Of a stretch of 64,000 nucleotides of DNA, positions 1 through 64,000 are shown in pieces. The stretch lies in IMG/VR virus record IMGVR_UViG_3300027770_000027, positions 124,001-188,000 of that record. One strand, given 5' to 3'. Numbering within the stretch: the stretch's first letter is position 1; every line of letters begins with the position of its first letter. Below the pieces are notes generated by a model. The model searched no databases, was not told the origin of the DNA, and saw only the letters and a program-made list of their open reading frames with translations. The position numbers and the translations under genes are program-made.

Positions 1-2036
1 GTAGAAGATTTTACTGTCGTTTGATTTATATTTGTTATTTTTAAATTATAATTTAGGTTATAACATTGACCATTAATAGAATCTACTAAAGATAAGATAG
101 GTGCTGTATTTGCGGTATCATTTACTAACCCATAACCACTATTATAAAAATTACCAAATATTTGATATCCGTGAATATCTGCCCAGTCTTCTGTTTTTAA
201 CCAAAGAGAAGTGGTAAAGTGAGTAGTTTCTAGTAAAGAAGTTCTAGAGGGAAACACTGCATGAGTAGTACCATCTAAATCCCAAAAAGAAGTGTCTTGA
301 TCCTTTAGATTTTCTGAATATATTAAACCATTGTTGTGATAATCTGATTGGTCTCTCAGAGGATTAGTGTTCCACGCAGTTATTTCTAGAGTCTTAGAAC
401 CTGTACTAGCACCTCTCACATTGTTTAAAAATGGTAAATAAGATTTACTAGTTTCTAGTCCAGCATGATAATATCTGTAAAATGCGCCAGGTTCCAAAAA
501 CATAGTTGATGGTCTGTCTATAATAAAATTCTCCCCAGCATCAAGTCTTGAATTGTATACTTCTGTCTGGGCGGATAATGCTTGGTCTAGGGTATAATAA
601 GCAGAATTGTAAAATCTGTCCATCCATTGTTTTGTTCCTGTGTTGGAACCGGATAACCAAGCACATAACCAGGTAGTAGAAGTTTTTGAAATACTAGCCG
701 GCTGTAAAAACCCTGGTAACTTGTTGCTATAATCTGTTTGTTTTAAATATATGCGATCTGATATATAAGGATGATGAGAAGCAATGGCTCCATCTTCTAT
801 AAAACCAGCATTATTTAAAAGAGTTCTTTCTGCAGTTGGCGGAAAACTAAAAAATGTTTCCCGATCTCTTTCGAATTTTTTTTCTAGAGTATGGGCTTCA
901 TATCCGAGGTAGAGAGATTCAAGTCCGCCTCTTTGATTAGTACCTGCAAAAATGGCATCATAAGATCTATGAACCCCTTTTAATCCATCCACATAATCCG
1001 TATTAAAACTATAATTGTATTCTGGAGTTTGATAATTTTTTAATCCGTGAATATGTAAATCATATATGGCGGTATTTTCTTTAATAGTGGGAAATTCTAG
1101 AGGAAACATGCCCATATAATTTTGAGCATATAAAGCATTGCTGGTAGTCGCGTCTGGAAGCAATTCTTGTTGATAATCCAATTTATTAATTAAGTATCGA
1201 GTTAAATAACTGTCAGTTACATGGGAAGCATCTGGTAAATCTTTTTTAAATGAAACAAATTTTAAGTAAGAATCTGTTGGAAGGTTAGAACCAGCATTTA
1301 AAGCCAATTGTTGTAAATTAAATTCTGGAGAATCTAAAGATTTTTTTACTATCCAAGTATAGTTTGTATTTGGCTTAAATAAATAAATTCCTTCATCTCC
1401 TAAAATGTAAGCAAATTTTTGAGAATAGCTTTCTGGATAAATCCGAGCTTTAAAGGAAACAGATTTTGATAGGTTATTCCAGGTTAAAACAAATTTATGA
1501 GGAGCGTCTTTAGTACCAGCCGAAGAAGTTTGGGTTTCTACCATTACCAATTCATCTTCTGCATCTTCAAACACATGAGTATTATCTTTAGAAAATATAA
1601 AATTCAAACTGTCTTGAGATGAAAAATTTGAAGGATAACCGGTCTCGTTATATGCTGCTTTGGATGTTATGAATAATTTATTATTACCAACAACACCCTT
1701 TGCCGTATTTGCCCGGGAAGATATGCTTATTACCTTATCAAAAGGAAACCCGATAGTTGCAACCGGAGTCAAAATTTCTGATAATTCTTGTCTATCTTTT
1801 GGAGGTATAAGAGCTTCAAAAGCTGCTGAAGAATTAATCAGTGTTGTTAGAAACAATCCGGTTTTTTTGTTTATAGCAACATCTTTATAATTTTTAAGAC
1901 AATCATTGAGAATAAACTTAACCCCATACTGAAAAGTAATGGGTGTGTGTTTAAGTTGATACTGGTTGCCCGTTACATTGAAGGTAATTGGTAACCAGGG
2001 CATCCTAGTGATATCTGGAAAATTAAAGACAGCCAT
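1..2036 (-). CDS. Large virion structural protein, partial (runs off window start); possible LamG-like domain
   Basis: Not in the ORF track. Read manually from ATG at 2036 (MAVFNFPDITRMPW...), with no stop before base 1. FTTSLWLKT motif resembles LamG. TAAATA lies 6 nt upstream. Confidence 0.75.
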   Translation of the reverse strand, partial: MAVFNFPDITRMPWLPITFNVTGNQYQLKHTPITFQYGVKFILNDCLKNYKDVAINKKTGLFLTTLINSSAAFEALIPPKDRQELSEILTPVATIGFPFDKVISISSRANTAKGVVGNNKLFITSKAAYNETGYPSNFSSQDSLNFIFSKDNTHVFEDAEDELVMVETQTSSAGTKDAPHKFVLTWNNLSKSVSFKARIYPESYSQKFAYILGDEGIYLFKPNTNYTWIVKKSLDSPEFNLQQLALNAGSNLPTDSYLKFVSFKKDLPDASHVTDSYLTRYLINKLDYQQELLPDATTSNALYAQNYMGMFPLEFPTIKENTAIYDLHIHGLKNYQTPEYNYSFNTDYVDGLKGVHRSYDAIFAGTNQRGGLESLYLGYEAHTLEKKFERDRETFFSFPPTAERTLLNNAGFIEDGAIASHHPYISDRIYLKQTDYSNKLPGFLQPASISKTSTTWLCAWLSGSNTGTKQWMDRFYNSAYYTLDQALSAQTEVYNSRLDAGENFIIDRPSTMFLEPGAFYRYYHAGLETSKSYLPFLNNVRGASTGSKTLEITAWNTNPLRDQSDYHNNGLIYSENLKDQDTSFWDLDGTTHAVFPSRTSLLETTHFTTSLWLKTEDWADIHGYQIFGNFYNSGYGLVNDTANTAPILSLVDSINGQCYNLNYNLKITNINQTTVKSS

Positions 2037-2112
2037 TTGTAATATTTATGGCAAAAGTCTTTTATGTAAACCTAGATTTTGTCAAACAGAGGTTATCACT
2101 GTTCATAATAAA

Positions 2113-5100
2113 TTAAACAACCGTATCTCCGGTAACAACCCAAGTATCTGTGGCTATTTTAATCAATGTAGCAGTAGCCCATTGGCTATTTAATCTAAAT
2201 TTGGAAGAGTTACTGCATAAAATTGTGGTTGCTGGTGTTGCTGCTACAATAGATACTGCATTGGTTCCAGTTTGGATCACCTTAATCTGAGAACCTATAG
2301 TAAATGCTACATTAGAGTTTGTAGGTACAATAGCAGATAGAACTCCAGATGTAGTATTCATTTGAATAGCTCCACCAGCATCCGTTATTGTAAGAGTATA
2401 ATTGGCTGTTCTGGGTGCGTCCATTGCTAATGGATTAGATCCGTATAACGTTGTTGCTCCGAAGGAGGTATCTCCTATATTATTTGGTTTTACACCATTG
2501 GGTGAAGGCCATATATAACCTAAATTCTCTACTCCTGTAAAATATTTTTTGTCGGAAGTACCTGCAACACCGCTCCAGTTTTTAGATAATCCAGAATATT
2601 TCCAGTTGGCTCCGTAGTCTGTAGAAACCAACAGAGGAGATCCACTGATAGCAACAACCACGGTGGAGTTATCTCCAGAAATATAAATAGATCCAGACCA
2701 TCCTACACCACTGGGGGCTGTGGACATTGCTGTAAAACTTGCTCCGTAGTCTGTGGATCTATAAAGAGCACCTCCGAAGACAGTGGCGTAAGCATAACTA
2801 CCGTCTTCAGAAATAGTGGCACCAGTAAAGTTTGCGGGTGGTCCGGTCTGTGCAAAAGTTGCACCGTAATCACTGGAAATCTTCATCAAACTTTGAGACG
2901 AGACTAATTGATACTTTCCGTTGGAAGACATAGAGGCACCGATCCAAACGGAGTTGGTACTTCCAGTCGGAGTTACAACAGTGACTCCACCATCACTTGA
3001 AGTATATATTTGAGTGTTGTCTCCAGCAGCTAGTACATATTGACCATCCTGAGAAGCAGCAACCCTCTGATAATTTAGAGATGGATACGTTGTTGTTGTA
3101 AATGTAACTCCATAATCTGTGGATTTATAAACTGATCCAAATCTACGAACTGTGTATTGAATTTTACCGTCATCACATACAACTACATTACCGTAGTTCA
3201 TGATGGTATTACCATTGGTGATGCTCCAGGTTGTTCCATAGTCTGCAGATCTCCATAAATTACCACCATAGATTCCAAACAGTTGATATTTGCCATCATT
3301 AGACATATCTCCTGGATTCCATCCCAGAGAAGATACTTTTGGGGTTGTTAATAAAGTAACTGGCAGAGAGGAGGAAACTCCCTTCACAGCCGGAAGATTC
3401 ACAAGGGAACTCCCATCACCCAAATGAACACCACTTAAACTATTAAAGGTGGCTCTATTACCGGATAAGGTTGGGGTATAAACACTATTGCCAACAACAA
3501 TTTTATTAAGAGTTAAATTACCTGTAGAATCTAAATAAGCCTTCGGAATGGTAATTTTCTTTGCGTTTCCTGCCCCATTATTAGTTTGGGCCCAAAAAAG
3601 AGTATCTGTAGAACTCCAATTTATATACGGGTTGCCATAAGAAAAAGAACCTCCAACCACAGACGGAATGTCTCTGACATATTGTAACGTACCATTGATT
3701 CCTCCAGGAGATTGTGGTCCTGGAGTTTTGTATAATTTATTAACATTATCTAATAGATAGATATAACCACTGGAGGAAGAACCTACAGAGCGGTCTATGG
3801 TAAAGTCTATAATTGTATTAGGTACAAATAAAAGAGGATTGTTAGGAGTTCCTATAGCATATAAAGAATTATAGGAAGTGCTCATAAGAGCGTATAAAGT
3901 GCTTGTAGAATCTGTATCTATAGATCCTATAATTTTATAATTAGCAGTCCCAGATAAAGTTACTACATATGTAGGAGATACTTTATAAACTGCTCCATAA
4001 GAGATGAGCGTGGTATCGGATGTGTAAACACTAGAATCCAAAGCATTGGCCATCATTGTCGGAGTGCCTATACGAGTGCCACTTGCAGCATTTGTCATGG
4101 TGCTGTCAGAAGTACGAAGTTTTTGGACTGTAAATGTGGTATTATTTATATAAAAAAGATTACCAGCATTATCTGCGGTTAAAGTGTGAGGCCCTCCCAG
4201 GGCTTGACAGTTCGCTACATTTACACTTGCTATTTGAACAGCATCAAGAATTGTTGGGTCATATTTCCAAACTGTGTACCCATTTAACATATAACCCCCG
4301 ATATAGTTTCCAGAAAGATCTGTACACGATCCATAGACATTTCCATAAGGAACGTTAAAATAAGTATCAGTTCCTATGCTCGGAGACAATCCCAATACAT
4401 TGATAAGATTTTTACCATCACCATAGTGAGTCCCGCTTAAAGAAGGGGCAGAAACTGATAAAGCAAATGTAGCACTTGCTGATAAAGCAATTGTAGCACT
4501 AGCAATAATACCAGTCAGTTTACTTCCATCTCCAAAATATGTTCCATAATGAACTCCACTTAAAGATGGAGCAGAAACAGAGGTAGTAAAGGTAGCAACT
4601 GCTGGTAATCTGCTGTTATTTAAAGTGCCTTGGCTGATATTGGTGGCATTTAAACCTGTCAAATTAGTACCATCACCACTTAAAGATGGAGCAGAAACAG
4701 AGGTAGTAAAAGTTGCAACTGCTGGTAATCTGCTGTTACTTAAAGTGCCTTGAGCAATATCAGCAGCATCTAAATTTGTTAAATTGCTACCATCACCATA
4801 AAAACCAAGAGTTGAACTAATATCCCCCACCACTGTTAGGGTTTTATTGGGAGCAGAAGTTTTAATACCCACATTTGGATATATAGAATTGACTCCTCCA
4901 ATGTGTAACACTTCTACATTTTGATCTATATCATAAAAAGAAGCAATGTCTGAGGGACCCTTTTGCCCTACATATAAAGCAGGCACTCCAGACACTGGAG
5001 AAACATTCACCACACTTAAAGAACTGGTGGTACTGAAAACCGTATTAACAAAGGTGGCAGACCCTCCAACTGTTAAAGTACCCACGGTTAGGTTATTATT

Positions 5101-5880
5101 AATAACTAAATTACCAGCAATAGTTCCTCCAGAAGCTGGTAATTTAGTAGTATCCGTGCCCCATACTTTAGTTAAATTGCTTCCGTCTCCATAATGAACT
5201 CCACTGACAGAGGGAGAAGAAATAGATGTAGTAAAGGTAGCAACTGCTGGTAATCTGCTGTTATTTAAAGTGCCTTGGCTGATATTGGTGGCATTTAAAC
5301 CTGTCAAATTAGTACCATCACCACTTAAAGATGGAGCAGAAACAGAGGTAGTAAAAGTTGCAACTGCTGGTAATCTGCTGTTACTTAAAGTTCCTTGGCT
5401 AATGTTGGTAGCGTTTAAACCCGTCAAATTAGCACCATCTCCGTAGACGTTACCAGCACTTAAAAATATTGCAGTTAGAGATGTTGCTGTTAAAGATCGA
5501 ACCACTAAAGTACCGTTGATAGTGCCGCCAGATAATGGAAGAGCTGCTGTGGTATTAACTCCAAACAATTTACTACCATCTCCATAAAAAGTACCACTCA
5601 AGGATGGAGCAGAAACAGATGAAGTGAAAGTAGCATTGGCTGGTGGAGTATATTGCGTAGTAATTACTCCAGTTAGACTACTGCCGTCTCCATAAATCTT
5701 GCCTCCGTTACCCGTCGCACACAAATTATTAACATAAAGTGTATTCGTAGTGGCTGTGGTGATATTATTTCCAATAACAAAAGAACCGCTTTGATTGGAT
5801 GTGCTGCCAGAGCCAGCCAATACGCCACTTAAGGCGGTGTCTAACATGCTAGGGATAAGTTTGGTAAGACTTTGACTCAT
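2113..5880 (-). CDS. Tail fibre / receptor-binding protein with 40-aa shaft repeats and BNR/Asp-box-like propeller
   Basis: GDGSxL and LNATNISQGTLxNSRLPAVATFTTS repeats, a NVGIKT fibre motif, repeated SxDYGxT(W/F) boxes and a fibre-type C-terminal domain. Confidence 0.8.
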   Translation of the reverse strand: MSQSLTKLIPSMLDTALSGVLAGSGSTSNQSGSFVIGNNITTATTNTLYVNNLCATGNGGKIYGDGSSLTGVITTQYTPPANATFTSSVSAPSLSGTFYGDGSKLFGVNTTAALPLSGGTINGTLVVRSLTATSLTAIFLSAGNVYGDGANLTGLNATNISQGTLSNSRLPAVATFTTSVSAPSLSGDGTNLTGLNATNISQGTLNNSRLPAVATFTTSISSPSVSGVHYGDGSNLTKVWGTDTTKLPASGGTIAGNLVINNNLTVGTLTVGGSATFVNTVFSTTSSLSVVNVSPVSGVPALYVGQKGPSDIASFYDIDQNVEVLHIGGVNSIYPNVGIKTSAPNKTLTVVGDISSTLGFYGDGSNLTNLDAADIAQGTLSNSRLPAVATFTTSVSAPSLSGDGTNLTGLNATNISQGTLNNSRLPAVATFTTSVSAPSLSGVHYGTYFGDGSKLTGIIASATIALSASATFALSVSAPSLSGTHYGDGKNLINVLGLSPSIGTDTYFNVPYGNVYGSCTDLSGNYIGGYMLNGYTVWKYDPTILDAVQIASVNVANCQALGGPHTLTADNAGNLFYINNTTFTVQKLRTSDSTMTNAASGTRIGTPTMMANALDSSVYTSDTTLISYGAVYKVSPTYVVTLSGTANYKIIGSIDTDSTSTLYALMSTSYNSLYAIGTPNNPLLFVPNTIIDFTIDRSVGSSSSGYIYLLDNVNKLYKTPGPQSPGGINGTLQYVRDIPSVVGGSFSYGNPYINWSSTDTLFWAQTNNGAGNAKKITIPKAYLDSTGNLTLNKIVVGNSVYTPTLSGNRATFNSLSGVHLGDGSSLVNLPAVKGVSSSLPVTLLTTPKVSSLGWNPGDMSNDGKYQLFGIYGGNLWRSADYGTTWSITNGNTIMNYGNVVVCDDGKIQYTVRRFGSVYKSTDYGVTFTTTTYPSLNYQRVAASQDGQYVLAAGDNTQIYTSSDGGVTVVTPTGSTNSVWIGASMSSNGKYQLVSSQSLMKISSDYGATFAQTGPPANFTGATISEDGSYAYATVFGGALYRSTDYGASFTAMSTAPSGVGWSGSIYISGDNSTVVVAISGSPLLVSTDYGANWKYSGLSKNWSGVAGTSDKKYFTGVENLGYIWPSPNGVKPNNIGDTSFGATTLYGSNPLAMDAPRTANYTLTITDAGGAIQMNTTSGVLSAIVPTNSNVAFTIGSQIKVIQTGTNAVSIVAATPATTILCSNSSKFRLNSQWATATLIKIATDTWVVTGDTVV
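4583..5391. repeat. Exact 164-bp direct duplication inside the fibre gene (4583-4746 = 5228-5391)
   Basis: Base-by-base comparison; offset 645 bp, in frame. Confidence 0.85.
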
Positions 5881-5886
5881 ATATTA

Positions 5887-5894
5887 TATTTATA
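5887..5894 (-). promoter_or_regulatory. T4-type late promoter TATAAATA
   Basis: Perfect consensus 6 nt upstream of the ATG at 5880. Confidence 0.8.
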
Positions 5895-5921
5895 GGTAAT
5901 GTGAACTATTTGAAATTATTT

Positions 5922-7337
5922 TTACCAAGTTATTCGTAAACTGGCAGTGCCGGCTCCTGCGGTGATTTGAATCGGTATTGTTGTAGACGATCCTACAAAG
6001 TAAGGCAGATCTAAAGATTGACCGTTTAGACCATTATATCCATCAGATCCCTTACCACCCTTACCAACCTCTCCAGGACTTCCTACTACATTTGCGGAAG
6101 CCGTGCCGGCATTTGCTATAACTATATTCTGACTAGGTTGCCCAGATCCTCCTCCACCGCCACCACCGTTTTGTTTGCTATTTTCATTTTGTCCTCCTCG
6201 GCCACCATTACCTCCAGAAGCTCCTAGAAGTGACTCAGATTGTCCCCCAGCCCCTCCAGCATTACTACCAATGAAATCTGGATTTGTTCCGTTAGCTCCG
6301 TCTGCACCATTACCACCAGACTGAAACCCCTCGCCACCAAGACCCGGATTTGGCCCCCTACCGTCATTACCAGATAACCCGTACGTAACAAAGACACTAG
6401 CTCCACCCCCACCACCACCACCGTATCCTTTTAGACCACCAGCTCCGCCACTATAAGTAGTGGAGCCAAAAATAACAGATTTTCCAGCAGCTCCTTCTGT
6501 ACCATCAATGCCATCTACACCATTTGCACCATTTGAAACACTTACTGGCACATAATACTGCTGTTCATCGGACGGATCTATAATGTAGTCATATGTTACA
6601 TTTATAGGAGCTCCATCAGCTCCATCAGAGCCAGGAGTTCCTGCGGCTCCGTGTCCCGTTACTGCTTGTAATCTAACATAACGTATTCCATAAGGCACTT
6701 GCCAGTTAAAGGAAGTAGTAGTATTTACAAAAGTTTCTCCTCCGGTGGAGGATAAGCCACCGGTCAATGTTTGTGGTTGCCATTCATTATCTGCAGAACT
6801 CCACACTAGGGCCTGTCCGTCTGTTGGAATATTAGTAGACACATTTCGTCCAAGAATTTTAACAGCATCTTCTCCAGCGGCACCGCCCACCAATAACCTT
6901 ACTAAAATTTTAGAGCCTCTTGGTGGAGCACTTGGAAATGTTATGGTTCCTCCAGCAGTTTCTGTTACTGTGTAATCTGTGGGAATTTGATTCAACCCAC
7001 CAATGCTTACTATATAGTTGTTAGAATCTGTTGAATTAAATCCATTTAATGGATAAAAACTAACAGAGGTGCCGTTTCCAACAAATTCATTAGAGGTGGT
7101 CCCTCGTATGGAAAAATTTTCTCTTCCAGTTAAAATAATATTCTGCAATCCAGCTGCAGATCCTAAAAGTTTACTATTAGCACTTAAAGAATTTACAAAC
7201 AAAGTATTAGCTGCAGATGTGGTGATGTTATTTCCAATAATAAAAGACCCTGGGTGTTGGACAACATTATTTTCTCCAGCCAAAACACCACTGGAAGGAA
7301 TTATTAATGTATTGCGGCTAACAGAAGTAAGAGGCAT
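5922..7337 (-). CDS. Glycine-rich fibre/adhesin protein (paralog 1)
   Basis: Shared N-terminal motif, beta-rich FPSAPP module, DGQALVW motif, polyglycine region. Confidence 0.7.
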   Translation of the reverse strand: MPLTSVSRNTLIIPSSGVLAGENNVVQHPGSFIIGNNITTSAANTLFVNSLSANSKLLGSAAGLQNIILTGRENFSIRGTTSNEFVGNGTSVSFYPLNGFNSTDSNNYIVSIGGLNQIPTDYTVTETAGGTITFPSAPPRGSKILVRLLVGGAAGEDAVKILGRNVSTNIPTDGQALVWSSADNEWQPQTLTGGLSSTGGETFVNTTTSFNWQVPYGIRYVRLQAVTGHGAAGTPGSDGADGAPINVTYDYIIDPSDEQQYYVPVSVSNGANGVDGIDGTEGAAGKSVIFGSTTYSGGAGGLKGYGGGGGGGASVFVTYGLSGNDGRGPNPGLGGEGFQSGGNGADGANGTNPDFIGSNAGGAGGQSESLLGASGGNGGRGGQNENSKQNGGGGGGGSGQPSQNIVIANAGTASANVVGSPGEVGKGGKGSDGYNGLNGQSLDLPYFVGSSTTIPIQITAGAGTASLRITW

Positions 7338-7346
7338 ATGTTATAT

Positions 7347-8696
7347 TTACCAAGAAATAGTTAATGTTGCAGACCCGTTTCCAGTAGTAATTTGTACTGG
7401 AATTGAAGATAATCCTTCTACATTGATTCCAGTATCGTAATTTAAACGAGGGCCTCCAGCAGTTCCAGAGCCTCCAGATCCTCCCGCTCCGCCAAGACCC
7501 AACACGAGAATGCCAGCGTTGCCAGCACCACCTCCGCCGCCTCCACCACCACCTCCGGGTCCAGAGGCAGGATCGTTTACGTAAAAGGCACCGGCGCCGC
7601 CTGCTCCTCCAGTTGAAACGTCAGAATTAACCCGGGCGCATCCTAACCCTCCAGTACCACCAGTACCACCGAGTCCGTTGCCAGTATCTGGGGTTGCATT
7701 TGGAGTTACATAAGGATCTGTTTGGCCAGCTCCTCCAAGTCCTCCAAGACCCTCACCATTACCCGCTAAACCGGGTCTACCATTATAAATTCCGCCACCG
7801 CCGCCGCCACCACCACCGAATCCTCCAAGACCTCCAGTGCCTCCCGGAAAAGTGTATTGACCCACTATTACAGATTTACCAGGATCCCCGTTAGCACCAT
7901 TGGCTCCATTAGCACCATCAGACCCGTCTGTTGGAAGACTAGATTCTGGATCTGTGTAACCATCAAGGCCGTTTTCTCCGTTGTGTCCTGGTTCTCCGGC
8001 GGCACCAACGCCAGTGTCTCCGTTTAATCTAAGCCATCTTACCCCAGATGGTATTATAAAATTAAAAGAAGTCACAGAATTAACAGTTGTAGAACCTCCG
8101 GAATTGTATGGAACTGAAGTTGTTTGATTTCTTGGCACCCATTCAGAAGTGGCAGAATTCCATTTCAAAACTTGTCTGTTCTGAGCAGAGTTGTTTGATA
8201 TACTTCTAGATTGGAGGAAAGAAGCAGATCCTCCACCGGGAGCACCTGTTAAAGTTCTTACAGAAATTTTCGCTCGAGCTGGTGGCGCAGTAGGAAAGGT
8301 GATGGTTCCTCTATTTGCTTCAGAAATAGTATAATCAGAAGCAGATTGTGTAATGCCTCCAACTGTGACTATATAAGACTGACTATCAATACCGTTGTAT
8401 CCACTAAGAGGAAAAAAACTAACTCTCACCCCAGTACCGTAAAATTCATTGGCATCTACTCCTCTTAAATTGGAAAAGTCTCTTGGCACTAAAACTATAT
8501 TAGTCAAACTAGTACCGTCTCCAAATATAGCTGAAGTAGCACTTACGGTGGTTGTAAAAAGGGTATTGGGTAATGTTGATGTTAAATTACTACCAATAGC
8601 AAAAGAACTCAGATGGGTAACATTACTGTTAGAACCACCTAAGACCCCACTATAGAGCGGATCAACCATCCCTAGACTGACTTTAGTAAGACTCAT
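7347..8696 (-). CDS. Glycine-rich fibre/adhesin protein (paralog 2)
   Basis: Same architecture as 5922-7337; ends IPVQITTGNGSATLTISW. Confidence 0.7.
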   Translation of the reverse strand: MSLTKVSLGMVDPLYSGVLGGSNSNVTHLSSFAIGSNLTSTLPNTLFTTTVSATSAIFGDGTSLTNIVLVPRDFSNLRGVDANEFYGTGVRVSFFPLSGYNGIDSQSYIVTVGGITQSASDYTISEANRGTITFPTAPPARAKISVRTLTGAPGGGSASFLQSRSISNNSAQNRQVLKWNSATSEWVPRNQTTSVPYNSGGSTTVNSVTSFNFIIPSGVRWLRLNGDTGVGAAGEPGHNGENGLDGYTDPESSLPTDGSDGANGANGANGDPGKSVIVGQYTFPGGTGGLGGFGGGGGGGGGIYNGRPGLAGNGEGLGGLGGAGQTDPYVTPNATPDTGNGLGGTGGTGGLGCARVNSDVSTGGAGGAGAFYVNDPASGPGGGGGGGGGGAGNAGILVLGLGGAGGSGGSGTAGGPRLNYDTGINVEGLSSIPVQITTGNGSATLTISW

Positions 8697-8712
8697 AATA
8701 TATATTTACAGA

Positions 8713-9531
8713 TTAATAATTGATTGTCACAAAAGCGGAACCAGCCCCATCTGTTATGTAAATGGGAAGCAAGTCTCCTGGATGTAAAAGTACTGGATAT
8801 GTGCCAGATTGGCCAGGAGTTCCTCTCCCTCCAAAACCACCACCATCTCCGGATTGTATAATTACTTCCGCGTATCTAGCGTTTCTAGGAACTCTCCAAT
8901 AATGAGTCCCCACAGAGTTAAAAGTTACAGTCCCGCCGAAATTTGTATTACCAATTTGATCTTGATAACACCACCTAGCACTCAAAGCACTCCAGGTTAA
9001 TACCTGGCCGTCTGTAGGTGAAGAGTCTACTATAACTCGACCCATCAAGCGATTTACATCTCCGGTTCCTATTGTACCATACACATAAGCCCTAACAGAA
9101 ATGCGGACATTTTTTGGAGGAGCACTTGGTAGTATTAGGGTGCCATCATTTAATGCTGAAATTGTATAATCAGATGCAAGTAAATCTAAACCTCCTACAG
9201 TTACTAGATAATTTATAGAATTAGTCCCGTTGTATCCGTTAATAGGATAAAAAGAAGTGTCTGAATCATTTCCTACAAATTCTGTTGACGTGGAAGAATT
9301 TATACCCGATGGAACATATTCTAAAGGAACGGCTCCAGTAATATTTCTACCGTCACCATAAAATGTTCGGGCACTAATAGAGTTTACATAAAGTAAATTG
9401 TCCTGAGAAGTGGTTATGCCGTTACCAATTACATAAGAACCTGTGTTGTTGGTAGAATTATTAACACCTCCCATAATCCCGGAGGACTTAGGGTATTGTG
9501 TCATGCTATACTCGATTTTAGATATGCTCAT
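8713..9531 (-). CDS. Short fibre/adhesin protein (paralog 3, minimal glycine-rich region)
   Basis: Same architecture; ends LPIYITDGAGSAFVTINY. Confidence 0.7.
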   Translation of the reverse strand: MSISKIEYSMTQYPKSSGIMGGVNNSTNNTGSYVIGNGITTSQDNLLYVNSISARTFYGDGRNITGAVPLEYVPSGINSSTSTEFVGNDSDTSFYPINGYNGTNSINYLVTVGGLDLLASDYTISALNDGTLILPSAPPKNVRISVRAYVYGTIGTGDVNRLMGRVIVDSSPTDGQVLTWSALSARWCYQDQIGNTNFGGTVTFNSVGTHYWRVPRNARYAEVIIQSGDGGGFGGRGTPGQSGTYPVLLHPGDLLPIYITDGAGSAFVTINY

Positions 9532-9543
9532 GTACAGTTATAT

Positions 9544-12500
9544 TTATTGATAATCCCACAGACGAATCAATCTTTCTACTCCGTGAATGGTTACTTTAAA
9601 GAAATCCCCGCTCGCGACTGTTGGAGTTGATATTGAATATGCGTCTTGGAAGTTGATAATGTCTGAAGAATATAAATCTACAATACCAGTTTTACCGTTT
9701 ATAGTAGATACAGTTGCTGGATATACTCCATAACTATATGTATAAACAATTATAGAAACGCCAGCATCTGGCACGGAAGTAAATTGAACAGATCCGCCGT
9801 TGTATAAACTTATAACATAATCTATATCCGGACGTTGAATAACATTTCCGACCAACACCAGATAATTTCTAGCATTTGTGCGAATTATTCCTCCAGGTGC
9901 TAAGGTGTAGAAGGAGTCTATCCCATTTGAGGTCCTGTTGGTTACTACTGGTGGTGGTATATTGAATCCGTGAAAATTTGTATACCACACGTTAACATTT
10001 GAAACCACTGGTCCAAAATCTGTAGAGGTGAATACTATGGATTTACCGCCGTCTCTAGTGATATTAAAGTCTATTCCGGGTTTTTGAACTACACCATTAA
10101 CAGTCACCAAATAATAGGAAGAATTTGTAGCATATTCTGGTGTAAGGCTAGTTGATAGATTGTACGAGGCGGACGCACTAGTTGCAGTAAAAGAGGTATA
10201 AGAGGTTCTTGGAGTATAACCATTTTCATACTGATTAGATCTTACTTGAACCACCGCACCAGTTGGTGGGGCTGAGTCAAATATTAAAAATCCTTGACCA
10301 TCCCCAGCAGATATAGAATAATTTGATGTCGGTGTTTGTACCACCCCATCAATAGCAATTAAATAATCGGAAGCAACGTCGCCTACAAAAGCGGTAACAG
10401 ATGGAGTATTAGTTAGTAAGAAGGAAGTGGTTGAACTGTCTCCATTAAATGTAGAAAAACTTGGACTTGCATAGTAAATATAAGCTGCTGGAGGTCCTAT
10501 AACAACTGGTACAGTGTTGGTAGGAATTTTAATGTTCTTAATCAACTCTATCACATCTATATTAGCACTCAATAGAGTGCCAGTTGTGTTGATGTTTTTG
10601 CCTTCTATGAAACTAGTTGCACAAAAGGATCTGGCAGTTAATGCTCCTTGACTGACAAAGTCATTAGTAACTGTTAAGTTGTTAGTAACTACAGAATTTG
10701 TTGCTCGGATGTCTGTGGCACTAATCAACGGACTGCTCACTCGTACAGAGCCGTATATTATATTACCTGTAATAGAATTTGCAGATAAAGTATTGCCCAC
10801 ACTTAAATCATCTCTTATTATTGCAGAAACTGTATTTATTGTGCTAGTAATATTGGCATAAGTCCCTTGAACTAAAGAACCAGCACATATATCTCGAGCA
10901 CAAACAAATGTAGTAGAATATATATTATAGCCACTTAAACTTTGTGTTGCTTTGATGTTTGTACCACCACAAATATCTCCAACAGAACATATTACATTAC
11001 CCGATTTAATTAAATTAGAGGCATATATAACATTGTCTGATACTAAACAATCCGTAACACAAGCACTTGGTGATTTTACTAAAGATCTACCACAGATAGT
11101 ATTGCCACAAATAGTATTGTATGTATATAGGTTGTTGCTTACGATTAAACAATCAGTAACACAAGCACTTGGAGCTTTTACTAAAGATCTACCACAAACG
11201 ATATCGCCACAAATAGTGTTTGTGGCGCATATACTTCCACCAGTATTAATGGTGTTGCTAGCGTATATAACATTGTCTGATACTAAACGATCAGTAACAC
11301 AAGCACTTGGGGATTTTACCAAAGTTCTGCCACAAACGATATCGCCACAGATAGTGTTTGTGGCACATATGCTCCCACCTGTATTAATGGTGTTGCTAGC
11401 ATATATGCAATTAGAAGATCCTAGATAATCTGTAACACAAGCACTTGGTGATTTTACTAAAGTTCTGCCACAGATAGTATTACCACAGATGGTGTTTGTT
11501 GTGTATATATTATTGTCTACGATTAAACAATCTGTAACACAAGCACTTGGTGATTTTACTAAAGTCCTGCCGCAGATAGTATTACCGCAAATAGTGTTTG
11601 TTGTATAAATGTTATTATCTACAATTAAACAATCTGTAACACAAGCACTTGGTGATTTTACTAAAGATCTACCACAGATAGTATTACCACAGATGGTGTT
11701 TGTGGCACATATGTTGTTGCTAGAACTTATACAATCTGTAGCTGATACGCTGATGGAAAACATTCCATTAACAGCACATATGTTATTTGCAGAACTTAAA
11801 TTGTTAACAAATGTGTGATTGTGGCACACTGCATTTAAGTTAGATCCTAAAATGAAAACATTATTAAAGATTTTAGAATCATTGTCAAATCCACCGGCAA
11901 TGAAAGAATTATCAGAAGAGGATTTATTACCACTACCCGCTCCTATAAATGTGTAGTTACCAGATGAAGTATTCTTTAAACCACTTCCTATAAAGGATTG
12001 AATACCAGAGGCAACTCCACTGATACCGTTGACAATTGTAGAGAAACAATTAGAAGCATTGTTATACTGTCCAGCCCCTACAATTGAATTAGCACTTAAT
12101 ACTGTGTTATTAGTACCACCAGCTATGATAGAATTACTTCCACATACAACATTAGATTCACCTGCTAAGATGGCATTTGAATTGTTATATGTTTTATTTA
12201 ATTGGCCGGCTCCAATTAAATTATAAGAACCCGCTGCAATATTTGAATTACCCGCAATTATGGAAGAGTAATCTGCAGAGGATTGATTGCTACTACCTGC
12301 AGCAACAAACGTATAATGGCCAGAAATTGTATTTTTAACTCCACCAGCAAGAACACTACAATTACCAGACACATTTCCACTCAAACCACCGACAATAGAA
12401 GAATGTGATCCAGAAACAATATTACGTTCTCCAGCCCCTATAAAAGTTTGAACTGCTGCGGATGAGTTGTTAAGACCCGAACTGATTACAGAATTGGCAC

Positions 12501-15500
12501 TTAATGCTGTGTTACTAGTACCCGCACCGATGATAGAACTGTTGCCACAGGCAATATTAAACTCCCCGGCAACAACAGCACTTGAATTGCAATAAACTTT
12601 ATTTGATTGACCAGCTCCAACAATATTACAAGCTCCGAACGTTTTGTTGTTATTACCAGAAACTATAGCTGAATAATCTGCATTTGCGGCATTTGCACTA
12701 CCCGCTACCACTGTGGTGTAATTGCCATTTACTATATTGTTTCTGCCACCCACCAAAGAACTACAACTACCAGCAACATTCCCACTCAAACCACCAACTA
12801 TAGAAGAATGATTTCCAGAGACAGTATTACCTTCTCCCGAGCCTACAAAGGCATTGTTGCCCGAGGAGGTGTTAGTACCACCACCAACAATGGCAGAAGA
12901 ATTTCCAGAATTAACATTACAGCACCCAGCTGCAATGTGAGAAAACCCTCCACTTACTGTATTACAAAGCCCTCCTCCGAGTGTGCTACAATTACCAGAC
13001 ACATTTCCACTCAAACCACCGACAATAGAAGAATGTGATCCAGAAACAATATTACGTTCTCCAGCCCCTATAAAAGTTTGAACTGCAGAAGAATTATTAC
13101 AGAGACCGGCTCCGATAATTGAATTAGCACTTAATGATATGTTACTAGTCCCGCCGCCTATAACAGAGTTGTTGCCACAAACTGTATTAGAATCTCCAGC
13201 CAAAATAGCACTTGAATTGCAATTGGTTTTATTTGACTGACCCGCTCCTATAATATTGCAATTACCATTAGAAATATTAGTACTACCAGAAATGATTGTT
13301 GAAGCATGACCACTTACAGTATTGGCTTTGCCTCCTATAACAACGCTGCAGTTACCGGTTACATTACTACTTAAACCACCCACTATGGAAGAGTGTTGGC
13401 CAGAAACTATATTATATTCTCCAGCACCGATAAAGGTTTGAGCCCCGGAGGTATTATTACCCGATCCCGCTGCTATGAAAGAATTAGTTGCTGTTACAGT
13501 GTTACTGTTGTTAACTCCACCGCCTATAATAGAATTGTTTCCGCAAGCTGTGTTACATTCACCAGCTAAGATAGCATTTGAATTGTTACAGACTTTGTTT
13601 AATTGTCCAGATCCTATAAAATTGTAGTTACCATTAGTTTGGTTAACCGCTCCAGCAACAATAGCTGAATAATTTGCGTTGGCTAAATTGGCGCTACCAG
13701 CACCCACTAATGTATAATTGCCTGTTACAGTATTTTTAGTACCACTGTCAATACTACTGCAGCTGCCAGACACCCGACCACTTAAACCACTTATTATAGA
13801 AGAGTGTTGACCAGAAACAGAATTAGCTTCCCCTGATCCTATAAAAGTTTGAACCGCAAAAGAATTATTACAAACTCCAGATCCTATAAAAGAACTAGCA
13901 CTTAAGGCGGTGTTTGTGGTGCCAGATCCGATGAGGGAATTGTTACCACACACGTTATTGCCGTACCCAGCAATAATGGCACTGGAATTTCCTGAAGTTT
14001 GATTAAATTGTCCAGCACCGATTAAATTATAACCAGCTGTGCCAGAAAGAGTAACAACGTTGTTTATACCTGCAAGTATTGCAGAGTGATCTGAACATAC
14101 GGTATTGTTGACCCCAGTCCCTATAAGAGAATTGGAACCATTGACTGTGTTTAATCTACCACCTACTAGGGAAGCACATGTCCCAGTAACCTTATTGCAA
14201 CAACCTCCAACAATAGATGCATGTGAGCCAGTAACAACATTACAATCACCTGCGCCTATGAAGGTTTGAATGTTATTAGCAGTGTTACAAGAACCAGCAC
14301 CGATGAAAGAATTTGCGCTTAAGGAAATGTTATTAGTTCCCGCTCCTATAACGGACTTGGTTCCACAAAGAGTGTTGGTTTCTCCTGCGATAATTGCATT
14401 GGAATCACAATAAGATTTGTTTTGTTTACCCGCTCCTATTAAGCTACAAGATCCGGATACACAATTGCTTCCTCCGGTTAAAATGGAAGAATAATCACCA
14501 GTCACTTTGTTGCTACTTCCCGCAGCAACAAAGGCATAATTACCAGCGATATTATTAAATTTACCACCACCAACAACACTACAGCTACCAATTACATTAC
14601 TACTAAAACCCCCCACAATAGACGAATGGTCACCATAGACTATGTTGGAACATCCTCCTCCTATGAGGGAAAGATTTCCAGATGCCGTATTAGAACATCC
14701 CGTAACAATACCAGAGGCATTTCCACTGACTACGTTTACGCCGCCGGCACCTATTACAGATAAATTTGAACTTACCGCGTTTGCATTTCCACCCACTATG
14801 GAACTTTGTATACCAGATACATTATTAGAATAACCTGCGGTTACACTAGAATCGGAATTAGTAACCTCATTGCTTCTACCAGCAGTAACAGAAGAGCTAC
14901 AGCCACGAACAATGTTTTGACTACCGGCTCCAACGAAAGAATTTGCACTTAAAGATTGATTTGAACAACCAGCAACGACTCCAGAATATATGTTACAAAC
15001 AGAATTGCTTCTACCAGCAGCAATGACACTACAATTTCCGTTTATAATTTGATTGTATTGTCCAGCTTCTACGACAGAACTATCAGAATTTCTAATTAAA
15101 TTTGAATCCCCGGCGCCTATATAGGAAGTAGTACCACAACTTGCATTATTAGTACCACCAATAATAGTGTTATGAGCGCCTTGGGTACAGTTATTATAAC
15201 CACCCACTATAGCAGAAAATTCATTTCTTGTCAGATTGCAACAACCAGCACCTATAAAAGAATTTGCACTTAAAATTGTATTACTTGTACCCCCTCCAAT
15301 AATACTGTTAATACCATCACTAGAATTTAATACACCAGCACCGACCATGGAGTACTCCCCATTACTGGTATTATTGCCACCAGCCACAACAGCCGACTGT
15401 AAGCCAATAGTTTTATTATAACAACCAGCACCTATGAAAGAATATGGTCCGAATGCATATGCACACAAACCACCAACAATAGTTGCGAAATCTCCAGGGG

Positions 15501-16095
15501 CAGAATTTCTACAACCACCAAGAACATTTGCAAACACCCCAGTAGAGTTAAATCTACCACCACCTATTACCCCGAAAGCATTAGAATTATAGTTATTAGC
15601 ACCGGATCCTATAAATGTATTAATACCATCTGAAACGTTAAATTCGCCACCGCCTATTACACCAGCACAAAAATTAACATAATTAAGTTTACCACCACCA
15701 ACAAATCCTAAATCACATTCTATGTGATTATAACAACCACCGGCAATAACAGCATCATCTCCTACAATTGTATTTCCTTCACCACCACCAATATTTGAAT
15801 ACCATCCAGCATTTATTACTTGATTTGGTCGAGTTCCGGGTACTCCAGAGAGTGGGTTAGAGGGAACTATACCAAAGTGTTGGAGGTTTATGGTAAGCCC
15901 ACGACCGTTAGAACTAGTGGTTTGTGCCCAAGTATACGGATTATATCCTAAAACATAATCTAATAGAACACAAGCGGAGGCTGTTTGAGTGGTAGGACTA
16001 AAATCTAAATTAGTAGCTGCCAAGAAAAGATCGCCGTGTGATATGCTATCAGCACGTGTTAGCTCTGTTAATCTGATGTCGTCTATTGTAGCCAT
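9544..16095 (-). CDS. Giant repeat-rich tail fibre (YadA-head-like 15-aa repeats, Cys-rich)
   Basis: 2183 aa; dozens of SxIxxGxxN 15-mers, six KxPSACVTD repeats, three C-terminal beta modules. Confidence 0.75.
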   Translation of the reverse strand: MATIDDIRLTELTRADSISHGDLFLAATNLDFSPTTQTASACVLLDYVLGYNPYTWAQTTSSNGRGLTINLQHFGIVPSNPLSGVPGTRPNQVINAGWYSNIGGGEGNTIVGDDAVIAGGCYNHIECDLGFVGGGKLNYVNFCAGVIGGGEFNVSDGINTFIGSGANNYNSNAFGVIGGGRFNSTGVFANVLGGCRNSAPGDFATIVGGLCAYAFGPYSFIGAGCYNKTIGLQSAVVAGGNNTSNGEYSMVGAGVLNSSDGINSIIGGGTSNTILSANSFIGAGCCNLTRNEFSAIVGGYNNCTQGAHNTIIGGTNNASCGTTSYIGAGDSNLIRNSDSSVVEAGQYNQIINGNCSVIAAGRSNSVCNIYSGVVAGCSNQSLSANSFVGAGSQNIVRGCSSSVTAGRSNEVTNSDSSVTAGYSNNVSGIQSSIVGGNANAVSSNLSVIGAGGVNVVSGNASGIVTGCSNTASGNLSLIGGGCSNIVYGDHSSIVGGFSSNVIGSCSVVGGGKFNNIAGNYAFVAAGSSNKVTGDYSSILTGGSNCVSGSCSLIGAGKQNKSYCDSNAIIAGETNTLCGTKSVIGAGTNNISLSANSFIGAGSCNTANNIQTFIGAGDCNVVTGSHASIVGGCCNKVTGTCASLVGGRLNTVNGSNSLIGTGVNNTVCSDHSAILAGINNVVTLSGTAGYNLIGAGQFNQTSGNSSAIIAGYGNNVCGNNSLIGSGTTNTALSASSFIGSGVCNNSFAVQTFIGSGEANSVSGQHSSIISGLSGRVSGSCSSIDSGTKNTVTGNYTLVGAGSANLANANYSAIVAGAVNQTNGNYNFIGSGQLNKVCNNSNAILAGECNTACGNNSIIGGGVNNSNTVTATNSFIAAGSGNNTSGAQTFIGAGEYNIVSGQHSSIVGGLSSNVTGNCSVVIGGKANTVSGHASTIISGSTNISNGNCNIIGAGQSNKTNCNSSAILAGDSNTVCGNNSVIGGGTSNISLSANSIIGAGLCNNSSAVQTFIGAGERNIVSGSHSSIVGGLSGNVSGNCSTLGGGLCNTVSGGFSHIAAGCCNVNSGNSSAIVGGGTNTSSGNNAFVGSGEGNTVSGNHSSIVGGLSGNVAGSCSSLVGGRNNIVNGNYTTVVAGSANAANADYSAIVSGNNNKTFGACNIVGAGQSNKVYCNSSAVVAGEFNIACGNSSIIGAGTSNTALSANSVISSGLNNSSAAVQTFIGAGERNIVSGSHSSIVGGLSGNVSGNCSVLAGGVKNTISGHYTFVAAGSSNQSSADYSSIIAGNSNIAAGSYNLIGAGQLNKTYNNSNAILAGESNVVCGSNSIIAGGTNNTVLSANSIVGAGQYNNASNCFSTIVNGISGVASGIQSFIGSGLKNTSSGNYTFIGAGSGNKSSSDNSFIAGGFDNDSKIFNNVFILGSNLNAVCHNHTFVNNLSSANNICAVNGMFSISVSATDCISSSNNICATNTICGNTICGRSLVKSPSACVTDCLIVDNNIYTTNTICGNTICGRTLVKSPSACVTDCLIVDNNIYTTNTICGNTICGRTLVKSPSACVTDYLGSSNCIYASNTINTGGSICATNTICGDIVCGRTLVKSPSACVTDRLVSDNVIYASNTINTGGSICATNTICGDIVCGRSLVKAPSACVTDCLIVSNNLYTYNTICGNTICGRSLVKSPSACVTDCLVSDNVIYASNLIKSGNVICSVGDICGGTNIKATQSLSGYNIYSTTFVCARDICAGSLVQGTYANITSTINTVSAIIRDDLSVGNTLSANSITGNIIYGSVRVSSPLISATDIRATNSVVTNNLTVTNDFVSQGALTARSFCATSFIEGKNINTTGTLLSANIDVIELIKNIKIPTNTVPVVIGPPAAYIYYASPSFSTFNGDSSTTSFLLTNTPSVTAFVGDVASDYLIAIDGVVQTPTSNYSISAGDGQGFLIFDSAPPTGAVVQVRSNQYENGYTPRTSYTSFTATSASASYNLSTSLTPEYATNSSYYLVTVNGVVQKPGIDFNITRDGGKSIVFTSTDFGPVVSNVNVWYTNFHGFNIPPPVVTNRTSNGIDSFYTLAPGGIIRTNARNYLVLVGNVIQRPDIDYVISLYNGGSVQFTSVPDAGVSIIVYTYSYGVYPATVSTINGKTGIVDLYSSDIINFQDAYSISTPTVASGDFFKVTIHGVERLIRLWDYQ
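11020..11710 (-). repeat. Six 34/46-aa tandem repeats (xCGRxLVKxPSACVTD)
   Basis: Recurring gtaacacaagcacttgg core at about 102- or 138-bp spacing. Confidence 0.8.
12356..13086. repeat. Exact 101-bp duplication (12356-12456 = 12986-13086)
   Basis: Offset 630 bp, equal to 14 units of 45 bp. Confidence 0.8.
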
Positions 16096-16104
16096 TGTTA
16101 ATAT

Positions 16105-16998
16105 TTATTCCAAGACCAGGTATTTCTGATAGACATGTTTACTATCTCCAAATTTAGTAACATCTGCCTTAATATATCGTAGATTATAAGCAGGATCTGT
16201 CTTGTCTGTTGCAACTGTTAAGATGTGATAAGGTAGTGGCGTAAACGGATCATAAGGAAACACAGCACAATTTTCTTCATCTAAATCCATATACGGTAAA
16301 TGAAGAGACACTTCTGTGATGTGAAATTGATCCTGTTTACCTGCATTTCCAGGGGATATATTAAAACTCATTATACCAAATTCTAATATTTCATTTTTTA
16401 ATAAGAAAGAAATATTAAATAATCTAGTAGTTTCATTAAATGTAATGACAGGGTCTTCTAGAGTTACATTAAAATTGCTCCAATTTGAAGTTCCTTCGGG
16501 TCTCATTATTAAACGAACTCTATCAAATAATACAGTTTGAACAGTTGCCAGATTCGTATCAAAAACATTTAAATGGATGGTAAAACTGAAACGGCTAATA
16601 GAATTTTTGTTTTCATCCATTGGAGCTACATAAGCATAGTATATTTTGTTTTCATCTTCCTGTAGCCAATAACAACAACGAGTCGAGAATCCTGCATAGT
16701 TTTGGCGTTTTGGAATAATTGGAGTGTAAAAATTATATAAACTAAAAGGAGTTATGCCCCTGTCATCTAAATTAAGTTTTTCAAAGAAATATCCAGCAGG
16801 TGTTTCTACAAAAATGGTATCATAAAAGACGTCAAATCTAGTAACATTATTAGTAGACAAATGATTATAAAATGTTGGATATGCTGTTGCATATTTCATA
16901 TAAACTGCTGACAAGGCAATTGTTGCTGGAACCCTATTGCCTTCTGTGTCTCTAAACCAAAGCTCTCCCCCTTCAAGGGTTTTATTATATAAATTCAT
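16105..16998 (-). CDS. Hypothetical protein (tail/baseplate region)
   Basis: 297-aa ORF tightly packed in the structural operon. Confidence 0.6.
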   Translation of the reverse strand: MNLYNKTLEGGELWFRDTEGNRVPATIALSAVYMKYATAYPTFYNHLSTNNVTRFDVFYDTIFVETPAGYFFEKLNLDDRGITPFSLYNFYTPIIPKRQNYAGFSTRCCYWLQEDENKIYYAYVAPMDENKNSISRFSFTIHLNVFDTNLATVQTVLFDRVRLIMRPEGTSNWSNFNVTLEDPVITFNETTRLFNISFLLKNEILEFGIMSFNISPGNAGKQDQFHITEVSLHLPYMDLDEENCAVFPYDPFTPLPYHILTVATDKTDPAYNLRYIKADVTKFGDSKHVYQKYLVLE

Positions 16999-17001
16999 AA
17001 A

Positions 17002-17664
17002 TTACAATTGGTGGATGTTGGGGTTTAAATTATTTTTAGAGTCGTAGGATTCTTGTATTTTATATTTTTTGAAAAATGGAGATGGTAATATTTTAGTTAA
17101 AGGTTCTACCGGAGTAGGTCCCCACTTGACCAATACTGGTAATAGATAGCTCGGATTAAAAGATTCAAAATTATATAAAAGAGTGTTGTCAGCTCCAAAC
17201 ATACGAGAGGATGCTAAATGAATGTTATCAAAATAATGAGCTTCTATATCATCTAGACTAGCATTTAGGTTAGGAGCTCTTACTTCTAGAACAAATTCTA
17301 TAAAGTTGTGATTAATTGCCACCCTTTCATCTGCAATCCAATACCAAGTTATTTTGATAATATATTGTTCTGTAATACCATTTGTTGCATGATATGTGTG
17401 ATCAATGGTAAAATTTCTAGGATCTCCGGGTTCTGATGAAAATGGAACTCCGGGAGTAACAACATTCGGTTTAGCAAACAGTTTTTGGGTAAATTTAGGA
17501 GAATTATCTCCAAATTCATACACTATTTTATAAACTTTGTGTGAAAGACTTCCACTGGCTCCGTTATCCAAAGCTCCTGGATTTAAACTAAGTTTACAAG
17601 GACCAACACCGTAAATAATTTGGCCAAACAGATCTTGATTTAAATCTACGGTTATATGTGACAT
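17002..17664 (-). CDS. Hypothetical structural protein, PKD-like motif
   Basis: VYEFGDNS...DHTY motif. Confidence 0.55.
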   Translation of the reverse strand: MSHITVDLNQDLFGQIIYGVGPCKLSLNPGALDNGASGSLSHKVYKIVYEFGDNSPKFTQKLFAKPNVVTPGVPFSSEPGDPRNFTIDHTYHATNGITEQYIIKITWYWIADERVAINHNFIEFVLEVRAPNLNASLDDIEAHYFDNIHLASSRMFGADNTLLYNFESFNPSYLLPVLVKWGPTPVEPLTKILPSPFFKKYKIQESYDSKNNLNPNIHQL

Positions 17665-17698
17665 ACAGATTTATCATACTTACTAGGTTTGTCTAAAT

Positions 17699-20239
17699 TT
17701 AAACAAACCATTTTGTAATTTCTGTAGGAGTTCTGACAGGGACATTTAAAGGTCCAGAAATATTATTAACTGAATCTGAAGCAGTCAAAAACAGACGATT
17801 TTTTGTATCTTTTATAAGAGTGCCATAAGCATCTGAACCGTTGCCAAAGAATTCTACTTGAGATACATAATTGATAGCAACAGCACTAAGAAACGGACTA
17901 GCTTGAGCAAACGTGGTGTATTGGTTGGGAGCTCTGTAACCTGCTAAATGTAAAAAGTTATCCGTGGTAATTCCTCCCAGCAGTGAAGCTCCACTACCAT
18001 TATCACTAGATACTAATTTGGAAAATTTAACACCAGAGTCAAATGCATAGGAAATCGGAGTAGCAACTGAATAAGAAGTAGTTGTTGTTCCTAGTCCCAA
18101 TTGTCCGTTAACATTATATCCCCAAGAGTATATCTTACCAGTCTGTGTAAGAGCCATGCAACTGACGTACTCTCGTCCACCAGTTGACACAAAATCTATT
18201 GCATTGGTTACATTACTCACTTGTTTAAAGAATGACGCTGAGGTGAATGCATAATTACTCCCCAACGCTCCATTAATATTAGAACCACATGCCCATATAG
18301 TAGCATCATTTTTTAAAGCATATACCACTGAATTATCAAAAAAACTATTGCGTAAAATTTTTGAAACACCGGTAAATTGTGAGCCGGCAGCTATTAAAGC
18401 CGCACTAAAATAATAATTACTTGTAGTGGTTCCAAAAGTTCCCTGTCCCAATTGTCCGTAGTGATTAAATCCCGCCGAATAAAGAAGATTATTTTTTAAA
18501 GCCAATGTGTTAAAATCTTTGGCAAATATTTGAGACACATTTGAAGACATTGCTGGTACTAAAGTCGGAACGTATACTGGATTGGCATGTCCTAAACCAC
18601 ACTGGCCATAGGCATTGTTACCCCATGTGAATAATTTGCCTAAAGAGGTCATGACAGCAAAATTAGCAACTATAGGCTTAGACACCGGCAAGTTCATTCC
18701 ACCACTAAGTAATGATCCGGTCCAGTGCTTGGTAAGATCTGAAGAAGTGCCCATCTGGGGTATGGCGTAGTCAAAATCTGATACAAATGGCTGACTAGCT
18801 TCTGATGGAAATAAAACCTTTTTAAGTTGGTATTCTGTAGCATTTGCCGAACCACAACTCAATTGTCCCTGAGCATTATCACCAGCAAACCACAAAGTAC
18901 CATCACTTAGTAATGCTCCTAGGTGGTTTTTACTAATAATGACCTTGGTTATGTTAACAGAAGGATTTTTTAAATTGTAATTATTGGCAAATGGAAATAC
19001 AACAGGAGGCCACACACTGGCAGGTGCTCCTGGTGCGGTGTTTGTTCCATTTCCCCATACCAATATTCTATTGTCACTAGTCACCACAGCTGAATTAAAC
19101 ATCCCTCCACTGTGATGGGCTATGCTCTTGATATAAGTGGTTTGCAAAGCAGCTGAGGTGATAGCAGTTCCGTCTGCAAATGTCACTCCACTCAGAGCAC
19201 TAAAACTACCACTCATAGAAATGCCGCCGTTTAAAGTTTGTATACAAGTACTGGCAACTGAGGTTTTAAGAGTGTTGGTGGTTTTTACCAAGTTGGTATC
19301 TGGGTCTACTATTATCGTAGATCCGTCAACATTGAGACAAACGGTTGAAGTTCCTATAGTGCGAGTAAGGCCTCCTCCGAAACCATACCCCAAACATAGT
19401 TTATTACTACCATTAATTTTAATTGAGTCTGCATCGACGCATACTCCTATTTTATTAGCAGAGTATCCAATGGCGCCAGCAGTCTCTACAGAAAGAGAGG
19501 TTTGTAACTTGCCGGCAACAATTTTAATGGTACTATTATCAGGAGCAACAGAAAGAGTTTGACTAGTGGTATCATAAGCTAATCCGTCTCCAAAGTTATA
19601 TTTTCGAGCAGGATCTAATTGGATAGCACCGTTGATGATCTTGATGGTATCATTATCCAAGATTGGGACTACATCCCAAGTAGGGATTACAGCCGTGGAA
19701 TCATAAACAGAATTAAGACCACTACCAAATCTATATGTAGTAAAAAGATTCCCAGATAAAACTATAATTTTACTACCATCTGCCGATAGAGCCGAAAATA
19801 TAGAATATAAGTTAGAGTAATTGTTAACCAATTCTCCAGCTTGATTTAAACAGATAGTGTTGTTGTCTACACAGGCCGTTACCAGACTACCCAACTGTTT
19901 TAAACCAGCGCCGTAAGATAATGTTGCTCCCTGGGTACCTGTAAAGTTTTCTGCAGCAACCGTTCCATGGACACAGATACTGCCATTGAAAATAGAAGTG
20001 CCTCCACGAGCATCAATAGGAGTGGTTCCGTATGCACAAATTCCGGTATTCTGGCTATAGAAATAACCAGCAACTGCGCTCAAGGGAGCCACCGCACTTA
20101 ATGCTCCATTAAGAACAAAATCCCCTTGGAAGGGGCTGTCCGGACTAGCAATTGGATCATGTCCTGCATCTGGATTTGCAGAATTTGTATAAGTGTGGTG
20201 ATTGCGTCTGTGGTATTTGGAATGAAAACGGTCACTCAT
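17699..20239 (-). CDS. Fibre protein with C-terminal RCC1-like beta-propeller
   Basis: DNxTIKI shaft repeats; WGxNxxGQxGLG RCC1 repeats. Confidence 0.8.
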   Translation of the reverse strand: MSDRFHSKYHRRNHHTYTNSANPDAGHDPIASPDSPFQGDFVLNGALSAVAPLSAVAGYFYSQNTGICAYGTTPIDARGGTSIFNGSICVHGTVAAENFTGTQGATLSYGAGLKQLGSLVTACVDNNTICLNQAGELVNNYSNLYSIFSALSADGSKIIVLSGNLFTTYRFGSGLNSVYDSTAVIPTWDVVPILDNDTIKIINGAIQLDPARKYNFGDGLAYDTTSQTLSVAPDNSTIKIVAGKLQTSLSVETAGAIGYSANKIGVCVDADSIKINGSNKLCLGYGFGGGLTRTIGTSTVCLNVDGSTIIVDPDTNLVKTTNTLKTSVASTCIQTLNGGISMSGSFSALSGVTFADGTAITSAALQTTYIKSIAHHSGGMFNSAVVTSDNRILVWGNGTNTAPGAPASVWPPVVFPFANNYNLKNPSVNITKVIISKNHLGALLSDGTLWFAGDNAQGQLSCGSANATEYQLKKVLFPSEASQPFVSDFDYAIPQMGTSSDLTKHWTGSLLSGGMNLPVSKPIVANFAVMTSLGKLFTWGNNAYGQCGLGHANPVYVPTLVPAMSSNVSQIFAKDFNTLALKNNLLYSAGFNHYGQLGQGTFGTTTSNYYFSAALIAAGSQFTGVSKILRNSFFDNSVVYALKNDATIWACGSNINGALGSNYAFTSASFFKQVSNVTNAIDFVSTGGREYVSCMALTQTGKIYSWGYNVNGQLGLGTTTTSYSVATPISYAFDSGVKFSKLVSSDNGSGASLLGGITTDNFLHLAGYRAPNQYTTFAQASPFLSAVAINYVSQVEFFGNGSDAYGTLIKDTKNRLFLTASDSVNNISGPLNVPVRTPTEITKWFV

Positions 20240-20265
20240 GGTAAGGGTTTAGCTGATAATATTTA

Positions 20266-23200
20266 TCACAAAGGGCTGGAGATATTGCTACAACAATCTG
20301 AAGTGGCTCCGTCCCATGTTTTGGTCCAATCTCCAGATTCATATTGAATGGGAAAACTGCTTCTCAATTCTGCGTAAGTTATTGGATTGACATTACATAT
20401 TCTTACAGTCGGTAAACTTAAGTTGTAAGATGCCATAGCACTCCAGCTCCAACAAAATCCATTAGGACATAATACAGATATTCCGGAATTTTCTATTTTA
20501 AAGTCTGGCAGAGATATAGCGGATATGTCTAAGAATTCTTTTAGACTAACAATAGATTCGTGCAATTTTCGTAATTCTCTGTTAAGAACCTGGGGAATAT
20601 GGTATTCATTAACAGCAACTCCTAATGTTTCATTTTCAACTGCATCATCAAAAAGTGGTCTCTCTTGTACTGAAACTGGTACCAATGCATAATATGTAAC
20701 TACTCCATTGAATGTTTTTTCCGTTACTTTAGAAAATTTAGCATTTAGCATGTTTCTAAACATTTTAATGTTTTGGGCTATTCTGACCAAACTTCTATTA
20801 TAATTTGTATCTGTTGCAAATTCATTTTTGTTTATTATAAGCTGGTCTTTTGTCCAATAATCATAAGGCAGACCGTTTCCGATCTTAAAAAGGTTTACAA
20901 CGTCTTGCAATTTAATAATTGCATGAGCAGAACATATTAATAAATGTCTGCTATGGGACTTTCTAATGGAAGTTGCTGTGAATCCAACTGGAGTTGCCCA
21001 GCTACCTATAAACATACCAGCTGCAGAAAATTTAAACAGGCGAGATCCTCCACCTGGTACTGATACTAAAACGTATAGAAATTCTCCAGCTTCATCAAAT
21101 GTTATTTTCTTAACGGTGCTACGACGAGGCACTACAGACCTAATAACACTTGCTATAGAAAAATTGAATATGGGTTCTGATTTAGAACTATCAAAAACAT
21201 ATATGGTATAATCTTTGCATAACACATACGCCATTCCATCAAAATTACTAGCGATGTATAGTGGCTGGTTGGTGTTAAAATTGCTGGTGTAATATGTATG
21301 TACCCAGTTTAAATCTTGAGTAAATTCTTTGACACATTTGTTGTTGTAATCTAAAACAAATAAATGATTTTCAGAACAACACAGGTCTGATGGTGCATTA
21401 AATTTATTAGGGTCTTCTTTACTTCCAAATCCACCGACATTAATAGAAACATTTAAAGCCGGTAAATCTAAGTCCACTTCAAGGCAAACAATTTTATTAC
21501 GAGGAGGGTCAAGCACATAGACATAACCCCCATCTGGACTCGTATCCATTTGGGTTGGGGATATAAACTCTAAATTTAAATCTTCTGAATTAATGAATGG
21601 ATACTCAGAAGGTTTAAAATGATTATTATTAAACATTCTGACTCGATTTTTGTCTAAAACATAAATAGCATCTGGTGTTTCTATAACATCTTTTAGGCTA
21701 TTAAAATAACTAACACCAGAACCCACCGCTTGATTAGGAAGCTGGTAATATTTGTCTCCAAAATTGCGAGTATACCAACGAATACCGTCAGCCTTTTTGC
21801 TAGTGCTGGTTCCAAGCCATCCGTAATATAATGTAGGAAAATCCGTGTTTATAGACTGTATATTTTCTGATAAATATGTGATATTGTCATTTAATCTAGT
21901 TATAGCCGTATTAAAAATATCTGAATCTCCCCACTCATTTGGTTGAATTTCTATTTCATTTAAACTATATGGTAATTGAAGTATGTCTTCACTTAAGGTT
22001 CTTATATTTTCTTGATTATATGCAGCCCACTCTGATTTAACAATGATTGGATATTGTAAGGTTCCACTTTCCATAGACCCATCAGAATATATAGCATCAT
22101 ATGTTATATAATAGGAACCCGGGGCACTATAGGTATATTTGACTGGTTCATTTTTATAAGAAATGACATAATCTTGTTCATTTTCTCCAAAGTTAGTTCT
22201 GTAAAAAGATATTAAATTATCTTCTTGTTCGTTGGGTGCGGTGTATTCTATAAAAATCTCTTCACCCACTAATGTAATAAGATCTGAAACAAATGCCTCT
22301 GGTTGCTTTCCGGTATTAAAGGCAACCAGAGTTTGAGTCTTTTGAGAAGTTAACGATGTGGTTACTGTATGAGCACTCCATAAATCTCTACTTGTTGGCC
22401 AGTTTAATACAGAGACGTCATCAAAAGTTGTTGATTGGATAGATACCGGAATGTCTGCTTTTAACACCTTTACAGATATTGTAGTATTTGCGGCATTGGT
22501 TATATACCCCTCTTCAAAAGGATCTCCTATTTTAAAATCTAGAGCTTTAAAAGTTCCTTCCAAAGCAGATATTTCAACTACTCGGGTCCAGTATGGTGTG
22601 GTTATTAAATATGTTATATAACCAAGATCAAGTAAAGGTTGAACTGGATTTGTTTTTGGAGAAGAACAAATAGTTTGTGTTAGTGATAAGGTTCTAACCC
22701 ACCCCAAATCCATTTTATTATTTTTATTAGCAATCTTAAAACTAAAAGTAATGTCTGTGTCAGCTGGGACAATTTTAGGATTCCATTTAAAATTATTTGA
22801 TAAACCACTAGTTCCAAAATTATAAGAACACGCAGTTAAAGCATATGTTTGAGTGATTAAAGATCCACCAACACTAGCGGGTTTGACGAAATACAGTGGA
22901 TATGAAGATGGATACATTTCACTAAACGCAGAAAGTCTAATGGGTAGTCCGGTGTTGCTGAAAAATTCTGTAGTATATGGAAATTCAACCAGAGCCACGC
23001 GACTATTGATGGTTGAAAGAAATGTGCTATTTGTTCCTATAAGATAATCATATTCACTAAAAGATTTATTAGCACTAAGATAAAAATTTTGAGTTTTAGT
23101 TTTTTTAGAAGTATATGCCGTGGGTGATTGTGCTAGTGTGTAATTGGAAGTATTGAGTAATGTAAGGTTTCTACCACTTAGCCAAGCATATTCTGGATAT

Positions 23201-26064
23201 GTTACAAATTCTAAAGGTCTGTAAAAGTCTGAAACTGTTGGGGTAAAAATCTTAACACTAGTGGATACACTATGATATGGTATGCCTATAAGGTCCATGT
23301 CTGGGTTTGTTAGAATGTTGGGAATGTCCCAACCTACAGCTACAGCACTTAGAGCACTTAGAGTTATTATAGTAGTTTTAACTAACGGATCTGTTATCTT
23401 GTATTGAATGTAGTGATCTTTGTATTGGACTCTAACAGATGAAGTAAATCCAGTGTTATTAGAAATAGACCAAACATATGTTGAACTTAATGCTACGTCT
23501 GACGTATTTGCACTGGATAATGTAAATATGTTGGTGCCGTCATTTGGCCTGGTCAGTGTGTATACATCATTTGCGGTATTTAACACCGTAGCAGATGTTT
23601 CAGAGTATCCAGTATATGTAATGTTAAAATCAGAATTTAATAAATCTCTAGAAGGAAATTCATCCACAAAGAATTCATAATCAGTCCAAAAACGTGGACT
23701 TCTTACGTCTGATACTAAAGAAAGTTTTACAGAGTGTATTGCTGGAATAGAATTACTATATTCCGGAACTACTTGCACATATATAGAACTCAAAGAACTT
23801 TGATCTAAAGTGGTTCCATATTCATAAGGAGTTAATTTTCCAGCAGAAAGATAAGAAACTGATATAGGAGTTACTAGAGGATCGGTAATATGGTCGTATT
23901 TCCATAACCAATACAAGGGGGTTCCTTCTGGTATTGGATATGTCTGGCCACCAAACGGTATTTTTGCAGCTACTTGTAAATATCGGGTTCTTTCAAAATT
24001 ATTGATAGGCGCCACAGCATATATGTTAAAGGTCCTCTCATCAAAAGCGTCGTATAAACCAGTATTACTTGATACATTGGTAGTTTGTCTATATTTCTGA
24101 GAAGATAGAGTAATAGTTACAGAATTTAACCCGTAACCAGACAACTGAACCGTGCTAGATTTCTCAGAAAATGGAACTACTTGATTGTTTCTAAAGGAAG
24201 AAAGTACATTCCCTAAAGAATCTATAGAATAAAATGAAAGATTTAAATCTGTAGGAGTATAACTCCATTTAATATTAGAACCTCTTAAATCTTTGGAAGG
24301 CCATCCGGGACTTGCAGTCAACATATTACAAGTAACTGTAAAATTGCCAATGGTTTGTCCTACAATATCTAAGAAAATTGGAGACCCTCCAGAATCTTGA
24401 GTAATTCCCTCTGCTAATTTTATTAAAGTTGCGTTTTTACCAGAAATAAAACCAGCTGCAGAACTCAAGGTGGGGCGCAAACTAAGGTCTATTTCTCCAT
24501 AAGTTGCATGTGGATATGTAAGAAATAATTTTGTAGCAGATGCAGCCGGTATCCAAGGAGATGATATTAAATCATACACTTGATCTAAATTAGATCCATA
24601 ATATGCAAAAACAGAATTGAGACTTAAAAATTGTCTGTCGCCCACTACTTCAAATTTAACAACTTCGTTGATGGAATTGTTTACTAAATCATATGAGAGA
24701 AGATTAAAATCAGACGCTATATAGGTTGAAAGAGTTACTGATGTGGTAGTGCTATTTAAGGTTGCGGTGTGAATATCAAAATTTAAATTACAGGTATCAG
24801 ACAATTTATTAAATCCGAGATTGGGTGCTAATAAAGAAGTTTTATAAGAGTAATAATGTGGAGGATACTTGGTGCACCATTTAATTATCTGATTATAACA
24901 ATTGTTAGATGCTATGGCAGATCCCAAGGCAACAGAGGTTCCGTTTATTTGAAAAGTGCTCAAAGTGCTGTTAACAGTTTCAGAAGAGAACAAATAACCA
25001 CTATCAGAACAGAACCGAGCTCCTATATTGGTGCCCGGTACCCCTGTTACAAAATTTGTAAGAGTCTTGCCATAGTAATCATTTTTATTATAATATGATA
25101 AACTAGCAGCTGACAAATTCCAAACAGCACTTAACACGCAAAATTTTGAATCATTCAAAACTCCTTCTCCTCCAGCGGGCTTAAACTGGAGCAGTTGATA
25201 AGTTTGAATATTATTTCCTATTTTACTCTGATCTAATATAAAAGAACTCTTGAATCCGTGAGTTCCTCCTATTACAATATCTGGAGGATTTTGTCCCAAT
25301 CTGGCAATTTTACCCTGGGCATCCATATAATTAACTTCATAAGAAATAAAGGTAGAATCTGGTCTTATAACAGATGGATAATTTTTTTCTAATGTATCGG
25401 CTTTGGTTCTTGGATTATAGGAAGTATCAAATGTAATGAACGGAATGTCTATGCGAGTTCTGGTGGCACTCAGGTCAAACACCAAAGAAATACTAGAATC
25501 TGAGGGCAATTGATAAAAAGAGGGCCCTGTGTTTAAAAATTGTTTGTGTTTTTCAAAGGATAATGATTCCGCATTTGTAGAATTAAAGAAAAATGATGTT
25601 GGGTTGGATACTACTGCTGATGTTGATAATATCCAAGAAGATGCTCCCTTGGTTAAAGATAACGGTTTTAAAAACAGCCTAGACGGATATAATAAATACG
25701 AATATATGTTTCTATACTTGGCTGGATTTCCTGGATTATTATTAACGTAAAAATAGTTAAATTGGGGCCCTAAATTATAAGACATTCTAGAGGAAGATAG
25801 GTCCCATGTAAAAGAAGCGCCTTTGTCTATATTAATAATGTACTGTCCTATGTCATCCGAAAAAGTATATCGAAAATTTTGATATAAAACTGGGTTTATA
25901 GAGTTTGTTTCATTCAACGGATTGTTTACATATCTAAATATGTTTTCCGCCGGCTGGTCCGCTACACGTGGATCTATAAGTTGAGAGCTAGTTGATATTT
26001 TGTATGTCTCAACTGGCCAACTTCTCTGTGTTTCAATTAAAAATGCAGAATCTGTCTCACCCAT
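20266..26064 (-). CDS. Large baseplate/tail-associated protein with PKD-like and NHL-like repeats
   Basis: 1932 aa; YTYSAPGSYYIT; GGFGSKEDPNKFNAPSDL NHL-like repeat. Confidence 0.65.
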   Translation of the reverse strand: MGETDSAFLIETQRSWPVETYKISTSSQLIDPRVADQPAENIFRYVNNPLNETNSINPVLYQNFRYTFSDDIGQYIINIDKGASFTWDLSSSRMSYNLGPQFNYFYVNNNPGNPAKYRNIYSYLLYPSRLFLKPLSLTKGASSWILSTSAVVSNPTSFFFNSTNAESLSFEKHKQFLNTGPSFYQLPSDSSISLVFDLSATRTRIDIPFITFDTSYNPRTKADTLEKNYPSVIRPDSTFISYEVNYMDAQGKIARLGQNPPDIVIGGTHGFKSSFILDQSKIGNNIQTYQLLQFKPAGGEGVLNDSKFCVLSAVWNLSAASLSYYNKNDYYGKTLTNFVTGVPGTNIGARFCSDSGYLFSSETVNSTLSTFQINGTSVALGSAIASNNCYNQIIKWCTKYPPHYYSYKTSLLAPNLGFNKLSDTCNLNFDIHTATLNSTTTSVTLSTYIASDFNLLSYDLVNNSINEVVKFEVVGDRQFLSLNSVFAYYGSNLDQVYDLISSPWIPAASATKLFLTYPHATYGEIDLSLRPTLSSAAGFISGKNATLIKLAEGITQDSGGSPIFLDIVGQTIGNFTVTCNMLTASPGWPSKDLRGSNIKWSYTPTDLNLSFYSIDSLGNVLSSFRNNQVVPFSEKSSTVQLSGYGLNSVTITLSSQKYRQTTNVSSNTGLYDAFDERTFNIYAVAPINNFERTRYLQVAAKIPFGGQTYPIPEGTPLYWLWKYDHITDPLVTPISVSYLSAGKLTPYEYGTTLDQSSLSSIYVQVVPEYSNSIPAIHSVKLSLVSDVRSPRFWTDYEFFVDEFPSRDLLNSDFNITYTGYSETSATVLNTANDVYTLTRPNDGTNIFTLSSANTSDVALSSTYVWSISNNTGFTSSVRVQYKDHYIQYKITDPLVKTTIITLSALSAVAVGWDIPNILTNPDMDLIGIPYHSVSTSVKIFTPTVSDFYRPLEFVTYPEYAWLSGRNLTLLNTSNYTLAQSPTAYTSKKTKTQNFYLSANKSFSEYDYLIGTNSTFLSTINSRVALVEFPYTTEFFSNTGLPIRLSAFSEMYPSSYPLYFVKPASVGGSLITQTYALTACSYNFGTSGLSNNFKWNPKIVPADTDITFSFKIANKNNKMDLGWVRTLSLTQTICSSPKTNPVQPLLDLGYITYLITTPYWTRVVEISALEGTFKALDFKIGDPFEEGYITNAANTTISVKVLKADIPVSIQSTTFDDVSVLNWPTSRDLWSAHTVTTSLTSQKTQTLVAFNTGKQPEAFVSDLITLVGEEIFIEYTAPNEQEDNLISFYRTNFGENEQDYVISYKNEPVKYTYSAPGSYYITYDAIYSDGSMESGTLQYPIIVKSEWAAYNQENIRTLSEDILQLPYSLNEIEIQPNEWGDSDIFNTAITRLNDNITYLSENIQSINTDFPTLYYGWLGTSTSKKADGIRWYTRNFGDKYYQLPNQAVGSGVSYFNSLKDVIETPDAIYVLDKNRVRMFNNNHFKPSEYPFINSEDLNLEFISPTQMDTSPDGGYVYVLDPPRNKIVCLEVDLDLPALNVSINVGGFGSKEDPNKFNAPSDLCCSENHLFVLDYNNKCVKEFTQDLNWVHTYYTSNFNTNQPLYIASNFDGMAYVLCKDYTIYVFDSSKSEPIFNFSIASVIRSVVPRRSTVKKITFDEAGEFLYVLVSVPGGGSRLFKFSAAGMFIGSWATPVGFTATSIRKSHSRHLLICSAHAIIKLQDVVNLFKIGNGLPYDYWTKDQLIINKNEFATDTNYNRSLVRIAQNIKMFRNMLNAKFSKVTEKTFNGVVTYYALVPVSVQERPLFDDAVENETLGVAVNEYHIPQVLNRELRKLHESIVSLKEFLDISAISLPDFKIENSGISVLCPNGFCWSWSAMASYNLSLPTVRICNVNPITYAELRSSFPIQYESGDWTKTWDGATSDCCSNISSPL

Positions 26065-26089
26065 GACTCCAAATACTTAGAATAGAAGT

Positions 26090-29000
26090 CTATTTGTTCA
26101 ACAAATTAAGTCCGTTATATAATTCATAACTAAACATAACATCTATAGGACCCCCATTATCATACCAGCGCTGGACAGATGAGAGATCATAAGATAGAGT
26201 AGTTACCTCATTATCCCAGTCTATTACACCTTCTAGCTGTTTGCCTTCTGGTCCTGGAATATACTCATAAAATTCATAATACAAATTCCAAGGTTGTTTT
26301 AATCTTAAAAAATTTGCTAATATGTTTATAGAAAATTTAGGCAATAAAATTGGTCCTGGATATATTAATCTATAACTATTTGTATTTTTAGTTTTTAAAA
26401 CAACCGGAACATCTGGATATACTATATATCTGTCTGGATTTATAAGGGCTCCTCTGTTATAAAAACCACCTATGCCATAATCTCTTTCATGAAATTCTAA
26501 CATACAAGCATCCTTAACACCTCTTAAACGAGATAAATTAATACTTGTTAAATCAATTAACCTTTTAATAGCTGGTGGATATTTCATGCGAAAATCATCT
26601 GTATCTAGATCTACCATTTCAGACAAACTATAGAGTTGGTCTAAGTTACAGGTATCCACATCCACATGATTCATGGAGAAATTTGCAATTTTTTCATATA
26701 TAGCAACTCCCAAATCTTGATGAGAAGAAGAGCCGTCTCCGAAAATAGACGCAAAGAATTTATCATATAATACAGAACTATCTTGGAGACGAGGGACATA
26801 TGATAAACTCTTCAAATAATCTGCCATGTTAAAGGTTTCATTTAACTTGGCTACATTAAATGCTGGTGTGTTGTCTGTGTAAAAATTTAAAGAATTTGAA
26901 ATACCAGAAACACTTAATACAAATGGCTGGGTGGTTCCCGTAGAGAGAGTGTTTCCGTATTTATTAGTCCATCTAAACCCAGTCCAATCTCCCTGAGCTT
27001 GTAGAGATTTGTTATATACAGAATATGCGGTTTCTTGATGGTTGTTTTTGTCTATATAACTGACAAATCCTTGAGGATTTATGAAAAAACTAGATTCAAT
27101 GGCCAGAGTGTCTTTGTCTATAACATAAACTTGATTTTCTATAGAATTTATTACATATATTTTCCCATATAAACTATAAGATATGCCTTCTAACGCAGTA
27201 AAATCATCATTAGGCTCCAAAGAGGAGTCATTTACCACTTCTATGGTGTCTAATTGGTAGTTGTCATGTCCTAAAAGGTCTGTGGTTACTGTTATTTTGC
27301 CTACTGACCTGTAATCATAGGTAAACCATAAATCTTGATCAGCATCTATAGTAAGATTGTTTAGCCCTTTGAAGGGACCAAATCTAGCATCCTCTAACGG
27401 ACTCATATTATGGTTTCTTTTTTCTATATACCCCAAATAATCTCCATCATCACCGGCTAGAGATACCCAAAAGTCTCCAAAATTGTCACATACGATCTCC
27501 TGTGGGGTAGACCCCACATCAAATGTATTATTTGCGTCTAAAACAGTTCCATCAGAATCATATTTTACCACAAAACTGCTTATCGGATGGGAATATGTAA
27601 TATATACATTATTATCCATGTCCGTATCTATACCAGTTGGTTCTATTAAATTGACATCATCAAATAAATTAATAGTTCTATCAAAATAAGAAATTTGATC
27701 ATACCAAGAAAGTGTTTGATTTTGTATACTAATGTTTGCATTATAAGGCAAACCAATTGCAACGGAAGATGGTGGCACAACTGCTGTTAAAAAATTTCCA
27801 AATGAATCTAATTTTATAGTAGATGGAGAATCATACAAAGTAATCCATATATTTTGAAATTTGTCCAAAACCATAGTCGCAGGAGTCACTACCCCCGGAA
27901 TACGAGGTGACAATCCATTAGCAACTACCAAGGCATTTAAATCAATGGCACATAATATTTGGCCCTTTGTGGTGGTTCTATACAAATATTGTAATTCTGA
28001 ATCAAGCATCCAAGCATGGAAGTGTGGTGCCGGAGTAGCTGCTATGCTATAAATGCCATGAAACCCACTTAGTCCTGTGGATTTTACAGGCATGTCAAAG
28101 TTATACACATGAGCAACCGTCTTTTGAGGAATCACGCTTGTTAATTGTTCTTTGAGCGTGTTATACTGAGCTACCGCCACCAAGCCAGCTTCGGGATTAG
28201 ATAACCATAAAAGAGGGTTTATTAAATTAGAACTTAGAGAAGGAATTGGTATATTTGCAATTGATCTTATGTATACATCTGTTTTATTAACATCTGCTAT
28301 ATCAAACATTCCCTTATAATATCCAGGCCTTTTGTGTAGAGAATAATCAGACCATTCAAACCGAGGAGGAGAGTCAAATGTACAATCTATTGGAACAAAT
28401 TTTTGATAAAGAGCAGACAATTCAATAGTTTCGGTAATTGTTGTAGATAGTACTTCTGTTTCAGTGGTAGATATTGATATTGTTTCAGTGGTTGAAAGAG
28501 TATAATACACACTTTCGACAAATTGTCCTGTTTCTACGGCTATGTCAAAATTTAAAGTGTTTAATAATGGAAAGTTGTGTAAGAAAAATGAATCAATGTT
28601 TGGCACTGCCACTCCATTGCCATCTATCCAGTTATCTACATATCTAGAAGATATTGAAGCAGACACCACTATTGGATTTTTCCCAGTTGACCATCGAGGA
28701 TTTGCATATGCTCGTAGACCATTCTCAGAAATTTTTAAATAATCTGGAGATCTCCAAACTGTAAGATAGGGAATGGCTATTGACGCTCTACTATTGGAAA
28801 AATTTGATAAGAAAGTGCTGGATTCTGTTTGTAAATTAAAATCTTTTGCGTTTGCGGTCTCTAAAGTTGCCACTATGCATGTATGAGCTTCTCTAGAAAC
28901 TGCTAAATCTGTATTATACAAATCTTCTATAAAATAAAATTCTGCATATCCACTAGTGCCTACAACATGTGTGCCAGTTGGGGTCAAAATTCCTTCATCA

Positions 29001-29518
29001 TTACATTTTATAATAGAATCTGTTGTAACAATTGAGTCTATTATTTGCCCCTTGAGGTTTAAAAATTTCCATTGAGGTTTTAAAAATGCCCATTTATTGT
29101 TGTCAAATTTACTTTCTTCGGATCTTGAAAAAACTGCTGCAAGATGTACGGTGTGTTCTTGTGTATTACTAGAAGTAATTTGAATTTTAAATGGATGTCT
29201 ATTATAGTGTCCACTAAATGTTGGTGGTGGTACATATTCAAATTTAATAGATTCATTTATTAACAAATCTACAAATATTGTAGTTTCTAATTCTATAATA
29301 GAACCATCTTTGCCGAAACATTTTAAAGATATATTGAATGTACCAGGACTAAAGTATGTATGAGTTGGATTAATTTTTGTGCTAGTAGCACCGTCTCCAA
29401 ATTGCCACAATACACTTTTCAATTCTTTAAGTGGATTTATTATTGGTGTAAATTTAAAAACAGTTATGCCTACAAATCCTTCCTGTTTATCTACATTTAG
29501 TTTGGCGGAAATGCTCAT
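26090..29518 (-). CDS. Baseplate-associated protein with N-terminal PKD domain and beta-propeller
   Basis: WQFGDGATSTKINPTHTYFSPGTF PKD motif; propeller-like repeats; directly downstream of gp6. Confidence 0.7.
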   Translation of the reverse strand: MSISAKLNVDKQEGFVGITVFKFTPIINPLKELKSVLWQFGDGATSTKINPTHTYFSPGTFNISLKCFGKDGSIIELETTIFVDLLINESIKFEYVPPPTFSGHYNRHPFKIQITSSNTQEHTVHLAAVFSRSEESKFDNNKWAFLKPQWKFLNLKGQIIDSIVTTDSIIKCNDEGILTPTGTHVVGTSGYAEFYFIEDLYNTDLAVSREAHTCIVATLETANAKDFNLQTESSTFLSNFSNSRASIAIPYLTVWRSPDYLKISENGLRAYANPRWSTGKNPIVVSASISSRYVDNWIDGNGVAVPNIDSFFLHNFPLLNTLNFDIAVETGQFVESVYYTLSTTETISISTTETEVLSTTITETIELSALYQKFVPIDCTFDSPPRFEWSDYSLHKRPGYYKGMFDIADVNKTDVYIRSIANIPIPSLSSNLINPLLWLSNPEAGLVAVAQYNTLKEQLTSVIPQKTVAHVYNFDMPVKSTGLSGFHGIYSIAATPAPHFHAWMLDSELQYLYRTTTKGQILCAIDLNALVVANGLSPRIPGVVTPATMVLDKFQNIWITLYDSPSTIKLDSFGNFLTAVVPPSSVAIGLPYNANISIQNQTLSWYDQISYFDRTINLFDDVNLIEPTGIDTDMDNNVYITYSHPISSFVVKYDSDGTVLDANNTFDVGSTPQEIVCDNFGDFWVSLAGDDGDYLGYIEKRNHNMSPLEDARFGPFKGLNNLTIDADQDLWFTYDYRSVGKITVTTDLLGHDNYQLDTIEVVNDSSLEPNDDFTALEGISYSLYGKIYVINSIENQVYVIDKDTLAIESSFFINPQGFVSYIDKNNHQETAYSVYNKSLQAQGDWTGFRWTNKYGNTLSTGTTQPFVLSVSGISNSLNFYTDNTPAFNVAKLNETFNMADYLKSLSYVPRLQDSSVLYDKFFASIFGDGSSSHQDLGVAIYEKIANFSMNHVDVDTCNLDQLYSLSEMVDLDTDDFRMKYPPAIKRLIDLTSINLSRLRGVKDACMLEFHERDYGIGGFYNRGALINPDRYIVYPDVPVVLKTKNTNSYRLIYPGPILLPKFSINILANFLRLKQPWNLYYEFYEYIPGPEGKQLEGVIDWDNEVTTLSYDLSSVQRWYDNGGPIDVMFSYELYNGLNLLNK

Positions 29519-29520
29519 AA

Positions 29521-31296
29521 TTAAAATTCTGCAACTTTGATGGAGTTACTTTGATCAACAATTTCTATACGATCCCCTAAATTAATAGCATTATAAAGTA
29601 GTGGATACATGAAAAATTCTAAATTTACAGTCTGTGTATAAGTTTTAATGTCATCCCTAGGATGTTTAGAGTTCCAAACTAGAAAAGATATTTCCTTGAC
29701 AGCTACATCATATTTTGTTCTGTATGTGTCAAGAGATTTGACTCCATCAATTGATAGAATATCCGTGGTCATTTGATGAGTGTCTACATCTTGTCCCAAC
29801 ACAATGTTTGCAGGATTGAAATAATTTAATATTAAATTAACAATGTCTAGTTTTATGGCAGAATTAGACCTTCTGGTATTTACATCTTTGTAAATTCTTA
29901 ATTTATTTTGAGATATGTCTAATATGTTTGGTGCAACATCTGGCACATTTACAAAAAAATCAAAATACATATATTCTGGATCCATTGGAACCACTTGACT
30001 GGTCATGGTTTTATACTGCCTTACCTGGTTAAGTATGTATTCTTTTTGAGGACCAGAGAGATATCTCAAATCTCTTTTAGGAACTGTGTACATGTATATG
30101 TTGTTAAAATTGCAACTATTTGCAAATTTTACCTGATTATACAAGACAGAAGATTCTAGTTGGGGAGAATTTAAACCAATCTCATACAAATACTTCAAAT
30201 GGCCTTTCAGGTATTCGTCATTTGTTACTATTTTAGAATCTGCCAATAAATTACTAAAATTGCTTTTTACAAAAGATTCATAATCTGTAGCAGTTACTAA
30301 ACGATGTTGAGATCTAAAAACCTTTGGAGCATTTTTGCGTATAGAATCTACAGACTCCTCTTCAGAATAATTTGATGAAGGAAAGGTATTCAATAAACTT
30401 ATATTGTCATATTGAGATGGTGTCAAGTAAATGCCGTAAGGTGATTTAACGTTGTCTAATATGGTTAGAAATTGTGGAGAAATGAATGGTATTAGATAAA
30501 AATTATCCAATGCTCCAGAACCTAAAGTGGCGGCATTTGGATTGCTACTTAAAAAATAAATTGCAACTGAGTCATCTGCATTTAATTGTTTTCCATTAAC
30601 ATCGTCTCCAAAAATTAATTCATATCTTTTATTTGCATTAAAACGCACCTCAAATACCCTATCATTAGAAGCATATAAAGATCTATCTTCTACTCTACGC
30701 CACGTTTCCCAGTTTTGTTCTCCTTGTTTAACATATGCAAAAATGCTAAAGTGATCTATTATTACATTACTGTTTAGCCCTAGATATACTACCTCATTGG
30801 CTACTCCGATGGCTTTATACATTGGATATTCTTGTATAGTTCCTTCGTGTAACAGATAATTGTTTGCTACGTCTTCAACTATTTCCACTCCGTTAGTTAA
30901 TTTTGAAAATGTTAAATCTTCTGTTAGAGTGTATGAAGTTCCTCCTATATTAACGTAACTATAGCGAGGTATTACATAGGAATTCATAGACAATCCTTGT
31001 CTTGCCTTTAAAGAAAACGGAATATTTTGAGCAACTCTACCTACTGGATTGTAGTTTAGAATTTTAACAATTTTATTCATGTTTTCATATAGCTGAGCTT
31101 CTGAAAACATGGCTTCTGAAGATGTTTTGCTGTTATAAAATAATAAAGTACCAAATGCCATGCTGATTACATCAATCAAAGCAGATATGTTTGATCCTTG
31201 ATAGTTTTGATCGGTAAAGACCTTGCCATCATTGAGTTTTTCTACGATTTTGTCTCGTAGTTGCACAGCATCAAATGCTAGAAATTGATTTGTCAT
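29521..31296 (-). CDS. gp6: Baseplate wedge subunit (T4 gp6-like)
   Basis: FTDQNYQGSNISALID, FGDDVNGK and ESVDSIRKNAP...RLVTATDY motifs. Confidence 0.9.
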   Translation of the reverse strand: MTNQFLAFDAVQLRDKIVEKLNDGKVFTDQNYQGSNISALIDVISMAFGTLLFYNSKTSSEAMFSEAQLYENMNKIVKILNYNPVGRVAQNIPFSLKARQGLSMNSYVIPRYSYVNIGGTSYTLTEDLTFSKLTNGVEIVEDVANNYLLHEGTIQEYPMYKAIGVANEVVYLGLNSNVIIDHFSIFAYVKQGEQNWETWRRVEDRSLYASNDRVFEVRFNANKRYELIFGDDVNGKQLNADDSVAIYFLSSNPNAATLGSGALDNFYLIPFISPQFLTILDNVKSPYGIYLTPSQYDNISLLNTFPSSNYSEEESVDSIRKNAPKVFRSQHRLVTATDYESFVKSNFSNLLADSKIVTNDEYLKGHLKYLYEIGLNSPQLESSVLYNQVKFANSCNFNNIYMYTVPKRDLRYLSGPQKEYILNQVRQYKTMTSQVVPMDPEYMYFDFFVNVPDVAPNILDISQNKLRIYKDVNTRRSNSAIKLDIVNLILNYFNPANIVLGQDVDTHQMTTDILSIDGVKSLDTYRTKYDVAVKEISFLVWNSKHPRDDIKTYTQTVNLEFFMYPLLYNAINLGDRIEIVDQSNSIKVAEF

Positions 31297-31299
31297 AAA

Positions 31300-31821
31300 T
31301 TATAGTACAAGAATATCATTTAACGTTAAAGCTTGTGTATTAAATTTTAATTGCAATTTATTTAACATACTAGATGCTTTTATTGTGTAATTAATTTCTA
31401 TATAATACTGCAATTCGTCATAAAGAGGTGTTATATTGACTCCGGTAAAATTGACTCTTGTTTCAAATTTTTCTAGATTTCTCAATATATCACTTGCTAT
31501 TACGTGGGCATTAAATTCTGAAAGGGGTTCAAATAAATATTTGTCTAATCTACATCCAAATTCCGGAGACAGCACTTTCCATCCTGGTCGGGTCGTTATT
31601 ATATTTACAAGAGAGTTTGAAATAGCCTTTGCATCATAGTCAGCTTGTATATCTTTGGTGTTAGCAGTGTCCCAACCGGTGCCAACTGTTTGGGAAAATA
31701 TTAAATCTAGGTGTAAATCGGTATAAGTATATTGAGATGGTGTTGGTTCTTTGCCCAATACCGTCCCAGTTGCCTTAGTTTGACGCGGTTTGACTAAGTT
31801 ATCTAGATAAATAGCAGCCAT
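31300..31821 (-). CDS. gp25: Baseplate wedge subunit (gp25 / GPW family)
   Basis: AISNSLVNIITTRPG...PEFGCRLDKYLFEP...FETRV. Confidence 0.9.
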   Translation of the reverse strand: MAAIYLDNLVKPRQTKATGTVLGKEPTPSQYTYTDLHLDLIFSQTVGTGWDTANTKDIQADYDAKAISNSLVNIITTRPGWKVLSPEFGCRLDKYLFEPLSEFNAHVIASDILRNLEKFETRVNFTGVNITPLYDELQYYIEINYTIKASSMLNKLQLKFNTQALTLNDILVL

Positions 31822-31826
31822 GTTGG

Positions 31827-31838
31827 TAAATATTTATA
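31827..31838. promoter_or_regulatory. Palindromic late-promoter element between divergent genes
   Basis: TAAATATTTA gives TAAATA on both strands; TATAAATA on the minus strand. Confidence 0.6.
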
Positions 31839-31857
31839 GCAAAACCCTCTATAATGT

Positions 31858-32454
31858 ATGATCAGTAAATTTAATAAATTTGAAACTCTTTTTGAGAATG
31901 CCTTTTCTGCCTTTTCTAACGGAGGATTTAGAGAAGGGACTCCGGTAATATTATTACCCAGTTTCCTTAGGAGTTCTTATTTCAGGAAGCATTACAGTGG
32001 CCATCCAAAATTTGTCAAATTTTTAAAACAATTAATAACTGACAAAGTTATGTTTTTCATTAAACACGTAGCAGGGTCAAAGGCTGGAGAAAATGTCAAA
32101 GATGCAAATGACAATGAGGGTGCTGGCAATGTTTATGTGATTTTAAAAACAGATGCCAGAACCGTTCAATGGCCTACAGAATTTAATGATTTTACAGTTC
32201 CAGGAGATTTTGATTTAATGCAAATTGTTGATAATGGAATTAATTTGCCTCCGGTTCAAGGTGTTCCTAATAGATACGAAAGGGCGGGATACACAACTGC
32301 AAAAGTTTATAAAATGGAATCAGATATTGATAATCATCCTCAAGATGATCAGACTGCTACCAAAAATACAGTTTTACCTCATACCTCACCGGAGAGAGAT
32401 AAGAAGTTAAAAACTGTAAGCCCTAAACCCTATAAGAGGAGTTCTAATTCTTAA
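31858..32454 (+). CDS. Hypothetical protein (possible internal head protein)
   Basis: 198-aa ORF; N-terminal KFETLFE. Confidence 0.65.
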   Translation: MISKFNKFETLFENAFSAFSNGGFREGTPVILLPSFLRSSYFRKHYSGHPKFVKFLKQLITDKVMFFIKHVAGSKAGENVKDANDNEGAGNVYVILKTDARTVQWPTEFNDFTVPGDFDLMQIVDNGINLPPVQGVPNRYERAGYTTAKVYKMESDIDNHPQDDQTATKNTVLPHTSPERDKKLKTVSPKPYKRSSNS

Positions 32455-33379
32455 AAGAATTTTCTAAAGCAAGAACACAGCAGAAGAAATTAATTTCTTT
32501 GTCTAGTACCTGACAATCTCTGTACATATATTCACCGAGTTCTAACATGGCGGCTTTTTTTACTGGTGCTAGTATATCTAGGTTATATACCAATTCAAAG
32601 ATTTCTTTCATCAATTGCTGATAATCCGCATTAAAGGTCTTTTCTGCTTCTATAATTTTTTTGCGAATTTCTAATGTTGAAATTTTATTAATCAAAGAAG
32701 TAATTACATGATTTGCCAGGTCTGTAATTTGATTTTCTTCAGAAATAATCAGGCTTCCTGAAATAGAAAACTTTTGCAGATCATTAATGGTTCTACGCAG
32801 ATCTGTTCCGTTCTTTTCAATCAATTTAAGAAGTCTATATTTTTGTTTTTCTTCTATTGAAATTTTTTCAGACTTAAGAATATCAACACAACGTTGTACA
32901 ATACTCTTAAGATCTGGTATCAACTTAAATAACAAACATCTAGAAGTAATTGGTTCTACAATACGATTTAAGTAATTTGCAGTAAGAATAAACCTGGTAG
33001 TGTCTGCGTATTCTTCCATCACATTACGAAGAATGCGCAGACTTTCTCCTGTTAGACCATCTGCTTCTTCCAAGATCACTACCTTCTTGTTTCCGTCAAT
33101 GGAACGTGTCTGTGCAAAACTGATAACTTTATTTCTGATAGTATCAATACCATTTTCATCACTTGCATTGATATACAAATATTGACATTTAAGAAGAGAT
33201 TTTACTATCACTTTTGCCATGGTACTTTTACCAGTACCGGGGGGTCCATAAAACAAAATATGAGGAGTGTCTTCATTAAGACTTTTAAAGTGTTCTTTAA
33301 TTTCATCCGAAAGAATAACTTCATCTAAATTTTGTGGACGATATTTTTCGACCCAAAGTGTTGTGTAATGACTAGACAT
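32444..33379 (-). CDS. gp44: Sliding-clamp loader ATPase subunit (gp44 / RFC-small-like)
   Basis: WVEKYRP, GPPGTGKS, NASDENGID, SRC motifs. Confidence 0.95.
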   Translation of the reverse strand: MSSHYTTLWVEKYRPQNLDEVILSDEIKEHFKSLNEDTPHILFYGPPGTGKSTMAKVIVKSLLKCQYLYINASDENGIDTIRNKVISFAQTRSIDGNKKVVILEEADGLTGESLRILRNVMEEYADTTRFILTANYLNRIVEPITSRCLLFKLIPDLKSIVQRCVDILKSEKISIEEKQKYRLLKLIEKNGTDLRRTINDLQKFSISGSLIISEENQITDLANHVITSLINKISTLEIRKKIIEAEKTFNADYQQLMKEIFELVYNLDILAPVKKAAMLELGEYMYRDCQVLDKEINFFCCVLALENSFKN

Positions 33380-33381
33380 AA

Positions 33382-33834
33382 TTATTTTCCGGAGTCTCCA
33401 AAACCAGATGCTCCTCTATCAGTTTCTTCTTTATTAGATTCCCAGTAAGGTTCTAGACTGACAAGTGGAAAATATGCAATTTGAGCAACTCTGTCTCCTT
33501 TACCCACTGGATAATCTTTGTCTGAGAAATTGTAAAGTTTTACTCCAAGATCTCCTCGGTAACCGTTATCAATGACTCCAAGATGAGGTTGGATACCATG
33601 TTGAAATCCAAGACCTGATCGAGGAAGAATTAAATACCAGACACCAATAGGAGTTTTAGCTACGGTTAAACCTGTAGGAACAATAGCATCTCCCTTGGCT
33701 GGAATGATTACGTCTTCAATAGCAAATAAATCATAACCAGTATCTCCGGGACGCTTTTTGAAAGGTAATTTGGCATCTGGATGGGATTTTGTAAATCCAA
33801 TTTTAATAGGTTCTAGGTAATTTATATCTGACAT
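33382..33834 (-). CDS. dut: dUTPase (trimeric family)
   Basis: GYDL, PRSGL, GVIDNGYRG, RGASGFGDSG motifs. Confidence 0.95.
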   Translation of the reverse strand: MSDINYLEPIKIGFTKSHPDAKLPFKKRPGDTGYDLFAIEDVIIPAKGDAIVPTGLTVAKTPIGVWYLILPRSGLGFQHGIQPHLGVIDNGYRGDLGVKLYNFSDKDYPVGKGDRVAQIAYFPLVSLEPYWESNKEETDRGASGFGDSGK

Positions 33835-33887
33835 GGCAATTATAGGTGTTGTTGTAAATATTATAATTCAACGTTTTCTTTTATCAC

Positions 33888-34358
33888 ATGGAATCTTCAC
33901 CAGAAATACAAAATATCATAGACGAACTTCGCTCAGATTCCGTTCAAGGCGCTGTAGCTATTAATATAGAACCTCAAAAACCAGAAATTATACGTGATGA
34001 TACCGTAAATGCCTATGTATATGAAAAAACTGCTGAGGTTATTCAAGCGGGTTTAGAGGCTATTAACGGTCTTAAAAATAATATCATGATGGGAGCAGAT
34101 CCTAAGGAAGTTTCTGCTCTGGCTCAATTAATAGGAGCAACTACAAAAGCTATAGATTCTCTCAACACTTTAAATTTGCAACAAAAACAGGCTGCAACTG
34201 CGGTAGAACTTAAAAAGATGGATATTGCCGGTAAAAAAGAAATTGTTTCAAAACTACCAGCCGCTAATAACATTCTTATTGCAACCCGAGATGAGGTTAT
34301 ATCTAGAATGATGGATAAACCAAAGAGGTCTTCTTTAGATCTAATTGAAAACGACTAA
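33888..34358 (+). CDS. Probable terminase small subunit (gp16-like)
   Basis: Helical EVSALAQLI and NNILIAT resemble T4-like gp16; TAAATA at 33855-33860. Confidence 0.55.
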   Translation: MESSPEIQNIIDELRSDSVQGAVAINIEPQKPEIIRDDTVNAYVYEKTAEVIQAGLEAINGLKNNIMMGADPKEVSALAQLIGATTKAIDSLNTLNLQQKQAATAVELKKMDIAGKKEIVSKLPAANNILIATRDEVISRMMDKPKRSSLDLIEND

Positions 34359-34822
34359 GCCTGCGGATCAGGAGGCAGCTGTATTCCACGTTCTTTAGCA
34401 ACTTCTACCATTTTAGCCAAATATTGGCTCATAGAAGCTGGTCTTTTTCCTCCGTGTTGAAAATCATTCTTTCTATGAGTCAAATCTTTATATACGGCTA
34501 TGAATTTTGCAGGAGCCAAATCATTTAGGTCTGTGTCTTTGTCTTCAGCTGTAAATTTAGATCTGTTTATTTCTAAATAATCTAAAAAATCTTCAAATTT
34601 TTGAGCACTTTCTGGAGAGGAGTTTTTATAACCCAGTTTGGTCATTCTGGTCCAGTTGGCTACCCGACCAAAATTGGCAGAAGAAGGATTTGTCAATAAA
34701 AAAGTCTTAACGTGAGATATTTTACTATCTACATCTTTAATTTTTTTAGCCTCTTCTCTAGTGACTTGCCATTCTGTATTAAATTTGTTAACAGATTCCT
34801 TATAAAAAGACTCAAAATTCAT
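34355..34822 (-). CDS. Hypothetical late protein (possible internal head protein)
   Basis: Starts MNFESFYKES; TAAATA 4 nt upstream. Confidence 0.6.
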   Translation of the reverse strand: MNFESFYKESVNKFNTEWQVTREEAKKIKDVDSKISHVKTFLLTNPSSANFGRVANWTRMTKLGYKNSSPESAQKFEDFLDYLEINRSKFTAEDKDTDLNDLAPAKFIAVYKDLTHRKNDFQHGGKRPASMSQYLAKMVEVAKERGIQLPPDPQA

Positions 34823-34825
34823 ATA

Positions 34826-35359
34826 TTATTTACTTATAAAAAAATACGGAGTTTCCCGCTTGGTCCAAGAAGCTTTTACAATTTTGGAACCAAATTTAAA
34901 TTCTCTCTTGCCTTCGTTGTAGTAATTTTGATATCCCTTTACAGGATCTCCGGGAACAATGCACTGTGGATATGATACCGCAAAACATTGTGGGTGCTCT
35001 GAAAGAAACCCCACTGGAAGATTGGGTGGGTTGTTTCTAACCCAATTTAAAAAATCTTTGCTAAAATGAGGTTTTTCAAATCGATGTAGCCTTTCTTGAT
35101 ACAAACCATCTAGATGTTCTAGAGTCCATGCAAAATTAGACATATTTGTCCTCACCCATTTAGTCATTGGATGGTTGTAGTGCCCATGTTTTCGCGGAGT
35201 TCCTTTTTGAGTACGCGGACAATCACTTTGTGCTAGTCTATCCAGCGGATATGCAGCTGCTAGTAACTGTGTTCCTTCTATAATAATCTTATTAATATGA
35301 AGGTCCTGGTAGTATTTAGCTGCTTTTTTAGGATCTAAATCAAGAATAAACAGATTCAT
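34826..35359 (-). CDS. Pyrimidine-dimer DNA glycosylase-like (DenV family) protein
   Basis: MNLFILDLDP...HINKIIIEGTQLL...HYNHPMTKW; start moved to the MNLF Met. Confidence 0.75.
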   Translation of the reverse strand: MNLFILDLDPKKAAKYYQDLHINKIIIEGTQLLAAAYPLDRLAQSDCPRTQKGTPRKHGHYNHPMTKWVRTNMSNFAWTLEHLDGLYQERLHRFEKPHFSKDFLNWVRNNPPNLPVGFLSEHPQCFAVSYPQCIVPGDPVKGYQNYYNEGKREFKFGSKIVKASWTKRETPYFFISK

Positions 35360-35360
35360 A

Positions 35361-35894
35361 CTACAGATTATCGAAGTATTTGACAATACTGGCAACCCTT
35401 TCTTCTACATTTCCTCTAACTGTGGTCACTTTATTGGAATTTGACAATATTTCTTTCATGTTACCATCCACCCTGTAGCGGTATTCCTCATCTATCTTGC
35501 GATATCCGTCTTCTGGCATATCAAATTCAATAGGAATATAGAAAATTTGATCATATAAATGTTTAAAATGCCAACATTGAGATCTTACTGCCTCCCAACA
35601 ATGATGATTTACCTTTGATTCCATCATATATGCACAGCCATCTACTATACAACGATCAGCAAACCAGCTATAACGCTTTGCAAAATTACTTACATGGCTT
35701 GCTGCAACTACATATTGTACAAATTCTGTACCAGCATCATTAATAGCGTGTCCCATTTCTTTTAATTGTTTAGCATTACTGCTATTATCAATTAATTTTA
35801 GTCCCCATTGATCAAAATATGGATTAATAGCTTGTAGGATGGTAGACTTACCCACTCCATGAGTTCCACAAAATGCGTATCTTTTCAAATTCAT
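35361..35894 (-). CDS. P-loop nucleotide kinase (AAA_28 / NadR-Ttd14-like)
   Basis: GTHGVGKST, DRCIVD, EDGYR. Confidence 0.8.
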   Translation of the reverse strand: MNLKRYAFCGTHGVGKSTILQAINPYFDQWGLKLIDNSSNAKQLKEMGHAINDAGTEFVQYVVAASHVSNFAKRYSWFADRCIVDGCAYMMESKVNHHCWEAVRSQCWHFKHLYDQIFYIPIEFDMPEDGYRKIDEEYRYRVDGNMKEILSNSNKVTTVRGNVEERVASIVKYFDNL

Positions 35895-35930
35895 ACCATA
35901 TATTATCACGTAAAACCGGGAAATCAAAGC

Positions 35931-35965
35931 AAAAAAAACACCCACTCTTTTGGAGTGGGTGTTTT
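35931..35965 (-). terminator. Rho-independent terminator after the major capsid gene
   Basis: AAAACACCCACTC-TTTTG-GAGTGGGTGTTTT hairpin followed by a U8 tract on the minus strand. Confidence 0.9.
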
Positions 35966-35983
35966 AACGATTTTACCGTGCGG

Positions 35984-37456
35984 TTACATGTAGATACGTG
36001 CATTACCTGCTACGTTGTCTGTACTTAGACCACTGACGATGATAACATGGTAGTACAGAGATGCGCCGAAGATATAATCTACGACACCATAACGAGTCAT
36101 CAACCCAACACGTGGGCTGAAGTCGGTAGGACCAACTGTACGCTGAATCATCACAGGGATGTAAGGGCAGTAAACAATACCGGTATCATAATACTCAGTA
36201 CCTTTGTAGCCTAATAGTGCATATTCTAAACCTTTACCTACTGTGTTACGGCCACCCAAGTTTTGTGCTTCTGTGCGAGTATCGCGATAGATGCTGAAAC
36301 GGCCACCAACAGTACCAACCTTGGCGATGCCAGTGGGTTGAGTGTTGACGTTACCGTTAACGGGCATCCATTGGAACTCAGGAAGCATTTCTAGGATTGC
36401 ACAAACACGAGGTGTTGCAACGATGAAATTCGCGGAACCACGGCGGTTACGGATAGCAATACGGTTAGCTTCGACAATGACCTTGGCGTAGAAGTCGCGG
36501 TTGCGTTCTCCTAACCAACGAGCATCAGCGGAAGCGGCATACCAGAAGCTATATCCTGTACCCTTACCAGCGTTCAGAGACAATTGAATCATTCTGACAA
36601 TCATTTCACGGTCAATTTCGGCCTGAATTTCATAGCTCATCGCATTTGTTAATTCAGAGTCAATATCTAGACCATTCATGTTCTTCAAGTCTTGTTCAAG
36701 TTCAACAGACCAGCGAGCTGCGAGACGGCGTGTACCGGCTTCAACTGCAATCTTGGAGAACTCGACAGTTACCTGAGGAATATTACCAGTTAATTCGAAC
36801 TGACTTAGGATAGCAGCGACACCCTTGTCTTCTTCATTCCAGGACCAATCACTGTTACCAGTGAGGGCAGCGGACGAAGTACCGGTGAAGCGAGTATCAA
36901 GGGTTTGGTAACCCAATTCACCGGGTCCTGCGACACGTTGAATTGTAGGGCCACCGACAGTCGCTGCAGTTCCCCAAGGGGTTCCTGCGCCGCCGTTTGC
37001 AACTCCATCAATACCATTTGTACCTAAAGCAGCATTTTCATATCTATAACGCATAGCGAAGGCCATGCCCACTGGACCATTCATAGGCTGAACTCCAACG
37101 ATTTCATTGGTGATCAACTCAGGAAAAGTACGGCGAACCATGGGAATCAAGACTTTAGGCATACGGGCGTCTCCGCCTGCATACCAATCAGATCCTGCTG
37201 GGTTCATTGACCCTCCATAACTACCTGCATTGACGGATCCAAAGACACCACCTGTGCCACCAGCTGTATTGGATGTCTCATTAAGACACCATTTTTCTTG
37301 GTTTTCCATCAAAATGGCTGTAGCCAAACGGCTATGATCATTTTCAATGGGTCTAACTTTATCACTAGAGAAATCAAGCATTGGAGCCCATTTTTCTAGC
37401 AATTGAGTTGCACGGTTGCGGTCGATGTATCCGGGAGCGGAACTTACATTACTCAT
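35984..37456 (-). CDS. gp23: Major capsid protein (T4 gp23-like)
   Basis: LLEKWAP, GVQPMNGP, WSVELEQDL, EIDREMI, YCPYIP, MTRYG. Confidence 0.98.
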   Translation of the reverse strand: MSNVSSAPGYIDRNRATQLLEKWAPMLDFSSDKVRPIENDHSRLATAILMENQEKWCLNETSNTAGGTGGVFGSVNAGSYGGSMNPAGSDWYAGGDARMPKVLIPMVRRTFPELITNEIVGVQPMNGPVGMAFAMRYRYENAALGTNGIDGVANGGAGTPWGTAATVGGPTIQRVAGPGELGYQTLDTRFTGTSSAALTGNSDWSWNEEDKGVAAILSQFELTGNIPQVTVEFSKIAVEAGTRRLAARWSVELEQDLKNMNGLDIDSELTNAMSYEIQAEIDREMIVRMIQLSLNAGKGTGYSFWYAASADARWLGERNRDFYAKVIVEANRIAIRNRRGSANFIVATPRVCAILEMLPEFQWMPVNGNVNTQPTGIAKVGTVGGRFSIYRDTRTEAQNLGGRNTVGKGLEYALLGYKGTEYYDTGIVYCPYIPVMIQRTVGPTDFSPRVGLMTRYGVVDYIFGASLYYHVIIVSGLSTDNVAGNARIYM

Positions 37457-37524
37457 ATGTTTATTTTAACTTTCTATTTCTGTGGATATACTTTCGAGAA
37501 ACACGTCATGCATTTCTCCAACTG

Positions 37525-38418
37525 TTACTTTTTACTGAAAGACTTGAGTCCTTCTACGTAAAGATTTACTGGGTCAGCAGATTGGGCTGATTCCCTGATG
37601 ATTTCCTGAGCTTTGGGAACTTTAGCATCTTTAGATACTGCTGTCTTTACGGCTTCGGACATCAAATTGTTTGAGGTCGAACGATCTTCTCGTTCAAACA
37701 TACTGACAACATACTGAAAATTTTCTTTAATGTATTCAGGTGTTTTGTCACTTAAAATTTTAGTAATGAATTCTTTCTTGGAAGAAGGCATCCCTTTTGT
37801 TTTTTGTTCAATCAATAAAGAAGCTTTGGTGTTCTTTAGATTTTCATTAAGTCCAATGTTTTCTTTGTAAGATTCATTGAGCTTGGCTTGTAAATTATCA
37901 ATCTTGGATTTACCTTGAATCACAATCTTCTTGAAATCTTCATTCAATGATGCGGGGTCAAAAGAAATAATCTTTTTAATCTGTTCTAATTGTTGTCGAG
38001 CAGACACATTTGCGACTGCTTCTGCTAATTGTTCTTTGGGTACAATTTTATCCAGATACAAATCTAAATAATTGCTCATCTCGGAAACAATTTTAGTACT
38101 GAAGGCTTCAGCCTTTTCATTTACGGCTGTACGATAGTAATTAACTACGTTTTGAAGTTTTTCAGCGTGGTTTTGACTAACAGCTTCAACCACATGTTTT
38201 AGTTTGCCGAGGTGGTCCGCGTCAATGGCTTCCAATAAAGTTTTTAATTTGGTAGCATGGTTTTCGTCTTGTTCACTCAAAGCCTTTTCGACTTCTAGTC
38301 CAACACGAGAGGAAACCTTTTCATTGACAGCCTGATTAAAGGCTTCTGCAATGGCTGTGGCAGTGTCCTCGCTCAGTACGGAATTGTCGATTGATTTAAG
38401 AATAGCAGATATATTCAT
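37525..38418 (-). CDS. gp22: Prohead scaffold protein (gp22-like)
   Basis: Coiled-coil ORF immediately upstream of gp23; AFNQAVNEKV, NYLDLY. Confidence 0.85.
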   Translation of the reverse strand: MNISAILKSIDNSVLSEDTATAIAEAFNQAVNEKVSSRVGLEVEKALSEQDENHATKLKTLLEAIDADHLGKLKHVVEAVSQNHAEKLQNVVNYYRTAVNEKAEAFSTKIVSEMSNYLDLYLDKIVPKEQLAEAVANVSARQQLEQIKKIISFDPASLNEDFKKIVIQGKSKIDNLQAKLNESYKENIGLNENLKNTKASLLIEQKTKGMPSSKKEFITKILSDKTPEYIKENFQYVVSMFEREDRSTSNNLMSEAVKTAVSKDAKVPKAQEIIRESAQSADPVNLYVEGLKSFSKK

Positions 38419-38436
38419 ACAATGAGTGTAATAAAG

Positions 38437-38664
38437 TTACTTAGTCTTGCCCATACCCTTTTTAACGGGTTTTTTACTCTTGGATTTAACTGAAGATTTT
38501 TTTAAATCTTTTTTAGGAGCTTTTTTATCTTGTTTCTTTGCTTCCTTTTTAATCTTTGCTGCAAGTTTGGCTTCAACAACTTGTGCTAATGTGGTGTGCG
38601 CAAATGCAAATTGTTTTTCAACCAACTGAGAAATGAACTTAGAAATTAATTGTTTGCTATTCAT
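38437..38664 (-). CDS. Small basic prohead core-like protein
   Basis: 75 aa, Lys-rich tail, lies between protease and scaffold. Confidence 0.6.
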   Translation of the reverse strand: MNSKQLISKFISQLVEKQFAFAHTTLAQVVEAKLAAKIKKEAKKQDKKAPKKDLKKSSVKSKSKKPVKKGMGKTK

Positions 38665-38679
38665 TGTATCTAGAAATAT

Positions 38680-39381
38680 TTATCGTGCTGAAGGTCCCTC
38701 TAATGTTTTAAGAGCATTGATAAAAGCGATTACCTGTTCTTTTAAATAATTTTTTGTTTCTTTGGTTGGAAGAGATGCTATTTTTCGTTCAAACCCTTCG
38801 TAGGCAGGAACAAATTCTCCAGAAGACTCTAATACCCATTGTTTGGCTTCTAAAATGCCGTTTACAAATGCTGTAGGAACAGAAGGATCTGCTACAATAT
38901 CTACAGCCATAATTTTAAAATCTGCAACAGTACTAACTCCATTTTTTTCTGCTACTAATTTACCCAAAGACCTACTAGAAACTCCCAACTTAGCACCATG
39001 TAAAATAAACCCACGAACTAAATTACCTAGTGGCATACCTTCACCGTATAAAATTTTACTCTTTCCTTCAAAAATGTTACCGTTTTGTTTTAAATCGGTT
39101 ACAAGATGACAAGCTCTTTCTAAATTAATTTCCGGAGACTGTGGATGATTTAATTCTCCATAAGCTCTATGATTAGAAATCATTTCAGATTTATATCGGT
39201 CTACTTCTTTGACCATTTCATCTAAGGGATAAATTCTTTTATTTTTATTGGCTTCGTTTGCCATAAGAAAAGGCCCTTGAATAAACATGCTGGAAGGAGA
39301 ATTGCGGTTTTTTTCTTCCACCAAATATTTGACTTCATATGTTGGTTCTTCCACTAGTAAACGGTAAACGTTGTCGCTCAT
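38680..39381 (-). CDS. gp21: Prohead protease (gp21-like)
   Basis: NKNKRIYP, GELNHP, GVSSRSLG, DIVADPS. Confidence 0.95.
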   Translation of the reverse strand: MSDNVYRLLVEEPTYEVKYLVEEKNRNSPSSMFIQGPFLMANEANKNKRIYPLDEMVKEVDRYKSEMISNHRAYGELNHPQSPEINLERACHLVTDLKQNGNIFEGKSKILYGEGMPLGNLVRGFILHGAKLGVSSRSLGKLVAEKNGVSTVADFKIMAVDIVADPSVPTAFVNGILEAKQWVLESSGEFVPAYEGFERKIASLPTKETKNYLKEQVIAFINALKTLEGPSAR

Positions 39382-39433
39382 ATTTGATATTGTTAAATAT
39401 TTATACTTAAAGGGTGTCCTATCAACAATTTGC

Positions 39434-39462
39434 TTGCGCGTCCCTGAAAATACATCTATAAT
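39434..39462 (+). promoter_or_regulatory. Sigma70-like promoter
   Basis: TTGCGC-N17-TATAAT, with ATG at 39470. Confidence 0.6.
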
Positions 39463-39469
39463 TATTTTG

Positions 39470-39697
39470 ATGACAAGTCCAATAAATTCAACAGTTGCTA
39501 GTTACCTTTCAATTAAACCAGTTATGCAAAGTATGAAAACTTTGAATGACCAACTTCCAAAAAATTCACTTCCAGTAGACTCTATGGGCACTATTCAAAG
39601 CAGAGCAGAACAAATTGCTCATCCACAACTTTCAATTTATAATGCTCATGGTATTGTAACTCCAAACTCTCCAAATACTTTGTTGGTTCATGCTTAG
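39470..39697 (+). CDS. Small hypothetical protein (75 aa), opposite to the head module
   Basis: Fills the gap between gp21 and gp4 and has its own promoter. Confidence 0.55.
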   Translation: MTSPINSTVASYLSIKPVMQSMKTLNDQLPKNSLPVDSMGTIQSRAEQIAHPQLSIYNAHGIVTPNSPNTLLVHA

Positions 39698-40161
39698 AGT
39701 TTTTTATTAATATCTTTTTCAGTCATTACAAAAAATAAATAACCGTTCTTTTCACTCCACTTTCTAGCAGCCTCCCATTTGGCGTTGTTGACTATGTATT
39801 GTGTTTGTTCGAAAAGAACGGTTTTTTTACTTTTACGAGGAGTTATTTTGGGAGTTTGTAAGAATTTTTCTGGTTTAATTTCAATTAAAAGTTTTTTTAA
39901 AGATCCGTCTGCTTCTTTGAGACAAACTACTAGATCTACAAAATAACGATGCATTTTATTATCTAGTGGTGAAATGTAGGGAATGATTACAGACTCAGAT
40001 CCCCAAGTTACTACTTTATCATTAGAATCCATCCATCGATATGCTTTTAATTCTAAGCTAGATCTAAAAAATATAGGTACAGATCCTTTATACTTTTGTG
40101 GATTTTGAGGAGAGAATATGCCTTGGTTATATTCTTTGTTTTTATTGAGGTGTTTTCTCAT
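39694..40161 (-). CDS. gp4: Head completion nuclease (T4 gp4 / TnsA-like)
   Basis: FRSSLE, WGSE, HRYFVD, IEIKP, NNAKWEAA. Confidence 0.9.
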   Translation of the reverse strand: MRKHLNKNKEYNQGIFSPQNPQKYKGSVPIFFRSSLELKAYRWMDSNDKVVTWGSESVIIPYISPLDNKMHRYFVDLVVCLKEADGSLKKLLIEIKPEKFLQTPKITPRKSKKTVLFEQTQYIVNNAKWEAARKWSEKNGYLFFVMTEKDINKKL

Positions 40162-40164
40162 TTA

Positions 40165-41364
40165 TTAACCAATAAGAAATGGTATCGGGTCTCTGTCGAT
40201 TAGATCAGAAGTGATTTCTGCTTCTAACTTATCTCTTTCAGATAATCCCTGACTCATTAAATCTGTATAATTGACAGACTGACCTCCAAAAAGAATAGAA
40301 CCAGAAAATTTACCTCTGGTGTGGGCTACTGTGAGTTTGGTTAAAGCTAATGTATACCTATAAACCCATAACTGACTCACAATATCTTTGATGGGTTTCT
40401 GGACAATACATTTGACTAGGCCAAAATACACAGAATTTTGTGTAGGTTCTGGAATAATTTTAAGCATTTGAGTTTCAGGATAAAACCGAAGATATGGTGT
40501 AAGTGCTAATGTTTTTTCTCTGGTTTCTATCCATCCTTTCAAAGCTTGCCAAGTAACTAAATCATAACCCACATTACCCAGCAAATGACCGAAGTATGCT
40601 TGCTGTGCTATCGCGTGTTCTATAGTGAACAAAGTGTTGATTCCCGTGTTACTTCCTTCTTGGAAGGAAGAAACGTCAACAACGCGGCGGTAGTTGTTCA
40701 TATCAAAGTCCCACCCAGTATATCCAAGGCGCATTTCATTGGGAACATTTGCTCCAGAAAGTGTTTGAGTTTGACCGGAGCCATTGACTATTACCACCTT
40801 ATAAGCTCCTGGTGCTGGCGGCAGAGCAAATGTAATTCTTACAGTGTTTGCATCTGGGGTACTAACACTGGGATATACTAAACTATTGGTAGTAGTATCA
40901 TATACATTTACAACGACCGTGGAGTCGTTCATATTATGAACAACATCAAAAGTGCTACGAGATCCGTCACCTATGACCTCATCATGTTCTGATAAGGATA
41001 CAGTAAACATAGGGGGTCCATTATAATCACCAGTTGTAGTATTAGGATCTACTGCAAATAAATCTGGACTTATGTTTAACAATTTACCTATAGCAAGTCC
41101 CTGTTTTGGAGTATATAGATCAGATCTAAAAATTAAAAATTCTTCTGTATTGCCGGCAAATTTGGTAAAATATTCACAAGCAGTGTCTATTATGGTATAA
41201 AGCTGTTCGTCAGAAATTTCTATTTGAACCAACGGATATCCCAACATGCGCTTTACTCTTTCACCAAGTAATTCATAACTGGTTATCCTATTAGTAAAGG
41301 TGGTACTTCCGAATATACCACTTAAAGCTCTGCCGGAAGTTGCAAATGTTGGGATTACTGCCAT
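40165..41364 (-). CDS. gp13: Neck protein (gp13-like) with inserted domain
   Basis: RMLGYPLVQIEI; WVYRYTLAL...RGKFSG...GGQSVN. Confidence 0.85.
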   Translation of the reverse strand: MAVIPTFATSGRALSGIFGSTTFTNRITSYELLGERVKRMLGYPLVQIEISDEQLYTIIDTACEYFTKFAGNTEEFLIFRSDLYTPKQGLAIGKLLNISPDLFAVDPNTTTGDYNGPPMFTVSLSEHDEVIGDGSRSTFDVVHNMNDSTVVVNVYDTTTNSLVYPSVSTPDANTVRITFALPPAPGAYKVVIVNGSGQTQTLSGANVPNEMRLGYTGWDFDMNNYRRVVDVSSFQEGSNTGINTLFTIEHAIAQQAYFGHLLGNVGYDLVTWQALKGWIETREKTLALTPYLRFYPETQMLKIIPEPTQNSVYFGLVKCIVQKPIKDIVSQLWVYRYTLALTKLTVAHTRGKFSGSILFGGQSVNYTDLMSQGLSERDKLEAEITSDLIDRDPIPFLIG

Positions 41365-41374
41365 AATGTACTAC

Positions 41375-43249
41375 TTATCCAGTAGGAGCGGCTTCTGGGG
41401 CTGGTGGCGGGGCTTCTCCGCCTTCTGGAGCAACGGCGCCGCCTTCTGGAGCAACGGCGCCGCCTTCTGGAGATACTTCTGCTCCACCTCCACCAAATTC
41501 TGGTATAGCACTACCTCCACCCCCACCCCCACCTTCAGCACCGGCACCACCTTCAGCTCCACCAGCTGCAGATGCTGCTGCTTGAGCTGCTTCAATTTGT
41601 TCTCTCCAGTTAGGACCTGCGTTGGTAATTTGCTGCAATTCCCATTTAAATGCAGCTTCCTTACGTTGCCATTCCATGTTTTCACTAATTTTAGTATCAC
41701 TAAATCCTAGATAGTGTCGTTGAGCAAATATATTAGATATTCCTTCATTTTGAGACATATCTGCAAAATTCTTTTGTTTTAATTCTTGCATCTGTTGTTG
41801 ACGAATCGCAAAGTAATTTGATGGTGGATTAAATGAAAGGTTTATAAATGACTCGTGAAGTTTGTATTCATTCCACCAGCCCTTAATTTTTAAATGGGTT
41901 ATAAAGGCAGCTTTAAGACCAAATGCAAATTGATTTTGCAAACGCATTATAAATTTAGCAAATCTTAATTCTTCTCGAAGAATTTCTGAACCGTCTTTAA
42001 ATGCTTCATTGGGGTTGAGTCTAGTTAGAGGCACTTTCAAGCTCTTGTAAAGTTTGTTTACAAAATACATCAAATCATCTAACTTTCCTAGGTTGTCGCC
42101 TCCTTGGAGCACAGACACATCTGATCCAGTCTCACCGGTACGTTTTGCAAACCAATAACTATCTAACATTGATTGTGGGTTATAAGAATTTACAACAGAT
42201 CCACCGTTATTTGACCCATCATATACCTGTTTAGACCAATATTGCTGCTTCAATTGCTGCATATATGCTTGGGCCTTAGCGGGAGGCATATTACCCACGT
42301 CAATTACAAATTTTAAACGTTCTGGTGCTCTAACTAAACGATAAATGATGATTGCATCCTCTAGTAAAGATAAAAGTTTATAAGCACGACGACAATTTTC
42401 AATAAAAGGAATTCTAACAGTTAAATCCTCATTCCAGAGACCAGAATTTATATAGGTAATTTGATTACCCTGCAAAGTCATTAATTGTTGCTGAAGATTG
42501 TTTCCGGGACTAACATTGTTAGTTTGTTGAGATAATGGTCCAGATGGATTATTGTTTAAATTAATAGGTTTAGAAAAAACAAAATTTTCTATAACATTAT
42601 TTTGTATATTATCATATACAGGACTTATAGTCTCTGCTGGTATGTTAAGACATCCAATAATTCCATAATCGGTTTTGTCTTTATAAGTGATATTTTCGAA
42701 GAAAACCTCACCTTCTACCAATAAATGTCTGCAATATCCCCATCCTTTGTGTTCTAAATCATAGATATTAATGAACTTTTCAAATTCTTTCTGCAATTCT
42801 GCCTTGGCTTCAGATTCTATGTCACAAAATGCAGAAAATGCTAAATGAATAATTTTACCATTTTCATCTTTAACAATAAATTCATCACAAATTTCATCCA
42901 AACAATCTGATACTTCAGAAAAAGCGGCCATTCTGCGATATTCTGCTAATCTTCTGATCTTATCTGTATCTACTTGTGCATAGATATAATTGTGATAAGG
43001 GCTGTGTGATCCAAAAGCAGCACTGCCTGTGGGTCCATACTCCATACCCATAGCGGGTCCGGTGATTACCGACTGCTTTAATAAGCGAAAATCTGTGCGT
43101 TTGGCTAACCTATCAAAAAGTTCATACTTGGGGTTGCCCGCAGAAACATCTAATCCAGCGGCTACATACGGCAAACGTTGTAAAACACTTGAAATAAAAT
43201 TGCGTCCTACATTTTGTCCGCGGCTTGAAGTTGGTAAAAGATCTGCCAT
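41375..43249 (-). CDS. gp20: Portal protein (gp20-like)
   Basis: YRRMA, LEDAIIIYRLVRAPER, DVGNMP, KLYKSLKVP, EILREELRF. Confidence 0.97.
   Translation of the reverse strand: MADLLPTSSRGQNVGRNFISSVLQRLPYVAAGLDVSAGNPKYELFDRLAKRTDFRLLKQSVITGPAMGMEYGPTGSAAFGSHSPYHNYIYAQVDTDKIRRLAEYRRMAAFSEVSDCLDEICDEFIVKDENGKIIHLAFSAFCDIESEAKAELQKEFEKFINIYDLEHKGWGYCRHLLVEGEVFFENITYKDKTDYGIIGCLNIPAETISPVYDNIQNNVIENFVFSKPINLNNNPSGPLSQQTNNVSPGNNLQQQLMTLQGNQITYINSGLWNEDLTVRIPFIENCRRAYKLLSLLEDAIIIYRLVRAPERLKFVIDVGNMPPAKAQAYMQQLKQQYWSKQVYDGSNNGGSVVNSYNPQSMLDSYWFAKRTGETGSDVSVLQGGDNLGKLDDLMYFVNKLYKSLKVPLTRLNPNEAFKDGSEILREELRFAKFIMRLQNQFAFGLKAAFITHLKIKGWWNEYKLHESFINLSFNPPSNYFAIRQQQMQELKQKNFADMSQNEGISNIFAQRHYLGFSDTKISENMEWQRKEAAFKWELQQITNAGPNWREQIEAAQAAASAAGGAEGGAGAEGGGGGGGSAIPEFGGGGAEVSPEGGAVAPEGGAVAPEGGEAPPPAPEAAPTG
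41418..41472. repeat. 21-bp tandem repeat (about 2.6 copies) in the portal low-complexity tail
   Basis: ccgccttctggagcaacggcg unit, encoding PEGGAVA. Confidence 0.85.
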
Positions 43250-43305
43250 ATATTATATAATTACTATAAATTGTAACTTAACACCATATTATCCTATTAT
43301 TGAAC

Positions 43306-44598
43306 TTAATCAAAATAACTATGTGGCAAATTCCAGTGCCCATCTGTGAATATTAGAGTAACAACCATTGGATGCTGGGGTGTTGTTGCACCTCTGAATG
43401 GCAACCACCAGTCTTTGTCTGCAGTTTCTTCAATATTAGTACCAGACGAATACCTTGCGTGTGCAAATTTTACAGTGGTGTACTCATCCTCGTTTGTATA
43501 CTTTCCACTTGGCACCAAATACATTATTTGTCCCTCTATTCCATCTGCTAGGGTATACATATCACTACTAGGAGTAGTACCATTGCCGTAAGGAACTAGT
43601 TTATTGATTTGTTTGGTTAAATCTATCGCAATACTGCCAGCATTGGAGCCTGCATCGACGGTAGATGTGGAAGCAACAAAAGAACCTGGAAACGTAGCAA
43701 CACCAGCTGGGCTGAAATACCAGCTTTTAGATACTAGATTATCAGGATCTGCGTTATCAATAGCCTCTATACTAACACCTTCTCCACTTGCAATATGAAA
43801 TCCCATACCAACTCTAATAGAAGTGTTGTTTCTATCAAAAACTATACCCCCGTTTTGAGCCAATAACAGATCTCCTTGTTTAGTAAACGCCCAGCGATTA
43901 ACATTATCATTTAAATTTGTTTCTATGTTGAAGGCTCCGGATAATTCTGTAGTAGGGGAAAAACTATTGTCAACAACTCCCACCCAAACATCCTTATCAT
44001 ATGATGTCAAAGAGGCCCATGCTCCGGGAGTCCCTACTAAATCTACTCCCCCACCATTCCACGCATCACCTAACATACCCCCTTTAGCCAAATATAAATT
44101 GCCGTCTGAACTTAAAGTTGTAGTATATAAATTACTTGATAAAATATTGGTAATAGTGGAAGTTGCACTTCCCCAATGACTGGATAAACTGCTTGTAGTA
44201 GCGTAAACAGAATTCCAATTTACTGAAGATGCTGTCAAATTATATACAGTTGAAGACAAGTCTGTCGGTCTACTGTTCCATTGACTGGATAAACTGCTTG
44301 TGATGGCGTAGACTGAATTCCATTTTAAAGACTCCGCAGTTAAATTTGATATATCAGTTCTAAAAACAATATCTGAAGATAATAAATTGTTAATAGACCT
44401 CAAATCTAAAGCACTTAAATCTAAGAGGGCAGCACTAAGAGAGTTTAAAGATACTAAAACTGGATTATTAGCATTTGCAAAAGAAACAACACTGAATAGT
44501 GTAGTATTAAGTGTGCGTCCATTATGATACACTAGAAGCAGATCTGCACTTGTGAGATCAGATATTGTTGTAAAATCTTTTATAGTCTTTTGTTGCAT
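43306..44598 (-). CDS. Fibre/whisker-like structural protein
   Basis: N-terminal TIKDFTT...DLLLV anchor-like motif, WNSVYAxTSSLSSxW repeats, WxFxxxG fibre motifs. Confidence 0.6.
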   Translation of the reverse strand: MQQKTIKDFTTISDLTSADLLLVYHNGRTLNTTLFSVVSFANANNPVLVSLNSLSAALLDLSALDLRSINNLLSSDIVFRTDISNLTAESLKWNSVYAITSSLSSQWNSRPTDLSSTVYNLTASSVNWNSVYATTSSLSSHWGSATSTITNILSSNLYTTTLSSDGNLYLAKGGMLGDAWNGGGVDLVGTPGAWASLTSYDKDVWVGVVDNSFSPTTELSGAFNIETNLNDNVNRWAFTKQGDLLLAQNGGIVFDRNNTSIRVGMGFHIASGEGVSIEAIDNADPDNLVSKSWYFSPAGVATFPGSFVASTSTVDAGSNAGSIAIDLTKQINKLVPYGNGTTPSSDMYTLADGIEGQIMYLVPSGKYTNEDEYTTVKFAHARYSSGTNIEETADKDWWLPFRGATTPQHPMVVTLIFTDGHWNLPHSYFD

Positions 44599-44610
44599 AC
44601 TCTAGAATAT

Positions 44611-45858
44611 TTAGTTCCAAACTAGAGTATTTCCGAATTCATCGACTATGTTTGCGTTGTCTTCTGTTAAAATAGATATTCCCAAATAATTTATAGGAAT
44701 CCCATTTACCACCGGAGAGGGTTCATATACCCAACCACTCCAAGAACTAATAGCGGGTCTCAGGCTACAAGTAGATAATTTGCCGTATCCGGCTTCATTT
44801 TCAACAATAATATCTATATATCCAAAATTAAGTGGTATTTGAGGTAGACTAAACTGTAGATGTTCATCCGTAATGGGGTTAAAACTAGAAAGCCTAACTG
44901 CATTAAATGGAGGATTGAATGAAGAAAGCTTGGGATATGCTGAAAATAAATCCCATGTCTGAATATTATCAAACATGGATGGATCACTTGCACTTAAATA
45001 TACATTACGTGGCTGAAATAAATATTTTCCATAAACGTCTAAGAAAACAGCAGACACTGGAAGAGTTGGAATAAGTGCATCATTATAATAAAGACAAGAT
45101 GGATATACAACTTTTGGATGAGGAATTGCTGATATAGATCGGGTATCAGTTTCTAAGGTTTTTAATAAACGGTCTCCTTCTCTGATATCCCCCAAAGCGG
45201 TAAAATCTGTGTTTATATAGTAGATTTTTTTATAAGGTTCATCAAATTTCTTAAAAATCCATCCCTTTATAGTAAAAGAGGTGTCTGCAGACAATTTAAA
45301 AGGAGCTCCAGCTGCTAATTCTTGTGGGTATGTGGGTGTTATGGTGCCGGACCAAGTAACTTCTGAGCGAATTTCAAACGGAGTGTCAGATTCTTTAAGA
45401 CCTGGAAATTTCCAAGAAATTACTACATATGGATCATTATATGGAATGATGTTAGATATAATCTGGTCCATATCTTCCTGATATTTTGCTATAATAGTCA
45501 TATTAACAGCAATGTTAACTGGAAGAGGTTGTGGTATTTTCTTTAAAAATATTTCCGGCACTTCTGGAGTGTTGAAAGGTATCATAAACCCTTCATTTTT
45601 ATTAAAAACCCTAGATTTGTCCCTAGTGATACTAGCAATGGATACAGCAATTGCTGGAACAGTGGGAGCACCTGGTCCTGGGGTGTTTAAAGTTTCAAAC
45701 ACACGCTGTTTAGGAGCATATACAAATGAAACTTTGGTGTCTGATGAAAGAATTTCATTATGATCTTTATCATACCTCTTGATAACAATGTCATTAAAAG
45801 CAGCTATGAACTGCTCTAGCATGGTCATTACTTCAAAATTGTATGTATAGTTCCTCAT
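44611..45858 (-). CDS. gp15: Tail sheath stabiliser / terminator (gp15-like) with C-terminal extension
   Basis: FNDIVIKR, YAPKQR, DMDQIISNIIPY, FTIKGW. Confidence 0.85.
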   Translation of the reverse strand: MRNYTYNFEVMTMLEQFIAAFNDIVIKRYDKDHNEILSSDTKVSFVYAPKQRVFETLNTPGPGAPTVPAIAVSIASITRDKSRVFNKNEGFMIPFNTPEVPEIFLKKIPQPLPVNIAVNMTIIAKYQEDMDQIISNIIPYNDPYVVISWKFPGLKESDTPFEIRSEVTWSGTITPTYPQELAAGAPFKLSADTSFTIKGWIFKKFDEPYKKIYYINTDFTALGDIREGDRLLKTLETDTRSISAIPHPKVVYPSCLYYNDALIPTLPVSAVFLDVYGKYLFQPRNVYLSASDPSMFDNIQTWDLFSAYPKLSSFNPPFNAVRLSSFNPITDEHLQFSLPQIPLNFGYIDIIVENEAGYGKLSTCSLRPAISSWSGWVYEPSPVVNGIPINYLGISILTEDNANIVDEFGNTLVWN

Positions 45859-45878
45859 CAGACAAGTATTTATGGTAT

Positions 45879-47549
45879 TTACATAAATCGTTCTAGAAAA
45901 TACTTAGGAAGATATTTTTTATTAGTAGTTATCGCTTTTACAGCAGCTCCATCTAAAATATAAGTCACTGCATGATCTTCTTTTGATCGAGTACACCTTC
46001 CACTCATTTGAATAAGACTGTCTAACATCTTCATACCATAATAATGAGGATTTTTGTCAAATTGTTTTTTAATTCTTTTAGAACCTAGCGGTAGATAAGG
46101 AGCTTTGATAATAATTTGAAACCTTCCCAAGTCATCATCTAAACTAACTCCAGTGTCTAACGAAGGGCTTACCAGAATAGTATCTTCTTCTATTCTTTTT
46201 TTATGAATTGCAATAATATCTTCATTACTTGAACCCACTTCTCTAAATAAAAATCTTAAATTTTGTCTCGTCTTTTGTTTTAACTTTTCTGTGATACTGT
46301 TGGTATGGGTATGAATTAGTCCCTTTTCTCCTTTATGCATTTCACATATCTTCAAAGCCATGTCAATTACCTTAGGAAGAGTTGATTCTATGGTTTTAAA
46401 TGACAGACTATACTTGCTTGAAACGTATATAGGAGACTTAGAAGAAGGAAAGGTTGAATCTATATCTATAAATGAATATTCATTATTTGAGATACCCAAA
46501 CTCTTTGCATATTCTTCTACATTACTAATAGTAGCCGACATCATGAGAATATGGTTAGCATTTCCGAAAATAGTCTGTGCTAATGGTTTAATGTCGTAAG
46601 GCACAAAAGTTACTTCTTTGTTATCCTTATACTCCACAAGATATTGACACTCTTGCCAGTTTAGAACGGCGTCCATGATTGAATTATACAAACTAGTGAG
46701 TTTACCCAAGCGCTGTTGCTGTTTAAAAAGTAAACTGTCAAACCCACTTCCTTTGTTTGATATCAAAGTTAACTTGTGTCTCAATTCTTGCATCTGTTCT
46801 TTGACTTGCAGAAATATATCTTGCAACCACATTCCGGCTTCCTCCGCATCGTCTGAAATAATTTTCTTGAATACAATTTCTTCTGCTGTTAATTGAGCAT
46901 AGTTTAATGTAATTGAATACTGCCCTACAATTTCACTTTCAATCTTGTCTGCTTCATCAAAGATTAAATATTGGCGTTTCATCAAAAATGTCGGCATATT
47001 AAAATACGCTCGATAATTTAAGACTGGATCTGAAGACATCAATGCATTTTTGCGGATCTTATAATAAGGACATCTATCTTCTGCAAAACATTCTTGTTTT
47101 AATTTAGGACTAAACAAACAAGGAGCAAAATCAACAGTAACGTTAGGATCCACTGCACAAGTGTAATTATTTTTACCCTTGGGTGCAATTTGATCTGTAA
47201 ACAATTCTGTATACTGATTTTGTAATGATTTTGTGACTGTTAAAATTGCGGACCCGTATGATGATTCTGATAGGAAAGTTTCTTTGTGTAAGTAATTTCC
47301 TTGATTATCTTTTTTAAAAGCTTCATACGATTCTAACAATCGCTGTCTATTAGAATCAATACCTCTTGATGATCTTGCCAATGTAGTTGCTATGTGTGAT
47401 TTGCCAGATCCTGTAGGAAGTCTGGCTATTACATATTTTTTACCGCTTTGAAACTCTTTTTGAATAAATTTAAGAGCTTCTATTTGTTGTGGTCGTGGAC
47501 TATCTTGTCCAGGGAAATAATCAATTACGTTTTGTGTATTTGTCTTCAA
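45879..47549 (-). CDS. DinG/XPD-family helicase (probable Fe-S cluster)
   Basis: PRPQQ, PTGSGKS, four-Cys segment ending CPYY, DEAD, SAT, QMSGRCTRS. Confidence 0.9.
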   Translation of the reverse strand: MKTNTQNVIDYFPGQDSPRPQQIEALKFIQKEFQSGKKYVIARLPTGSGKSHIATTLARSSRGIDSNRQRLLESYEAFKKDNQGNYLHKETFLSESSYGSAILTVTKSLQNQYTELFTDQIAPKGKNNYTCAVDPNVTVDFAPCLFSPKLKQECFAEDRCPYYKIRKNALMSSDPVLNYRAYFNMPTFLMKRQYLIFDEADKIESEIVGQYSITLNYAQLTAEEIVFKKIISDDAEEAGMWLQDIFLQVKEQMQELRHKLTLISNKGSGFDSLLFKQQQRLGKLTSLYNSIMDAVLNWQECQYLVEYKDNKEVTFVPYDIKPLAQTIFGNANHILMMSATISNVEEYAKSLGISNNEYSFIDIDSTFPSSKSPIYVSSKYSLSFKTIESTLPKVIDMALKICEMHKGEKGLIHTHTNSITEKLKQKTRQNLRFLFREVGSSNEDIIAIHKKRIEEDTILVSPSLDTGVSLDDDLGRFQIIIKAPYLPLGSKRIKKQFDKNPHYYGMKMLDSLIQMSGRCTRSKEDHAVTYILDGAAVKAITTNKKYLPKYFLERFM

Positions 47550-47778
47550 GCTTCTTTAGTATATCGAAATTTAAAACTTTTTGCACGCAGGAACATGGGA
47601 TGTGTGTAAAATTTTGATGATCCCTGCCAACAAATTTACGACCGTAACATTTATTACAGCTATTCTTTGGAAGTTTGGTGACCGGTAGATATCCAGGACC
47701 GAGAATAAATAAATCCGCAATTAAAACTTGCTGGATAGTTCCCGCAAAAACATTAAAAACATTGGTGGTTTCATTCAT
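47521..47778 (-). CDS. Small Zn-finger-like protein
   Basis: CNKCYGR...CSC. Confidence 0.6.
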   Translation of the reverse strand: MNETTNVFNVFAGTIQQVLIADLFILGPGYLPVTKLPKNSCNKCYGRKFVGRDHQNFTHIPCSCVQKVLNFDILKKLEDKYTKRN

Positions 47779-48127
47779 GGGTATTAATAGTTAAAATGGT
47801 GTCCCAATATTTATTTTTGACTCCAATTACTGGGTATACTTTTAGGTAATTTTCTATTTCTGGCGCTAATTTTGCGAGTGTCTTAATCCTGTAGTCAAAA
47901 TATACTAGATTGTCTTCATTATGAGACTCTGTAGCATATGGAATGGGTATTTCTACCTTGTCTCCTTCTTTCTTAAGAGTGTTTAAAATGAAAGTAAGAT
48001 AAAAATTCTTTTGATAAAAAAGAATGAGTTTACCTTGCTTAAAAATTTTATTATTAATCTCTAAGGAAATGGTTTTTTGCAAAAGATATTTACATATTTC
48101 TTCTAAATTTGAGCCGTTAATGTTCAT
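47771..48127 (-). CDS. Hypothetical protein
   Basis: 118-aa ORF overlapping its neighbours. Confidence 0.6.
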   Translation of the reverse strand: MNINGSNLEEICKYLLQKTISLEINNKIFKQGKLILFYQKNFYLTFILNTLKKEGDKVEIPIPYATESHNEDNLVYFDYRIKTLAKLAPEIENYLKVYPVIGVKNKYWDTILTINTHE

Positions 48128-48510
48128 TAGGTGTTCATGAAAGCAGCTTTTTGTTCACTGCTCATCTTTGATAAGACATCATTGTAGTACTCCCAGAAAT
48201 CCTCAATTGGAGTTGACGGAATTAATTTGATTACTTCTGTAGAATCTGCCGGAATGGCTCTCCAATTCTGCATAAACATATCAAAAACTACAACTAAATT
48301 ATAATTGTTTGGATTGTATGGTGGTTTTCCAGCAGGTGCATTAAAATTAAAAATTTTACGACCCAATTCTGAATCCAAAATTGCTGGATTGAGAGATGCT
48401 AACATACGCCTGGTAGCAGGTTTTCCGGCTACTGGATTTTTTCTAGTAAATTTTAATTCTACAACATTATTTTCTAACAATTGTTGTAAACCAGCAGATG
48501 AAAGTCCCAT
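48127..48510 (-). CDS. SH3/WYL-like (DUF2693-like) phage protein
   Basis: VVELKFTRK...RRMLASL...VFD...WRAI; start at MGLSS. Confidence 0.6.
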   Translation of the reverse strand: MGLSSAGLQQLLENNVVELKFTRKNPVAGKPATRRMLASLNPAILDSELGRKIFNFNAPAGKPPYNPNNYNLVVVFDMFMQNWRAIPADSTEVIKLIPSTPIEDFWEYYNDVLSKMSSEQKAAFMNT

Positions 48511-48511
48511 G

Positions 48512-48901
48512 TTATTCGATTGGTTTATAGTCACAAACTCCAAAAATTCGATCTTCATTTAAGAAGGCAACATTACTTAAACCATTGATAGAATTTACCT
48601 TCAATCCTCGATCATTCGGAAACACTACATGATCTCCTTCTTTGACAATTTTACAATCAGGTCCGGCAAGGATGACCTTACCAACTCGCCAAGTGTGTTC
48701 TACTGCATTAATAGGAATCCACAAGCTTCCGCGTCGGATTTCTGTTCCAGACTCATTAATATCCGCATACTGAATCATTAAAATATTGTCTAATACTTTT
48801 GTGATATTCCAGTCATCCAATTCATAGCTCTTTCCCTGATAGTGTTCAATTTGAATTTTACCACCAATGCGGTCTTGTAGGTTTGTGGGTCTGTCTATCA
48901 T
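48512..48901 (-). CDS. GroES-like co-chaperonin
   Basis: GKVILAGP...VKEGDHVVF...LNEDRIFG. Confidence 0.8.
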   Translation of the reverse strand: MIDRPTNLQDRIGGKIQIEHYQGKSYELDDWNITKVLDNILMIQYADINESGTEIRRGSLWIPINAVEHTWRVGKVILAGPDCKIVKEGDHVVFPNDRGLKVNSINGLSNVAFLNEDRIFGVCDYKPIE

Positions 48902-48905
48902 ATTT

Positions 48906-49301
48906 TTATTTAAGTGATTTGTTTAATTGTTCAAGTGTTGAATTATAGAGATTAATTTCTCTTTGAGATAATTCCATGTTATTAGCAATAATATTTGCAT
49001 CCGAATCTTCTTCTTTTGATTTAGAAGAAGCTTTTTTAATGTAAGATAATTTACAACTTATTTTAGGCAAAAGAGTTTTGTAAAATTTACCAGCCAAAAA
49101 ATTTTCTTTAGACAATGGAGTTTTATACACCCATCTATTAAAAGTAACATTTACTATTTGAGCTAAAGAATTATCTGCCATAGATAACCATCTATTGGTA
49201 ATAAAAATAGATGGTATACTATGTTCTTCTGGGATCTTAGAAGACTTCTTAAGAATCCAATTTAAATAAGGAAACAGATCATCTTTATATTGAGGTTTCA
49301 T
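48906..49301 (-). CDS. Probable clamp-loader small subunit (gp62-like)
   Basis: LFPYLNWI...FITNRWLS...FYKTLLPK...YIKK pattern; TAATG overlap with the upstream stop. Confidence 0.6.
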   Translation of the reverse strand: MKPQYKDDLFPYLNWILKKSSKIPEEHSIPSIFITNRWLSMADNSLAQIVNVTFNRWVYKTPLSKENFLAGKFYKTLLPKISCKLSYIKKASSKSKEEDSDANIIANNMELSQREINLYNSTLEQLNKSLK

Positions 49302-49894
49302 TAAATGACTTTGGTGGTGGCTGTGAAACAATCTTGGATAATTTCATAAAAGATATCATCAATCTTATAAGCCAATTTTTCGACCAAGTCATCTGTAAGA
49401 TAAAGAGAGAATGCAAAACTAGGAGCTCTGCTTCCTGCACTGATATTAATTCCAAAATGTCCCAGAGCAACTGTATCTGTAACCTTAGTAATGCTTACAC
49501 TGGCTTTGCCCCAGTCTTCTTTACCATCTTCACCCATGCCCTTTTTACGAAGCATCAGATCATCTCCGTTTACTTCAACATCATAAAGTCCAAAAATATC
49601 TGTTCTAAAAAGATTAGCAATTTCTTGAACAAATAATCTTTGAAAGAAGACCGCTCCAATCGGATTCATATTAGGAATCTCCCAACATACACTTAGAGCA
49701 TCGTCTGAGTATATAAAATCATTTGATAGCTTATCTTCAAGATCAATTAAATTATCTTTAACATCCATATTGCCTCGTGTAATATAGGCAACTCCAAGTG
49801 GATTATATTCCTTGCGAAAAATTTGATATCCAAAACGATTGTGGATTAAAGATCCGTCATAGTCTTCATCATTATAAATTCTTGATCTGCTCAT
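49301..49894 (-). CDS. DUF366-family protein (biotin/lipoate-ligase-like fold)
   Basis: YDGSLI...RGNMDV...IDLED...IYSDD...FQRL...GDDL...KASVSI...HFGINI. Confidence 0.75.
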   Translation of the reverse strand: MSRSRIYNDEDYDGSLIHNRFGYQIFRKEYNPLGVAYITRGNMDVKDNLIDLEDKLSNDFIYSDDALSVCWEIPNMNPIGAVFFQRLFVQEIANLFRTDIFGLYDVEVNGDDLMLRKKGMGEDGKEDWGKASVSITKVTDTVALGHFGINISAGSRAPSFAFSLYLTDDLVEKLAYKIDDIFYEIIQDCFTATTKVI

Positions 49895-49919
49895 AAATAT
49901 ATGATAGCTGTTAACTAGC

Positions 49920-50603
49920 TTAAGTCCCGAATTTTTTTGAGAAGAGTTTTGCACTGTCCATCCAGTCTGGGGTGTTCATACTGTCTCCCAGCCCATGATG
50001 AACTACTCGAATAGGCAATACCCCCATTTTGACCTTTTTGGCGTTGCAGTCTAAACAAAAAGCCAAATCATAGTGGTGAAAATTAAAATCTTTATCAAAT
50101 TTAGCACCTTTAGTAGTCACTGCTTCTACATCAATTGCTAAGAACAAACCATCTAATACCAGAGCTCTAGAATTTGTGGGCCCGAATACAGTTGTCCACA
50201 CTCTACTATCCGCCGCATGGGCAACTTCTCCTACATGAGTAGGTCTTTCAGACATCAAATGCCACGCAGGAGCTTTGGAGAGATTGATAGATTTGGCACC
50301 AGCCAAACCAGTGACTTCATAAGGAGAATTTTGTAATTTGTCTACTAAAAGCAAATCTTCCAATTCAACATCATCATGTACAAAAAGTAAAATACTTTTC
50401 TTGTGTTTTGGATCTTCTAAAAAAGTATTGTAAAGTTTGGACAAACCTTCTTTATTATCCTTTACAATAACAAAATCAAAAACTCCTTTACGAAACAAAT
50501 CGTTGGAGTCATATTGACGCTGTAAGGATTTAAAAATTGGCCTGTTTTCAAATTCTTTGATGTCTTTTGCTTGAGTTGCAATTACTGCAGTTACTTTTTT
50601 CAT
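49920..50603 (-). CDS. GT-A (family-2-like) glycosyltransferase
   Basis: LFVHDDV, GLAGA, LDGLFLA, FHHYDLAFCL; ATGA overlap with the GATase gene. Confidence 0.8.
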   Translation of the reverse strand: MKKVTAVIATQAKDIKEFENRPIFKSLQRQYDSNDLFRKGVFDFVIVKDNKEGLSKLYNTFLEDPKHKKSILLFVHDDVELEDLLLVDKLQNSPYEVTGLAGAKSINLSKAPAWHLMSERPTHVGEVAHAADSRVWTTVFGPTNSRALVLDGLFLAIDVEAVTTKGAKFDKDFNFHHYDLAFCLDCNAKKVKMGVLPIRVVHHGLGDSMNTPDWMDSAKLFSKKFGT

Positions 50604-51238
50604 ATAAAATAAGGACTTTCGTAAGAAAATGTTCCTTCTTTTGAGAAAGAACCTTCTTTTAATTTAAACCAAATTCCATCTTCTTCAACGCATGTAGAAT
50701 CTTGAAACTGAGAAGACGAAAAAGAATCTTTATCCATCCACAATGAACTACCCGCCTTGACCACATACACCTCTCCGTCCCACACAATCCAACTGGTAAG
50801 TAATCCTTGATAGTTGGAATATGTTTTTGATATACTGTAATTTTTAATTAAATCATGGGGTATCATTTGGGAGTCCACCTCAAATGGAGGATTACTATTA
50901 ATTTCTTCAAAATTTGTTATAATACCATTGTGAGCTACAAAACAACCATCCTGGTCAAATGGGTGAGTTGTTTTGTCACTCCATTTAGTTTCTGTACTAT
51001 TAGTGGGTGCTCTGGAATGAAAAAGAAAATAATCGTAAGGTTGATTACTCAATGCTAACTTATATTGATAATTTTCAAAATCTGTATCTGTCAGGTGTCC
51101 TGGCAGTTTGTGTATAAAATATGATTTTGAGTTTCTACAAACCGCCATGAACCCCGTAGAATAACTACCTCGATGTAAATTTAATTTGTAAAGATTAAAT
51201 GCTTTTTCAAAATTTGAACTGCCTGCAATTCCACACAT
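50600..51238 (-). CDS. Class II (Ntn) glutamine amidotransferase
   Basis: MCGI N-terminus, HRG, HSRAPT, HPF, AHNGII, VDS. Confidence 0.9.
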   Translation of the reverse strand: MCGIAGSSNFEKAFNLYKLNLHRGSYSTGFMAVCRNSKSYFIHKLPGHLTDTDFENYQYKLALSNQPYDYFLFHSRAPTNSTETKWSDKTTHPFDQDGCFVAHNGIITNFEEINSNPPFEVDSQMIPHDLIKNYSISKTYSNYQGLLTSWIVWDGEVYVVKAGSSLWMDKDSFSSSQFQDSTCVEEDGIWFKLKEGSFSKEGTFSYESPYFI

Positions 51239-51242
51239 GATA

Positions 51243-51983
51243 TTATAATACTGTGCAATTATATTTTTGCCAATCAATGATTCGCGAATATTGTAGAGGA
51301 TCTACCTTTTTAAGTTGGATCCAGCCTGCCAATCTTGCTGAACAACTTGGACATTCTCCACATGACTTTTCGTGTTCGGTATAGCAAGTACGAGTTTGTG
51401 TAAAATCTACACCCAATTCAATTCCATATTCTATAATTTCTTTTTTTGTTTTATCAATTAAAGGTGCTTTAATTTCTATTTGTTTGCGCCTGTTCAAAGA
51501 AAGAATAGTATTTAACCGGTTCCTAAATCCTGGTGTACAATCCCAGAACCCAGAAGTATCATCTGCTTTGGCAGCTCCGTATAGAACATGTTCTGCTCCT
51601 ACACTTTCTGCCATACCAATTGCCAAAGACAAAAATATCATATTTCTATTGGGAACGTATGCAGTATTTTGTGGATCTCCGATAACCTCTTTCATTTTAG
51701 GAACATCTACGTCATCTCTTGTCAAGGCTGAATCAAATTTTAAAAATTTTAAAGCTAATGGAAATCTACTATACTTTATTTTTTCAGCATGTTTTGATTT
51801 AAAAATAATATTTGTAATATAATCCTCTGCTCTGGTTAATTCACTGATATTTCTTTGTCCGTAATCTATACCTAAAGCATATACTTGTTCATAATTTGTC
51901 AATGCATGATGCAAAACAACTGTGCTATCCATGCCACCACTGTATAAAACAACACAAGACTTCGGAGAAAACGATGTATCCAT
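51243..51983 (-). CDS. queC: 7-cyano-7-deazaguanine synthase
   Basis: SGGMDS, YGQRN, YVPNRN, DC, and TCY...CGECPSC Zn site. Confidence 0.93.
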   Translation of the reverse strand: MDTSFSPKSCVVLYSGGMDSTVVLHHALTNYEQVYALGIDYGQRNISELTRAEDYITNIIFKSKHAEKIKYSRFPLALKFLKFDSALTRDDVDVPKMKEVIGDPQNTAYVPNRNMIFLSLAIGMAESVGAEHVLYGAAKADDTSGFWDCTPGFRNRLNTILSLNRRKQIEIKAPLIDKTKKEIIEYGIELGVDFTQTRTCYTEHEKSCGECPSCSARLAGWIQLKKVDPLQYSRIIDWQKYNCTVL

Positions 51984-52001
51984 ATGGTAAATATAGTATA
52001 A

Positions 52002-52571
52002 ATGAAAACTTCGAAGAAATCTAGCAAAAAGAATCAAAAAGTGTATAGCAAAGCACAGAAAAGTGAAGTTGCACGAATTTTAAAGTCAAATCAGCAAGAA
52101 TGTGGGTGTGATGAATCTTATGTTCCATTTCTTAAAAGTTTTATCAAACATTTAGTAAGAGAAGCAGATGAAGCTCCAGCTGTAGAACCCCAGGACCCAC
52201 AAAGTTTTACACAAGATCAAAATCAAAAAGATTTTAAGGGATCTTTAGAGCCATCTACACAGCCAGACCAATTTGATACAGAAGGAACTGATCCAAATCT
52301 GGCTGCTGATGCTATTGCTTCTATTACAGAATGGTCGGGTAGATTGGAGGAGTTTGCAAAATTCTTAAATAGTCCGGATAGCCAGTCTTTACATGCTACA
52401 TTAGCAGCTCAGGATCGTCCGGGTTCTTTGTTAAGAGGAGTTACTCGTAAAGCATCTGATAGTATTACACGTATTGCAGGAGAAGTAGAAAAACTTAAAG
52501 AGGTTCTTAATCAATTTATTATTATGGCTCCTAAAAAACAAAGAGATACAGATCAACTTAAAATGGCTTAA
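52002..52571 (+). CDS. Hypothetical late protein (possible internal head protein)
   Basis: 189 aa; TAAATA at 51988-51993. Confidence 0.65.
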   Translation: MKTSKKSSKKNQKVYSKAQKSEVARILKSNQQECGCDESYVPFLKSFIKHLVREADEAPAVEPQDPQSFTQDQNQKDFKGSLEPSTQPDQFDTEGTDPNLAADAIASITEWSGRLEEFAKFLNSPDSQSLHATLAAQDRPGSLLRGVTRKASDSITRIAGEVEKLKEVLNQFIIMAPKKQRDTDQLKMA

Positions 52572-53533
52572 ACTTCATACAGAGAATCTAAAATTAAACT
52601 GTAAGGTATTTCGTCTATTCCTTCTTTTACTGCCCATTCATTGAAATCTTTGAATGGACTATTAGAAGGCCAGCGGAATACCTTTTGTTTTGCTGTTAAT
52701 AGCTCAAAAATCTTCTGCTTGGCAGCATCATCTTTGCGTGGATTGTCTAATATCCATATTTTTTCATGTAAAGGAAACTCTGATAACTGTTTTTGCTGTA
52801 ATGGTGTTAGATTTAGACCTGCCAAACTTACTCCATTTTGAACAAACATAGAATCTAGAGGACCTTCAAACAAGAAAATAGAATCCAATTCAATTTTTAC
52901 ACGCTCAATAGCATATACTGACTTATCATATCCCACTTTATTGAGATATCGAGGCTCAGAACCATCTAGAGAACGGGTTTGATACCAAACTATACGGTTA
53001 TTTCTATCTGTGTAAGGAATACATAGACGATTTTTGTGAAAAGAATCTGTTAAGCTAATATAATATGAAGAACTTTTATTTATAGCCGTATTTAATCTAC
53101 GATGCTCTATATAATCCAGTGCTTTCTGAAAATACTGATTAGTTCCATAATATATTTGTTGCTGTTTGTCATTAACATTGATGGAATCATATGGTAATAT
53201 GGGTTTTTCCTTAGAAGTTTGTTTACTTCCTTTATAATTCTCAGATACATCTATAGATATATCTCCGCTAAATGCTTCTGCTTCAATTTCTTCCCGAGAA
53301 AGACCTGACGACAATTCTATATAAGTCTGTGAATTCCATCCACGACCACAATTAAAACAATAAAAAGAGTTGGTTGAAGGATAATAGAATAATCTCTTTT
53401 TCTTCAACCAACTCTTTCCTTCTCTACAAATATTACAAGAAGCGTTGTAATTTCCGTCAAACTTTCGAAATACGGGTTCTCCCGAATGAGTATAAAACTT
53501 ACTCAACACATAATGTCCCGGGAGCTGCTTCAT
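52568..53533 (-). CDS. gp61: DNA primase (gp61-like)
   Basis: CNIC...CFNC Zn ribbon, RLCIP, FEGPLDSMF TOPRIM, KDFNE. Confidence 0.92.
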   Translation of the reverse strand: MKQLPGHYVLSKFYTHSGEPVFRKFDGNYNASCNICREGKSWLKKKRLFYYPSTNSFYCFNCGRGWNSQTYIELSSGLSREEIEAEAFSGDISIDVSENYKGSKQTSKEKPILPYDSINVNDKQQQIYYGTNQYFQKALDYIEHRRLNTAINKSSSYYISLTDSFHKNRLCIPYTDRNNRIVWYQTRSLDGSEPRYLNKVGYDKSVYAIERVKIELDSIFLFEGPLDSMFVQNGVSLAGLNLTPLQQKQLSEFPLHEKIWILDNPRKDDAAKQKIFELLTAKQKVFRWPSNSPFKDFNEWAVKEGIDEIPYSLILDSLYEV

Positions 53534-53553
53534 ATAAGCAGTATATAGGAATT

Positions 53554-54633
53554 TTAACCTTTAATCACGCTCATAGATTTGAAAATATTACTGTATAAAT
53601 GTTTGAAATCTACACTATCTTCTAATCCCATCTTTGGGGTCATGCCTCCAAGTGATTGTCGATGCAAATTTGCCAATTCTGCCTGCTTAGCTCTGTCTAA
53701 ATCTGCCGCCTGGTCTTCCTCAGATCCCATATCTGCTAGTGTTCCTCCGTTATCTTGCTTGGGAATGGCTGTCCATCCATCATCTGTTCTTTTAATTAAA
53801 TCTTTTCTGCCCAATTCTCCGGCTATTCCTCTTAGATATGATTTAATAGTAGCATCAGAGTCAGCATACTGTCTGGGAATTAAATTTCTATCAATCTTAG
53901 AAACCAATTCATTGTTCTCTAGAGGACCTTCTGCTTCAATCAGATCTAATAGAGCTTGTTGAATGTCTGATAAATCTAATTCTGCTCCTTCTTTTCCAGT
54001 AAATCCCGCTTTATCCGGTGTTGCTGCTGGTTCCTCATTTTTTTGAGAAGGAGTTTCTTCTGGTTCTGGTTCGACTGGAACCTCTTCAGTTTCTCCAGGT
54101 GTTTCTTCGGGAGAAACCTCTGTTTCAGCTGGTGTGTTTTCAGCTTCTTCGGATCCAGATCCTTCTTCATCTTTAATATCTTCTGAAGAAGCTTGTGGTA
54201 GGGCGGCTCCTGCTGGGTTGTTTCCAGATTCATCTGGAGTTTGAGTAATTAAATTCAAGCCGTAAAGATAATTTCCAATAGTTTTCATCCATTTTTCAGC
54301 TGGGGAAGCAGACCAACCTGCTGTATGTTTGAGAAAATCAAAAATAGCAGCCTGCATCTTTGCATTATCAGGATATGTTTTACCAGAACCATGTCCACTC
54401 TTAAGAAAAAGCTCTAAGGCCTTCCAAGCGTCCTGGCCATTATACTTTCCATCTCGAGCATTAGGCTTGCGTCGTTCACCAGAACGAGGATCTACATCAG
54501 TTTCAGTAAACTTATTTATCCAATCTGGTTTAGGCGCTCTGCTAACTGCGTCTAGAGCAGGAATTGTGATAGCGCCACGAGGAGCAGCCATTTCTTCTAA
54601 ATAATTTTCACAAAGATTTTCAAATAAACTCAT
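53554..54633 (-). CDS. Hypothetical acidic late protein (possible internal protein; wHTH-like segment)
   Basis: Starts MSLFENLCENYLEE; E/P-rich linker; TAAATA 6 nt upstream. Confidence 0.65.
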   Translation of the reverse strand: MSLFENLCENYLEEMAAPRGAITIPALDAVSRAPKPDWINKFTETDVDPRSGERRKPNARDGKYNGQDAWKALELFLKSGHGSGKTYPDNAKMQAAIFDFLKHTAGWSASPAEKWMKTIGNYLYGLNLITQTPDESGNNPAGAALPQASSEDIKDEEGSGSEEAENTPAETEVSPEETPGETEEVPVEPEPEETPSQKNEEPAATPDKAGFTGKEGAELDLSDIQQALLDLIEAEGPLENNELVSKIDRNLIPRQYADSDATIKSYLRGIAGELGRKDLIKRTDDGWTAIPKQDNGGTLADMGSEEDQAADLDRAKQAELANLHRQSLGGMTPKMGLEDSVDFKHLYSNIFKSMSVIKG

Positions 54634-54642
54634 ATATCTTAT

Positions 54643-55281
54643 TTATGGTGTCCAAATGTCAGATATCAAACTTTGTTCTTCACCAAATTGTTTACCATTC
54701 TCCTGTACGTACATGGTTGTTAATGCAATTCGCTGTTCTCTGGTACCAAAAATTTCAATAAAAGCAGCTGAATCTCCTTTTGGAAAAATTCTTCCATCCC
54801 CTTGCAAATAAGACTGATTAAAAACTTTAAAAATGTTATCAATTTCTTCTCGGTACACAGGATCTGTATCTCTAATACCATCTGCAACAATTTCAACTGG
54901 AGAAGCTTTGGTTAGTGGTAGAAAAAAAAGTATATCATATAGTCTCAATGTTTCTCTCACGAGGATTCTAGAAGTATCTAAGAACTTTTCAGACACCAAG
55001 CCATTCAAATGAAGCCAAGAAGAGTATGCTAGATTGTCTAGTACACACCGATCAAAAATTACAAAATCATTTTTACTATACTGAGTGGCTTGTTCTGCTA
55101 AAAAATCTAAAATTTGTCTTTGTGATTCTTCAGAGCCTTCTTTGTTGAGAGGGATATTGTTTTCCTTAACAAGATCTCTGTAAGTCTTCTCTGGAGTTTT
55201 ATACATCGGCCATTTTGCTAGAAAATCTTGAATGTATGTAGATTTACCAACACATTGGGTTCCTATTACAGCTATTTTCAT
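54643..55281 (-). CDS. P-loop nucleotide kinase (AAA_28-like), second copy
   Basis: GTQCVGKST, DRCVLDNLAYS, DGIR. Confidence 0.8.
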   Translation of the reverse strand: MKIAVIGTQCVGKSTYIQDFLAKWPMYKTPEKTYRDLVKENNIPLNKEGSEESQRQILDFLAEQATQYSKNDFVIFDRCVLDNLAYSSWLHLNGLVSEKFLDTSRILVRETLRLYDILFFLPLTKASPVEIVADGIRDTDPVYREEIDNIFKVFNQSYLQGDGRIFPKGDSAAFIEIFGTREQRIALTTMYVQENGKQFGEEQSLISDIWTP

Positions 55282-55284
55282 AAA

Positions 55285-55533
55285 TTAGTGTTTTAATAGT
55301 TCTGGAAAAAACTTTGTAAGTGTATTTTCATTCATAATTTCTTGTTTGTCAAGAAAAACATTGCATAAAGGTACATTGGGATGGGAACATCTTAGAGAAA
55401 CTGCCAAATTAATCATTTTTTCAATATCTTCACTATAAAGAGTATGATTTACACTAGGAATAGCACAAAAAAGTAGTGCTTCCAAAATTAATTGGACGTT
55501 TTCTTTAACTAATAACGGGTTGGTATTGGACAT
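55285..55533 (-). CDS. Hypothetical protein
   Basis: 82-aa ORF with AAGGA upstream. Confidence 0.55.
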   Translation of the reverse strand: MSNTNPLLVKENVQLILEALLFCAIPSVNHTLYSEDIEKMINLAVSLRCSHPNVPLCNVFLDKQEIMNENTLTKFFPELLKH

Positions 55534-55559
55534 ATGTCCTTTATACCCTTATTTTTAAA

Positions 55560-56294
55560 TTAGTCACCTGAAGTTACCATCATAGAGCCGGTACTATTAG
55601 TTGCTAGTATCTTTTTAATATTGTTATAGGTATCATCTGCGGCTTTTAATGCAGCTTCTAATTGAGAAGGATCTTGAGATAACTGTTCCATAGTATCTAA
55701 ATTGTCTGGAAGGGTCTCTAAAGTAGAATCTATAAAAGGATCTGCCGTTTGAACTTTATCCATTGGGGTGCTTAATGATTGAATACATACACCAATCATT
55801 AAAATTCTAGTTGCGGCATTCATTTTATGAATGACATCATCAATATTTACTTTTAGATTTGCATACTGTCCACCGTCTTTAATTCTTACAGCTGTTAAAA
55901 GAAGTTGTATGGCTTTTGCCGCCGTTTCAGGATTTCCTAATTGTTCATCTATTTTATCCAATTCTGTTAAACAGCGATTAATAACATCTTCTTTTGATTT
56001 TTCTCTTCTTATGCTATCTACATCTGTCAAGAAACACGCAGCTGCTAATTGTACTAATTGAATTCTGGCCAAAGCATCTTTTCCTGGTAGCACTGAAGTA
56101 TCCCCTTCTGGTGTTCCCGCTACAGGTGGTGTAGTGGCTGCGTCTGCTTGTGTTTCGGGTTCAGCTGGATTTAGTGCATCTTCCTCGTTTAATATTTTTT
56201 TAAGAAAATTGTCAAATTTTGAATATCTGTTTGAATTTTTACTCAAAGATATTTCTTCTTGTATTAAAGAAGTTAGAAATTTATTAGAAGCCAT
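55560..56294 (-). CDS. Hypothetical late protein (possible internal protein)
   Basis: KFDNFLKKILNEE; TAAATA 5 nt upstream. Confidence 0.65.
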   Translation of the reverse strand: MASNKFLTSLIQEEISLSKNSNRYSKFDNFLKKILNEEDALNPAEPETQADAATTPPVAGTPEGDTSVLPGKDALARIQLVQLAAACFLTDVDSIRREKSKEDVINRCLTELDKIDEQLGNPETAAKAIQLLLTAVRIKDGGQYANLKVNIDDVIHKMNAATRILMIGVCIQSLSTPMDKVQTADPFIDSTLETLPDNLDTMEQLSQDPSQLEAALKAADDTYNNIKKILATNSTGSMMVTSGD

Positions 56295-56305
56295 AATTCT
56301 ATTTA

Positions 56306-57670
56306 TTAAGCAATAACCTCTTTGACCACATTTCCGTATACATCTGTGAGCCTAAATGGTCTACCATTGTATTCATAAACAAGTTTGGTGTGATCAAATC
56401 CCATCAAAGCAAGCATGGTTGCATGGAGATCGTGAATATGAACAATATCTTTGACTGATTTACCTCCAGTTTCATCAGTCTCTCCGTAACGCTGCCCACC
56501 TTTAACTCCACCTCCGGCCATCCAAACACTAAAGGCTTTGCCGTTGTGATCTCTTCCTGGAGCGCCTACTCCACCACCTGCCTGGACTGTACGACCAAAT
56601 TCTCCACCCCAAACCACAAGAGTAGAATCCAGCATCCCTCTTTGCTTCAAGTCTGTAAGAAGAGCACCAAATGGCTGATCGTATCTTCCTGCAGTTCTTG
56701 TCATGGCGTTCTTAATATCCATGTGATGATCATAGCCACCTACATTCACCTGCACAAAACGAACTCCACGTTCAACCAAACGTCTTGCAAGCAACATCTT
56801 AGCCCCTTCCTCAGTTTCACCGTACAAAGCCTTTGCTTCTGCAGATTCTTTAGAGATATCAAAAGCATCAGTAGCTTCAGTTTGCATTTTAAATGCTGTT
56901 TCAAAAGCCTCGATGCGTGACTCAAGCTGGGCATCTCTTTGAAGTTTTGCGAGATGGTTTGAGTTCAGTGTATTTGCAAAATTAATCTGCCTTCTTTGTC
57001 TTTCAAGAGTAGAAAATTCGCTGCGAATGTTGGCTAAAATCTGTTCTGCTTTTATTCCTCTACGATATGATACGTTACAACCCTGATACATTCCTGGCAA
57101 GAAAGCACATTGTCTCCATTCTGAAGCTCCGTTTAAGGAAATAAATCCAGGCATGCTTTGATTCTCTGTACCCAGCCCATACACCATCCAAGATCCCATG
57201 CTAGGCTTGGAAAGCTGAGCAGATCCAGTTGCCATCATTTTTTGAGCAATATTATGATCTGGAATTTCTGTCTGCATGCTGTTAATGATAGCAATATCAT
57301 CAGCATGGCTTCCCAATTGAGACCAAACTTCTGAATAATGAATACCAGATTTTCCAAACTGTTTGAACTCAAAAGGAGAAGCTAGCAAATTGCCAAACTC
57401 ATGTTTTACTCCATCTCTCTTTTGAAGTTCTGGTTTGTAATCAAACGTGTCAACATGAGATGGTGCTCCAGTTGCAAACAAGTGAATGATAGATTTTGCT
57501 TTCACTGGCCAGTGAGGCTTTTTTGGAGCAGTTGGAGAAACTGCTTCAGCTGTCATTGGATTTAAACCATAAAGAGAAGCCAATGAAAGTCCTCCAAGTC
57601 CCCAACCAAAGTCGGTAAGGAATTCTCTACGTGTTTGTGGGTCGCTATTGTGATGTCCGCAGTCGCTCAT
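56306..57670 (-). CDS. DUF1501-family protein with twin-arginine signal
   Basis: TRREFL, PSHVDTFDYKP, ARRLVERGVRFVQ, YDHH, GEFGRT, GRDHN, DLHAT. Confidence 0.92.
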   Translation of the reverse strand: MSDCGHHNSDPQTRREFLTDFGWGLGGLSLASLYGLNPMTAEAVSPTAPKKPHWPVKAKSIIHLFATGAPSHVDTFDYKPELQKRDGVKHEFGNLLASPFEFKQFGKSGIHYSEVWSQLGSHADDIAIINSMQTEIPDHNIAQKMMATGSAQLSKPSMGSWMVYGLGTENQSMPGFISLNGASEWRQCAFLPGMYQGCNVSYRRGIKAEQILANIRSEFSTLERQRRQINFANTLNSNHLAKLQRDAQLESRIEAFETAFKMQTEATDAFDISKESAEAKALYGETEEGAKMLLARRLVERGVRFVQVNVGGYDHHMDIKNAMTRTAGRYDQPFGALLTDLKQRGMLDSTLVVWGGEFGRTVQAGGGVGAPGRDHNGKAFSVWMAGGGVKGGQRYGETDETGGKSVKDIVHIHDLHATMLALMGFDHTKLVYEYNGRPFRLTDVYGNVVKEVIA

Positions 57671-57676
57671 AAAATA

Positions 57677-58936
57677 TTAGGCTAAAAGTTCTTTTACTAC
57701 AGTCCCATTATACACTATTGCTACAGGACGTCCATCTGGAGTTTCTAGTTTAGAATCGGGATTAATTCCAATTTGATTATACATCGTAGCTGCAAGATTT
57801 TCTGGTGATAGAGCTGACTCTTCGACATCTCCGCCAGTAGCATCAGATGCTCCGTGAATATAACCTCTCTTAATACCTCCACCAGCTAGAGCTACTGAGA
57901 ATACTCTCGGCCAGTGATCTCTTCCGCCGTCTTTATTAATTTTAGGAGTACGACCAAATTCAGAACTTACCATAACAAGAGTAGAATCTAACATGCCACG
58001 TTGATCTAGATCTGTAATAAGAGCAGCATATGCTTGATCAAATGCAGGTAAGGTTTTGTTCATGTTTGCACCAATATTAGTATGCATGTCCCAACCACCA
58101 TAAGTGACAGATACAAAGCGTACTCCAGACTCTACCAACCGACGAGACATTAATAGTCTTTGACCTGCTTGATTAAGGCCATAAGCTTCTCTTAGGGCAT
58201 CTGATTCTTTAGTTAAATCAAAAGCTCCCTTCGCCTTTGGAGAAGAAATTAAATCATATGCTTGCTGATAGAAAGTATCCATTGCAGCAAGGTTGTCACT
58301 CTTTTCGAGATATCTAAAATGTTTATCTACGGTATCAAGAATACTACGTCTTTTATCAAATCGTTCTTCACTAACAGTTGATTGCAAATCTCTTACCTTA
58401 AATCCTGGAGCAGCTGGATCAGAGCCAAGACTAAAAGGACCGTAAGCGTTAGATAAATAACCAGTACCAGCGACTTCCCCATGAGCGTTAGGAACAGAAA
58501 CATAAGCTGGCAAACTATTACGACCACCTAATTGTTGAGCTGTTACTGAACCAAAAGAAGGATATGTCACAGCAGGAGATGGACGATAACCAGTAAACAT
58601 AGTGGATGTACCTCTTTCATGAGCTGCATCTCCGTGAGTCATGGAACGGACTACTGAAATTTTATCTGCAATTTTTGCTGTCTTTGCTAAATTTTCTGAA
58701 AAGTGGACTCCGGGAATTACTGTCTGCACAGATTTGAGAGGCCCTCTATACTCTGCAGGGGCTAAAGGTTTTGGATCCCACATTTCTTGCGCTGCAGCTC
58801 CACCGGGCAAATAAATGTGAATGACTGATTGAGCTTTTGGGGTGAGGGGCGACTCTGCTTGAAGTTTTAAGGCGTCTCCTAACGAAAGACCTAAACCTCC
58901 AAATAGACCAGTGTAAAGAAAATCACGTCTGTTCAT
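57677..58936 (-). CDS. DUF1501-family protein with twin-arginine signal
   Basis: MNRRDFL, WDPKP, SRRLVESGVRFV, GGWDMH, SEFGRTP, GRDHWP. Confidence 0.92.
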   Translation of the reverse strand: MNRRDFLYTGLFGGLGLSLGDALKLQAESPLTPKAQSVIHIYLPGGAAAQEMWDPKPLAPAEYRGPLKSVQTVIPGVHFSENLAKTAKIADKISVVRSMTHGDAAHERGTSTMFTGYRPSPAVTYPSFGSVTAQQLGGRNSLPAYVSVPNAHGEVAGTGYLSNAYGPFSLGSDPAAPGFKVRDLQSTVSEERFDKRRSILDTVDKHFRYLEKSDNLAAMDTFYQQAYDLISSPKAKGAFDLTKESDALREAYGLNQAGQRLLMSRRLVESGVRFVSVTYGGWDMHTNIGANMNKTLPAFDQAYAALITDLDQRGMLDSTLVMVSSEFGRTPKINKDGGRDHWPRVFSVALAGGGIKRGYIHGASDATGGDVEESALSPENLAATMYNQIGINPDSKLETPDGRPVAIVYNGTVVKELLA

Positions 58937-58941
58937 ATATC

Positions 58942-58947
58942 TATTTA
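58942..58947 (-). promoter_or_regulatory. Late-promoter motif TAAATA before the DUF1501 pair
   Basis: Overlaps the upstream stop codon; 5 nt before the ATG. Confidence 0.6.
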
Positions 58948-59220
58948 ATCTAGATCTGGGTCCGTTGCCTTAATAAGATAGGAATGACCGTCTTTTCTCA
59001 TCATCGCAAAAATGTTTAAAATGGATTTAGAAAACCACAATTGTTTATCATCATCTATACAAGCTAGATATCTATCATAGATTAAATACAATATAGAAGC
59101 AACCCACATTGGATCCATGTCATGTGTCTGTATATCTTTAATGGCTGGTAACCACATTTGATTTTTTTCAGAATAAATTCTTACAATTTTTATAATTTCT
59201 TCTATTTCTTTATCTTCCAT
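58945..59220 (-). CDS. Hypothetical protein
   Basis: 91-aa ORF in operon-like packing. Confidence 0.55.
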   Translation of the reverse strand: MEDKEIEEIIKIVRIYSEKNQMWLPAIKDIQTHDMDPMWVASILYLIYDRYLACIDDDKQLWFSKSILNIFAMMRKDGHSYLIKATDPDLD

Positions 59221-59221
59221 G

Positions 59222-60109
59222 TTATTTTTCCTTTAGGTAATCTAAAAATAATTGTTTATCAAACAAATTGTCGAGATCATCAAAAGGACATTCATATAAA
59301 CGGCGTCCAATCCAATCATAATCTTCTAAATAAGAATCTACAAGATGTCTATAATTAGGTGCTAATTGGGGACCCACATTAACATTACTAGAATATCCAA
59401 AAACTGTAGGAGAATTGCTTATCCAAGCAACTGCTGCCTTTTTATCTAAGGCGGTTGCTACGTGTTGAATTACAGAATCTATTAATATAAACTTATCTGA
59501 TAGATAGGTATAACAAAACAAATTACGTAAATTATCAGTTACTTGAATAGTGTTCTCTAATTTTGGTTGATTCTCTCTGCGTATGTGTAAAATTTTATTA
59601 AAATCCTTATGAACAGTATTAACTAAGTCTTGGGCAATTGCAAGTGGAATATCTCTGGCCCAAGAATAATCTACATCTTGTCCATCTGCTCCTCCGTTAG
59701 TTTGTAACAATAAAACTGGTCCTTGTTTGTTTACCAATTTAGCAGCATTAATGAGTTCTCTTTGAGTTAATGTTAATTGAGGTTTAATTTGTACACATTT
59801 AATACCAAATAGGTCACACCATACTTGCACTAAATGACTTTTTTTGTTTATAAAGTCACTACAATGATAAGGTTCGGTTCTTAAAATAATTGAATTTTTA
59901 TCCTTAACAAAGTCATCATAAAAATATGCAAATTGTCCAGTTTTATAAACTCTATAAATTAATGGATTATGAAGGAACACTTCCGGCCAGGCAGTTACCA
60001 CTATTAGTTTATGATCTGGATAAGCAGCTTTGATAGAAACACAAACAGCTGTTGCCATTACACTTTTTCCAGCGCCTCCGTCAATGTGAAAAATTACATA
60101 CTTGTCCAT
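59222..60109 (-). CDS. GT-B (GT9 / heptosyltransferase-like) glycosyltransferase
   Basis: DGGAGK..MAT, PEVFLHNP, IDSVIQH, PTVFGY. Confidence 0.65.
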   Translation of the reverse strand: MDKYVIFHIDGGAGKSVMATAVCVSIKAAYPDHKLIVVTAWPEVFLHNPLIYRVYKTGQFAYFYDDFVKDKNSIILRTEPYHCSDFINKKSHLVQVWCDLFGIKCVQIKPQLTLTQRELINAAKLVNKQGPVLLLQTNGGADGQDVDYSWARDIPLAIAQDLVNTVHKDFNKILHIRRENQPKLENTIQVTDNLRNLFCYTYLSDKFILIDSVIQHVATALDKKAAVAWISNSPTVFGYSSNVNVGPQLAPNYRHLVDSYLEDYDWIGRRLYECPFDDLDNLFDKQLFLDYLKEK

Positions 60110-60579
60110 TTTTTTGTTATTTTAATGATAAATTCTGTTTCTTCACCGGTGAGATCTACACATTTTAATCCTTTATAAAATCTTCCAGAAGTATTAAAAT
60201 TAAAAATATCTGGAATATTGTCGTAAAAATAAGTATTACAATTTTTTTTAAAAATTTTGTATATAGATTTTATTACAAATTCTTTATTGTCTATATAATT
60301 GTCAAAAATATCTGGTATAGTGTAGTTTTTACTAACTGTCAAAATCTTAATATTATAATTCTGATAAACAATTCTAATATCAAATATAATATCAGAAATT
60401 TCTTTTTCAACAAAAAATTTAAAATATTTTTCTCTACCGGTAATTTTTTTATTTTTAAGTAAATCCCATTCAGTGTACTTGTTAACAATACGGGTTAAAA
60501 AGCTATCCAAGTAATTATGGAAAGGGAAAATTATGATTCTCTGGGGTAAGTGTACAACCAGATGATCTTTAATGTTCAT
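60094..60579 (-). CDS. Hypothetical protein
   Basis: AT-rich ORF; likely start MNIKDHL. Confidence 0.5.
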   Translation of the reverse strand: MNIKDHLVVHLPQRIIIFPFHNYLDSFLTRIVNKYTEWDLLKNKKITGREKYFKFFVEKEISDIIFDIRIVYQNYNIKILTVSKNYTIPDIFDNYIDNKEFVIKSIYKIFKKNCNTYFYDNIPDIFNFNTSGRFYKGLKCVDLTGEETEFIIKITKKWTSM

Positions 60580-61105
60580 TATCCAACATAATAGCCTCAG
60601 CCAAAGATTCTTCAACTATTTCTGGTGGAAGATTTTTATAAGCTTCTTCAACTATTTTGTTGAATTCTTTAAATTGTAAGGCAAACTTCATCTTATAATC
60701 ATGAGCATTTATAAGATCTTGTTTGGAAAGTTTAGAATATATAGAGGTTTCTTGTAAGCTTAAAGCTTCTAACAAAGGTTCTGCTATTGAATATAATATA
60801 GAAGCCACTCTATTATATAGTCTATCCAATGGAGATTTATAAGTTTCCATTAATGGTTTCTTTTTAAGTTTGTTGAAAAAATAATTTAAAACCACCGCTT
60901 TTTCTGTTTGAACATTACCTCTATTTAAAAATTCTCCACCACTGATGTGGTTTTTATTATAAGGATTATATACACAACCACTGCCAACTGCATCTGTTCC
61001 GCAATACATACACCCCTTGCCACCGATGTGAGCATGTGTGTTGGTAGGGGAAAACAAACAAGGCTGGCCAAAAGATTGTGATTGGCAGTAAATGCATCTA
61101 CTCAT
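60569..61105 (-). CDS. Hypothetical protein with two CxYC...C...H motifs
   Basis: CIYC..C..H and CMYC..C..H; TAAATA 5 nt upstream. Confidence 0.65.
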   Translation of the reverse strand: MSRCIYCQSQSFGQPCLFSPTNTHAHIGGKGCMYCGTDAVGSGCVYNPYNKNHISGGEFLNRGNVQTEKAVVLNYFFNKLKKKPLMETYKSPLDRLYNRVASILYSIAEPLLEALSLQETSIYSKLSKQDLINAHDYKMKFALQFKEFNKIVEEAYKNLPPEIVEESLAEAIMLDNEH

Positions 61106-61184
61106 ATTGTTATTTAGGGGATTTTAAAAACAATGCCATAAAAATGTTTCAAGAGTGTAAATATAGAAGAACATTTTATCTTCT

Positions 61185-64000
61185 ATGGGACTCCAAATAT
61201 ACAATCAACCCCAGGTCATTAACACCCTTATAGCCACCAATATATCTTCCCCTTCTTTGAGTGGTGTTCATTATGGAGACGGTGCGCCTCTGACAGACTT
61301 AAACGCTACCAACATTAGTCAAGGCACTTTAAATAACAGTAGACTGCCGGCAGTTGCAACCTTTACTACGTCTATTTCTTCTCCCTCTGTTAGTGGAGAT
61401 GGTGCTAATTTGACGGGTTTAAACGCTACCAACATTAGTCAAGGCACTTTAAATAACAGTAGACTGCCAGCAGCTGCAACTTTTGCTACCAGTGTTTCTT
61501 CCATAACTGTCAGTGGAGATGGTGCTAATTTGACGGGTTTAAACGCTACCAACATTAGTCAAGGCACTTTAAATAACAGTAGACTGCCAGCAGTTGCAAC
61601 TTTTGCTACCAGTGTTTCTTCCATAACTGTCAGTGGTATTTTTTATGGTGATGGTAGTAATTTATCAAATTTAGACGCTGGAGATATCATCCAGGGCACC
61701 TTAAACAACAGCAGATTACCAGCCGTTGCAACTTTTACCACCAGTGTTTCATCACCGGCCTTAAGTGGTAATCATTATGGAGATGGTTCTGCGTTGACTA
61801 ATTTAAACGCAACCAACATTGCCAGTGGTACTTTAAACAATAGTAGGTTACCTGCTATAGCCACCTTTACCACCTCAGTGTCTTCCCCAGCTTTAAGTGG
61901 TAATCATTATGGAGATGGTAGTAAATTGACCGGGGTGGTTCTTTCTACCGGTGGAACCATAACCGGTGACTTGAATATCACCGGTAATTTAAGTGCTCTA
62001 GGCACCACTACTCAAATAGACACCATGGTATTTGTTACTAGTGCAGTTTCTGTAACTAATACTGGTACTGGACCTGCTTTGTATGTAAAACAAACAGGTA
62101 GTAATGATGTGGCATCATTTTATGACGACACAACTTCAGCATTAATTATTAAAGACGGTGGTAATGTTGGTATTGGAGACAGCTCTCCCGGTTCTAAGTT
62201 ATCTGTTTATTCTTCTTCTGATACGCAACCAGCAGTAACTATTACTCAACTTGGAACTGCAAATGCTCTTATTATTGAAGATTCTACGAGCCCTGATAAT
62301 ACCCCATTTGTTATTGATGCAGATGGAAACGTCTTAATAGGATTATCAGCTACGTATGCAAGTCCGTTTAACTACCCCTTCCAAATATCCAGAGCAGGAA
62401 CTAGTGGAGCCACTTTTGCAAGATTCACGAACAGCACTTCTAGCGCAGGATTGAGATTTGCAAAATCTCGTGGATCCACCAACGGAACTTTTAGTGGTGG
62501 ACTTAGCTCAGGAGACAACATTGGAGTAATAGATTACTACGGAGACAATGGGGCCCTTAGTGCAACAAGAACTGCGTGGATTGCAAACGAAGCAGACGGT
62601 CTATTTACAGCTTCCAGTGCTCCAAGTAGATTCACAATTGCTACAACAGCTTCAGGATCAACAACTCCTGTTGAACGTTTGCGGATTGATAATGTCGGCA
62701 ATGTTGGTATTGGAGATACTTCTCCAAACTCCAAACTATCAGTTTACTCCACTTCTAATACAGAAGCCGCAGTAACTATTAACCAAACCGGAACAGGAAA
62801 CGCATTTGTTGTAGAAGATTCCACGAGTCCTGATAGCACACCGTTTGTAATTGATGCAGACGGAAACGTAATTGTTGGGGGACTTTCTGCATATAATGAT
62901 TCTACTACTACTGCTTCCAATAGTCGGATGCAATTACAAGTAGTAAGACAAGGTAACATTTCTTCTAGAATGGGTATGTGGACTTTCTCCACTCAAGTTG
63001 GAGATCGTGGAATATTTTCATTTAACAAATCAGCTGCAACTACTACAGGAATTGCTTCTGCTGTTTCAATTAATGAAGACATTGGTTCTATAGATTTTAA
63101 CGGTTACGATAAAGCTGTTGTTCCTGTTTTGCAAAGAGCAGCAATGATTTTAGGGGAAGTTGACGGAGTACCACTTTCAGGATCCGTTCCCGGAAGAATA
63201 AGCTTCCTTACTACTTCATCAGGGTCTGATGATGTTACAGAAAAAATGCGGATTACCAATGACGGCAAGGTTGGTATTGGGACCGAAGCCCCGGGTGAAA
63301 AATTGACGGTAGCTGGAAACATCAGTGCCCAAGGAAACATCAGCTCTACTTTTTACGGTTCTAATGGATTCGTAAAAGACGCGCTAAATCCAGGAATTTC
63401 ATCCTTCAAATCCTCTAATTCTAGATTTGATCTTCCATCTCAAGCTGCTTTTGACAGTTCTGGCAATTTATACATTTCCAGCAATCGTGCCATTCGCAAG
63501 ATAACTCCAGCCGGTGTAGTTTCAACTTTTGCGGGTTCACCGGGACAATCCGGTACATCAAATGGTACAGGAACCGCCGCCAGATTCAACACTCCAACTG
63601 GAATGGCGTTTGATTCCAGCGGCAATCTATTCGTAGCAGACTTCGGCAATAACAACATTCGTAAAATAAGTCCAGCTGGGGTGGTGTCCTCTTTTGCTGG
63701 TTCAACTGCAGGGCTCTCCGGATCAACAAACAATTCAACGGGATCTTCTGCTAGATTTTACGGACCAATTGGTGTTGCCATAGATTCTTCTAATAATTTA
63801 TTTGTAGCAGACTCTGTCAACAACACTATCCGCAAGATAACTGCTGCTGGTGCGGTAACCACTTTTGCTGGTATAGTGGGCTCAACAGGCTCGACAGATG
63901 GGGCCGGAACCGTAGCCACATTCTGGGAACCACATGGGATCACCATAGATTCTAGTAACACGTTATACGTTGCAGATAGAAACAATGCAAAAATTCGTAA
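61185..64000 (+). CDS. Tail fibre protein with 40-aa shaft repeats, GNVGIG motifs and NHL repeats, partial (runs off window end)
   Basis: Not in the ORF track. Read from ATG 61185 (MGLQIYNQPQV...); LNATNISQGTLNNSRLP repeats; FNTPTGMAFDSSGNLFVAD NHL repeats; TAAATA at 61158. Confidence 0.85.
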   Translation, partial: MGLQIYNQPQVINTLIATNISSPSLSGVHYGDGAPLTDLNATNISQGTLNNSRLPAVATFTTSISSPSVSGDGANLTGLNATNISQGTLNNSRLPAAATFATSVSSITVSGDGANLTGLNATNISQGTLNNSRLPAVATFATSVSSITVSGIFYGDGSNLSNLDAGDIIQGTLNNSRLPAVATFTTSVSSPALSGNHYGDGSALTNLNATNIASGTLNNSRLPAIATFTTSVSSPALSGNHYGDGSKLTGVVLSTGGTITGDLNITGNLSALGTTTQIDTMVFVTSAVSVTNTGTGPALYVKQTGSNDVASFYDDTTSALIIKDGGNVGIGDSSPGSKLSVYSSSDTQPAVTITQLGTANALIIEDSTSPDNTPFVIDADGNVLIGLSATYASPFNYPFQISRAGTSGATFARFTNSTSSAGLRFAKSRGSTNGTFSGGLSSGDNIGVIDYYGDNGALSATRTAWIANEADGLFTASSAPSRFTIATTASGSTTPVERLRIDNVGNVGIGDTSPNSKLSVYSTSNTEAAVTINQTGTGNAFVVEDSTSPDSTPFVIDADGNVIVGGLSAYNDSTTTASNSRMQLQVVRQGNISSRMGMWTFSTQVGDRGIFSFNKSAATTTGIASAVSINEDIGSIDFNGYDKAVVPVLQRAAMILGEVDGVPLSGSVPGRISFLTTSSGSDDVTEKMRITNDGKVGIGTEAPGEKLTVAGNISAQGNISSTFYGSNGFVKDALNPGISSFKSSNSRFDLPSQAAFDSSGNLYISSNRAIRKITPAGVVSTFAGSPGQSGTSNGTGTAARFNTPTGMAFDSSGNLFVADFGNNNIRKISPAGVVSSFAGSTAGLSGSTNNSTGSSARFYGPIGVAIDSSNNLFVADSVNNTIRKITAAGAVTTFAGIVGSTGSTDGAGTVATFWEPHGITIDSSNTLYVADRNNAKIR
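61295..61640 (+). repeat. 120-bp near-identical tandem repeats (about 3 copies, with further degenerate copies to about 61920)
   Basis: Sequence lines starting 61321, 61441 and 61561 are nearly identical. Confidence 0.85.

What the first reader, a model, noticed from the sequence alone, without database searches (positions are those of the whole stretch)
2043..61116. Stop codon doubles as late promoter, with near-leaderless start codons throughout
Seen: TAAATA (or TAAGTA) lies 4-12 nt before the ATG of at least 18 genes. Spacers are 6 nt at 2036, 5880, 7337, 8696, 16095 and 54633; 5 nt at 56294, 58936 and 61105; 4 nt at 34822; 7-9 nt at 9531, 26064, 31821, 41364, 44598, 45858 and 52002; 12 nt at 38664. 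At 7347, 9544, 16105, 38680, 41375, 44611, 45879, 54643 and 58945 its TAA is the upstream stop codon. Shine-Dalgarno motifs are mostly absent, and the motif is missing before primase, QueC, dUTPase and gp44. Known: TATAAATA is the T4 gp55 late -10 element, with initiation a few nt downstream. Inference: most late genes have their own promoter and are translated from leaderless or near-leaderless mRNA, unlike T4.
Basis: partly seen in the sequence, partly recalled or inferred. Interest (0 to 1): 0.7.

Follow-up and report, generated by a model that had tools for sequence, protein, structure and literature searches.

The report
Late promoters abutting phage start codons
In this uncultured freshwater T4-like phage the late-promoter box TAA(A/G)TA, and also ordinary sigma-70-type -10 boxes, sit 5-6 bases before the ATG of about a third of all genes. 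Transcripts should therefore begin at the start codon (leaderless mRNA), a layout absent from T4 and cyanophages but shared with the SAR11 phage HTVC008M; no transcript 5' end has been mapped.

Summary
All 18 sites and all 9 stop-codon overlaps check out. Genome-wide (227 kb), 57 of 289 genes carry TAA[AG]TA ending 4-9 nt before the start, against 6±2.4 expected. TAAATA and TAAGTA are the two most enriched hexamers there, and Shine-Dalgarno motifs are not enriched.

The motif behaves as a T4-type late promoter:
- A gp55 homologue is encoded.
- The motif marks virion genes and not replication genes (p=0.001).
- In 46 related contigs it is kept before orthologous genes while its distance to the ATG drifts from 5 to 18 nt.

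T4's box spans -13 to -6, so a 5-nt spacer puts +1 on the A of ATG.

New here:
- About 57 further genes have a sigma-70-type -10 box (TAAGAT/TATAAT), often with a TTG..TTCCCC upstream partner, at exactly the leaderless distance.
- By the same method T4, P-SSM2 and Syn9 have the box 20-28 nt upstream.
- Pelagibacter phage HTVC008M has it at 5 nt without SD, or at 18-30 nt with SD.

Leaderless starts remain an inference from geometry. The only RNA data are unstranded metatranscriptome contigs with no 5'-end resolution. The host is unknown. Verdict: a new variant of a known kind, and moderately interesting.

The parts
2043..2048 (-). TAAATA, 6 nt before ATG 2036 (large virion-type ORF running off the window)
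5887..5892 (-). TATAAATA-type late box, 6 nt before ATG 5880 (1255 aa, minor tail protein)
7344..7349 (-). TAAATA, 6 nt before ATG 7337; its TAA is the stop codon of ORF 7347-8696
8703..8708 (-). TAAATA, 6 nt before ATG 8696
9541..9546 (-). TAAATA, 9 nt before ATG 9531; its TAA is the stop of ORF 9544-16095
16102..16107 (-). TAAATA, 6 nt before ATG 16095 (2183 aa); its TAA is the stop of ORF 16105-16998
26074..26079 (-). TAAGTA, 9 nt before ATG 26064 (1932 aa)
34827..34836 (-). Overlapping TAAGTA and TAAATA, 8 and 4 nt before ATG 34822, directly after a small hairpin plus T7 run (34846-34859)
35900..35929 (-). Sigma-70-like unit TTGATTTCCC..N..GATAAT, 5-6 nt before ATG 35894 (thymidylate kinase-like), directly after the MCP terminator
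35935..35965 (-). Intrinsic terminator (13-bp stem plus T8) after the major head gene; the abundant RNA contig ends just before it
38438..38443 (-). TAAGTA, 19 nt before the scaffold ATG 38418 (leadered, no SD)
38677..38682 (-). TAAATA, 12 nt before ATG 38664 (75-aa basic protein); its TAA is the stop of the protease gene; in relatives the same box lies 5-14 nt upstream
39398..39409 (-). Tandem TAAGTA and TAAATA, 22 and 16 nt before the prohead protease ATG 39381; box kept in all 33 relatives scored, at 5-18 nt
41372..41377 (-). TAAGTA, 7 nt before ATG 41364; its TAA is the stop of the portal gene
44608..44613 (-). TAAATA, 9 nt before ATG 44598; its TAA is the stop of the gp3-like gene
45867..45881 (-). 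Two TAAATA boxes, 8 and 17 nt before ATG 45858 (gp3-like tail sheath stabilizer); the distal TAA is the stop of helicase ORF 45879-47549
48907..48912 (-).
51988..51993 (+). TAAATA, 8 nt before ATG 52002 on the + strand
53540..53545 (-). TATACT (-10-like), 6 nt before the primase ATG 53533: an early-type gene at the leaderless distance without the late box
54640..54645 (-). TAAATA, 6 nt before ATG 54633; its TAA is the stop of ORF 54643-55281
56300..56305 (-). TAAATA, 5 nt before ATG 56294
58942..58947 (-). TAAATA, 5 nt before ATG 58936 (DUF1501 protein); its TAA is the stop of ORF 58945-59220
61111..61116 (-). TAAATA, 5 nt before ATG 61105, at a divergent junction
61158..61163 (+). TAAATA, 21 nt before ATG 61185 (tail fibre, + strand): a leadered late promoter

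Best explanation
TAA(A/G)TA is the -10 box of late promoters read by host RNA polymerase carrying the phage's gp55-type sigma factor. In this phage, and in its large clade of uncultured freshwater T4-like phages, selection has pushed the box to 5-6 nt from the ATG. With T4 geometry (box at -13..-6) transcription then starts on the A of AUG or 1 nt before it. The mRNAs are therefore leaderless or nearly so, need no Shine-Dalgarno sequence, and in tight gene strings reuse the upstream gene's TAA stop as the first three bases of the box.

Early and middle genes follow the same plan with sigma-70-type promoters (TTGnnn, TTCCCC, about 11 nt, TAAGAT/TATAAT, 6 nt, ATG). The remaining genes, about two thirds, are internal cistrons translated by coupling (ATGA or TAAnATG overlaps) or by SD-independent initiation.

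Shown: motif, spacing, statistics, conservation, functional bias, the gp55 gene, and the contrast with T4 and cyanophages. Inferred: the position of +1, and translation from a 5'-terminal AUG.
For: Statistics and spacing. A gp55 homologue lies at genome 192358-192987 in the order UvsY-UvsW-gp55-gp47.

Functional bias: the motif lies within 30 nt upstream of 10 of 16 PHROG-annotated virion genes and 3 of 25 DNA-metabolism or auxiliary genes (Fisher p=0.0014).

Promoter, not ribosome-binding site:
- In 46 related loci the box is kept before the orthologous protease, 75-aa and scaffold genes, while its distance to the ATG varies from 5 to 18 nt and the flanks diverge.
- It occurs at divergent junctions and directly after terminators.
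- No position upstream of the box is conserved, and the 5 nt after it are A/T-rich, as in T4.

Position of +1:
- T4's box is at -13..-6.
- In the 22 leadered copies (spacer 10-30) the 6th base after the box is A in 14 (p=0.002).
- In the 105 genes with leaderless geometry the base before the ATG is a pyrimidine in 96, and the start codon is ATG in 104.

Second promoter class at the same distance: TANNNT peaks at spacer 6 (38 genes against about 5-10 background), and TTCCC lies exactly 29 nt upstream of the ATG in 16 genes.

Comparators by the same method: T4 21-28 nt with SD, P-SSM2 21-25 nt, Syn9 20-27 nt. HTVC008M is bimodal: 5 nt without SD, or 18-30 nt with GGAG.

Precedent for mostly leaderless phage transcripts: Thermus phages phiYS40 and Lalka27a.
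Against: - No transcript 5' end was observed. The lake metatranscriptome run is held only as unstranded contigs. One 4895-nt contig (depth 416 against 3-15 nearby) spans the gp4-to-gp23 genes, and its 5' end (40864) lies inside an ORF rather than at a predicted promoter.
- Many motif genes sit 9-12 nt behind the previous gene with no room for a terminator, so read-through mRNAs must also exist and be translated internally.
- The most highly expressed late gene (major head protein) has no late box at its ATG and must be translated from within a polycistronic RNA without SD.
- The start point of this gp55 homologue (28% identical to T4's) is assumed, not measured.
- Neither T4 gp45 nor the HTVC008M clamp found a match, and gp33 was not searched.
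- Several class-2 promoters are duplicated cassettes and so are not independent counts.
Confidence: 0.6

Rival explanations
1. The box is a late promoter, but translation does not depend on leaderless mRNAs. Most protein comes from long read-through polycistronic transcripts by SD-independent internal initiation and coupling. The 5-6 nt spacing is then mainly genome compaction: the promoter is squeezed into minimal intergenic gaps and shares the TAA stop.
For: Intergenic gaps are minimal. 13 of 58 boxes share the upstream stop codon. The major head, portal, gp4 and gp6 genes have no box of their own yet must be well expressed. An RNA contig runs uninterrupted across several boxes. SD-less internal initiation clearly works in this system.
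Against: Compaction alone does not explain the same exact spacing at divergent junctions and after terminators, where space is free (61105, 31821, 35894). It does not explain the sigma-70-type boxes peaking at exactly 6 nt. It does not explain the either/or pattern in HTVC008M, 5 nt without SD or 18-30 nt with SD. The cyanophages are equally compact but keep 20-27 nt leaders.
Confidence: 0.2
2. TAA(A/G)TA at a fixed distance is chiefly a translation-initiation signal: a non-SD ribosome-binding or unstructured A/U element in a host that makes little use of SD. It would not be a promoter.
For: The sharp peak relative to the start codon resembles a ribosome-binding site. SD is absent and the region is A/U-rich.
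Against: Orthologous boxes drift between 5 and 18 nt from the ATG in relatives. Box copies with long spacers (up to 30 nt) precede first genes of units. The core is identical to the T4-family late box and a gp55 gene is present. The motif is absent from replication genes, which also need translation. A second, different motif class with a -35-like partner occupies the same position.
Confidence: 0.12
3. The pattern comes from chance, AT bias or stop codons.
For: The genome is 36% GC, and TAA stops are common just upstream of starts.
Against: Enrichment is 55- to 75-fold over genome frequency, with z of about 20 against Markov and shuffle controls. The reversed and reverse-complement motifs show no such peak. 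Spacer 5 is out of frame. After TAA stops at gaps of 5-12 nt the next triplet is ATA or GTA in 13 of 37 cases.
Confidence: 0.02

Closest known systems
Bacteriophage T4 late promoters (TATAAATA read by gp55-RNA polymerase, activated by gp33 and the gp45 clamp)
   Same: Same core box (TAAATA). No -35 element. AT-rich segment downstream of the box. A gp55 homologue is encoded. The box lies before virion genes on either strand.
   Different: - In T4 the box ends 21-28 nt before the ATG, with an SD in the leader (30 of 53 genes). Here it ends 5-6 nt before the ATG and there is no SD.
- Only the 6-bp core is conserved, and TAAGTA is a frequent variant.
- gp45 was not found with the queries used.
Late promoters of T4-like cyanomyoviruses (P-SSM2, Syn9)
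   Same: gp55 is present. Box of the NATAAATA type. SD is weak or absent. The UvsY-UvsW-gp55-gp47 gene order is the same.
   Different: The box lies 20-27 nt before the ATG, so there are short leaders and no copy at 5-6 nt in the 50-kb stretches examined. The major capsid protein is only about 35% identical.
Pelagibacter phage HTVC008M (T4-like pelagimyophage)
   Same: ATAAATAG lies exactly 5 nt before the annotated ATG of 10 genes (gp4, gp48, gp25, gp2, gp29-like and others) with no SD. This is the same layout.
   Different: HTVC008M also uses SD widely (49 of 115 genes) and has leadered late promoters with GGAG. It is a different lineage and size (147 kb, marine). The papers I could search do not report the layout. 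One states that late-promoter prediction 'was unsuccessful in PMP genomes'.
Thermus phages phiYS40 and Lalka27a, with mostly leaderless transcripts
   Same: Phage promoters are placed so that the A or G of the initiator codon is the transcript's 5' end. phiYS40 is reported to shift host IF2/IF3 levels in favour of leaderless translation.
   Different: These phages are unrelated and do not use gp55. Their hosts belong to a phylum where leaderless mRNAs are common. In those phages the 5' ends were mapped; here they were not.
Promoter-early stem-loop cassettes of T4-type phages (own knowledge, not tested)
   Same: Repeated terminator-promoter units precede small early genes in a variable region.
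   Different: Here the cassette ends 6 nt before an ATGATG start and carries a conserved TTCCCC element between the -35 and -10 positions.

Membership tests
T4-type gp55-dependent late transcription | Phage-encoded gp55 late sigma factor | tested here: met
   Genome 192358-192987 (+). E 7.5e-12 against T4 gp55 and 3.3e-18 against HTVC008M gp55. 25 invariant core columns in a 4-way alignment.
T4-type gp55-dependent late transcription | TATAAATA-like box before late genes, without a -35 element and with an AT-rich segment downstream | tested here: met
   The core TAA[A/G]TA was fixed by the search pattern itself. Upstream positions carry at most 0.2 bit. The 5 nt downstream are about 80-90% A/T. 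The first two bases of the T4 octamer are not conserved.
T4-type gp55-dependent late transcription | Association with late (virion) genes rather than replication genes | tested here: met
   10 of 16 virion genes against 3 of 25 DNA-metabolism or auxiliary genes, Fisher p=0.0014.
T4-type gp55-dependent late transcription | gp45 sliding clamp as activator | tested here: inconclusive
   No match with T4 gp45, HTVC008M gp45, PF02916 or PF09116. The clamp loader gp44 is present, so a diverged clamp is likely.
T4-type gp55-dependent late transcription | gp33 co-activator | not tested
   The protein is small and poorly conserved. No search was run.
T4-type gp55-dependent late transcription | Transcription starts 6 nt after the last A of the box | not testable with these tools
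   Only indirect support: A at that position in 14 of 22 leadered copies.
Leaderless mRNA | Primary 5' end on the first base of the start codon | tested here: inconclusive
   The RNA run is available only as unstranded contigs, with no 5'-end pile-ups.
Leaderless mRNA | -10 element about 6-7 nt upstream of the start codon | tested here: met
   The late box peaks at 5-6 nt. The sigma-70-type TANNNT peaks at 6 nt.
Leaderless mRNA | No Shine-Dalgarno sequence, an AUG start, and pyrimidine/purine at -1/+1 | tested here: met
   0 of 67 genes with SD. ATG in 104 of 105. Pyrimidine at -1 in 96 of 105.

The most novel reading that the evidence does not exclude
A large clade of uncultured freshwater T4-like phages (at least 598 IMG/VR contigs with a related capsid gene), together with the cultured SAR11 phage HTVC008M, would express a third or more of their genes, early and late, as truly leaderless mRNAs. 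The gp55 holoenzyme would start on the A of AUG. This would be the first such case in the T4 superfamily and a possible means of favouring phage over host translation. It could be tested directly in the HTVC008M / Pelagibacter culture system.
Probability: 0.5. Interest if true: 0.7.

Novelty: new variant of a known kind. Interest (0 to 1): 0.6.

Why it matters
T4 late transcription is a textbook system, and leaderless translation is usually tied to Actinobacteria, Deinococcus-Thermus and archaea. The layout found here fuses the T4-family late promoter directly to the start codon. It is repeated with sigma-70-type promoters, conserved across a large uncultured freshwater clade, and present in a SAR11 phage.

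If confirmed, it would have four consequences:
- It would show a different solution to gene expression in streamlined aquatic phage genomes.
- It would explain why standard late-promoter searches failed in pelagimyophages.
- It would improve start-codon and operon annotation of such phages, since box plus 5-6 nt predicts the true ATG.
- It would raise the question of how their hosts' ribosomes handle 5'-terminal AUGs.

If the 5' ends turn out not to be there, what remains is an unusually compact promoter and stop-codon arrangement.

Tried and rejected
1. RNA evidence. One lake metatranscriptome run holds 91-96% of the region, but only as Logan contigs.
   - It shows that the head module (35970-40864) is 30-100 times more abundant than its neighbours and ends at the predicted terminator. 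The DNA run is flat at 27.9.
   - It gives no strand and no 5' ends, and the contig crosses the divergent junction at 31821/31858. It is therefore not usable as a TSS test.
2. Host. All leads were inconclusive and the host is left unknown.
   - There is no close cultured relative (best capsid identity 35%).
   - No WhiB gene was found and no bS21 gene.
   - Capsid relatives are binned in MAGs of three unrelated taxa.
   - The two DUF1501 genes reach 55-56% identity in some Verrucomicrobiota.
   - 400 kb from three such genomes (59-63% GC) gave no usable signal with a crude start caller: flat SD and a tiny TANNNT bump at 6 nt.
3. gp45 was not found with four queries.
4. The 75-aa ORF between the protease and scaffold genes was considered as a phage bS21. 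It is a lysine-rich protein with no S21 match.
5. The generic sigma-70 consensus scan is not enriched over shuffles. The class-2 promoters were found only through position relative to the ATG.
6. A frame artefact was considered, in which the TAA defines the ORF border. It was rejected because the out-of-frame spacer 5 is as frequent as spacer 6 here, and more frequent in relatives.
7. Rhodothermus phage RM378 shows no TAAATA signal at all.
8. Literature searches found no description of leaderless late genes in T4-like phages. Absence from the searched library is not proof.

Full report
**What the window is.** The window is bases 124001-188000 of a 227,352-bp IMG/VR virus record with 36% GC.
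- PHROG and Pfam scans identify a T4-type virion module: portal gp20, gp4, prohead protease gp21, scaffold, major head protein gp23, gp3, gp25, gp6 and tail fibres.
- They also identify replication genes: clamp loader gp44, primase, helicase, dUTPase, thymidylate kinase and QueC.
- Elsewhere the genome encodes terminase, tail sheath, RNR, DNA polymerase gp43, gp41, gp46, gp47, UvsX, UvsY, UvsW and QueD/E.
- The capsid protein is at most 35% identical to any phage in the reference collection, and cyanomyoviruses score best.
- At least 598 IMG/VR contigs, many apparently from lake metagenomes, encode a related capsid protein; the 80 loci kept are 63-90% identical. It is therefore a member of a large, uncultured, apparently freshwater clade of distant T4-like myoviruses. 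The host is unknown.

- Every one of the 18 sites is as described. All nine stop-codon overlaps are correct; the one at 45879 works through the distal of two tandem boxes.
- I called 290 ORFs without reference to the motif. TAA[AG]TA ends 4-9 nt before the start of 57 of the 289 genes that have a full 60-nt upstream region, against 6.1±2.4 in first-order Markov simulations of the same upstream regions (maximum 13 in 300).
- TAAATA and TAAGTA are the two most over-represented hexamers just upstream of starts. At spacers 5-7 they occur 34 times against 0.62 expected, and 12 times against 0.16. The reversed and reverse-complement words show no such peak.
- Of all 405 copies in the genome, an ATG follows at spacer 5 or 6 in 55. 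Nearly all of these are gene starts.
- Spacer 5 is out of frame with the TAA, so this is not an artefact of ORF definition.
- Shine-Dalgarno words are not enriched anywhere: 0 of 67 motif genes, and 7 of 222 others against 8 in a control window.

**It is a promoter of the T4 late type.**
- A gp55 homologue lies in the T4/cyanophage-like order UvsY-UvsW-gp55-gp47.
- The box precedes 10 of 16 annotated virion genes but only 3 of 25 DNA-metabolism or auxiliary genes (p=0.0014). It is absent before primase, QueC, dUTPase, gp44, gp43, gp41, gp46, UvsX and gp55 itself.
- Nothing upstream of the hexamer is conserved, and the five bases after it are A/T-rich. This matches the description of T4 late promoters.
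- The comparison with relatives is decisive against a ribosome-binding-site reading. In 46 related loci the overall peak is again at 5 nt (70 genes) and 6 nt (47 genes) among 737 genes. Before orthologous protease, 75-aa and scaffold genes, however, the box is retained while its distance to the ATG ranges from 5 to 18 nt and the flanking sequence diverges.
- Boxes also stand at divergent junctions (31821, 61105, 52002) and immediately after terminator-like hairpins (34822), where no read-through can supply RNA.

**Why leaderless is the likely consequence.**
- The T4 octamer occupies -13 to -6 (the review's wording 'A(-13) in place of T'). Five bases therefore separate the box from +1.
- A 5-nt spacer (19 genes) puts +1 on the A of ATG. 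A 6-nt spacer (18 genes) puts it one base earlier.
- Independent hints agree. In the 22 copies with long spacers, the sixth base after the box is A in 14 (p=0.002). In the 105 genes with leaderless geometry, the base before the ATG is a pyrimidine in 96 and the start codon is ATG in 104.

**A second promoter class has the same geometry.**
- Among genes without the late box, TANNNT peaks sharply at spacer 6: 38 genes against a background of about 5-10.
- Twenty-six genes carry TTCCC 28-37 nt upstream of the ATG, 16 of them at exactly 29 nt. The unit reads TTGnnn-TTCCCC-about 11 nt-TAAGAT/TAATAT/TATAAT-6 nt-ATG, which is a -35/17-bp/-10 arrangement whose +1 falls on the A of ATG.
- These units precede small early-type genes, many in a GC-rich island of repeated cassettes. 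They also precede gp41 and a thymidylate-kinase-like gene directly after the capsid-gene terminator (35894).
- Together the two classes cover 105 of 289 genes. The remaining genes are tightly coupled to the gene before them, with overlaps of -4, -1 or +1.

**Comparators analysed with the same script.**
- T4: the box ends 21-28 nt before the ATG, and 30 of 53 genes have an SD.
- P-SSM2: 21-25 nt. Syn9: 20-27 nt. Neither has a copy at 5-6 nt.
- RM378: no signal.
- Pelagibacter phage HTVC008M shares the layout. ATAAATAG lies exactly 5 nt before ten annotated starts without SD. Six other genes have the box 18-30 nt upstream with GGAG in between. This either/or pattern is what a mix of leaderless and leadered promoters predicts.
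- The pelagimyophage literature I could search does not describe this. One study reports that late-promoter prediction failed in these genomes, and another lists 15 late promoters without comment on spacing.
- Mostly leaderless phage transcription is established for Thermus phages phiYS40 and Lalka27a.

**RNA data.**
- One lake metatranscriptome run holds the region.
- Its assembled contigs show a 4895-nt piece of depth 416 covering the genes from gp4 to gp23. It ends 14 nt after the capsid stop codon, just before a 13-bp terminator hairpin. Neighbouring regions have depth 3-15, and a DNA run is flat at 27.9.
- The phage was therefore transcribing its late head genes in the lake. Contigs are unstranded and give no 5' ends, so the central inference remains untested.
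- The 5' end of the abundant contig (40864) lies inside ORF 40165-41364 and is unexplained.

**Limits.**
- Gene calls are crude, and small genes in the GC-rich island are under-called.
- Class-2 cassettes are partly duplicates.
- The start point of this diverged gp55 is assumed from T4.
- Neither T4 gp45 nor the HTVC008M clamp found a match, and gp33 was not searched.
- The capsid gene itself lacks a box at its ATG and, unlike in several relatives, lacks an SD. SD-independent internal initiation must therefore also be efficient, which leaves room for the rival view that leaderless transcripts contribute little to protein output.

**Verdict.** The promoter assignment is well supported. Leaderless initiation is the most economical reading but is unproven. 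This is a new variant of two known things, T4-type late promoters and leaderless phage mRNAs. It is shared by a large uncultured clade and by one cultured SAR11 phage, in which it can be tested.

Noticed in passing
genome 39411-39835 (-), outside the window (locus L082:412-836): The phage encodes a one-piece tmRNA (Rfam RF00023, 132.6 bits). ARAGORN reads an unusually long 33-residue tag ending in ...YELAA. There are also 14 tRNA genes in two clusters (50.8-51.1 kb and 93.8-96.5 kb).
   Followed up: partly
genome 60-65 kb and about 70 kb (L084:4000-10000): A GC-rich island (50-55% against 36%) is packed with small minus-strand ORFs. Each sits behind a near-identical cassette, cTTGcgGTTCCCC-N11-TAAGATATATAC-ATGATG. 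The conserved TTCCCC lies where T4 middle promoters carry the MotA box, so it may be a factor-binding site.
   Followed up: partly
window 56306-57670 and 57677-58936 (-): Two paralogous DUF1501 (sulfatase-like) genes match Pfam at E 1e-134 and 1e-111. The second has a late box 5 nt before its ATG. The best cellular matches among sampled Verrucomicrobiota are 55-56% identical, a weak hint at a host in the PVC superphylum (Planctomycetota-Verrucomicrobiota-Chlamydiota).
   Followed up: partly
locus L095/L097 (Pelagibacter phage HTVC008M, NC_020484): ATAAATAG lies exactly 5 nt before 10 annotated start codons without SD, and 18-30 nt before 6 others with GGAG in the leader. The papers searched do not appear to report this.
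   Followed up: partly
window 40864 (-), inside ORF 40165-41364: The highly abundant metatranscriptome contig (depth 416) begins here, in the middle of an Ig-like-domain gene, while upstream depth is about 6-11. A variant box GTAAATGTATATG lies 30-45 nt upstream. This could be an internal promoter, a processing site or an assembly break.
   Followed up: no
genome about 194-206 kb (+ strand): A block of about 13 consecutive genes of 230-340 aa has 25-30% GC. It includes glycosyltransferase and nucleotide-sugar transferase families, with overlapping starts and neither promoter class.
   Followed up: no
window 51243-52037 and 50600-51277; genome 208311-209063 and 216281-216742: QueC, QueD, QueE and an amidotransferase-like gene are present. 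This suggests a 7-deazaguanine DNA modification pathway.
   Followed up: no
genome 192358-192987 (+) (L083:6359-6988): The gp55 homologue has an N-terminal extension of roughly 60 residues with a strongly acidic stretch that T4, HTVC008M and P-SSM2 gp55 lack. It shows no obvious C-terminal hydrophobic clamp-binding motif.
   Followed up: partly
loci L006-L008, L022, L025, L037, L045 (upstream of the capsid gene): Several relatives have a clear GGAG/AGGAG Shine-Dalgarno sequence before the major head gene, whereas this phage has only GAAA there. Hosts of the clade can therefore use SD, and its absence here is a choice of layout rather than an inability.
   Followed up: no
window 38437-38664 (-): A 75-aa protein between the protease and scaffold genes has a lysine-rich C-terminal half. 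It is conserved in relatives and always preceded by a late box. It is not ribosomal protein S21, and is possibly an internal head or DNA-binding protein.
   Followed up: partly

What the first reader, a model, noticed from the sequence alone, without database searches (positions are those of the whole stretch)
5399..61558. Two oppositely oriented fibre genes 56 kb apart share a repeat module with a 44-bp exact inverted match
Seen: 5399-5442 is the exact reverse complement of 61395-61438 and of 61515-61558, synonymous positions included. Both genes share the 40-aa LNATNISQGTLNNSRLPAVATFTTS repeat and the following ALYV..G..D.ASFYD segment. Their downstream regions differ: BNR-like propeller versus NHL repeats. 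Inference: recent gene conversion or recombination. A crossover would swap the receptor-binding C-termini and invert the intervening region, giving a recombinase-free route to host-range shuffling.
Basis: partly seen in the sequence, partly recalled or inferred. Interest (0 to 1): 0.6.

Follow-up and report, generated by a model that had tools for sequence, protein, structure and literature searches.

The report
Fibre-gene repeats homogenised by recombination
Two oppositely oriented tail-fibre genes of an uncultured freshwater T4-like phage share a repeat module that has recently exchanged DNA between them, which is ordinary phage fibre mosaicism, and nothing shows that the 56 kb between them ever flips.

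Summary
The 44 nt at 5399-5442 are the exact reverse complement of 61395-61438 and 61515-61558, in the same codon phase. Only two genes in the 227-kb genome carry this 40-aa repeat. Gene A (2113-5880, minus strand, 1255 aa) has a BNR/sortilin propeller. Gene B (61185 to 65858, past the window end, 1557 aa) has an NHL propeller.

Recent exchange between the two repeat arrays is supported:
- Synonymous codons match far more often in the repeats (0.62-0.71) than in the adjoining collar (0.43; 0.38 expected from codon usage).
- Repeat units group by genome, not by orthology.
- Unit A1 is a B-type head joined to an A-type tail. Eight of 230 triplet tests pass Bonferroni correction.

The 44-nt run taken alone is only marginal (permutation P 0.016-0.06).

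The inversion and host-range idea has no support. Independent assemblies from other samples cover each junction, and all show the parental arrangement. No chimeric protein exists among 5.8 billion proteins. Three relatives lack gene B and its adjacent SegE-like homing endonuclease, so the inverted pair is a lineage-specific accident. No raw reads were available.

A 123-nt exact direct repeat inside gene A, and a 4- versus 5-unit variant of gene B, are better recombination substrates than the 44-mer.

Verdict: concerted evolution of fibre shaft repeats, a known kind.

The parts
2113..5880 (-). Gene A, 1255 aa fibre protein (P0001). Order: A-type N-terminal anchor, degenerate YGDG repeats, units A1-A2, collar, units A3-A4, unknown middle domain, BNR/sortilin-like propeller, C-terminal minor-tail-protein domain.
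   Evidence: ORF list; translation; Pfam; PHROG phrog_8780 at residues 1157-1252
5399..5442 (-). 44-nt exact block in gene A: the last Gly codon before unit A1 plus the A1 head.
   Evidence: a separate 44-nt Logan unitig at 2.29x single-copy depth
5200..5439 (-). Units A1 (5320-5439) and A2 (5200-5319). A1 is a B2/B3-type head (nt 1-41) joined to an A3-type tail. A2 is an A4-type head joined to a B1-type tail.
4801..5199 (-). Collar of gene A (residues 228-360; ALYV..ASFYD, NVGI..P.K.LTV). About 50% aa identity to the collar of B, with synonymous sites saturated.
4555..4794 (-). Units A3 (4675-4794) and A4 (4555-4674).
4583..4705 (-). 123-nt exact direct repeat, copy 1 (copy 2 is 5228-5350, 645 nt away, in frame). 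Independent contigs break here.
   Evidence: L010 ends at 4705; L051 ends at 5269
5228..5350 (-). 123-nt exact direct repeat, copy 2.
2491..3333 (-). BNR / Sortilin-Vps10-like beta-propeller of gene A (about residues 850-1130).
   Evidence: Pfam PF15902 E 1.3e-9 and PF15899; ortholog in G005
5887..5894 (-). TATAAATA (T4 late-promoter-like) just upstream of the gene A start codon. The motif is not enriched in the window.
61185..64000 (+). Gene B, 1557 aa fibre protein (P0003). It continues to window-equivalent 65858. Order: B-type N-terminus, units B1-B5, collar, two Bd2133-like fibre domains, six-bladed NHL propeller, further collar segments, C-terminal tail-fibre domain.
   Evidence: Pfam; PHROG tail fiber phrog_9942/18345/11355; PDB
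61395..61438 (+). 44-nt exact block, copy in unit B2.
61515..61558 (+). 44-nt exact block, copy in unit B3.
61278..61901 (+). Units B1-B5 (61278-61397, 61398-61517, 61518-61637, 61650-61769, 61782-61901). B2 and B3 are 98% identical. One assembly has one unit fewer.
61896..62219 (+). Collar of gene B (residues 238-345).
63411..64000 (+). Start of the NHL propeller (residues 743 to about 1060; runs past the window end).
61106..61184 (.). Divergent intergenic region between the minus-strand structural block and gene B.

Best explanation
Genes A and B are two modular tail-fibre genes of an uncultured freshwater T4-like myovirus. Each joins its own class of N-terminal anchor to a common shaft module and then to a different beta-propeller tip. 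The shaft module is a set of 40-aa repeats of the PF06598 type plus a collar.

The repeat units evolve in concert. Homologous recombination (gene conversion and unequal crossing-over) copies short tracts between units, both within each gene and between the two genes. It is presumably carried out by the phage's own UvsX/UvsY-type machinery during recombination-dependent replication. The 44-nt identity is the longest such tract: the head of unit A1 carries the B-lineage sequence.

Gene B, together with an abutting SegE-like GIY-YIG homing endonuclease gene, is most simply a lineage-specific insertion at the edge of the structural block. The inverted, 56-kb-apart arrangement is therefore incidental and not a switch.

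Shown here: the repeats, the mosaic structure, the synonymous-site contrast, the clustering by genome, the parental arrangement in independent assemblies, and the absence of B in relatives. Inferred: the enzymes involved, the B-to-A direction of the A1 tract, and insertion rather than loss of B.
For: 1. Codon identity at identical residues is 0.62-0.71 in A-versus-B repeats. It is 0.43 in the adjoining collar and 0.46 in the N-termini. Codon usage predicts 0.38.
2. A and B units are 81-87% identical in DNA. A units are only 65-76% identical to the units of the orthologous gene P0004 in a relative. That ortholog's own pre- and post-collar units are 99% identical to each other, with a 148-nt exact match. 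This is the signature of concerted evolution.
3. In maximum-chi-square triplet tests, 27 of 230 give P<0.01 (2.3 expected) and 8 pass Bonferroni. A1 = B2/B3 head + A3 tail has P<=5e-5. B1 and A2 share a tail.
4. Exchange within genes is even stronger: a 123-nt exact direct repeat in A, and B2/B3 at 98%.
5. A variant of gene B with 4 rather than 5 units, otherwise identical, occurs in another sample.
6. The genome encodes a RecA/UvsX-like protein and UvsY, and no serine or tyrosine recombinase.
7. G001, G002 and G005 have 1.2-1.7 kb where G000 has 6.4 kb holding gene B and segE.
8. The same module occurs in over a hundred metagenomic fibre proteins (180 and 103 hits) carrying a range of different Pfam-annotated tips, and each N-terminal class is seen with several tips.
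9. Mosaic fibre genes, and exchange at conserved motifs, are established for T4-type phages (PMC3157838, PMC2993671).
Against: The longest-run statistic alone is weak (P 0.016-0.06). The triplets share sequences and are not independent. All units are short (120 nt), so tract ends and direction are uncertain. No recombination event was observed directly. The 4-unit variant could be an assembly collapse of the 98%-identical B2 and B3. Loss of gene B in three relatives, rather than gain in this lineage, is not excluded. A single recent module transfer would leave much of the same pattern as ongoing conversion.
Confidence: 0.7

Rival explanations
1. The inverted in-frame repeats act as a recombination switch. 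Crossovers flip the 56-kb structural block and swap the two tips between the two N-terminal anchors, giving population-level fibre variation without a dedicated invertase.
For: The arms are inverted and in the same codon phase. DNA has demonstrably moved between the two arrays. The phage has its own general recombination genes. IR-flanked segments of about 30 kb that coexist as two isomers are reported in Anabaena cyanophages, with no dedicated recombinase identified (bioRxiv 10.64898/2026.02.14.705889).
Against: Only 44 nt are identical, within 275 nt at 82%. The cyanophage inverted repeats are 400-700 nt. The independent assemblies are all parental. No chimeric protein exists in the 5.8e9 collection. 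Gene B is absent from three relatives, and in another relative it lies in tandem with the A-type gene. The A-type anchor with a BNR tip is also found in G005 and in P0033. The swap would create no new tip.
Confidence: 0.06
2. One recent event rather than continuing conversion. When gene B arrived, possibly with the homing endonuclease gene, part of its repeat array was copied from gene A, or A's from B. Alternatively both took the module from a third phage. The identity is the not-yet-decayed trace of that single transfer.
For: Gene B plus segE looks like an insertion. Similarity is confined to the repeats, while the collar and N-terminus are saturated.
Against: At least two separate, non-collinear tracts link A and B: the A1 head with the B2/B3 head, and the A2 tail with the B1 tail. 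These are interleaved with A-specific sequence. Homogenisation within genes is clearly repeated, and it also occurs in the relative's ortholog.
Confidence: 0.17
3. No exchange at all. The similarity is inherited, kept by strong purifying selection on the repeat peptide together with codon bias. The 44-nt run is a chance extreme.
For: The peptide is almost invariant over those 14 codons. Run-length permutation is only marginal.
Against: Synonymous identity of 0.62-0.71 against 0.38 expected and 0.43 in the collar. Significant switches of nearest relative along single units. Units cluster by genome. In a relative with tandem B-type and A-type genes, the longest exact match is 22 nt.
Confidence: 0.05
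4. Assembly artefact: repeat collapse or a wrong path through the assembly graph created the identity or the chimeric unit A1.
For: Contigs from two other samples break inside the gene A repeats. One assembly has one B unit fewer. A k=31 graph cannot link the two sides of the 44-mer.
Against: The contig from sample 3300009161 is 100% identical over window 13337-5269, across the 44-mer. It carries the 5-unit gene B at exactly the same distance. The 44-nt unitig has 2.29x single-copy depth, and boundary-spanning unitigs exist on both sides.
Confidence: 0.02

Closest known systems
Recombination between conserved motifs in T-even distal tail-fibre and adhesin genes (Tetart et al. 1996 and 1998, as summarised in PMC3157838)
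   Same: Conserved short motifs are embedded in otherwise divergent fibre genes. Exchanges occur in or next to these motifs. Motif-flanked segments are duplicated. The process relies on the phage's efficient general recombination.
   Different: There, the exchange is between alleles of co-infecting phages at one locus and was shown experimentally to change host range. Here, it is between two non-allelic genes of one genome, inverted and 56 kb apart, and is only inferred from sequence.
Invertible tail-fibre segments of Mu (G/Gin), P1 (C/Cin) and related systems
   Same: Inverted repeats within fibre coding sequence. Inversion would re-pair a fibre N-terminus with another C-terminus.
   Different: Those systems have an adjacent serine invertase, short defined crossover sites, a few-kb segment and one constant N-terminal exon. 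None of these is present here.
IR-flanked ~30-kb genomic isomerism in Anabaena cyanophages (bioRxiv 10.64898/2026.02.14.705889)
   Same: A large segment bounded by inverted repeats in a phage, with no dedicated recombinase identified.
   Different: Those inverted repeats are 400-700 nt and conserved in position among nine phages, and both isomers were shown by PCR and read mapping. Here the arms are 275 nt at 82% with 44 nt exact, are lineage-specific, and only one orientation is seen.
Gene conversion by free-standing homing endonucleases in T4-type phages (seg and mob genes; PMC2993671)
   Same: A SegE-like GIY-YIG gene abuts the 3' end of gene B. Uneven distribution of homing endonuclease genes and fibre mosaicism are both hallmarks of T4-type hypervariable regions.
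   Different: No cleavage site or homing event is shown here. The link between segE and the arrival of gene B is an inference from co-absence in relatives.
PF06598 Chlorovirus glycoprotein repeat / YGDGS-type fibre shaft repeats
   Same: Both proteins score above the Pfam gathering threshold. The same 34-40-aa unit recurs in many metagenomic phage fibre proteins.
   Different: The unit here is a specific 40-aa subtype (..LNATNISQGTLNNSRLP..) with unusually high DNA identity between copies.

Membership tests
Site-specific invertible fibre segment (Gin/Cin/Hin type) | A serine (or tyrosine) recombinase encoded next to the invertible segment | tested here: not met
   PF00239 and PF00589 give no match anywhere in the 227-kb genome, which CheckV rates 100% complete. 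Controls were positive.
Site-specific invertible fibre segment (Gin/Cin/Hin type) | A few-kb segment with one constant N-terminal exon outside it and alternative C-terminal exons inside | tested here: not met
   Both genes are complete with their own starts. Their 5' ends lie inside the 56-kb interval, which holds the head and tail genes.
Homologous-recombination shuffling at conserved fibre motifs (T4-type) | A conserved motif shared by fibre genes whose flanks are divergent | tested here: met
   Repeats are 76-85% aa and 78-83% nt identical, against a collar at 50% aa; the tips are unrelated.
Homologous-recombination shuffling at conserved fibre motifs (T4-type) | Mosaic breakpoints that fall in the motif | tested here: met
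   Triplet maximum-chi-square tests; 8 of 230 pass Bonferroni.
Homologous-recombination shuffling at conserved fibre motifs (T4-type) | Recombinants with exchanged tips recovered and altered in host range | not testable with these tools
   The phage is uncultured and its host is unknown. No chimera was found in databases.
IR-flanked genomic isomerism (Anabaena cyanophage type) | Both orientations coexist in the population | tested here: inconclusive
   Only k=31 Logan contigs were served, and they cannot bridge 44 nt. The independent larger-k assemblies are all parental.
IR-flanked genomic isomerism (Anabaena cyanophage type) | Inverted repeats conserved at the same positions in relatives, with orientation differing among them | tested here: not met
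   G001, G002 and G005 lack gene B at the site. L048 has the two gene types in tandem.
T4-like myovirus (Straboviridae-like) | gp23-type major head protein, gp20-type portal, sheath stabiliser, UvsY and RecA/UvsX | tested here: met
   phrog_138 E 3e-86, phrog_213 E 2.5e-100, phrog_227; UvsY; RecA family. The head protein is only about 35% identical to cyanophage gp23.
PF06598 Chlorovirus glycoprotein repeat | Score above the Pfam gathering cut-off (27 bits) | tested here: met
   32.3 bits for A and 28.6 bits for B.
NHL-repeat beta-propeller (tip of B) and BNR/Sortilin-Vps10 propeller (tip of A) | Pfam score above the gathering cut-off | tested here: met
   NHL 76.8 bits (cut-off 20). Sortilin-Vps10 37.8 bits (cut-off 33). 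BNR_6 32.6 bits (cut-off 27). NHL also matches PDB teneurin-like and TRIM71 chains.

The most novel reading that the evidence does not exclude
At low frequency, the phage's own UvsX/UvsY recombination crosses over between the in-frame inverted repeats. This flips the entire 56-kb structural block and produces virions whose BNR and NHL tips sit on swapped anchors. It would be an invertase-free, homology-driven analogue of the Mu G segment. The frequent conversion tracts would be the footprints of abortive or non-crossover events.
Probability: 0.06. Interest if true: 0.65.

Novelty: new member of a known kind. Interest (0 to 1): 0.3.

Why it matters
The locus is a clean natural example of concerted evolution acting between two non-allelic fibre genes of one phage genome. 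It shows how a shared shaft module keeps distant fibre genes recombinable. This helps explain why fibre tips are so freely re-assorted among uncultured freshwater T4-like phages.

For scans of this kind it is also a caution. An exact inverted match inside repeat-rich fibre genes is expected from homogenisation and does not by itself indicate an inversion switch. The direct repeats inside gene A and the unit-number variant of gene B are the more likely sources of real structural polymorphism. They are also a recurring cause of contig breaks.

Tried and rejected
- **Megablast against the phage collection.** 11.5 kb of the structural block gave no match. Protein-level search shows only distant cyanophage relatives, about 35% identical.
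- **Exact 44-mer search.** IMG/VR gave nothing. The metagenome contigs gave only the source contig, Ga0209086_10000004. No alternative junctions were found that way.
- **Close relatives of A and B in IMG/VR.** Only identical fragments (L010, L016) and distant hits were returned. The contig carrying P0004 is not in IMG/VR and could not be opened as a handle.
- **Reads.** Only two runs hold the stretch, both as Logan k=31 contigs. They cannot link the two sides of a 44-nt repeat, so hybrid junctions remain untested.
- **The X2 joint.** The X2 joint '5438 -> 5199, goes back 240' is not read as a unit-number variant of gene A. A contig from the B1-tail/B2-head junction of a gene B homologue would map on gene A in exactly this way, because gene B was not in the stretch laid.
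- **Depth of the 44-nt unitig.** At 2.29x, it cannot decide between two and three copies, because the two-copy unitigs read 1.69-1.84x.
- **T4 late promoter motif.** TATAAATA occurs 6 times against 9.8 expected, so it is not enriched, although three copies sit just upstream of gene starts.
- **Longest-run permutation.** Used as the sole test it was too weak and was replaced by triplet tests. The first version of that script timed out.
- **Not run.** Structure prediction, complex prediction and the large representative-protein search were left out, because family scans and the word search already settled the domain identities.

Full report
**Where the window lies.** The window is bases 124,001-188,000 of a 227,352-nt metagenomic virus contig, Ga0209086_10000004, from freshwater sample 3300027770. 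CheckV rates it 100% complete. It encodes a gp23-type major head protein, a gp20-type portal and a sheath stabiliser. It also encodes UvsY and a RecA/UvsX-like protein. The head protein is only about 35% identical to cyanophage gp23. This is a distant, uncultured T4-like myovirus with an unknown host. Almost the whole window is one minus-strand structural block. Gene B is transcribed divergently from the far end of that block.

5399-5442 is the exact reverse complement of 61395-61438 and 61515-61558, and no longer exact match exists between the two genes.
- Gene A (2113-5880, minus strand, 1255 aa) has four copies of a 40-aa unit. They form two pairs on either side of a collar segment.
- Gene B (61185 to window-equivalent 65858, 1557 aa) has five tandem copies followed by a similar collar.
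- No other gene in the genome has this unit.
- The tips are a BNR/Sortilin-Vps10 propeller in A and a six-bladed NHL propeller in B.
- PHROGs call B a tail fibre protein, and call the C-terminus of A a minor tail protein domain.
- The 44-mer is in the same codon phase in both genes.

**Is the match more than chance?** Among units that are already 80-87% identical, a 41-nt run inside a unit is only marginally unusual. Permutation gives P=0.016 for columns and 0.06 for codons. Three other results carry the case for exchange.
1. At identical amino acids, codons are identical in 62-71% of cases in A-versus-B repeats. The figure is 43% in the adjoining collar and 46% in the N-termini. Codon usage predicts 38%. 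At the DNA level the repeats are therefore far younger than the sequences on either side of them.
2. Units group by genome. A and B units are 81-87% identical. A units are only 65-76% identical to those of P0004, the clear ortholog of A in a 227,922-nt relative (54% identity over the first 600 residues, same repeats-collar-repeats layout). P0004's own pre- and post-collar units are 99% identical to each other, with a 148-nt exact match.
3. Single units are mosaics. A1 matches B2/B3 at all informative sites up to nt 41, and then matches A3 at all the rest. A2 and B1 share a tail. Of 230 triplets, 27 give P<0.01 (2.3 expected) and 8 pass Bonferroni.

The codons in the A1 head are shared by B1, B2 and B3 but not by A2 or A4. 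This suggests a B-to-A tract, but that direction is an inference.

**Exchange within the genes is stronger than between them.**
- Gene A contains a 123-nt exact direct repeat (4583-4705 = 5228-5350) and a 66-nt exact direct repeat, 645 nt apart and in frame.
- B2 and B3 are 98% identical.
- Contigs from two other samples end exactly inside the gene A repeat, at 4705 and at 5269.
- The assembly from sample 3300010885 gives a gene B that is identical except for one 40-aa unit fewer. This may be a real unequal-crossover polymorphism or an assembly collapse.

These direct repeats are better recombination substrates than the 44-nt inverted block.

**Test of the inversion idea.**
- A 176,950-nt contig from sample 3300009161 is 100% identical to window 13337-5269. 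It therefore crosses the 44-mer with gene A sequence on both sides. It carries the 5-unit gene B at exactly the expected distance.
- The 136,942-nt contig of sample 3300010885 holds the same gene layout from gene A to beyond gene B. Its DNA could not be fetched.
- So junction A is parental by sequence in two samples and by gene layout in a third, and junction B is parental in all three. No recombinant junction appears.
- The chimeric proteins expected from a crossover would be about 1180-1220 aa and 1590-1630 aa. They fall inside the length windows of both word searches and would have scored near the top. None was found.
- Raw reads were not available. Both runs that hold the stretch are served only as k=31 contigs, which cannot bridge a 44-nt repeat.
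- In the probable source run, the 44-nt unitig has 2.29x single-copy depth, and unitigs span both of its boundaries in gene A. The repeat is therefore real in the reads.

**Relatives.**
- Three relatives with portal proteins 73-76% identical (G001, G002, G005) have only 1.2-1.7 kb between the ortholog of the 295-aa gene and uvsY. This genome has 6.4 kb there, holding gene B and a SegE-like GIY-YIG homing endonuclease gene that abuts B's stop codon.
- Gene B plus segE is therefore most simply a lineage-specific insertion, and those relatives have no inverted pair.
- G005 does have an ortholog of A, with the A-type N-terminus and a BNR-like propeller.
- In another freshwater relative (L048), a gene with a B-type N-terminus and a gene with an A-type N-terminus lie in tandem on one strand, 826 nt apart. 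Both have different tips, and their longest exact match is 22 nt.
- The repeat-plus-collar module occurs in well over a hundred metagenomic proteins carrying a range of different tips. These include NHL, BNR, SGNH hydrolase, pectate-lyase-like and S74 chaperone domains. Each N-terminal class is seen with several tips.

On evolutionary time tips are clearly re-assorted. This is well known for T4-type phages (PMC3157838, PMC2993671).

**Mechanism.** No serine or tyrosine recombinase is encoded, so a Gin/Cin-type switch is excluded. The phage has RecA/UvsX- and UvsY-like proteins, and uvsY lies just downstream of gene B. The likeliest mechanism is therefore short-tract gene conversion and unequal crossing-over among repeat units during recombination-dependent replication. 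This step is inferred, not shown.

A reciprocal crossover in the 44-mer would be in frame. It would invert the block and re-pair anchors with tips. It would add no new tip, and the arrangement it needs is not conserved. A recent preprint shows that IR-flanked segments of about 30 kb can coexist as two isomers in Anabaena cyanophages (10.64898/2026.02.14.705889). That case involves inverted repeats of 400-700 nt that are conserved in position. I put the functional-switch reading at about 6%.

**Verdict.** 'Recent exchange' is supported. 'Inversion-based host-range shuffling' is unsupported. The feature is a new example of a known kind: mosaic phage fibre genes whose shaft repeats evolve in concert.

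Noticed in passing
window 4583-4705 and 5228-5350 (also 4681-4746 = 5326-5391): Gene A holds 123-nt and 66-nt exact direct repeats, 645 nt apart and in frame. Recombination here would delete or duplicate a 215-aa segment (unit, collar, unit). Contigs from samples 3300010885 and 3300009161 end inside these repeats.
   Followed up: partly
window 61398-61637 (units B2/B3); P0014 from sample 3300010885: A gene B variant that is identical except for one 40-aa unit fewer (1517 vs 1557 aa). The 5-unit form is seen in two samples and the 4-unit form in one. It may be a real polymorphism or an assembly collapse.
   Followed up: partly
G000:C1:189859-190275 (window-equivalent 65859-66275, minus strand; L045:1-417): A SegE-like GIY-YIG homing endonuclease gene (PF19835, E 1.5e-27) directly abuts the stop codon of gene B. 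It is followed by a 77-aa ORF, uvsY and a DEAD/ResIII helicase gene. Gene B and segE are absent together from three relatives.
   Followed up: partly
window 56306-57670 and 57677-58936 (minus strand): Two tandem DUF1501 proteins (E 2.9e-134 and 5.7e-111) lie inside a phage structural region. This is an unusual cargo of unknown role.
   Followed up: no
window 51243-52037 (minus strand): A QueC homologue (PF06508, E 1.2e-53). It hints at 7-deazaguanine synthesis and possibly DNA modification by this phage.
   Followed up: no
window 9544-16095 (minus strand): A 2183-aa protein built of 45-nt-periodic repeats. It matches the 'grass antifreeze beta roll' family (PF21300, six stretches, E 3.7e-27) and is probably a giant beta-solenoid fibre. 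Its counterpart in relative L048 is 1349 aa.
   Followed up: no
window 5922-7337 and 7347-8696 (minus strand): Two glycine-rich, higher-GC (about 47%) low-complexity ORFs lie just upstream of gene A and have no family match. Their Gly-codon tracts attract many unrelated contigs: depth spikes up to 1384 and many spurious 'skip' joints.
   Followed up: no
window 17699-20239 (minus strand): An 846-aa protein with RCC1-like propeller repeats (phrog_4219). It is conserved in the same position in relative L048 (824 aa; Pfam RCC1 and WD40_RLD).
   Followed up: no
window 5887-5894, 31831-31838, 39398-39405 (minus strand): TATAAATA (T4 late-promoter consensus) sits 6-17 nt upstream of three gene starts, including gene A. 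The motif is not enriched in the window overall.
   Followed up: partly
gene B residues about 346-715 (window 62220-63329): Two tandem copies of a domain of about 180 aa. It matches Bdellovibrio fibre proteins of solved structure (Bd2133, 8ond; 'cell wall surface anchor family protein', 8ojn and 8oml) and PHROG tail-fibre families.
   Followed up: no

What the first reader, a model, noticed from the sequence alone, without database searches (positions are those of the whole stretch)
49301..51983. QueC + stand-alone amidotransferase + glycosyltransferase + DUF366: candidate new 7-deazaguanine hypermodification pathway
Seen: four co-oriented, tightly packed genes (4-nt gap, ATGA overlap, 25-nt gap), continuing into gp62, GroES and the helicase. 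Known: QueC makes preQ0; fused Gat-QueC proteins make archaeosine; phages put 7-deazaguanines into DNA to resist restriction. As I recall, DUF366 is an uncharacterised ligase-like fold found near que genes. Inference: this is a split Gat-QueC coupled to a sugar transferase and a ligase-like enzyme, which could yield a glycosylated or acylated deazaguanine not yet described. A QueC-type nucleobase-protein conjugation is an alternative. No dpdA, folE, queD or queE is visible in this window.
Basis: partly seen in the sequence, partly recalled or inferred. Interest (0 to 1): 0.85.

Follow-up and report, generated by a model that had tools for sequence, protein, structure and literature searches.

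The report
Extra enzymes in phage deazaguanine pathway
An uncultured T4-like water phage that carries every gene needed to swap guanine in its DNA for a 7-deazaguanine base also keeps a conserved four-gene block (QueC, a private glutaminase, a sugar transferase and a ligase-like DUF366 protein), which probably makes or decorates that base in a way not yet described.

Summary
Four tightly packed minus-strand genes at 49301-51983 encode a bona fide QueC, a stand-alone class II glutaminase, a GT-A glycosyltransferase and a DUF366 protein.

- **Pathway genes outside the window.** The same contig encodes QueE, a DpdA3-family transglycosylase next to the DNA polymerase, QueD and FolE2, 33-46 kb from QueC. 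This is therefore a phage 7-deazaguanine DNA-modification system, a known kind.
- **Conservation.** The block is kept in at least 13 distinct relatives, down to 39% DUF366 identity, with shuffled order and different upstream flanks.
- **GT link.** In a sister clade, QueC-glutaminase is replaced in the same slot by DpdL-kinase-DpdA3, directly in front of the orthologous GT.
- **DUF366 link.** In 71 of 79 Melainabacteria genome loci, DUF366 lies directly after QueC. Its model has a biotin/lipoate-protein-ligase-like fold.

GT and DUF366 are thus tied to deazaguanine by three independent lines. Neither is part of any described pathway.

- **"Split Gat-QueC".** This holds only by analogy; the glutaminase is not related to the Gat domain of phage 9g.
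- **Still unknown.** The product is unknown. A sugar on the base is plausible but unproven, and some relatives have DUF366 with sugar genes only.

Verdict: new variant of a known kind.

The parts
51243..51983 (-). QueC (7-cyano-7-deazaguanine synthase family), 246 aa, with the PP-loop SGGMDS and a C-x8-C-x2-C-x2-C zinc motif
   Evidence: Pfam PF06508 9e-54 and NCBIfam TIGR00364 162.4 bits against a cutoff of 150.3. Motifs were read from the translation. It is at most 37% identical to any cultured-phage QueC.
50600..51238 (-). Stand-alone class II (Ntn) glutamine amidotransferase, 212 aa, starting Met-Cys
   Evidence: PHROG 18128 and 4736 N-termini, 5e-15 and 1e-12. 172 stand-alone homologs of about 210 aa. 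Invariant C2, R23-G24, H74, R76, N104-G105 and D122. All five context checks seeded on glutaminase homologs (three look-ups, two viral loci) show QueC, GT and DUF366 alongside.
49920..50603 (-). GT-A fold glycosyltransferase, 227 aa, with an invariant H76-D77-D78 (DxD-type) motif
   Evidence: PF13712 4e-06. AlphaFold model pLDDT 94. Foldseek best match is majastridin 2qgi (a UDP complex), E 5e-11 and TM 0.67, followed by many GT-A enzymes. 371 homologs. Invariants from alignment A5. It is always directly downstream of QueC-glutaminase or of DpdL-kinase-DpdA3.
49301..49894 (-). DUF366 protein, 197 aa, with a biotin/lipoate-protein-ligase-like fold
   Evidence: PF04017 1.9e-17. AlphaFold model pLDDT 89.5. 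Foldseek: 2ddz (PH0223) E 1e-11 and TM 0.76, then BPL/LplA ligases at TM 0.45-0.57. Invariant acidic and lysine residues D51, E53, D54, D59, E72, R86, G110-D111-D112, K130, H146 and K195. Directly downstream of QueC in 71 of 79 Melainabacteria loci.

Best explanation
The four genes are a conserved tailoring cassette of a phage 7-deazaguanine DNA-modification system.

Shown:
- The same genome encodes FolE2, QueD and QueE (GTP to 7-carboxy-7-deazaguanine, CDG), QueC, and a DpdA3-family transglycosylase next to the DNA polymerase.
- The cassette is kept as a unit across distant relatives.
- GT and DUF366 co-occur with deazaguanine genes in independent settings.

Inferred:
1. QueC, fed ammonia by its private class II glutaminase, converts CDG to the 7-carboxamide or 7-nitrile base (ADG or preQ0), or on to the amidine G+.
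2. The DpdA3-like enzyme puts the base into DNA.
3. DUF366, an adenylate-forming-ligase-like enzyme with an acidic pocket and a conserved lysine, activates or joins a carboxylate at the deazaguanine step. CDG is the obvious carboxylate.
4. The GT-A enzyme transfers a sugar from an NDP-sugar to the base or its side chain.
5. The result would be a hypermodified deazaguanine that hides phage DNA from host nucleases.
For: 1. The pathway is complete on the window's own contig. The DpdA3-like protein scores 8e-16 against my DpdA3 profile and 3e-10 against a type B DpdA3, and keeps the family's invariant residues. QueE scores 7.5e-15 against 9g QueE. QueD: PF01242 5e-19 and phiST QueD 4e-38. FolE2: PF02649 2e-63.
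2. The nearest relatives of the DpdA3-like protein (39% identity) sit in QueE-QueD-GCHI-DpdA3-formyltransferase-QueF-QueC clusters.
3. The cassette is present in at least 13 distinct loci with DUF366 identity of 39-100%. The order is QueC-GAT-GT-DUF366 or QueC-GT-GAT-DUF366, and the upstream flanks differ.
4. In a sister clade the slot upstream of the orthologous GT holds DpdL-kinase-DpdA3 instead. There are 14 such loci in the DpdA3-seeded set, with more in the neighbour-seeded sample, and GT overlaps DpdA3 by 4 nt. These GTs form one clade (support 99/99) nested inside the QueC-type GTs. Otherwise similar phages carry either version.
5. QueC-DUF366 are adjacent, with a 4-nt overlap, in 71 of 79 Melainabacteria loci.
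6. Folds and catalytic residues.
7. An NDP-sugar epimerase/dehydratase is inserted between the glutaminase and GT in some relatives.
8. There is precedent for ATP-dependent amide ligation on a carboxylated DNA base: CmoY (PMC12783734).
9. DpdA is taken as the signature of deazaguanine in DNA (PMC10516641).
Against: - No chemistry is known and no DNA was analysed.
- DUF366 is absent from 5 of the 13 sister-clade loci that include the gene after GT. It is present with only sugar-nucleotide or GT genes within 8 kb in marine relatives and in L012.
- The sister clade's DpdL is proposed to make plain 7-deazaguanine, which has no C7 side chain for a sugar.
- The phage has about ten further glycosyltransferases in an island 20 kb away, so a GT is not special in this genome.
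- The swap to DpdA3 is a single evolutionary event.
- Most loci were found by searching with the cassette's own genes, which biases the sample.
- The region is a variable slot, where unrelated genes could gather.
Confidence: 0.55

Rival explanations
1. Only QueC and the glutaminase belong to the deazaguanine pathway, giving a known base such as dADG, dPreQ0 or dG+. GT and DUF366 are neighbours in a variable island and act on something else: virion proteins, a host glycan or another DNA base.
For: The slot between the upstream genes and DUF366 is variable. Marine relatives hold a sugar-nucleotide cluster there (epimerases, DegT, PfkB, HAD, nucleotidyltransferase), and L012 holds four GT-like genes, with no que gene in reach. 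The genome has a large separate GT island. DUF366 is dispensable in some DpdA3-GT loci. DpdL's proposed product offers no side chain.
Against: GT is never seen in this slot without a deazaguanine module directly upstream, in about 45 loci that cover the slot. The one exception is L169, where the upstream region may lie off the contig end. Two different deazaguanine modules occupy the same position in front of it. QueC-DUF366 adjacency recurs in bacteria that have no GT or phage context. No homolog of this GT was found in any cultured phage.
Confidence: 0.3
2. The cassette is a functional equivalent of fused Gat-QueC and simply makes archaeosine (dG+) in DNA, as in phage 9g. GT and DUF366 play no chemical role on the base.
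For: A class II glutaminase sits next to QueC and all its catalytic residues are conserved. Gat-QueC phages make dG+ (PMC10516641). No QueF is seen near the cassette or in the roughly 100 kb of the contig examined.
Against: The glutaminase is not related to the 9g Gat domain, E 0.03. The genes are separate and not always adjacent. This reading leaves the conserved GT and DUF366 linkage unexplained. QueC itself needs one ammonia, so a glutaminase does not by itself imply amidine formation.
Confidence: 0.1
3. The genes boost or redirect the host's queuosine-tRNA precursor supply, or make a free deazapurine metabolite, without modifying phage DNA. Alternatively, QueC conjugates a deazaguanine to a protein, as in type IV CBASS or Qat systems.
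For: Some phages carry que genes without proven DNA modification. QueC-DUF366 in Melainabacteria is presumably a cellular (tRNA or metabolite) function.
Against: A DpdA3-family gene lies beside the DNA polymerase in the same genome. No tRNA genes are in the window. QueC scores as an equivalog of true QueC, whereas QatC scores 19 bits against a cutoff of 280. No CD-NTase or TGT/OGG partners were seen.
Confidence: 0.05

Closest known systems
DpdA3-type phage systems: Cellulophaga phage phiST (dDG) and Campylobacter phage CP220 (dADG); Cui et al. 2023, PMC10516641
   Same: The gene set is FolE, QueD (the same CxxxHGY QueD subtype as phiST), QueE and a DpdA3-family protein. CP220 is also T4-like and also carries a QueC.
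   Different: The genes here are scattered over 46 kb rather than clustered. FolE2 is used instead of FolE. The DpdA3-like protein is only 20-27% identical to the phiST-type DpdA3 proteins. A stand-alone glutaminase, a GT-A enzyme and DUF366 are added. None of these three has a homolog in those phages.
Gat-QueC of Enterobacteria phage 9g and Crenarchaeota (archaeosine / dG+)
   Same: A class II glutaminase works beside a QueC module. The 9g QueC domain is 29% identical, E 1e-23.
   Different: The genes are separate and in the order QueC then glutaminase. The glutaminase is unrelated to the 9g Gat domain; its relatives are the N-terminus of Pseudomonas phage PA11 gp004, in an amidoligase cluster.
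Tailoring modules on phage deazaguanine: QueF with DpdN (formyl-preQ1) and DpdM (methyl-preQ1)
   Same: These are accessory enzymes next to core que/dpdA genes that diversify the base. A T4-like relative of this DpdA3-like gene has exactly such a cluster.
   Different: The accessory enzymes here are a glycosyltransferase and a ligase-like protein. No sugar- or acyl-bearing deazaguanine in DNA turned up in the library searched.
Biotin protein ligase / lipoate protein ligase (class II aaRS-like adenylate-forming ligases) and PH0223 (PDB 2ddz)
   Same: The fold matches: 2ddz TM 0.76 and BPL/LplA TM 0.45-0.57. A conserved lysine lies on a strand (K130).
   Different: The BPL and LplA signature motifs were not established. 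DUF366 is a single 190-aa domain with no known substrate. No paper on the family was found.
CmoX/CmoY carboxymethylcytosine system (PMC12783734) and glucosyl-hmC of T4
   Same: The logic is the same: a carboxyl or hydroxyl handle on a DNA base is extended by an ATP-dependent amide ligase (some with a glutaminase domain) or by a sugar transferase.
   Different: The base is different (a purine analogue) and the enzyme families are unrelated. T4's glucosyltransferases are GT-B fold (own knowledge), whereas this one is GT-A.
Huimycin and dapiramicin, N2-glycosylated preQ0 natural products of actinomycetes (own knowledge, not checked here)
   Same: They show that a glycosyltransferase can use a 7-deazaguanine base as acceptor, at the 2-amino group. 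That would also fit a base with no C7 side chain.
   Different: They are free secondary metabolites, not DNA. No homology between the enzymes was tested.

Membership tests
Phage 7-deazaguanine DNA modification system (Hutinet 2019; Cui 2023) | A DpdA-family transglycosylase is encoded in the genome | tested here: met
   A 285-aa protein lies next to DNA polymerase on the window's own contig (contig 212990-213847). It scores 8e-16 against my DpdA3 profile, 3e-10 against a type B DpdA3 and 7e-6 against phiST DpdA3. It shares 22 invariant columns with DpdA3, including K-P-x-H-x-L-G-x-G and S-x-D. Pfam does not detect it, and does not detect the type B DpdA3 of L028 tested alongside either.
Phage 7-deazaguanine DNA modification system (Hutinet 2019; Cui 2023) | Genes for the base: GTP cyclohydrolase, QueD, QueE and (for preQ0/ADG) QueC | tested here: met
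   FolE2 PF02649 1.9e-63. QueD PF01242 4.9e-19. QueE 7.5e-15 against 9g QueE, with only a weak Fer4_12 Pfam hit. QueC is above the NCBIfam equivalog cutoff.
Phage 7-deazaguanine DNA modification system (Hutinet 2019; Cui 2023) | A 7-deazaguanine nucleoside is present in virion DNA | not testable with these tools
   The phage is uncultured and no mass spectrometry or raw read signal is available.
QueC (TIGR00364 / PF06508) | Score above the curated cutoff, a PP-loop, and a four-Cys zinc site | tested here: met
   162.4 bits against 150.3. SGGMDS and C-x8-C-x2-C-x2-C were read from the translation.
Gat-QueC (fused archaeosine-type synthase) | An N-terminal class II glutaminase fused to QueC in one polypeptide | tested here: not met
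   There are two genes, in the order QueC then glutaminase, with GT between them in L014 and L024.
Gat-QueC (fused archaeosine-type synthase) | The glutaminase is homologous to the Gat domain of Gat-QueC | tested here: not met
   BLASTP against 9g gp06 gives E 0.028 over 24 residues. PA11 gp004 N-terminus gives 7e-19.
Class II (Ntn) glutamine amidotransferases | An N-terminal Cys nucleophile, an Arg for the glutamine carboxylate, an Asn-Gly oxyanion hole and an Asp for the amino group | tested here: met
   C2, R76, N104-G105 and D122 are invariant in 21 sequences. The mapping onto GlmS residues is from my own knowledge.
GT-A glycosyltransferases (PF13712-like) | GT-A fold with a DxD-type metal/nucleotide-sugar motif | tested here: met
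   Model pLDDT 94. 2qgi (UDP complex) E 5e-11 and TM 0.67. H76-D77-D78 are invariant. Pfam is at the cutoff, 27.1 against 27.
DUF366 (PF04017) | Pfam score above the gathering cutoff and a PH0223-like fold | tested here: met
   63.8 bits against 29.9. 2ddz TM 0.76.
Biotin/lipoate protein ligases | Signature substrate and ATP loops (GRGRxGR in BPL; the LplA lipoyl-AMP motif) and the catalytic lysine | tested here: inconclusive
   There is only fold-level similarity, TM 0.45-0.57 with 8-17% identity. An invariant K130 exists, but residue-level equivalence was not established. DUF366 is therefore described as 'ligase-like', not as a member.
QueC-like protein-conjugating enzymes (QatC / type IV CBASS Cap9) | Match to the QatC-type model and partner genes (TGT/OGG, CD-NTase) | tested here: not met
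   NF041925 scores 19.1 bits against a cutoff of 280. No such partners appear in the 20 kb around the block.

The most novel reading that the evidence does not exclude
GT and DUF366 act on the deazaguanine itself, so this abundant group of freshwater and marine T4-like phages carries a sugar-bearing and/or N-acylated 7-deazaguanine in its DNA. As far as I know, that would be the first glycosylated purine analogue reported in a genome. DUF366 would then be a missing, general enzyme of 7-deazaguanine metabolism shared by phages, Melainabacteria and archaea.
Probability: 0.35. Interest if true: 0.9.

Novelty: new variant of a known kind. Interest (0 to 1): 0.72.

Why it matters
**Where the field stands.** 7-Deazaguanine bases are one of the main ways phages shield DNA from restriction enzymes and CRISPR nucleases. 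Eight derivatives are known, and all are small.

**What this cassette adds.** It brings three enzyme families not yet linked to the pathway: a private glutaminase, a GT-A sugar transferase and DUF366. It is widespread in uncultured aquatic T4-like phages.

**If the sugar transferase and ligase-like enzyme act on the base:**
- the known chemistry of DNA purine modification would widen;
- new enzymes for labelling DNA would become available;
- some sequencing and restriction oddities of environmental viral DNA might be explained.

**A separate lead.** QueC-DUF366 adjacency in Melainabacteria gives a first functional handle on a family whose structure has been public since 2007 (PDB 2ddz) with no function assigned. 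That lead is directly testable with cheap assays.

Tried and rejected
- **DNA similarity to cultured phages:** none.
- **DUF366 in cultured phages:** the only hit, 'Microcystis phage MaAM05', is identical to Vampirovibrio chlorellavorus DNA, so it is bacterial sequence.
- **Literature on DUF366, COG2029 or PF04017:** nothing.
- **Genome scan with the phage DUF366 alignment:** nothing found. The bacterial homolog worked as a query instead.
- **'Split Gat-QueC by descent':** rejected. A Bacillus phage gene labelled 'GATase / QueC' is only a 224-aa QueC.
- **The 359-aa protein next to the primase as a hidden DpdA:** rejected. It is fast-evolving and scores E 0.3 against the DpdA3 profile.
- **The GT homolog in marine DUF366 loci:** absent. 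The 220-aa neighbour there is unrelated.
- **Promoter and terminator scan:** at chance level, so not informative.
- **QueC compared with the Campylobacter phage QueC and with Gat-QueC:** no special closeness, 27-29% identity.
- **CDG-pathway genes or QueC in the sister clade:** none within 36 kb of one contig or in 109 neighbour-seeded loci. This remains unresolved because whole genomes could not be read.
- **Contig coverage:** about 100 kb of the 227-kb contig was examined (positions 124-224 kb). The first 124 kb was not.
Full report
**Observation.** The window is part of a 227-kb T4-like phage contig (IMG/VR UViG_3300027770_000027, which is JGI Ga0209086_10000004). Window position equals contig position minus 124003.
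- QueC runs 51983-51243. It scores Pfam 9e-54 and TIGR00364 162 bits against a cutoff of 150, and carries the PP-loop and the four-Cys zinc motif.
- The next gene, 51238-50600, starts Met-Cys-Gly-Ile-Ala-Gly. It matches only the N-terminal glutaminase part of GlmS-like and phage 'aminotransferase' families. In 21 homologs the class II glutaminase residues are invariant: C2, R76, N104-G105 and D122.
- The third gene, 50603-49920, touches the Pfam cutoff for PF13712. Its model (pLDDT 94) is a GT-A fold. The closest structure is the UDP-binding majastridin (E 5e-11, TM 0.67), and H76-D77-D78 are invariant.
- The fourth gene, 49894-49301, is DUF366 (1.9e-17).
- The 'gp62' label of the next gene could not be confirmed. 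The GroES-like protein matches Cpn10 only weakly, below the cutoff. The helicase carries Helicase_C_2.

**The rest of the pathway.** No dpdA, folE, queD or queE lies in the window. I walked along a near-identical genome and then confirmed the result on the window's own contig. On the opposite strand, 33-46 kb from QueC, the order is gp46, QueE, a 433-aa protein, DNA polymerase B, a DpdA3-like protein, ThyX, UvsX, QueD, gp41, gp32 and FolE2.
- The DpdA3-like protein scores 8e-16 against a profile I built from nine DpdA3 proteins, and it keeps their invariant residues.
- Its 39%-identical relatives lie inside QueE-QueD-GCHI-DpdA3-formyltransferase-QueF-QueC clusters of another T4-like phage. That is the formyl-preQ1 layout.
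- QueD has the same CxxxHGY motif as the QueD of Cellulophaga phage phiST.
- Cui et al. 2023 treat DpdA as the signature of deazaguanine in DNA.

The phage therefore belongs to a known kind of system.

**Is the cassette a unit?** Homolog searches gave 267 DUF366, 371 GT and 172 glutaminase relatives. All are single-domain and all come from metagenomic, T4-like contigs. A local profile scan of every fetched locus shows the following.
- All four genes are present in at least 13 distinct loci, with DUF366 identity from 100% down to 39%.
- The order is either QueC-glutaminase-GT-DUF366 or QueC-GT-glutaminase-DUF366.
- Upstream flanks differ: primase, tail-fibre genes or unknown genes.
- Three relatives have an NDP-sugar epimerase/dehydratase inserted between the glutaminase and GT.
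- All five context checks seeded on glutaminase homologs (three look-ups, two viral loci) showed the full block.

**Independent links of GT and DUF366 to deazaguanine.**
- *GT.* In locus L028 the gene overlapping the start of the GT is a strong homolog of phiST DpdA3 (3e-61). It is preceded by homologs of phiST CGPG_00066 (a small kinase-like ATPase) and CGPG_00067 (DpdL, carrying the LxxxHRHxF motif). Scans with DpdA3 alignments found 14 such T4-like loci. A sample seeded on neighbouring core genes found more.
- *One swap.* The GT tree places these GTs as one clade (support 99/99) inside the QueC-type GTs. One deazaguanine module therefore replaced another in the same slot, in otherwise similar phages.
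- *DUF366.* Its only 'phage' hit among cultured records is really Vampirovibrio DNA. Among 79 Melainabacteria genome loci, 71 have a canonical QueC (1e-55) directly upstream of DUF366, with a 4-nt overlap in the example read.
- *Fold.* The DUF366 model (pLDDT 89.5) matches PH0223 (2ddz), then biotin and lipoate protein ligases. It has a dense set of invariant acidic residues and K130.
- *Family size.* The family is small: 488 clusters among 1.84 billion representatives.
- *Literature.* No paper mentions the family.

**What does not fit.**
- DUF366 is missing from 5 of the 13 DpdA3-GT loci that include the gene after GT.
- In marine relatives and in L012, DUF366 sits at the same position next to sugar-nucleotide genes or other GTs, with no que gene within 8 kb. 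Their que and dpdA genes could lie elsewhere, as they do here, but this was not checked.
- DpdL is proposed to give plain 7-deazaguanine, which has no side chain. If so, a sugar would have to go elsewhere on the base, or GT has another target.
- The phage also has a 10-kb island of about ten other glycosyltransferases and methyltransferases.
- The glutaminase is not a detached Gat domain of Gat-QueC.

**Mechanism proposed** (the steps are inferred, not shown).
1. FolE2, QueD and QueE make CDG.
2. QueC, with glutamine-derived ammonia, makes ADG or preQ0, or possibly G+.
3. The DpdA3-like enzyme installs the base in DNA.
4. DUF366 activates or ligates a carboxylate at this stage. CDG is the natural candidate, and CmoY gives a precedent for amide ligation on a carboxylated DNA base.
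5. GT adds a sugar from an NDP-sugar.

I put about 0.8 on the block being part of a DNA deazaguanine system. I put about 0.55 on GT and/or DUF366 acting on the deazaguanine, and about 0.35 on a truly new hypermodified base.

**Novelty.** The core system is known. New here are a stand-alone glutaminase paired with QueC, a GT-A enzyme tied to two alternative deazaguanine modules, and DUF366 as a QueC partner in both phages and bacteria. No report of a glycosylated deazaguanine in DNA was found. I file it as a new variant of a known kind, of high interest to specialists and readily testable.

Noticed in passing
L028, L118-L120, L125-L133, L137 and further loci in L149-L257 (e.g. L224, L229): A sister group of T4-like phages carries DpdL-kinase(AAA_18)-DpdA3-GT-(DUF366) in the same slot. 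No cultured phage has this DpdA3-GT arrangement; cultured DpdA3 hits are limited to the Cellulophaga phiST group and Chryseobacterium phage MA9V-3.
   Followed up: yes
L037-L116 (e.g. L077:5318-6004 and 6001-6555): In Melainabacteria (Gastranaerophilales and relatives), a HEAT-repeat protein, QueC, DUF366 and a SPOR-domain protein form a conserved gene string. In Vampirovibrio itself the upstream neighbour of DUF366 is a penicillin-binding-type gene instead.
   Followed up: partly
L001 (MW495066.1, 'Microcystis phage MaAM05', 108417-124956): This stretch of a 274-kb 'phage' record is 99-100% identical at protein level to Vampirovibrio chlorellavorus genomes. It carries glyS, fliM, secF and fabI. 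The record looks like bacterial DNA filed as a phage.
   Followed up: partly
L032 / L141 (contig about 194-206 kb, just beyond the window's right end): A roughly 10-kb island of glycan genes: two GT2, Nucleotid_trans, DUF268, GT47/RXYLT1, an epimerase, a GT10 fucosyltransferase, GT25, two methyltransferases and GT1. This points to heavy glycosylation of something by this phage.
   Followed up: no
window 61182-64000 (+), running off the end: A 1557-aa protein with NHL/TEN-like repeats on the opposite strand. It explains the apparent lack of ORFs at the end of the window. SegE-type GIY-YIG, UvsY and a UvsW-like helicase follow it.
   Followed up: no
window 56306-57670 and 57677-58936 (-): Two adjacent DUF1501 proteins (sulfatase-like family), unusual cargo for a phage replication region.
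   Followed up: no
L021-L023 (marine contigs; protein seen in 114 collection blocks): Marine relatives hold ThyX and a large sugar-nucleotide cluster directly upstream of DUF366: three epimerase/dehydratases, a DegT aminotransferase, an HAD phosphatase, a PfkB kinase, a nucleotidyltransferase-isomerase fusion and a cupin. A 278-aa RXYLT1_C-like protein follows DUF366.
   Followed up: partly
L026:15299-15808 and L029:16143-16649: A type I phosphoribosyltransferase lies 5-7 kb from the cassette in two relatives. It is weakly similar (2e-5) to the phosphoribosyltransferase of phiST. It could turn a free deazaguanine base into a nucleotide.
   Followed up: no
L146:4219-10334: Another T4-like phage contig has QueE-QueD-GCHI-DpdA3-like-formyltransferase-DUF3310-QueF-QueC followed by a Vut_1 (YhhQ-type) transporter. 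It is a formyl-preQ1-style cluster with a precursor transporter.
   Followed up: partly
L033 (Pseudomonas phage PA11, 432-6234): The nearest cultured-phage relative of the glutaminase is the N-terminus of PA11 gp004. It sits in a cluster with a second glutaminase, a COOH-NH2 ligase, an amidoligase and a RimK-like ligase, which looks like an uncharacterised modification pathway.
   Followed up: no
The clamp-loader gp44 is at 32444-33379, not adjacent. The gene is nevertheless the constant right-hand anchor of the variable slot in all relatives.
   Followed up: partly
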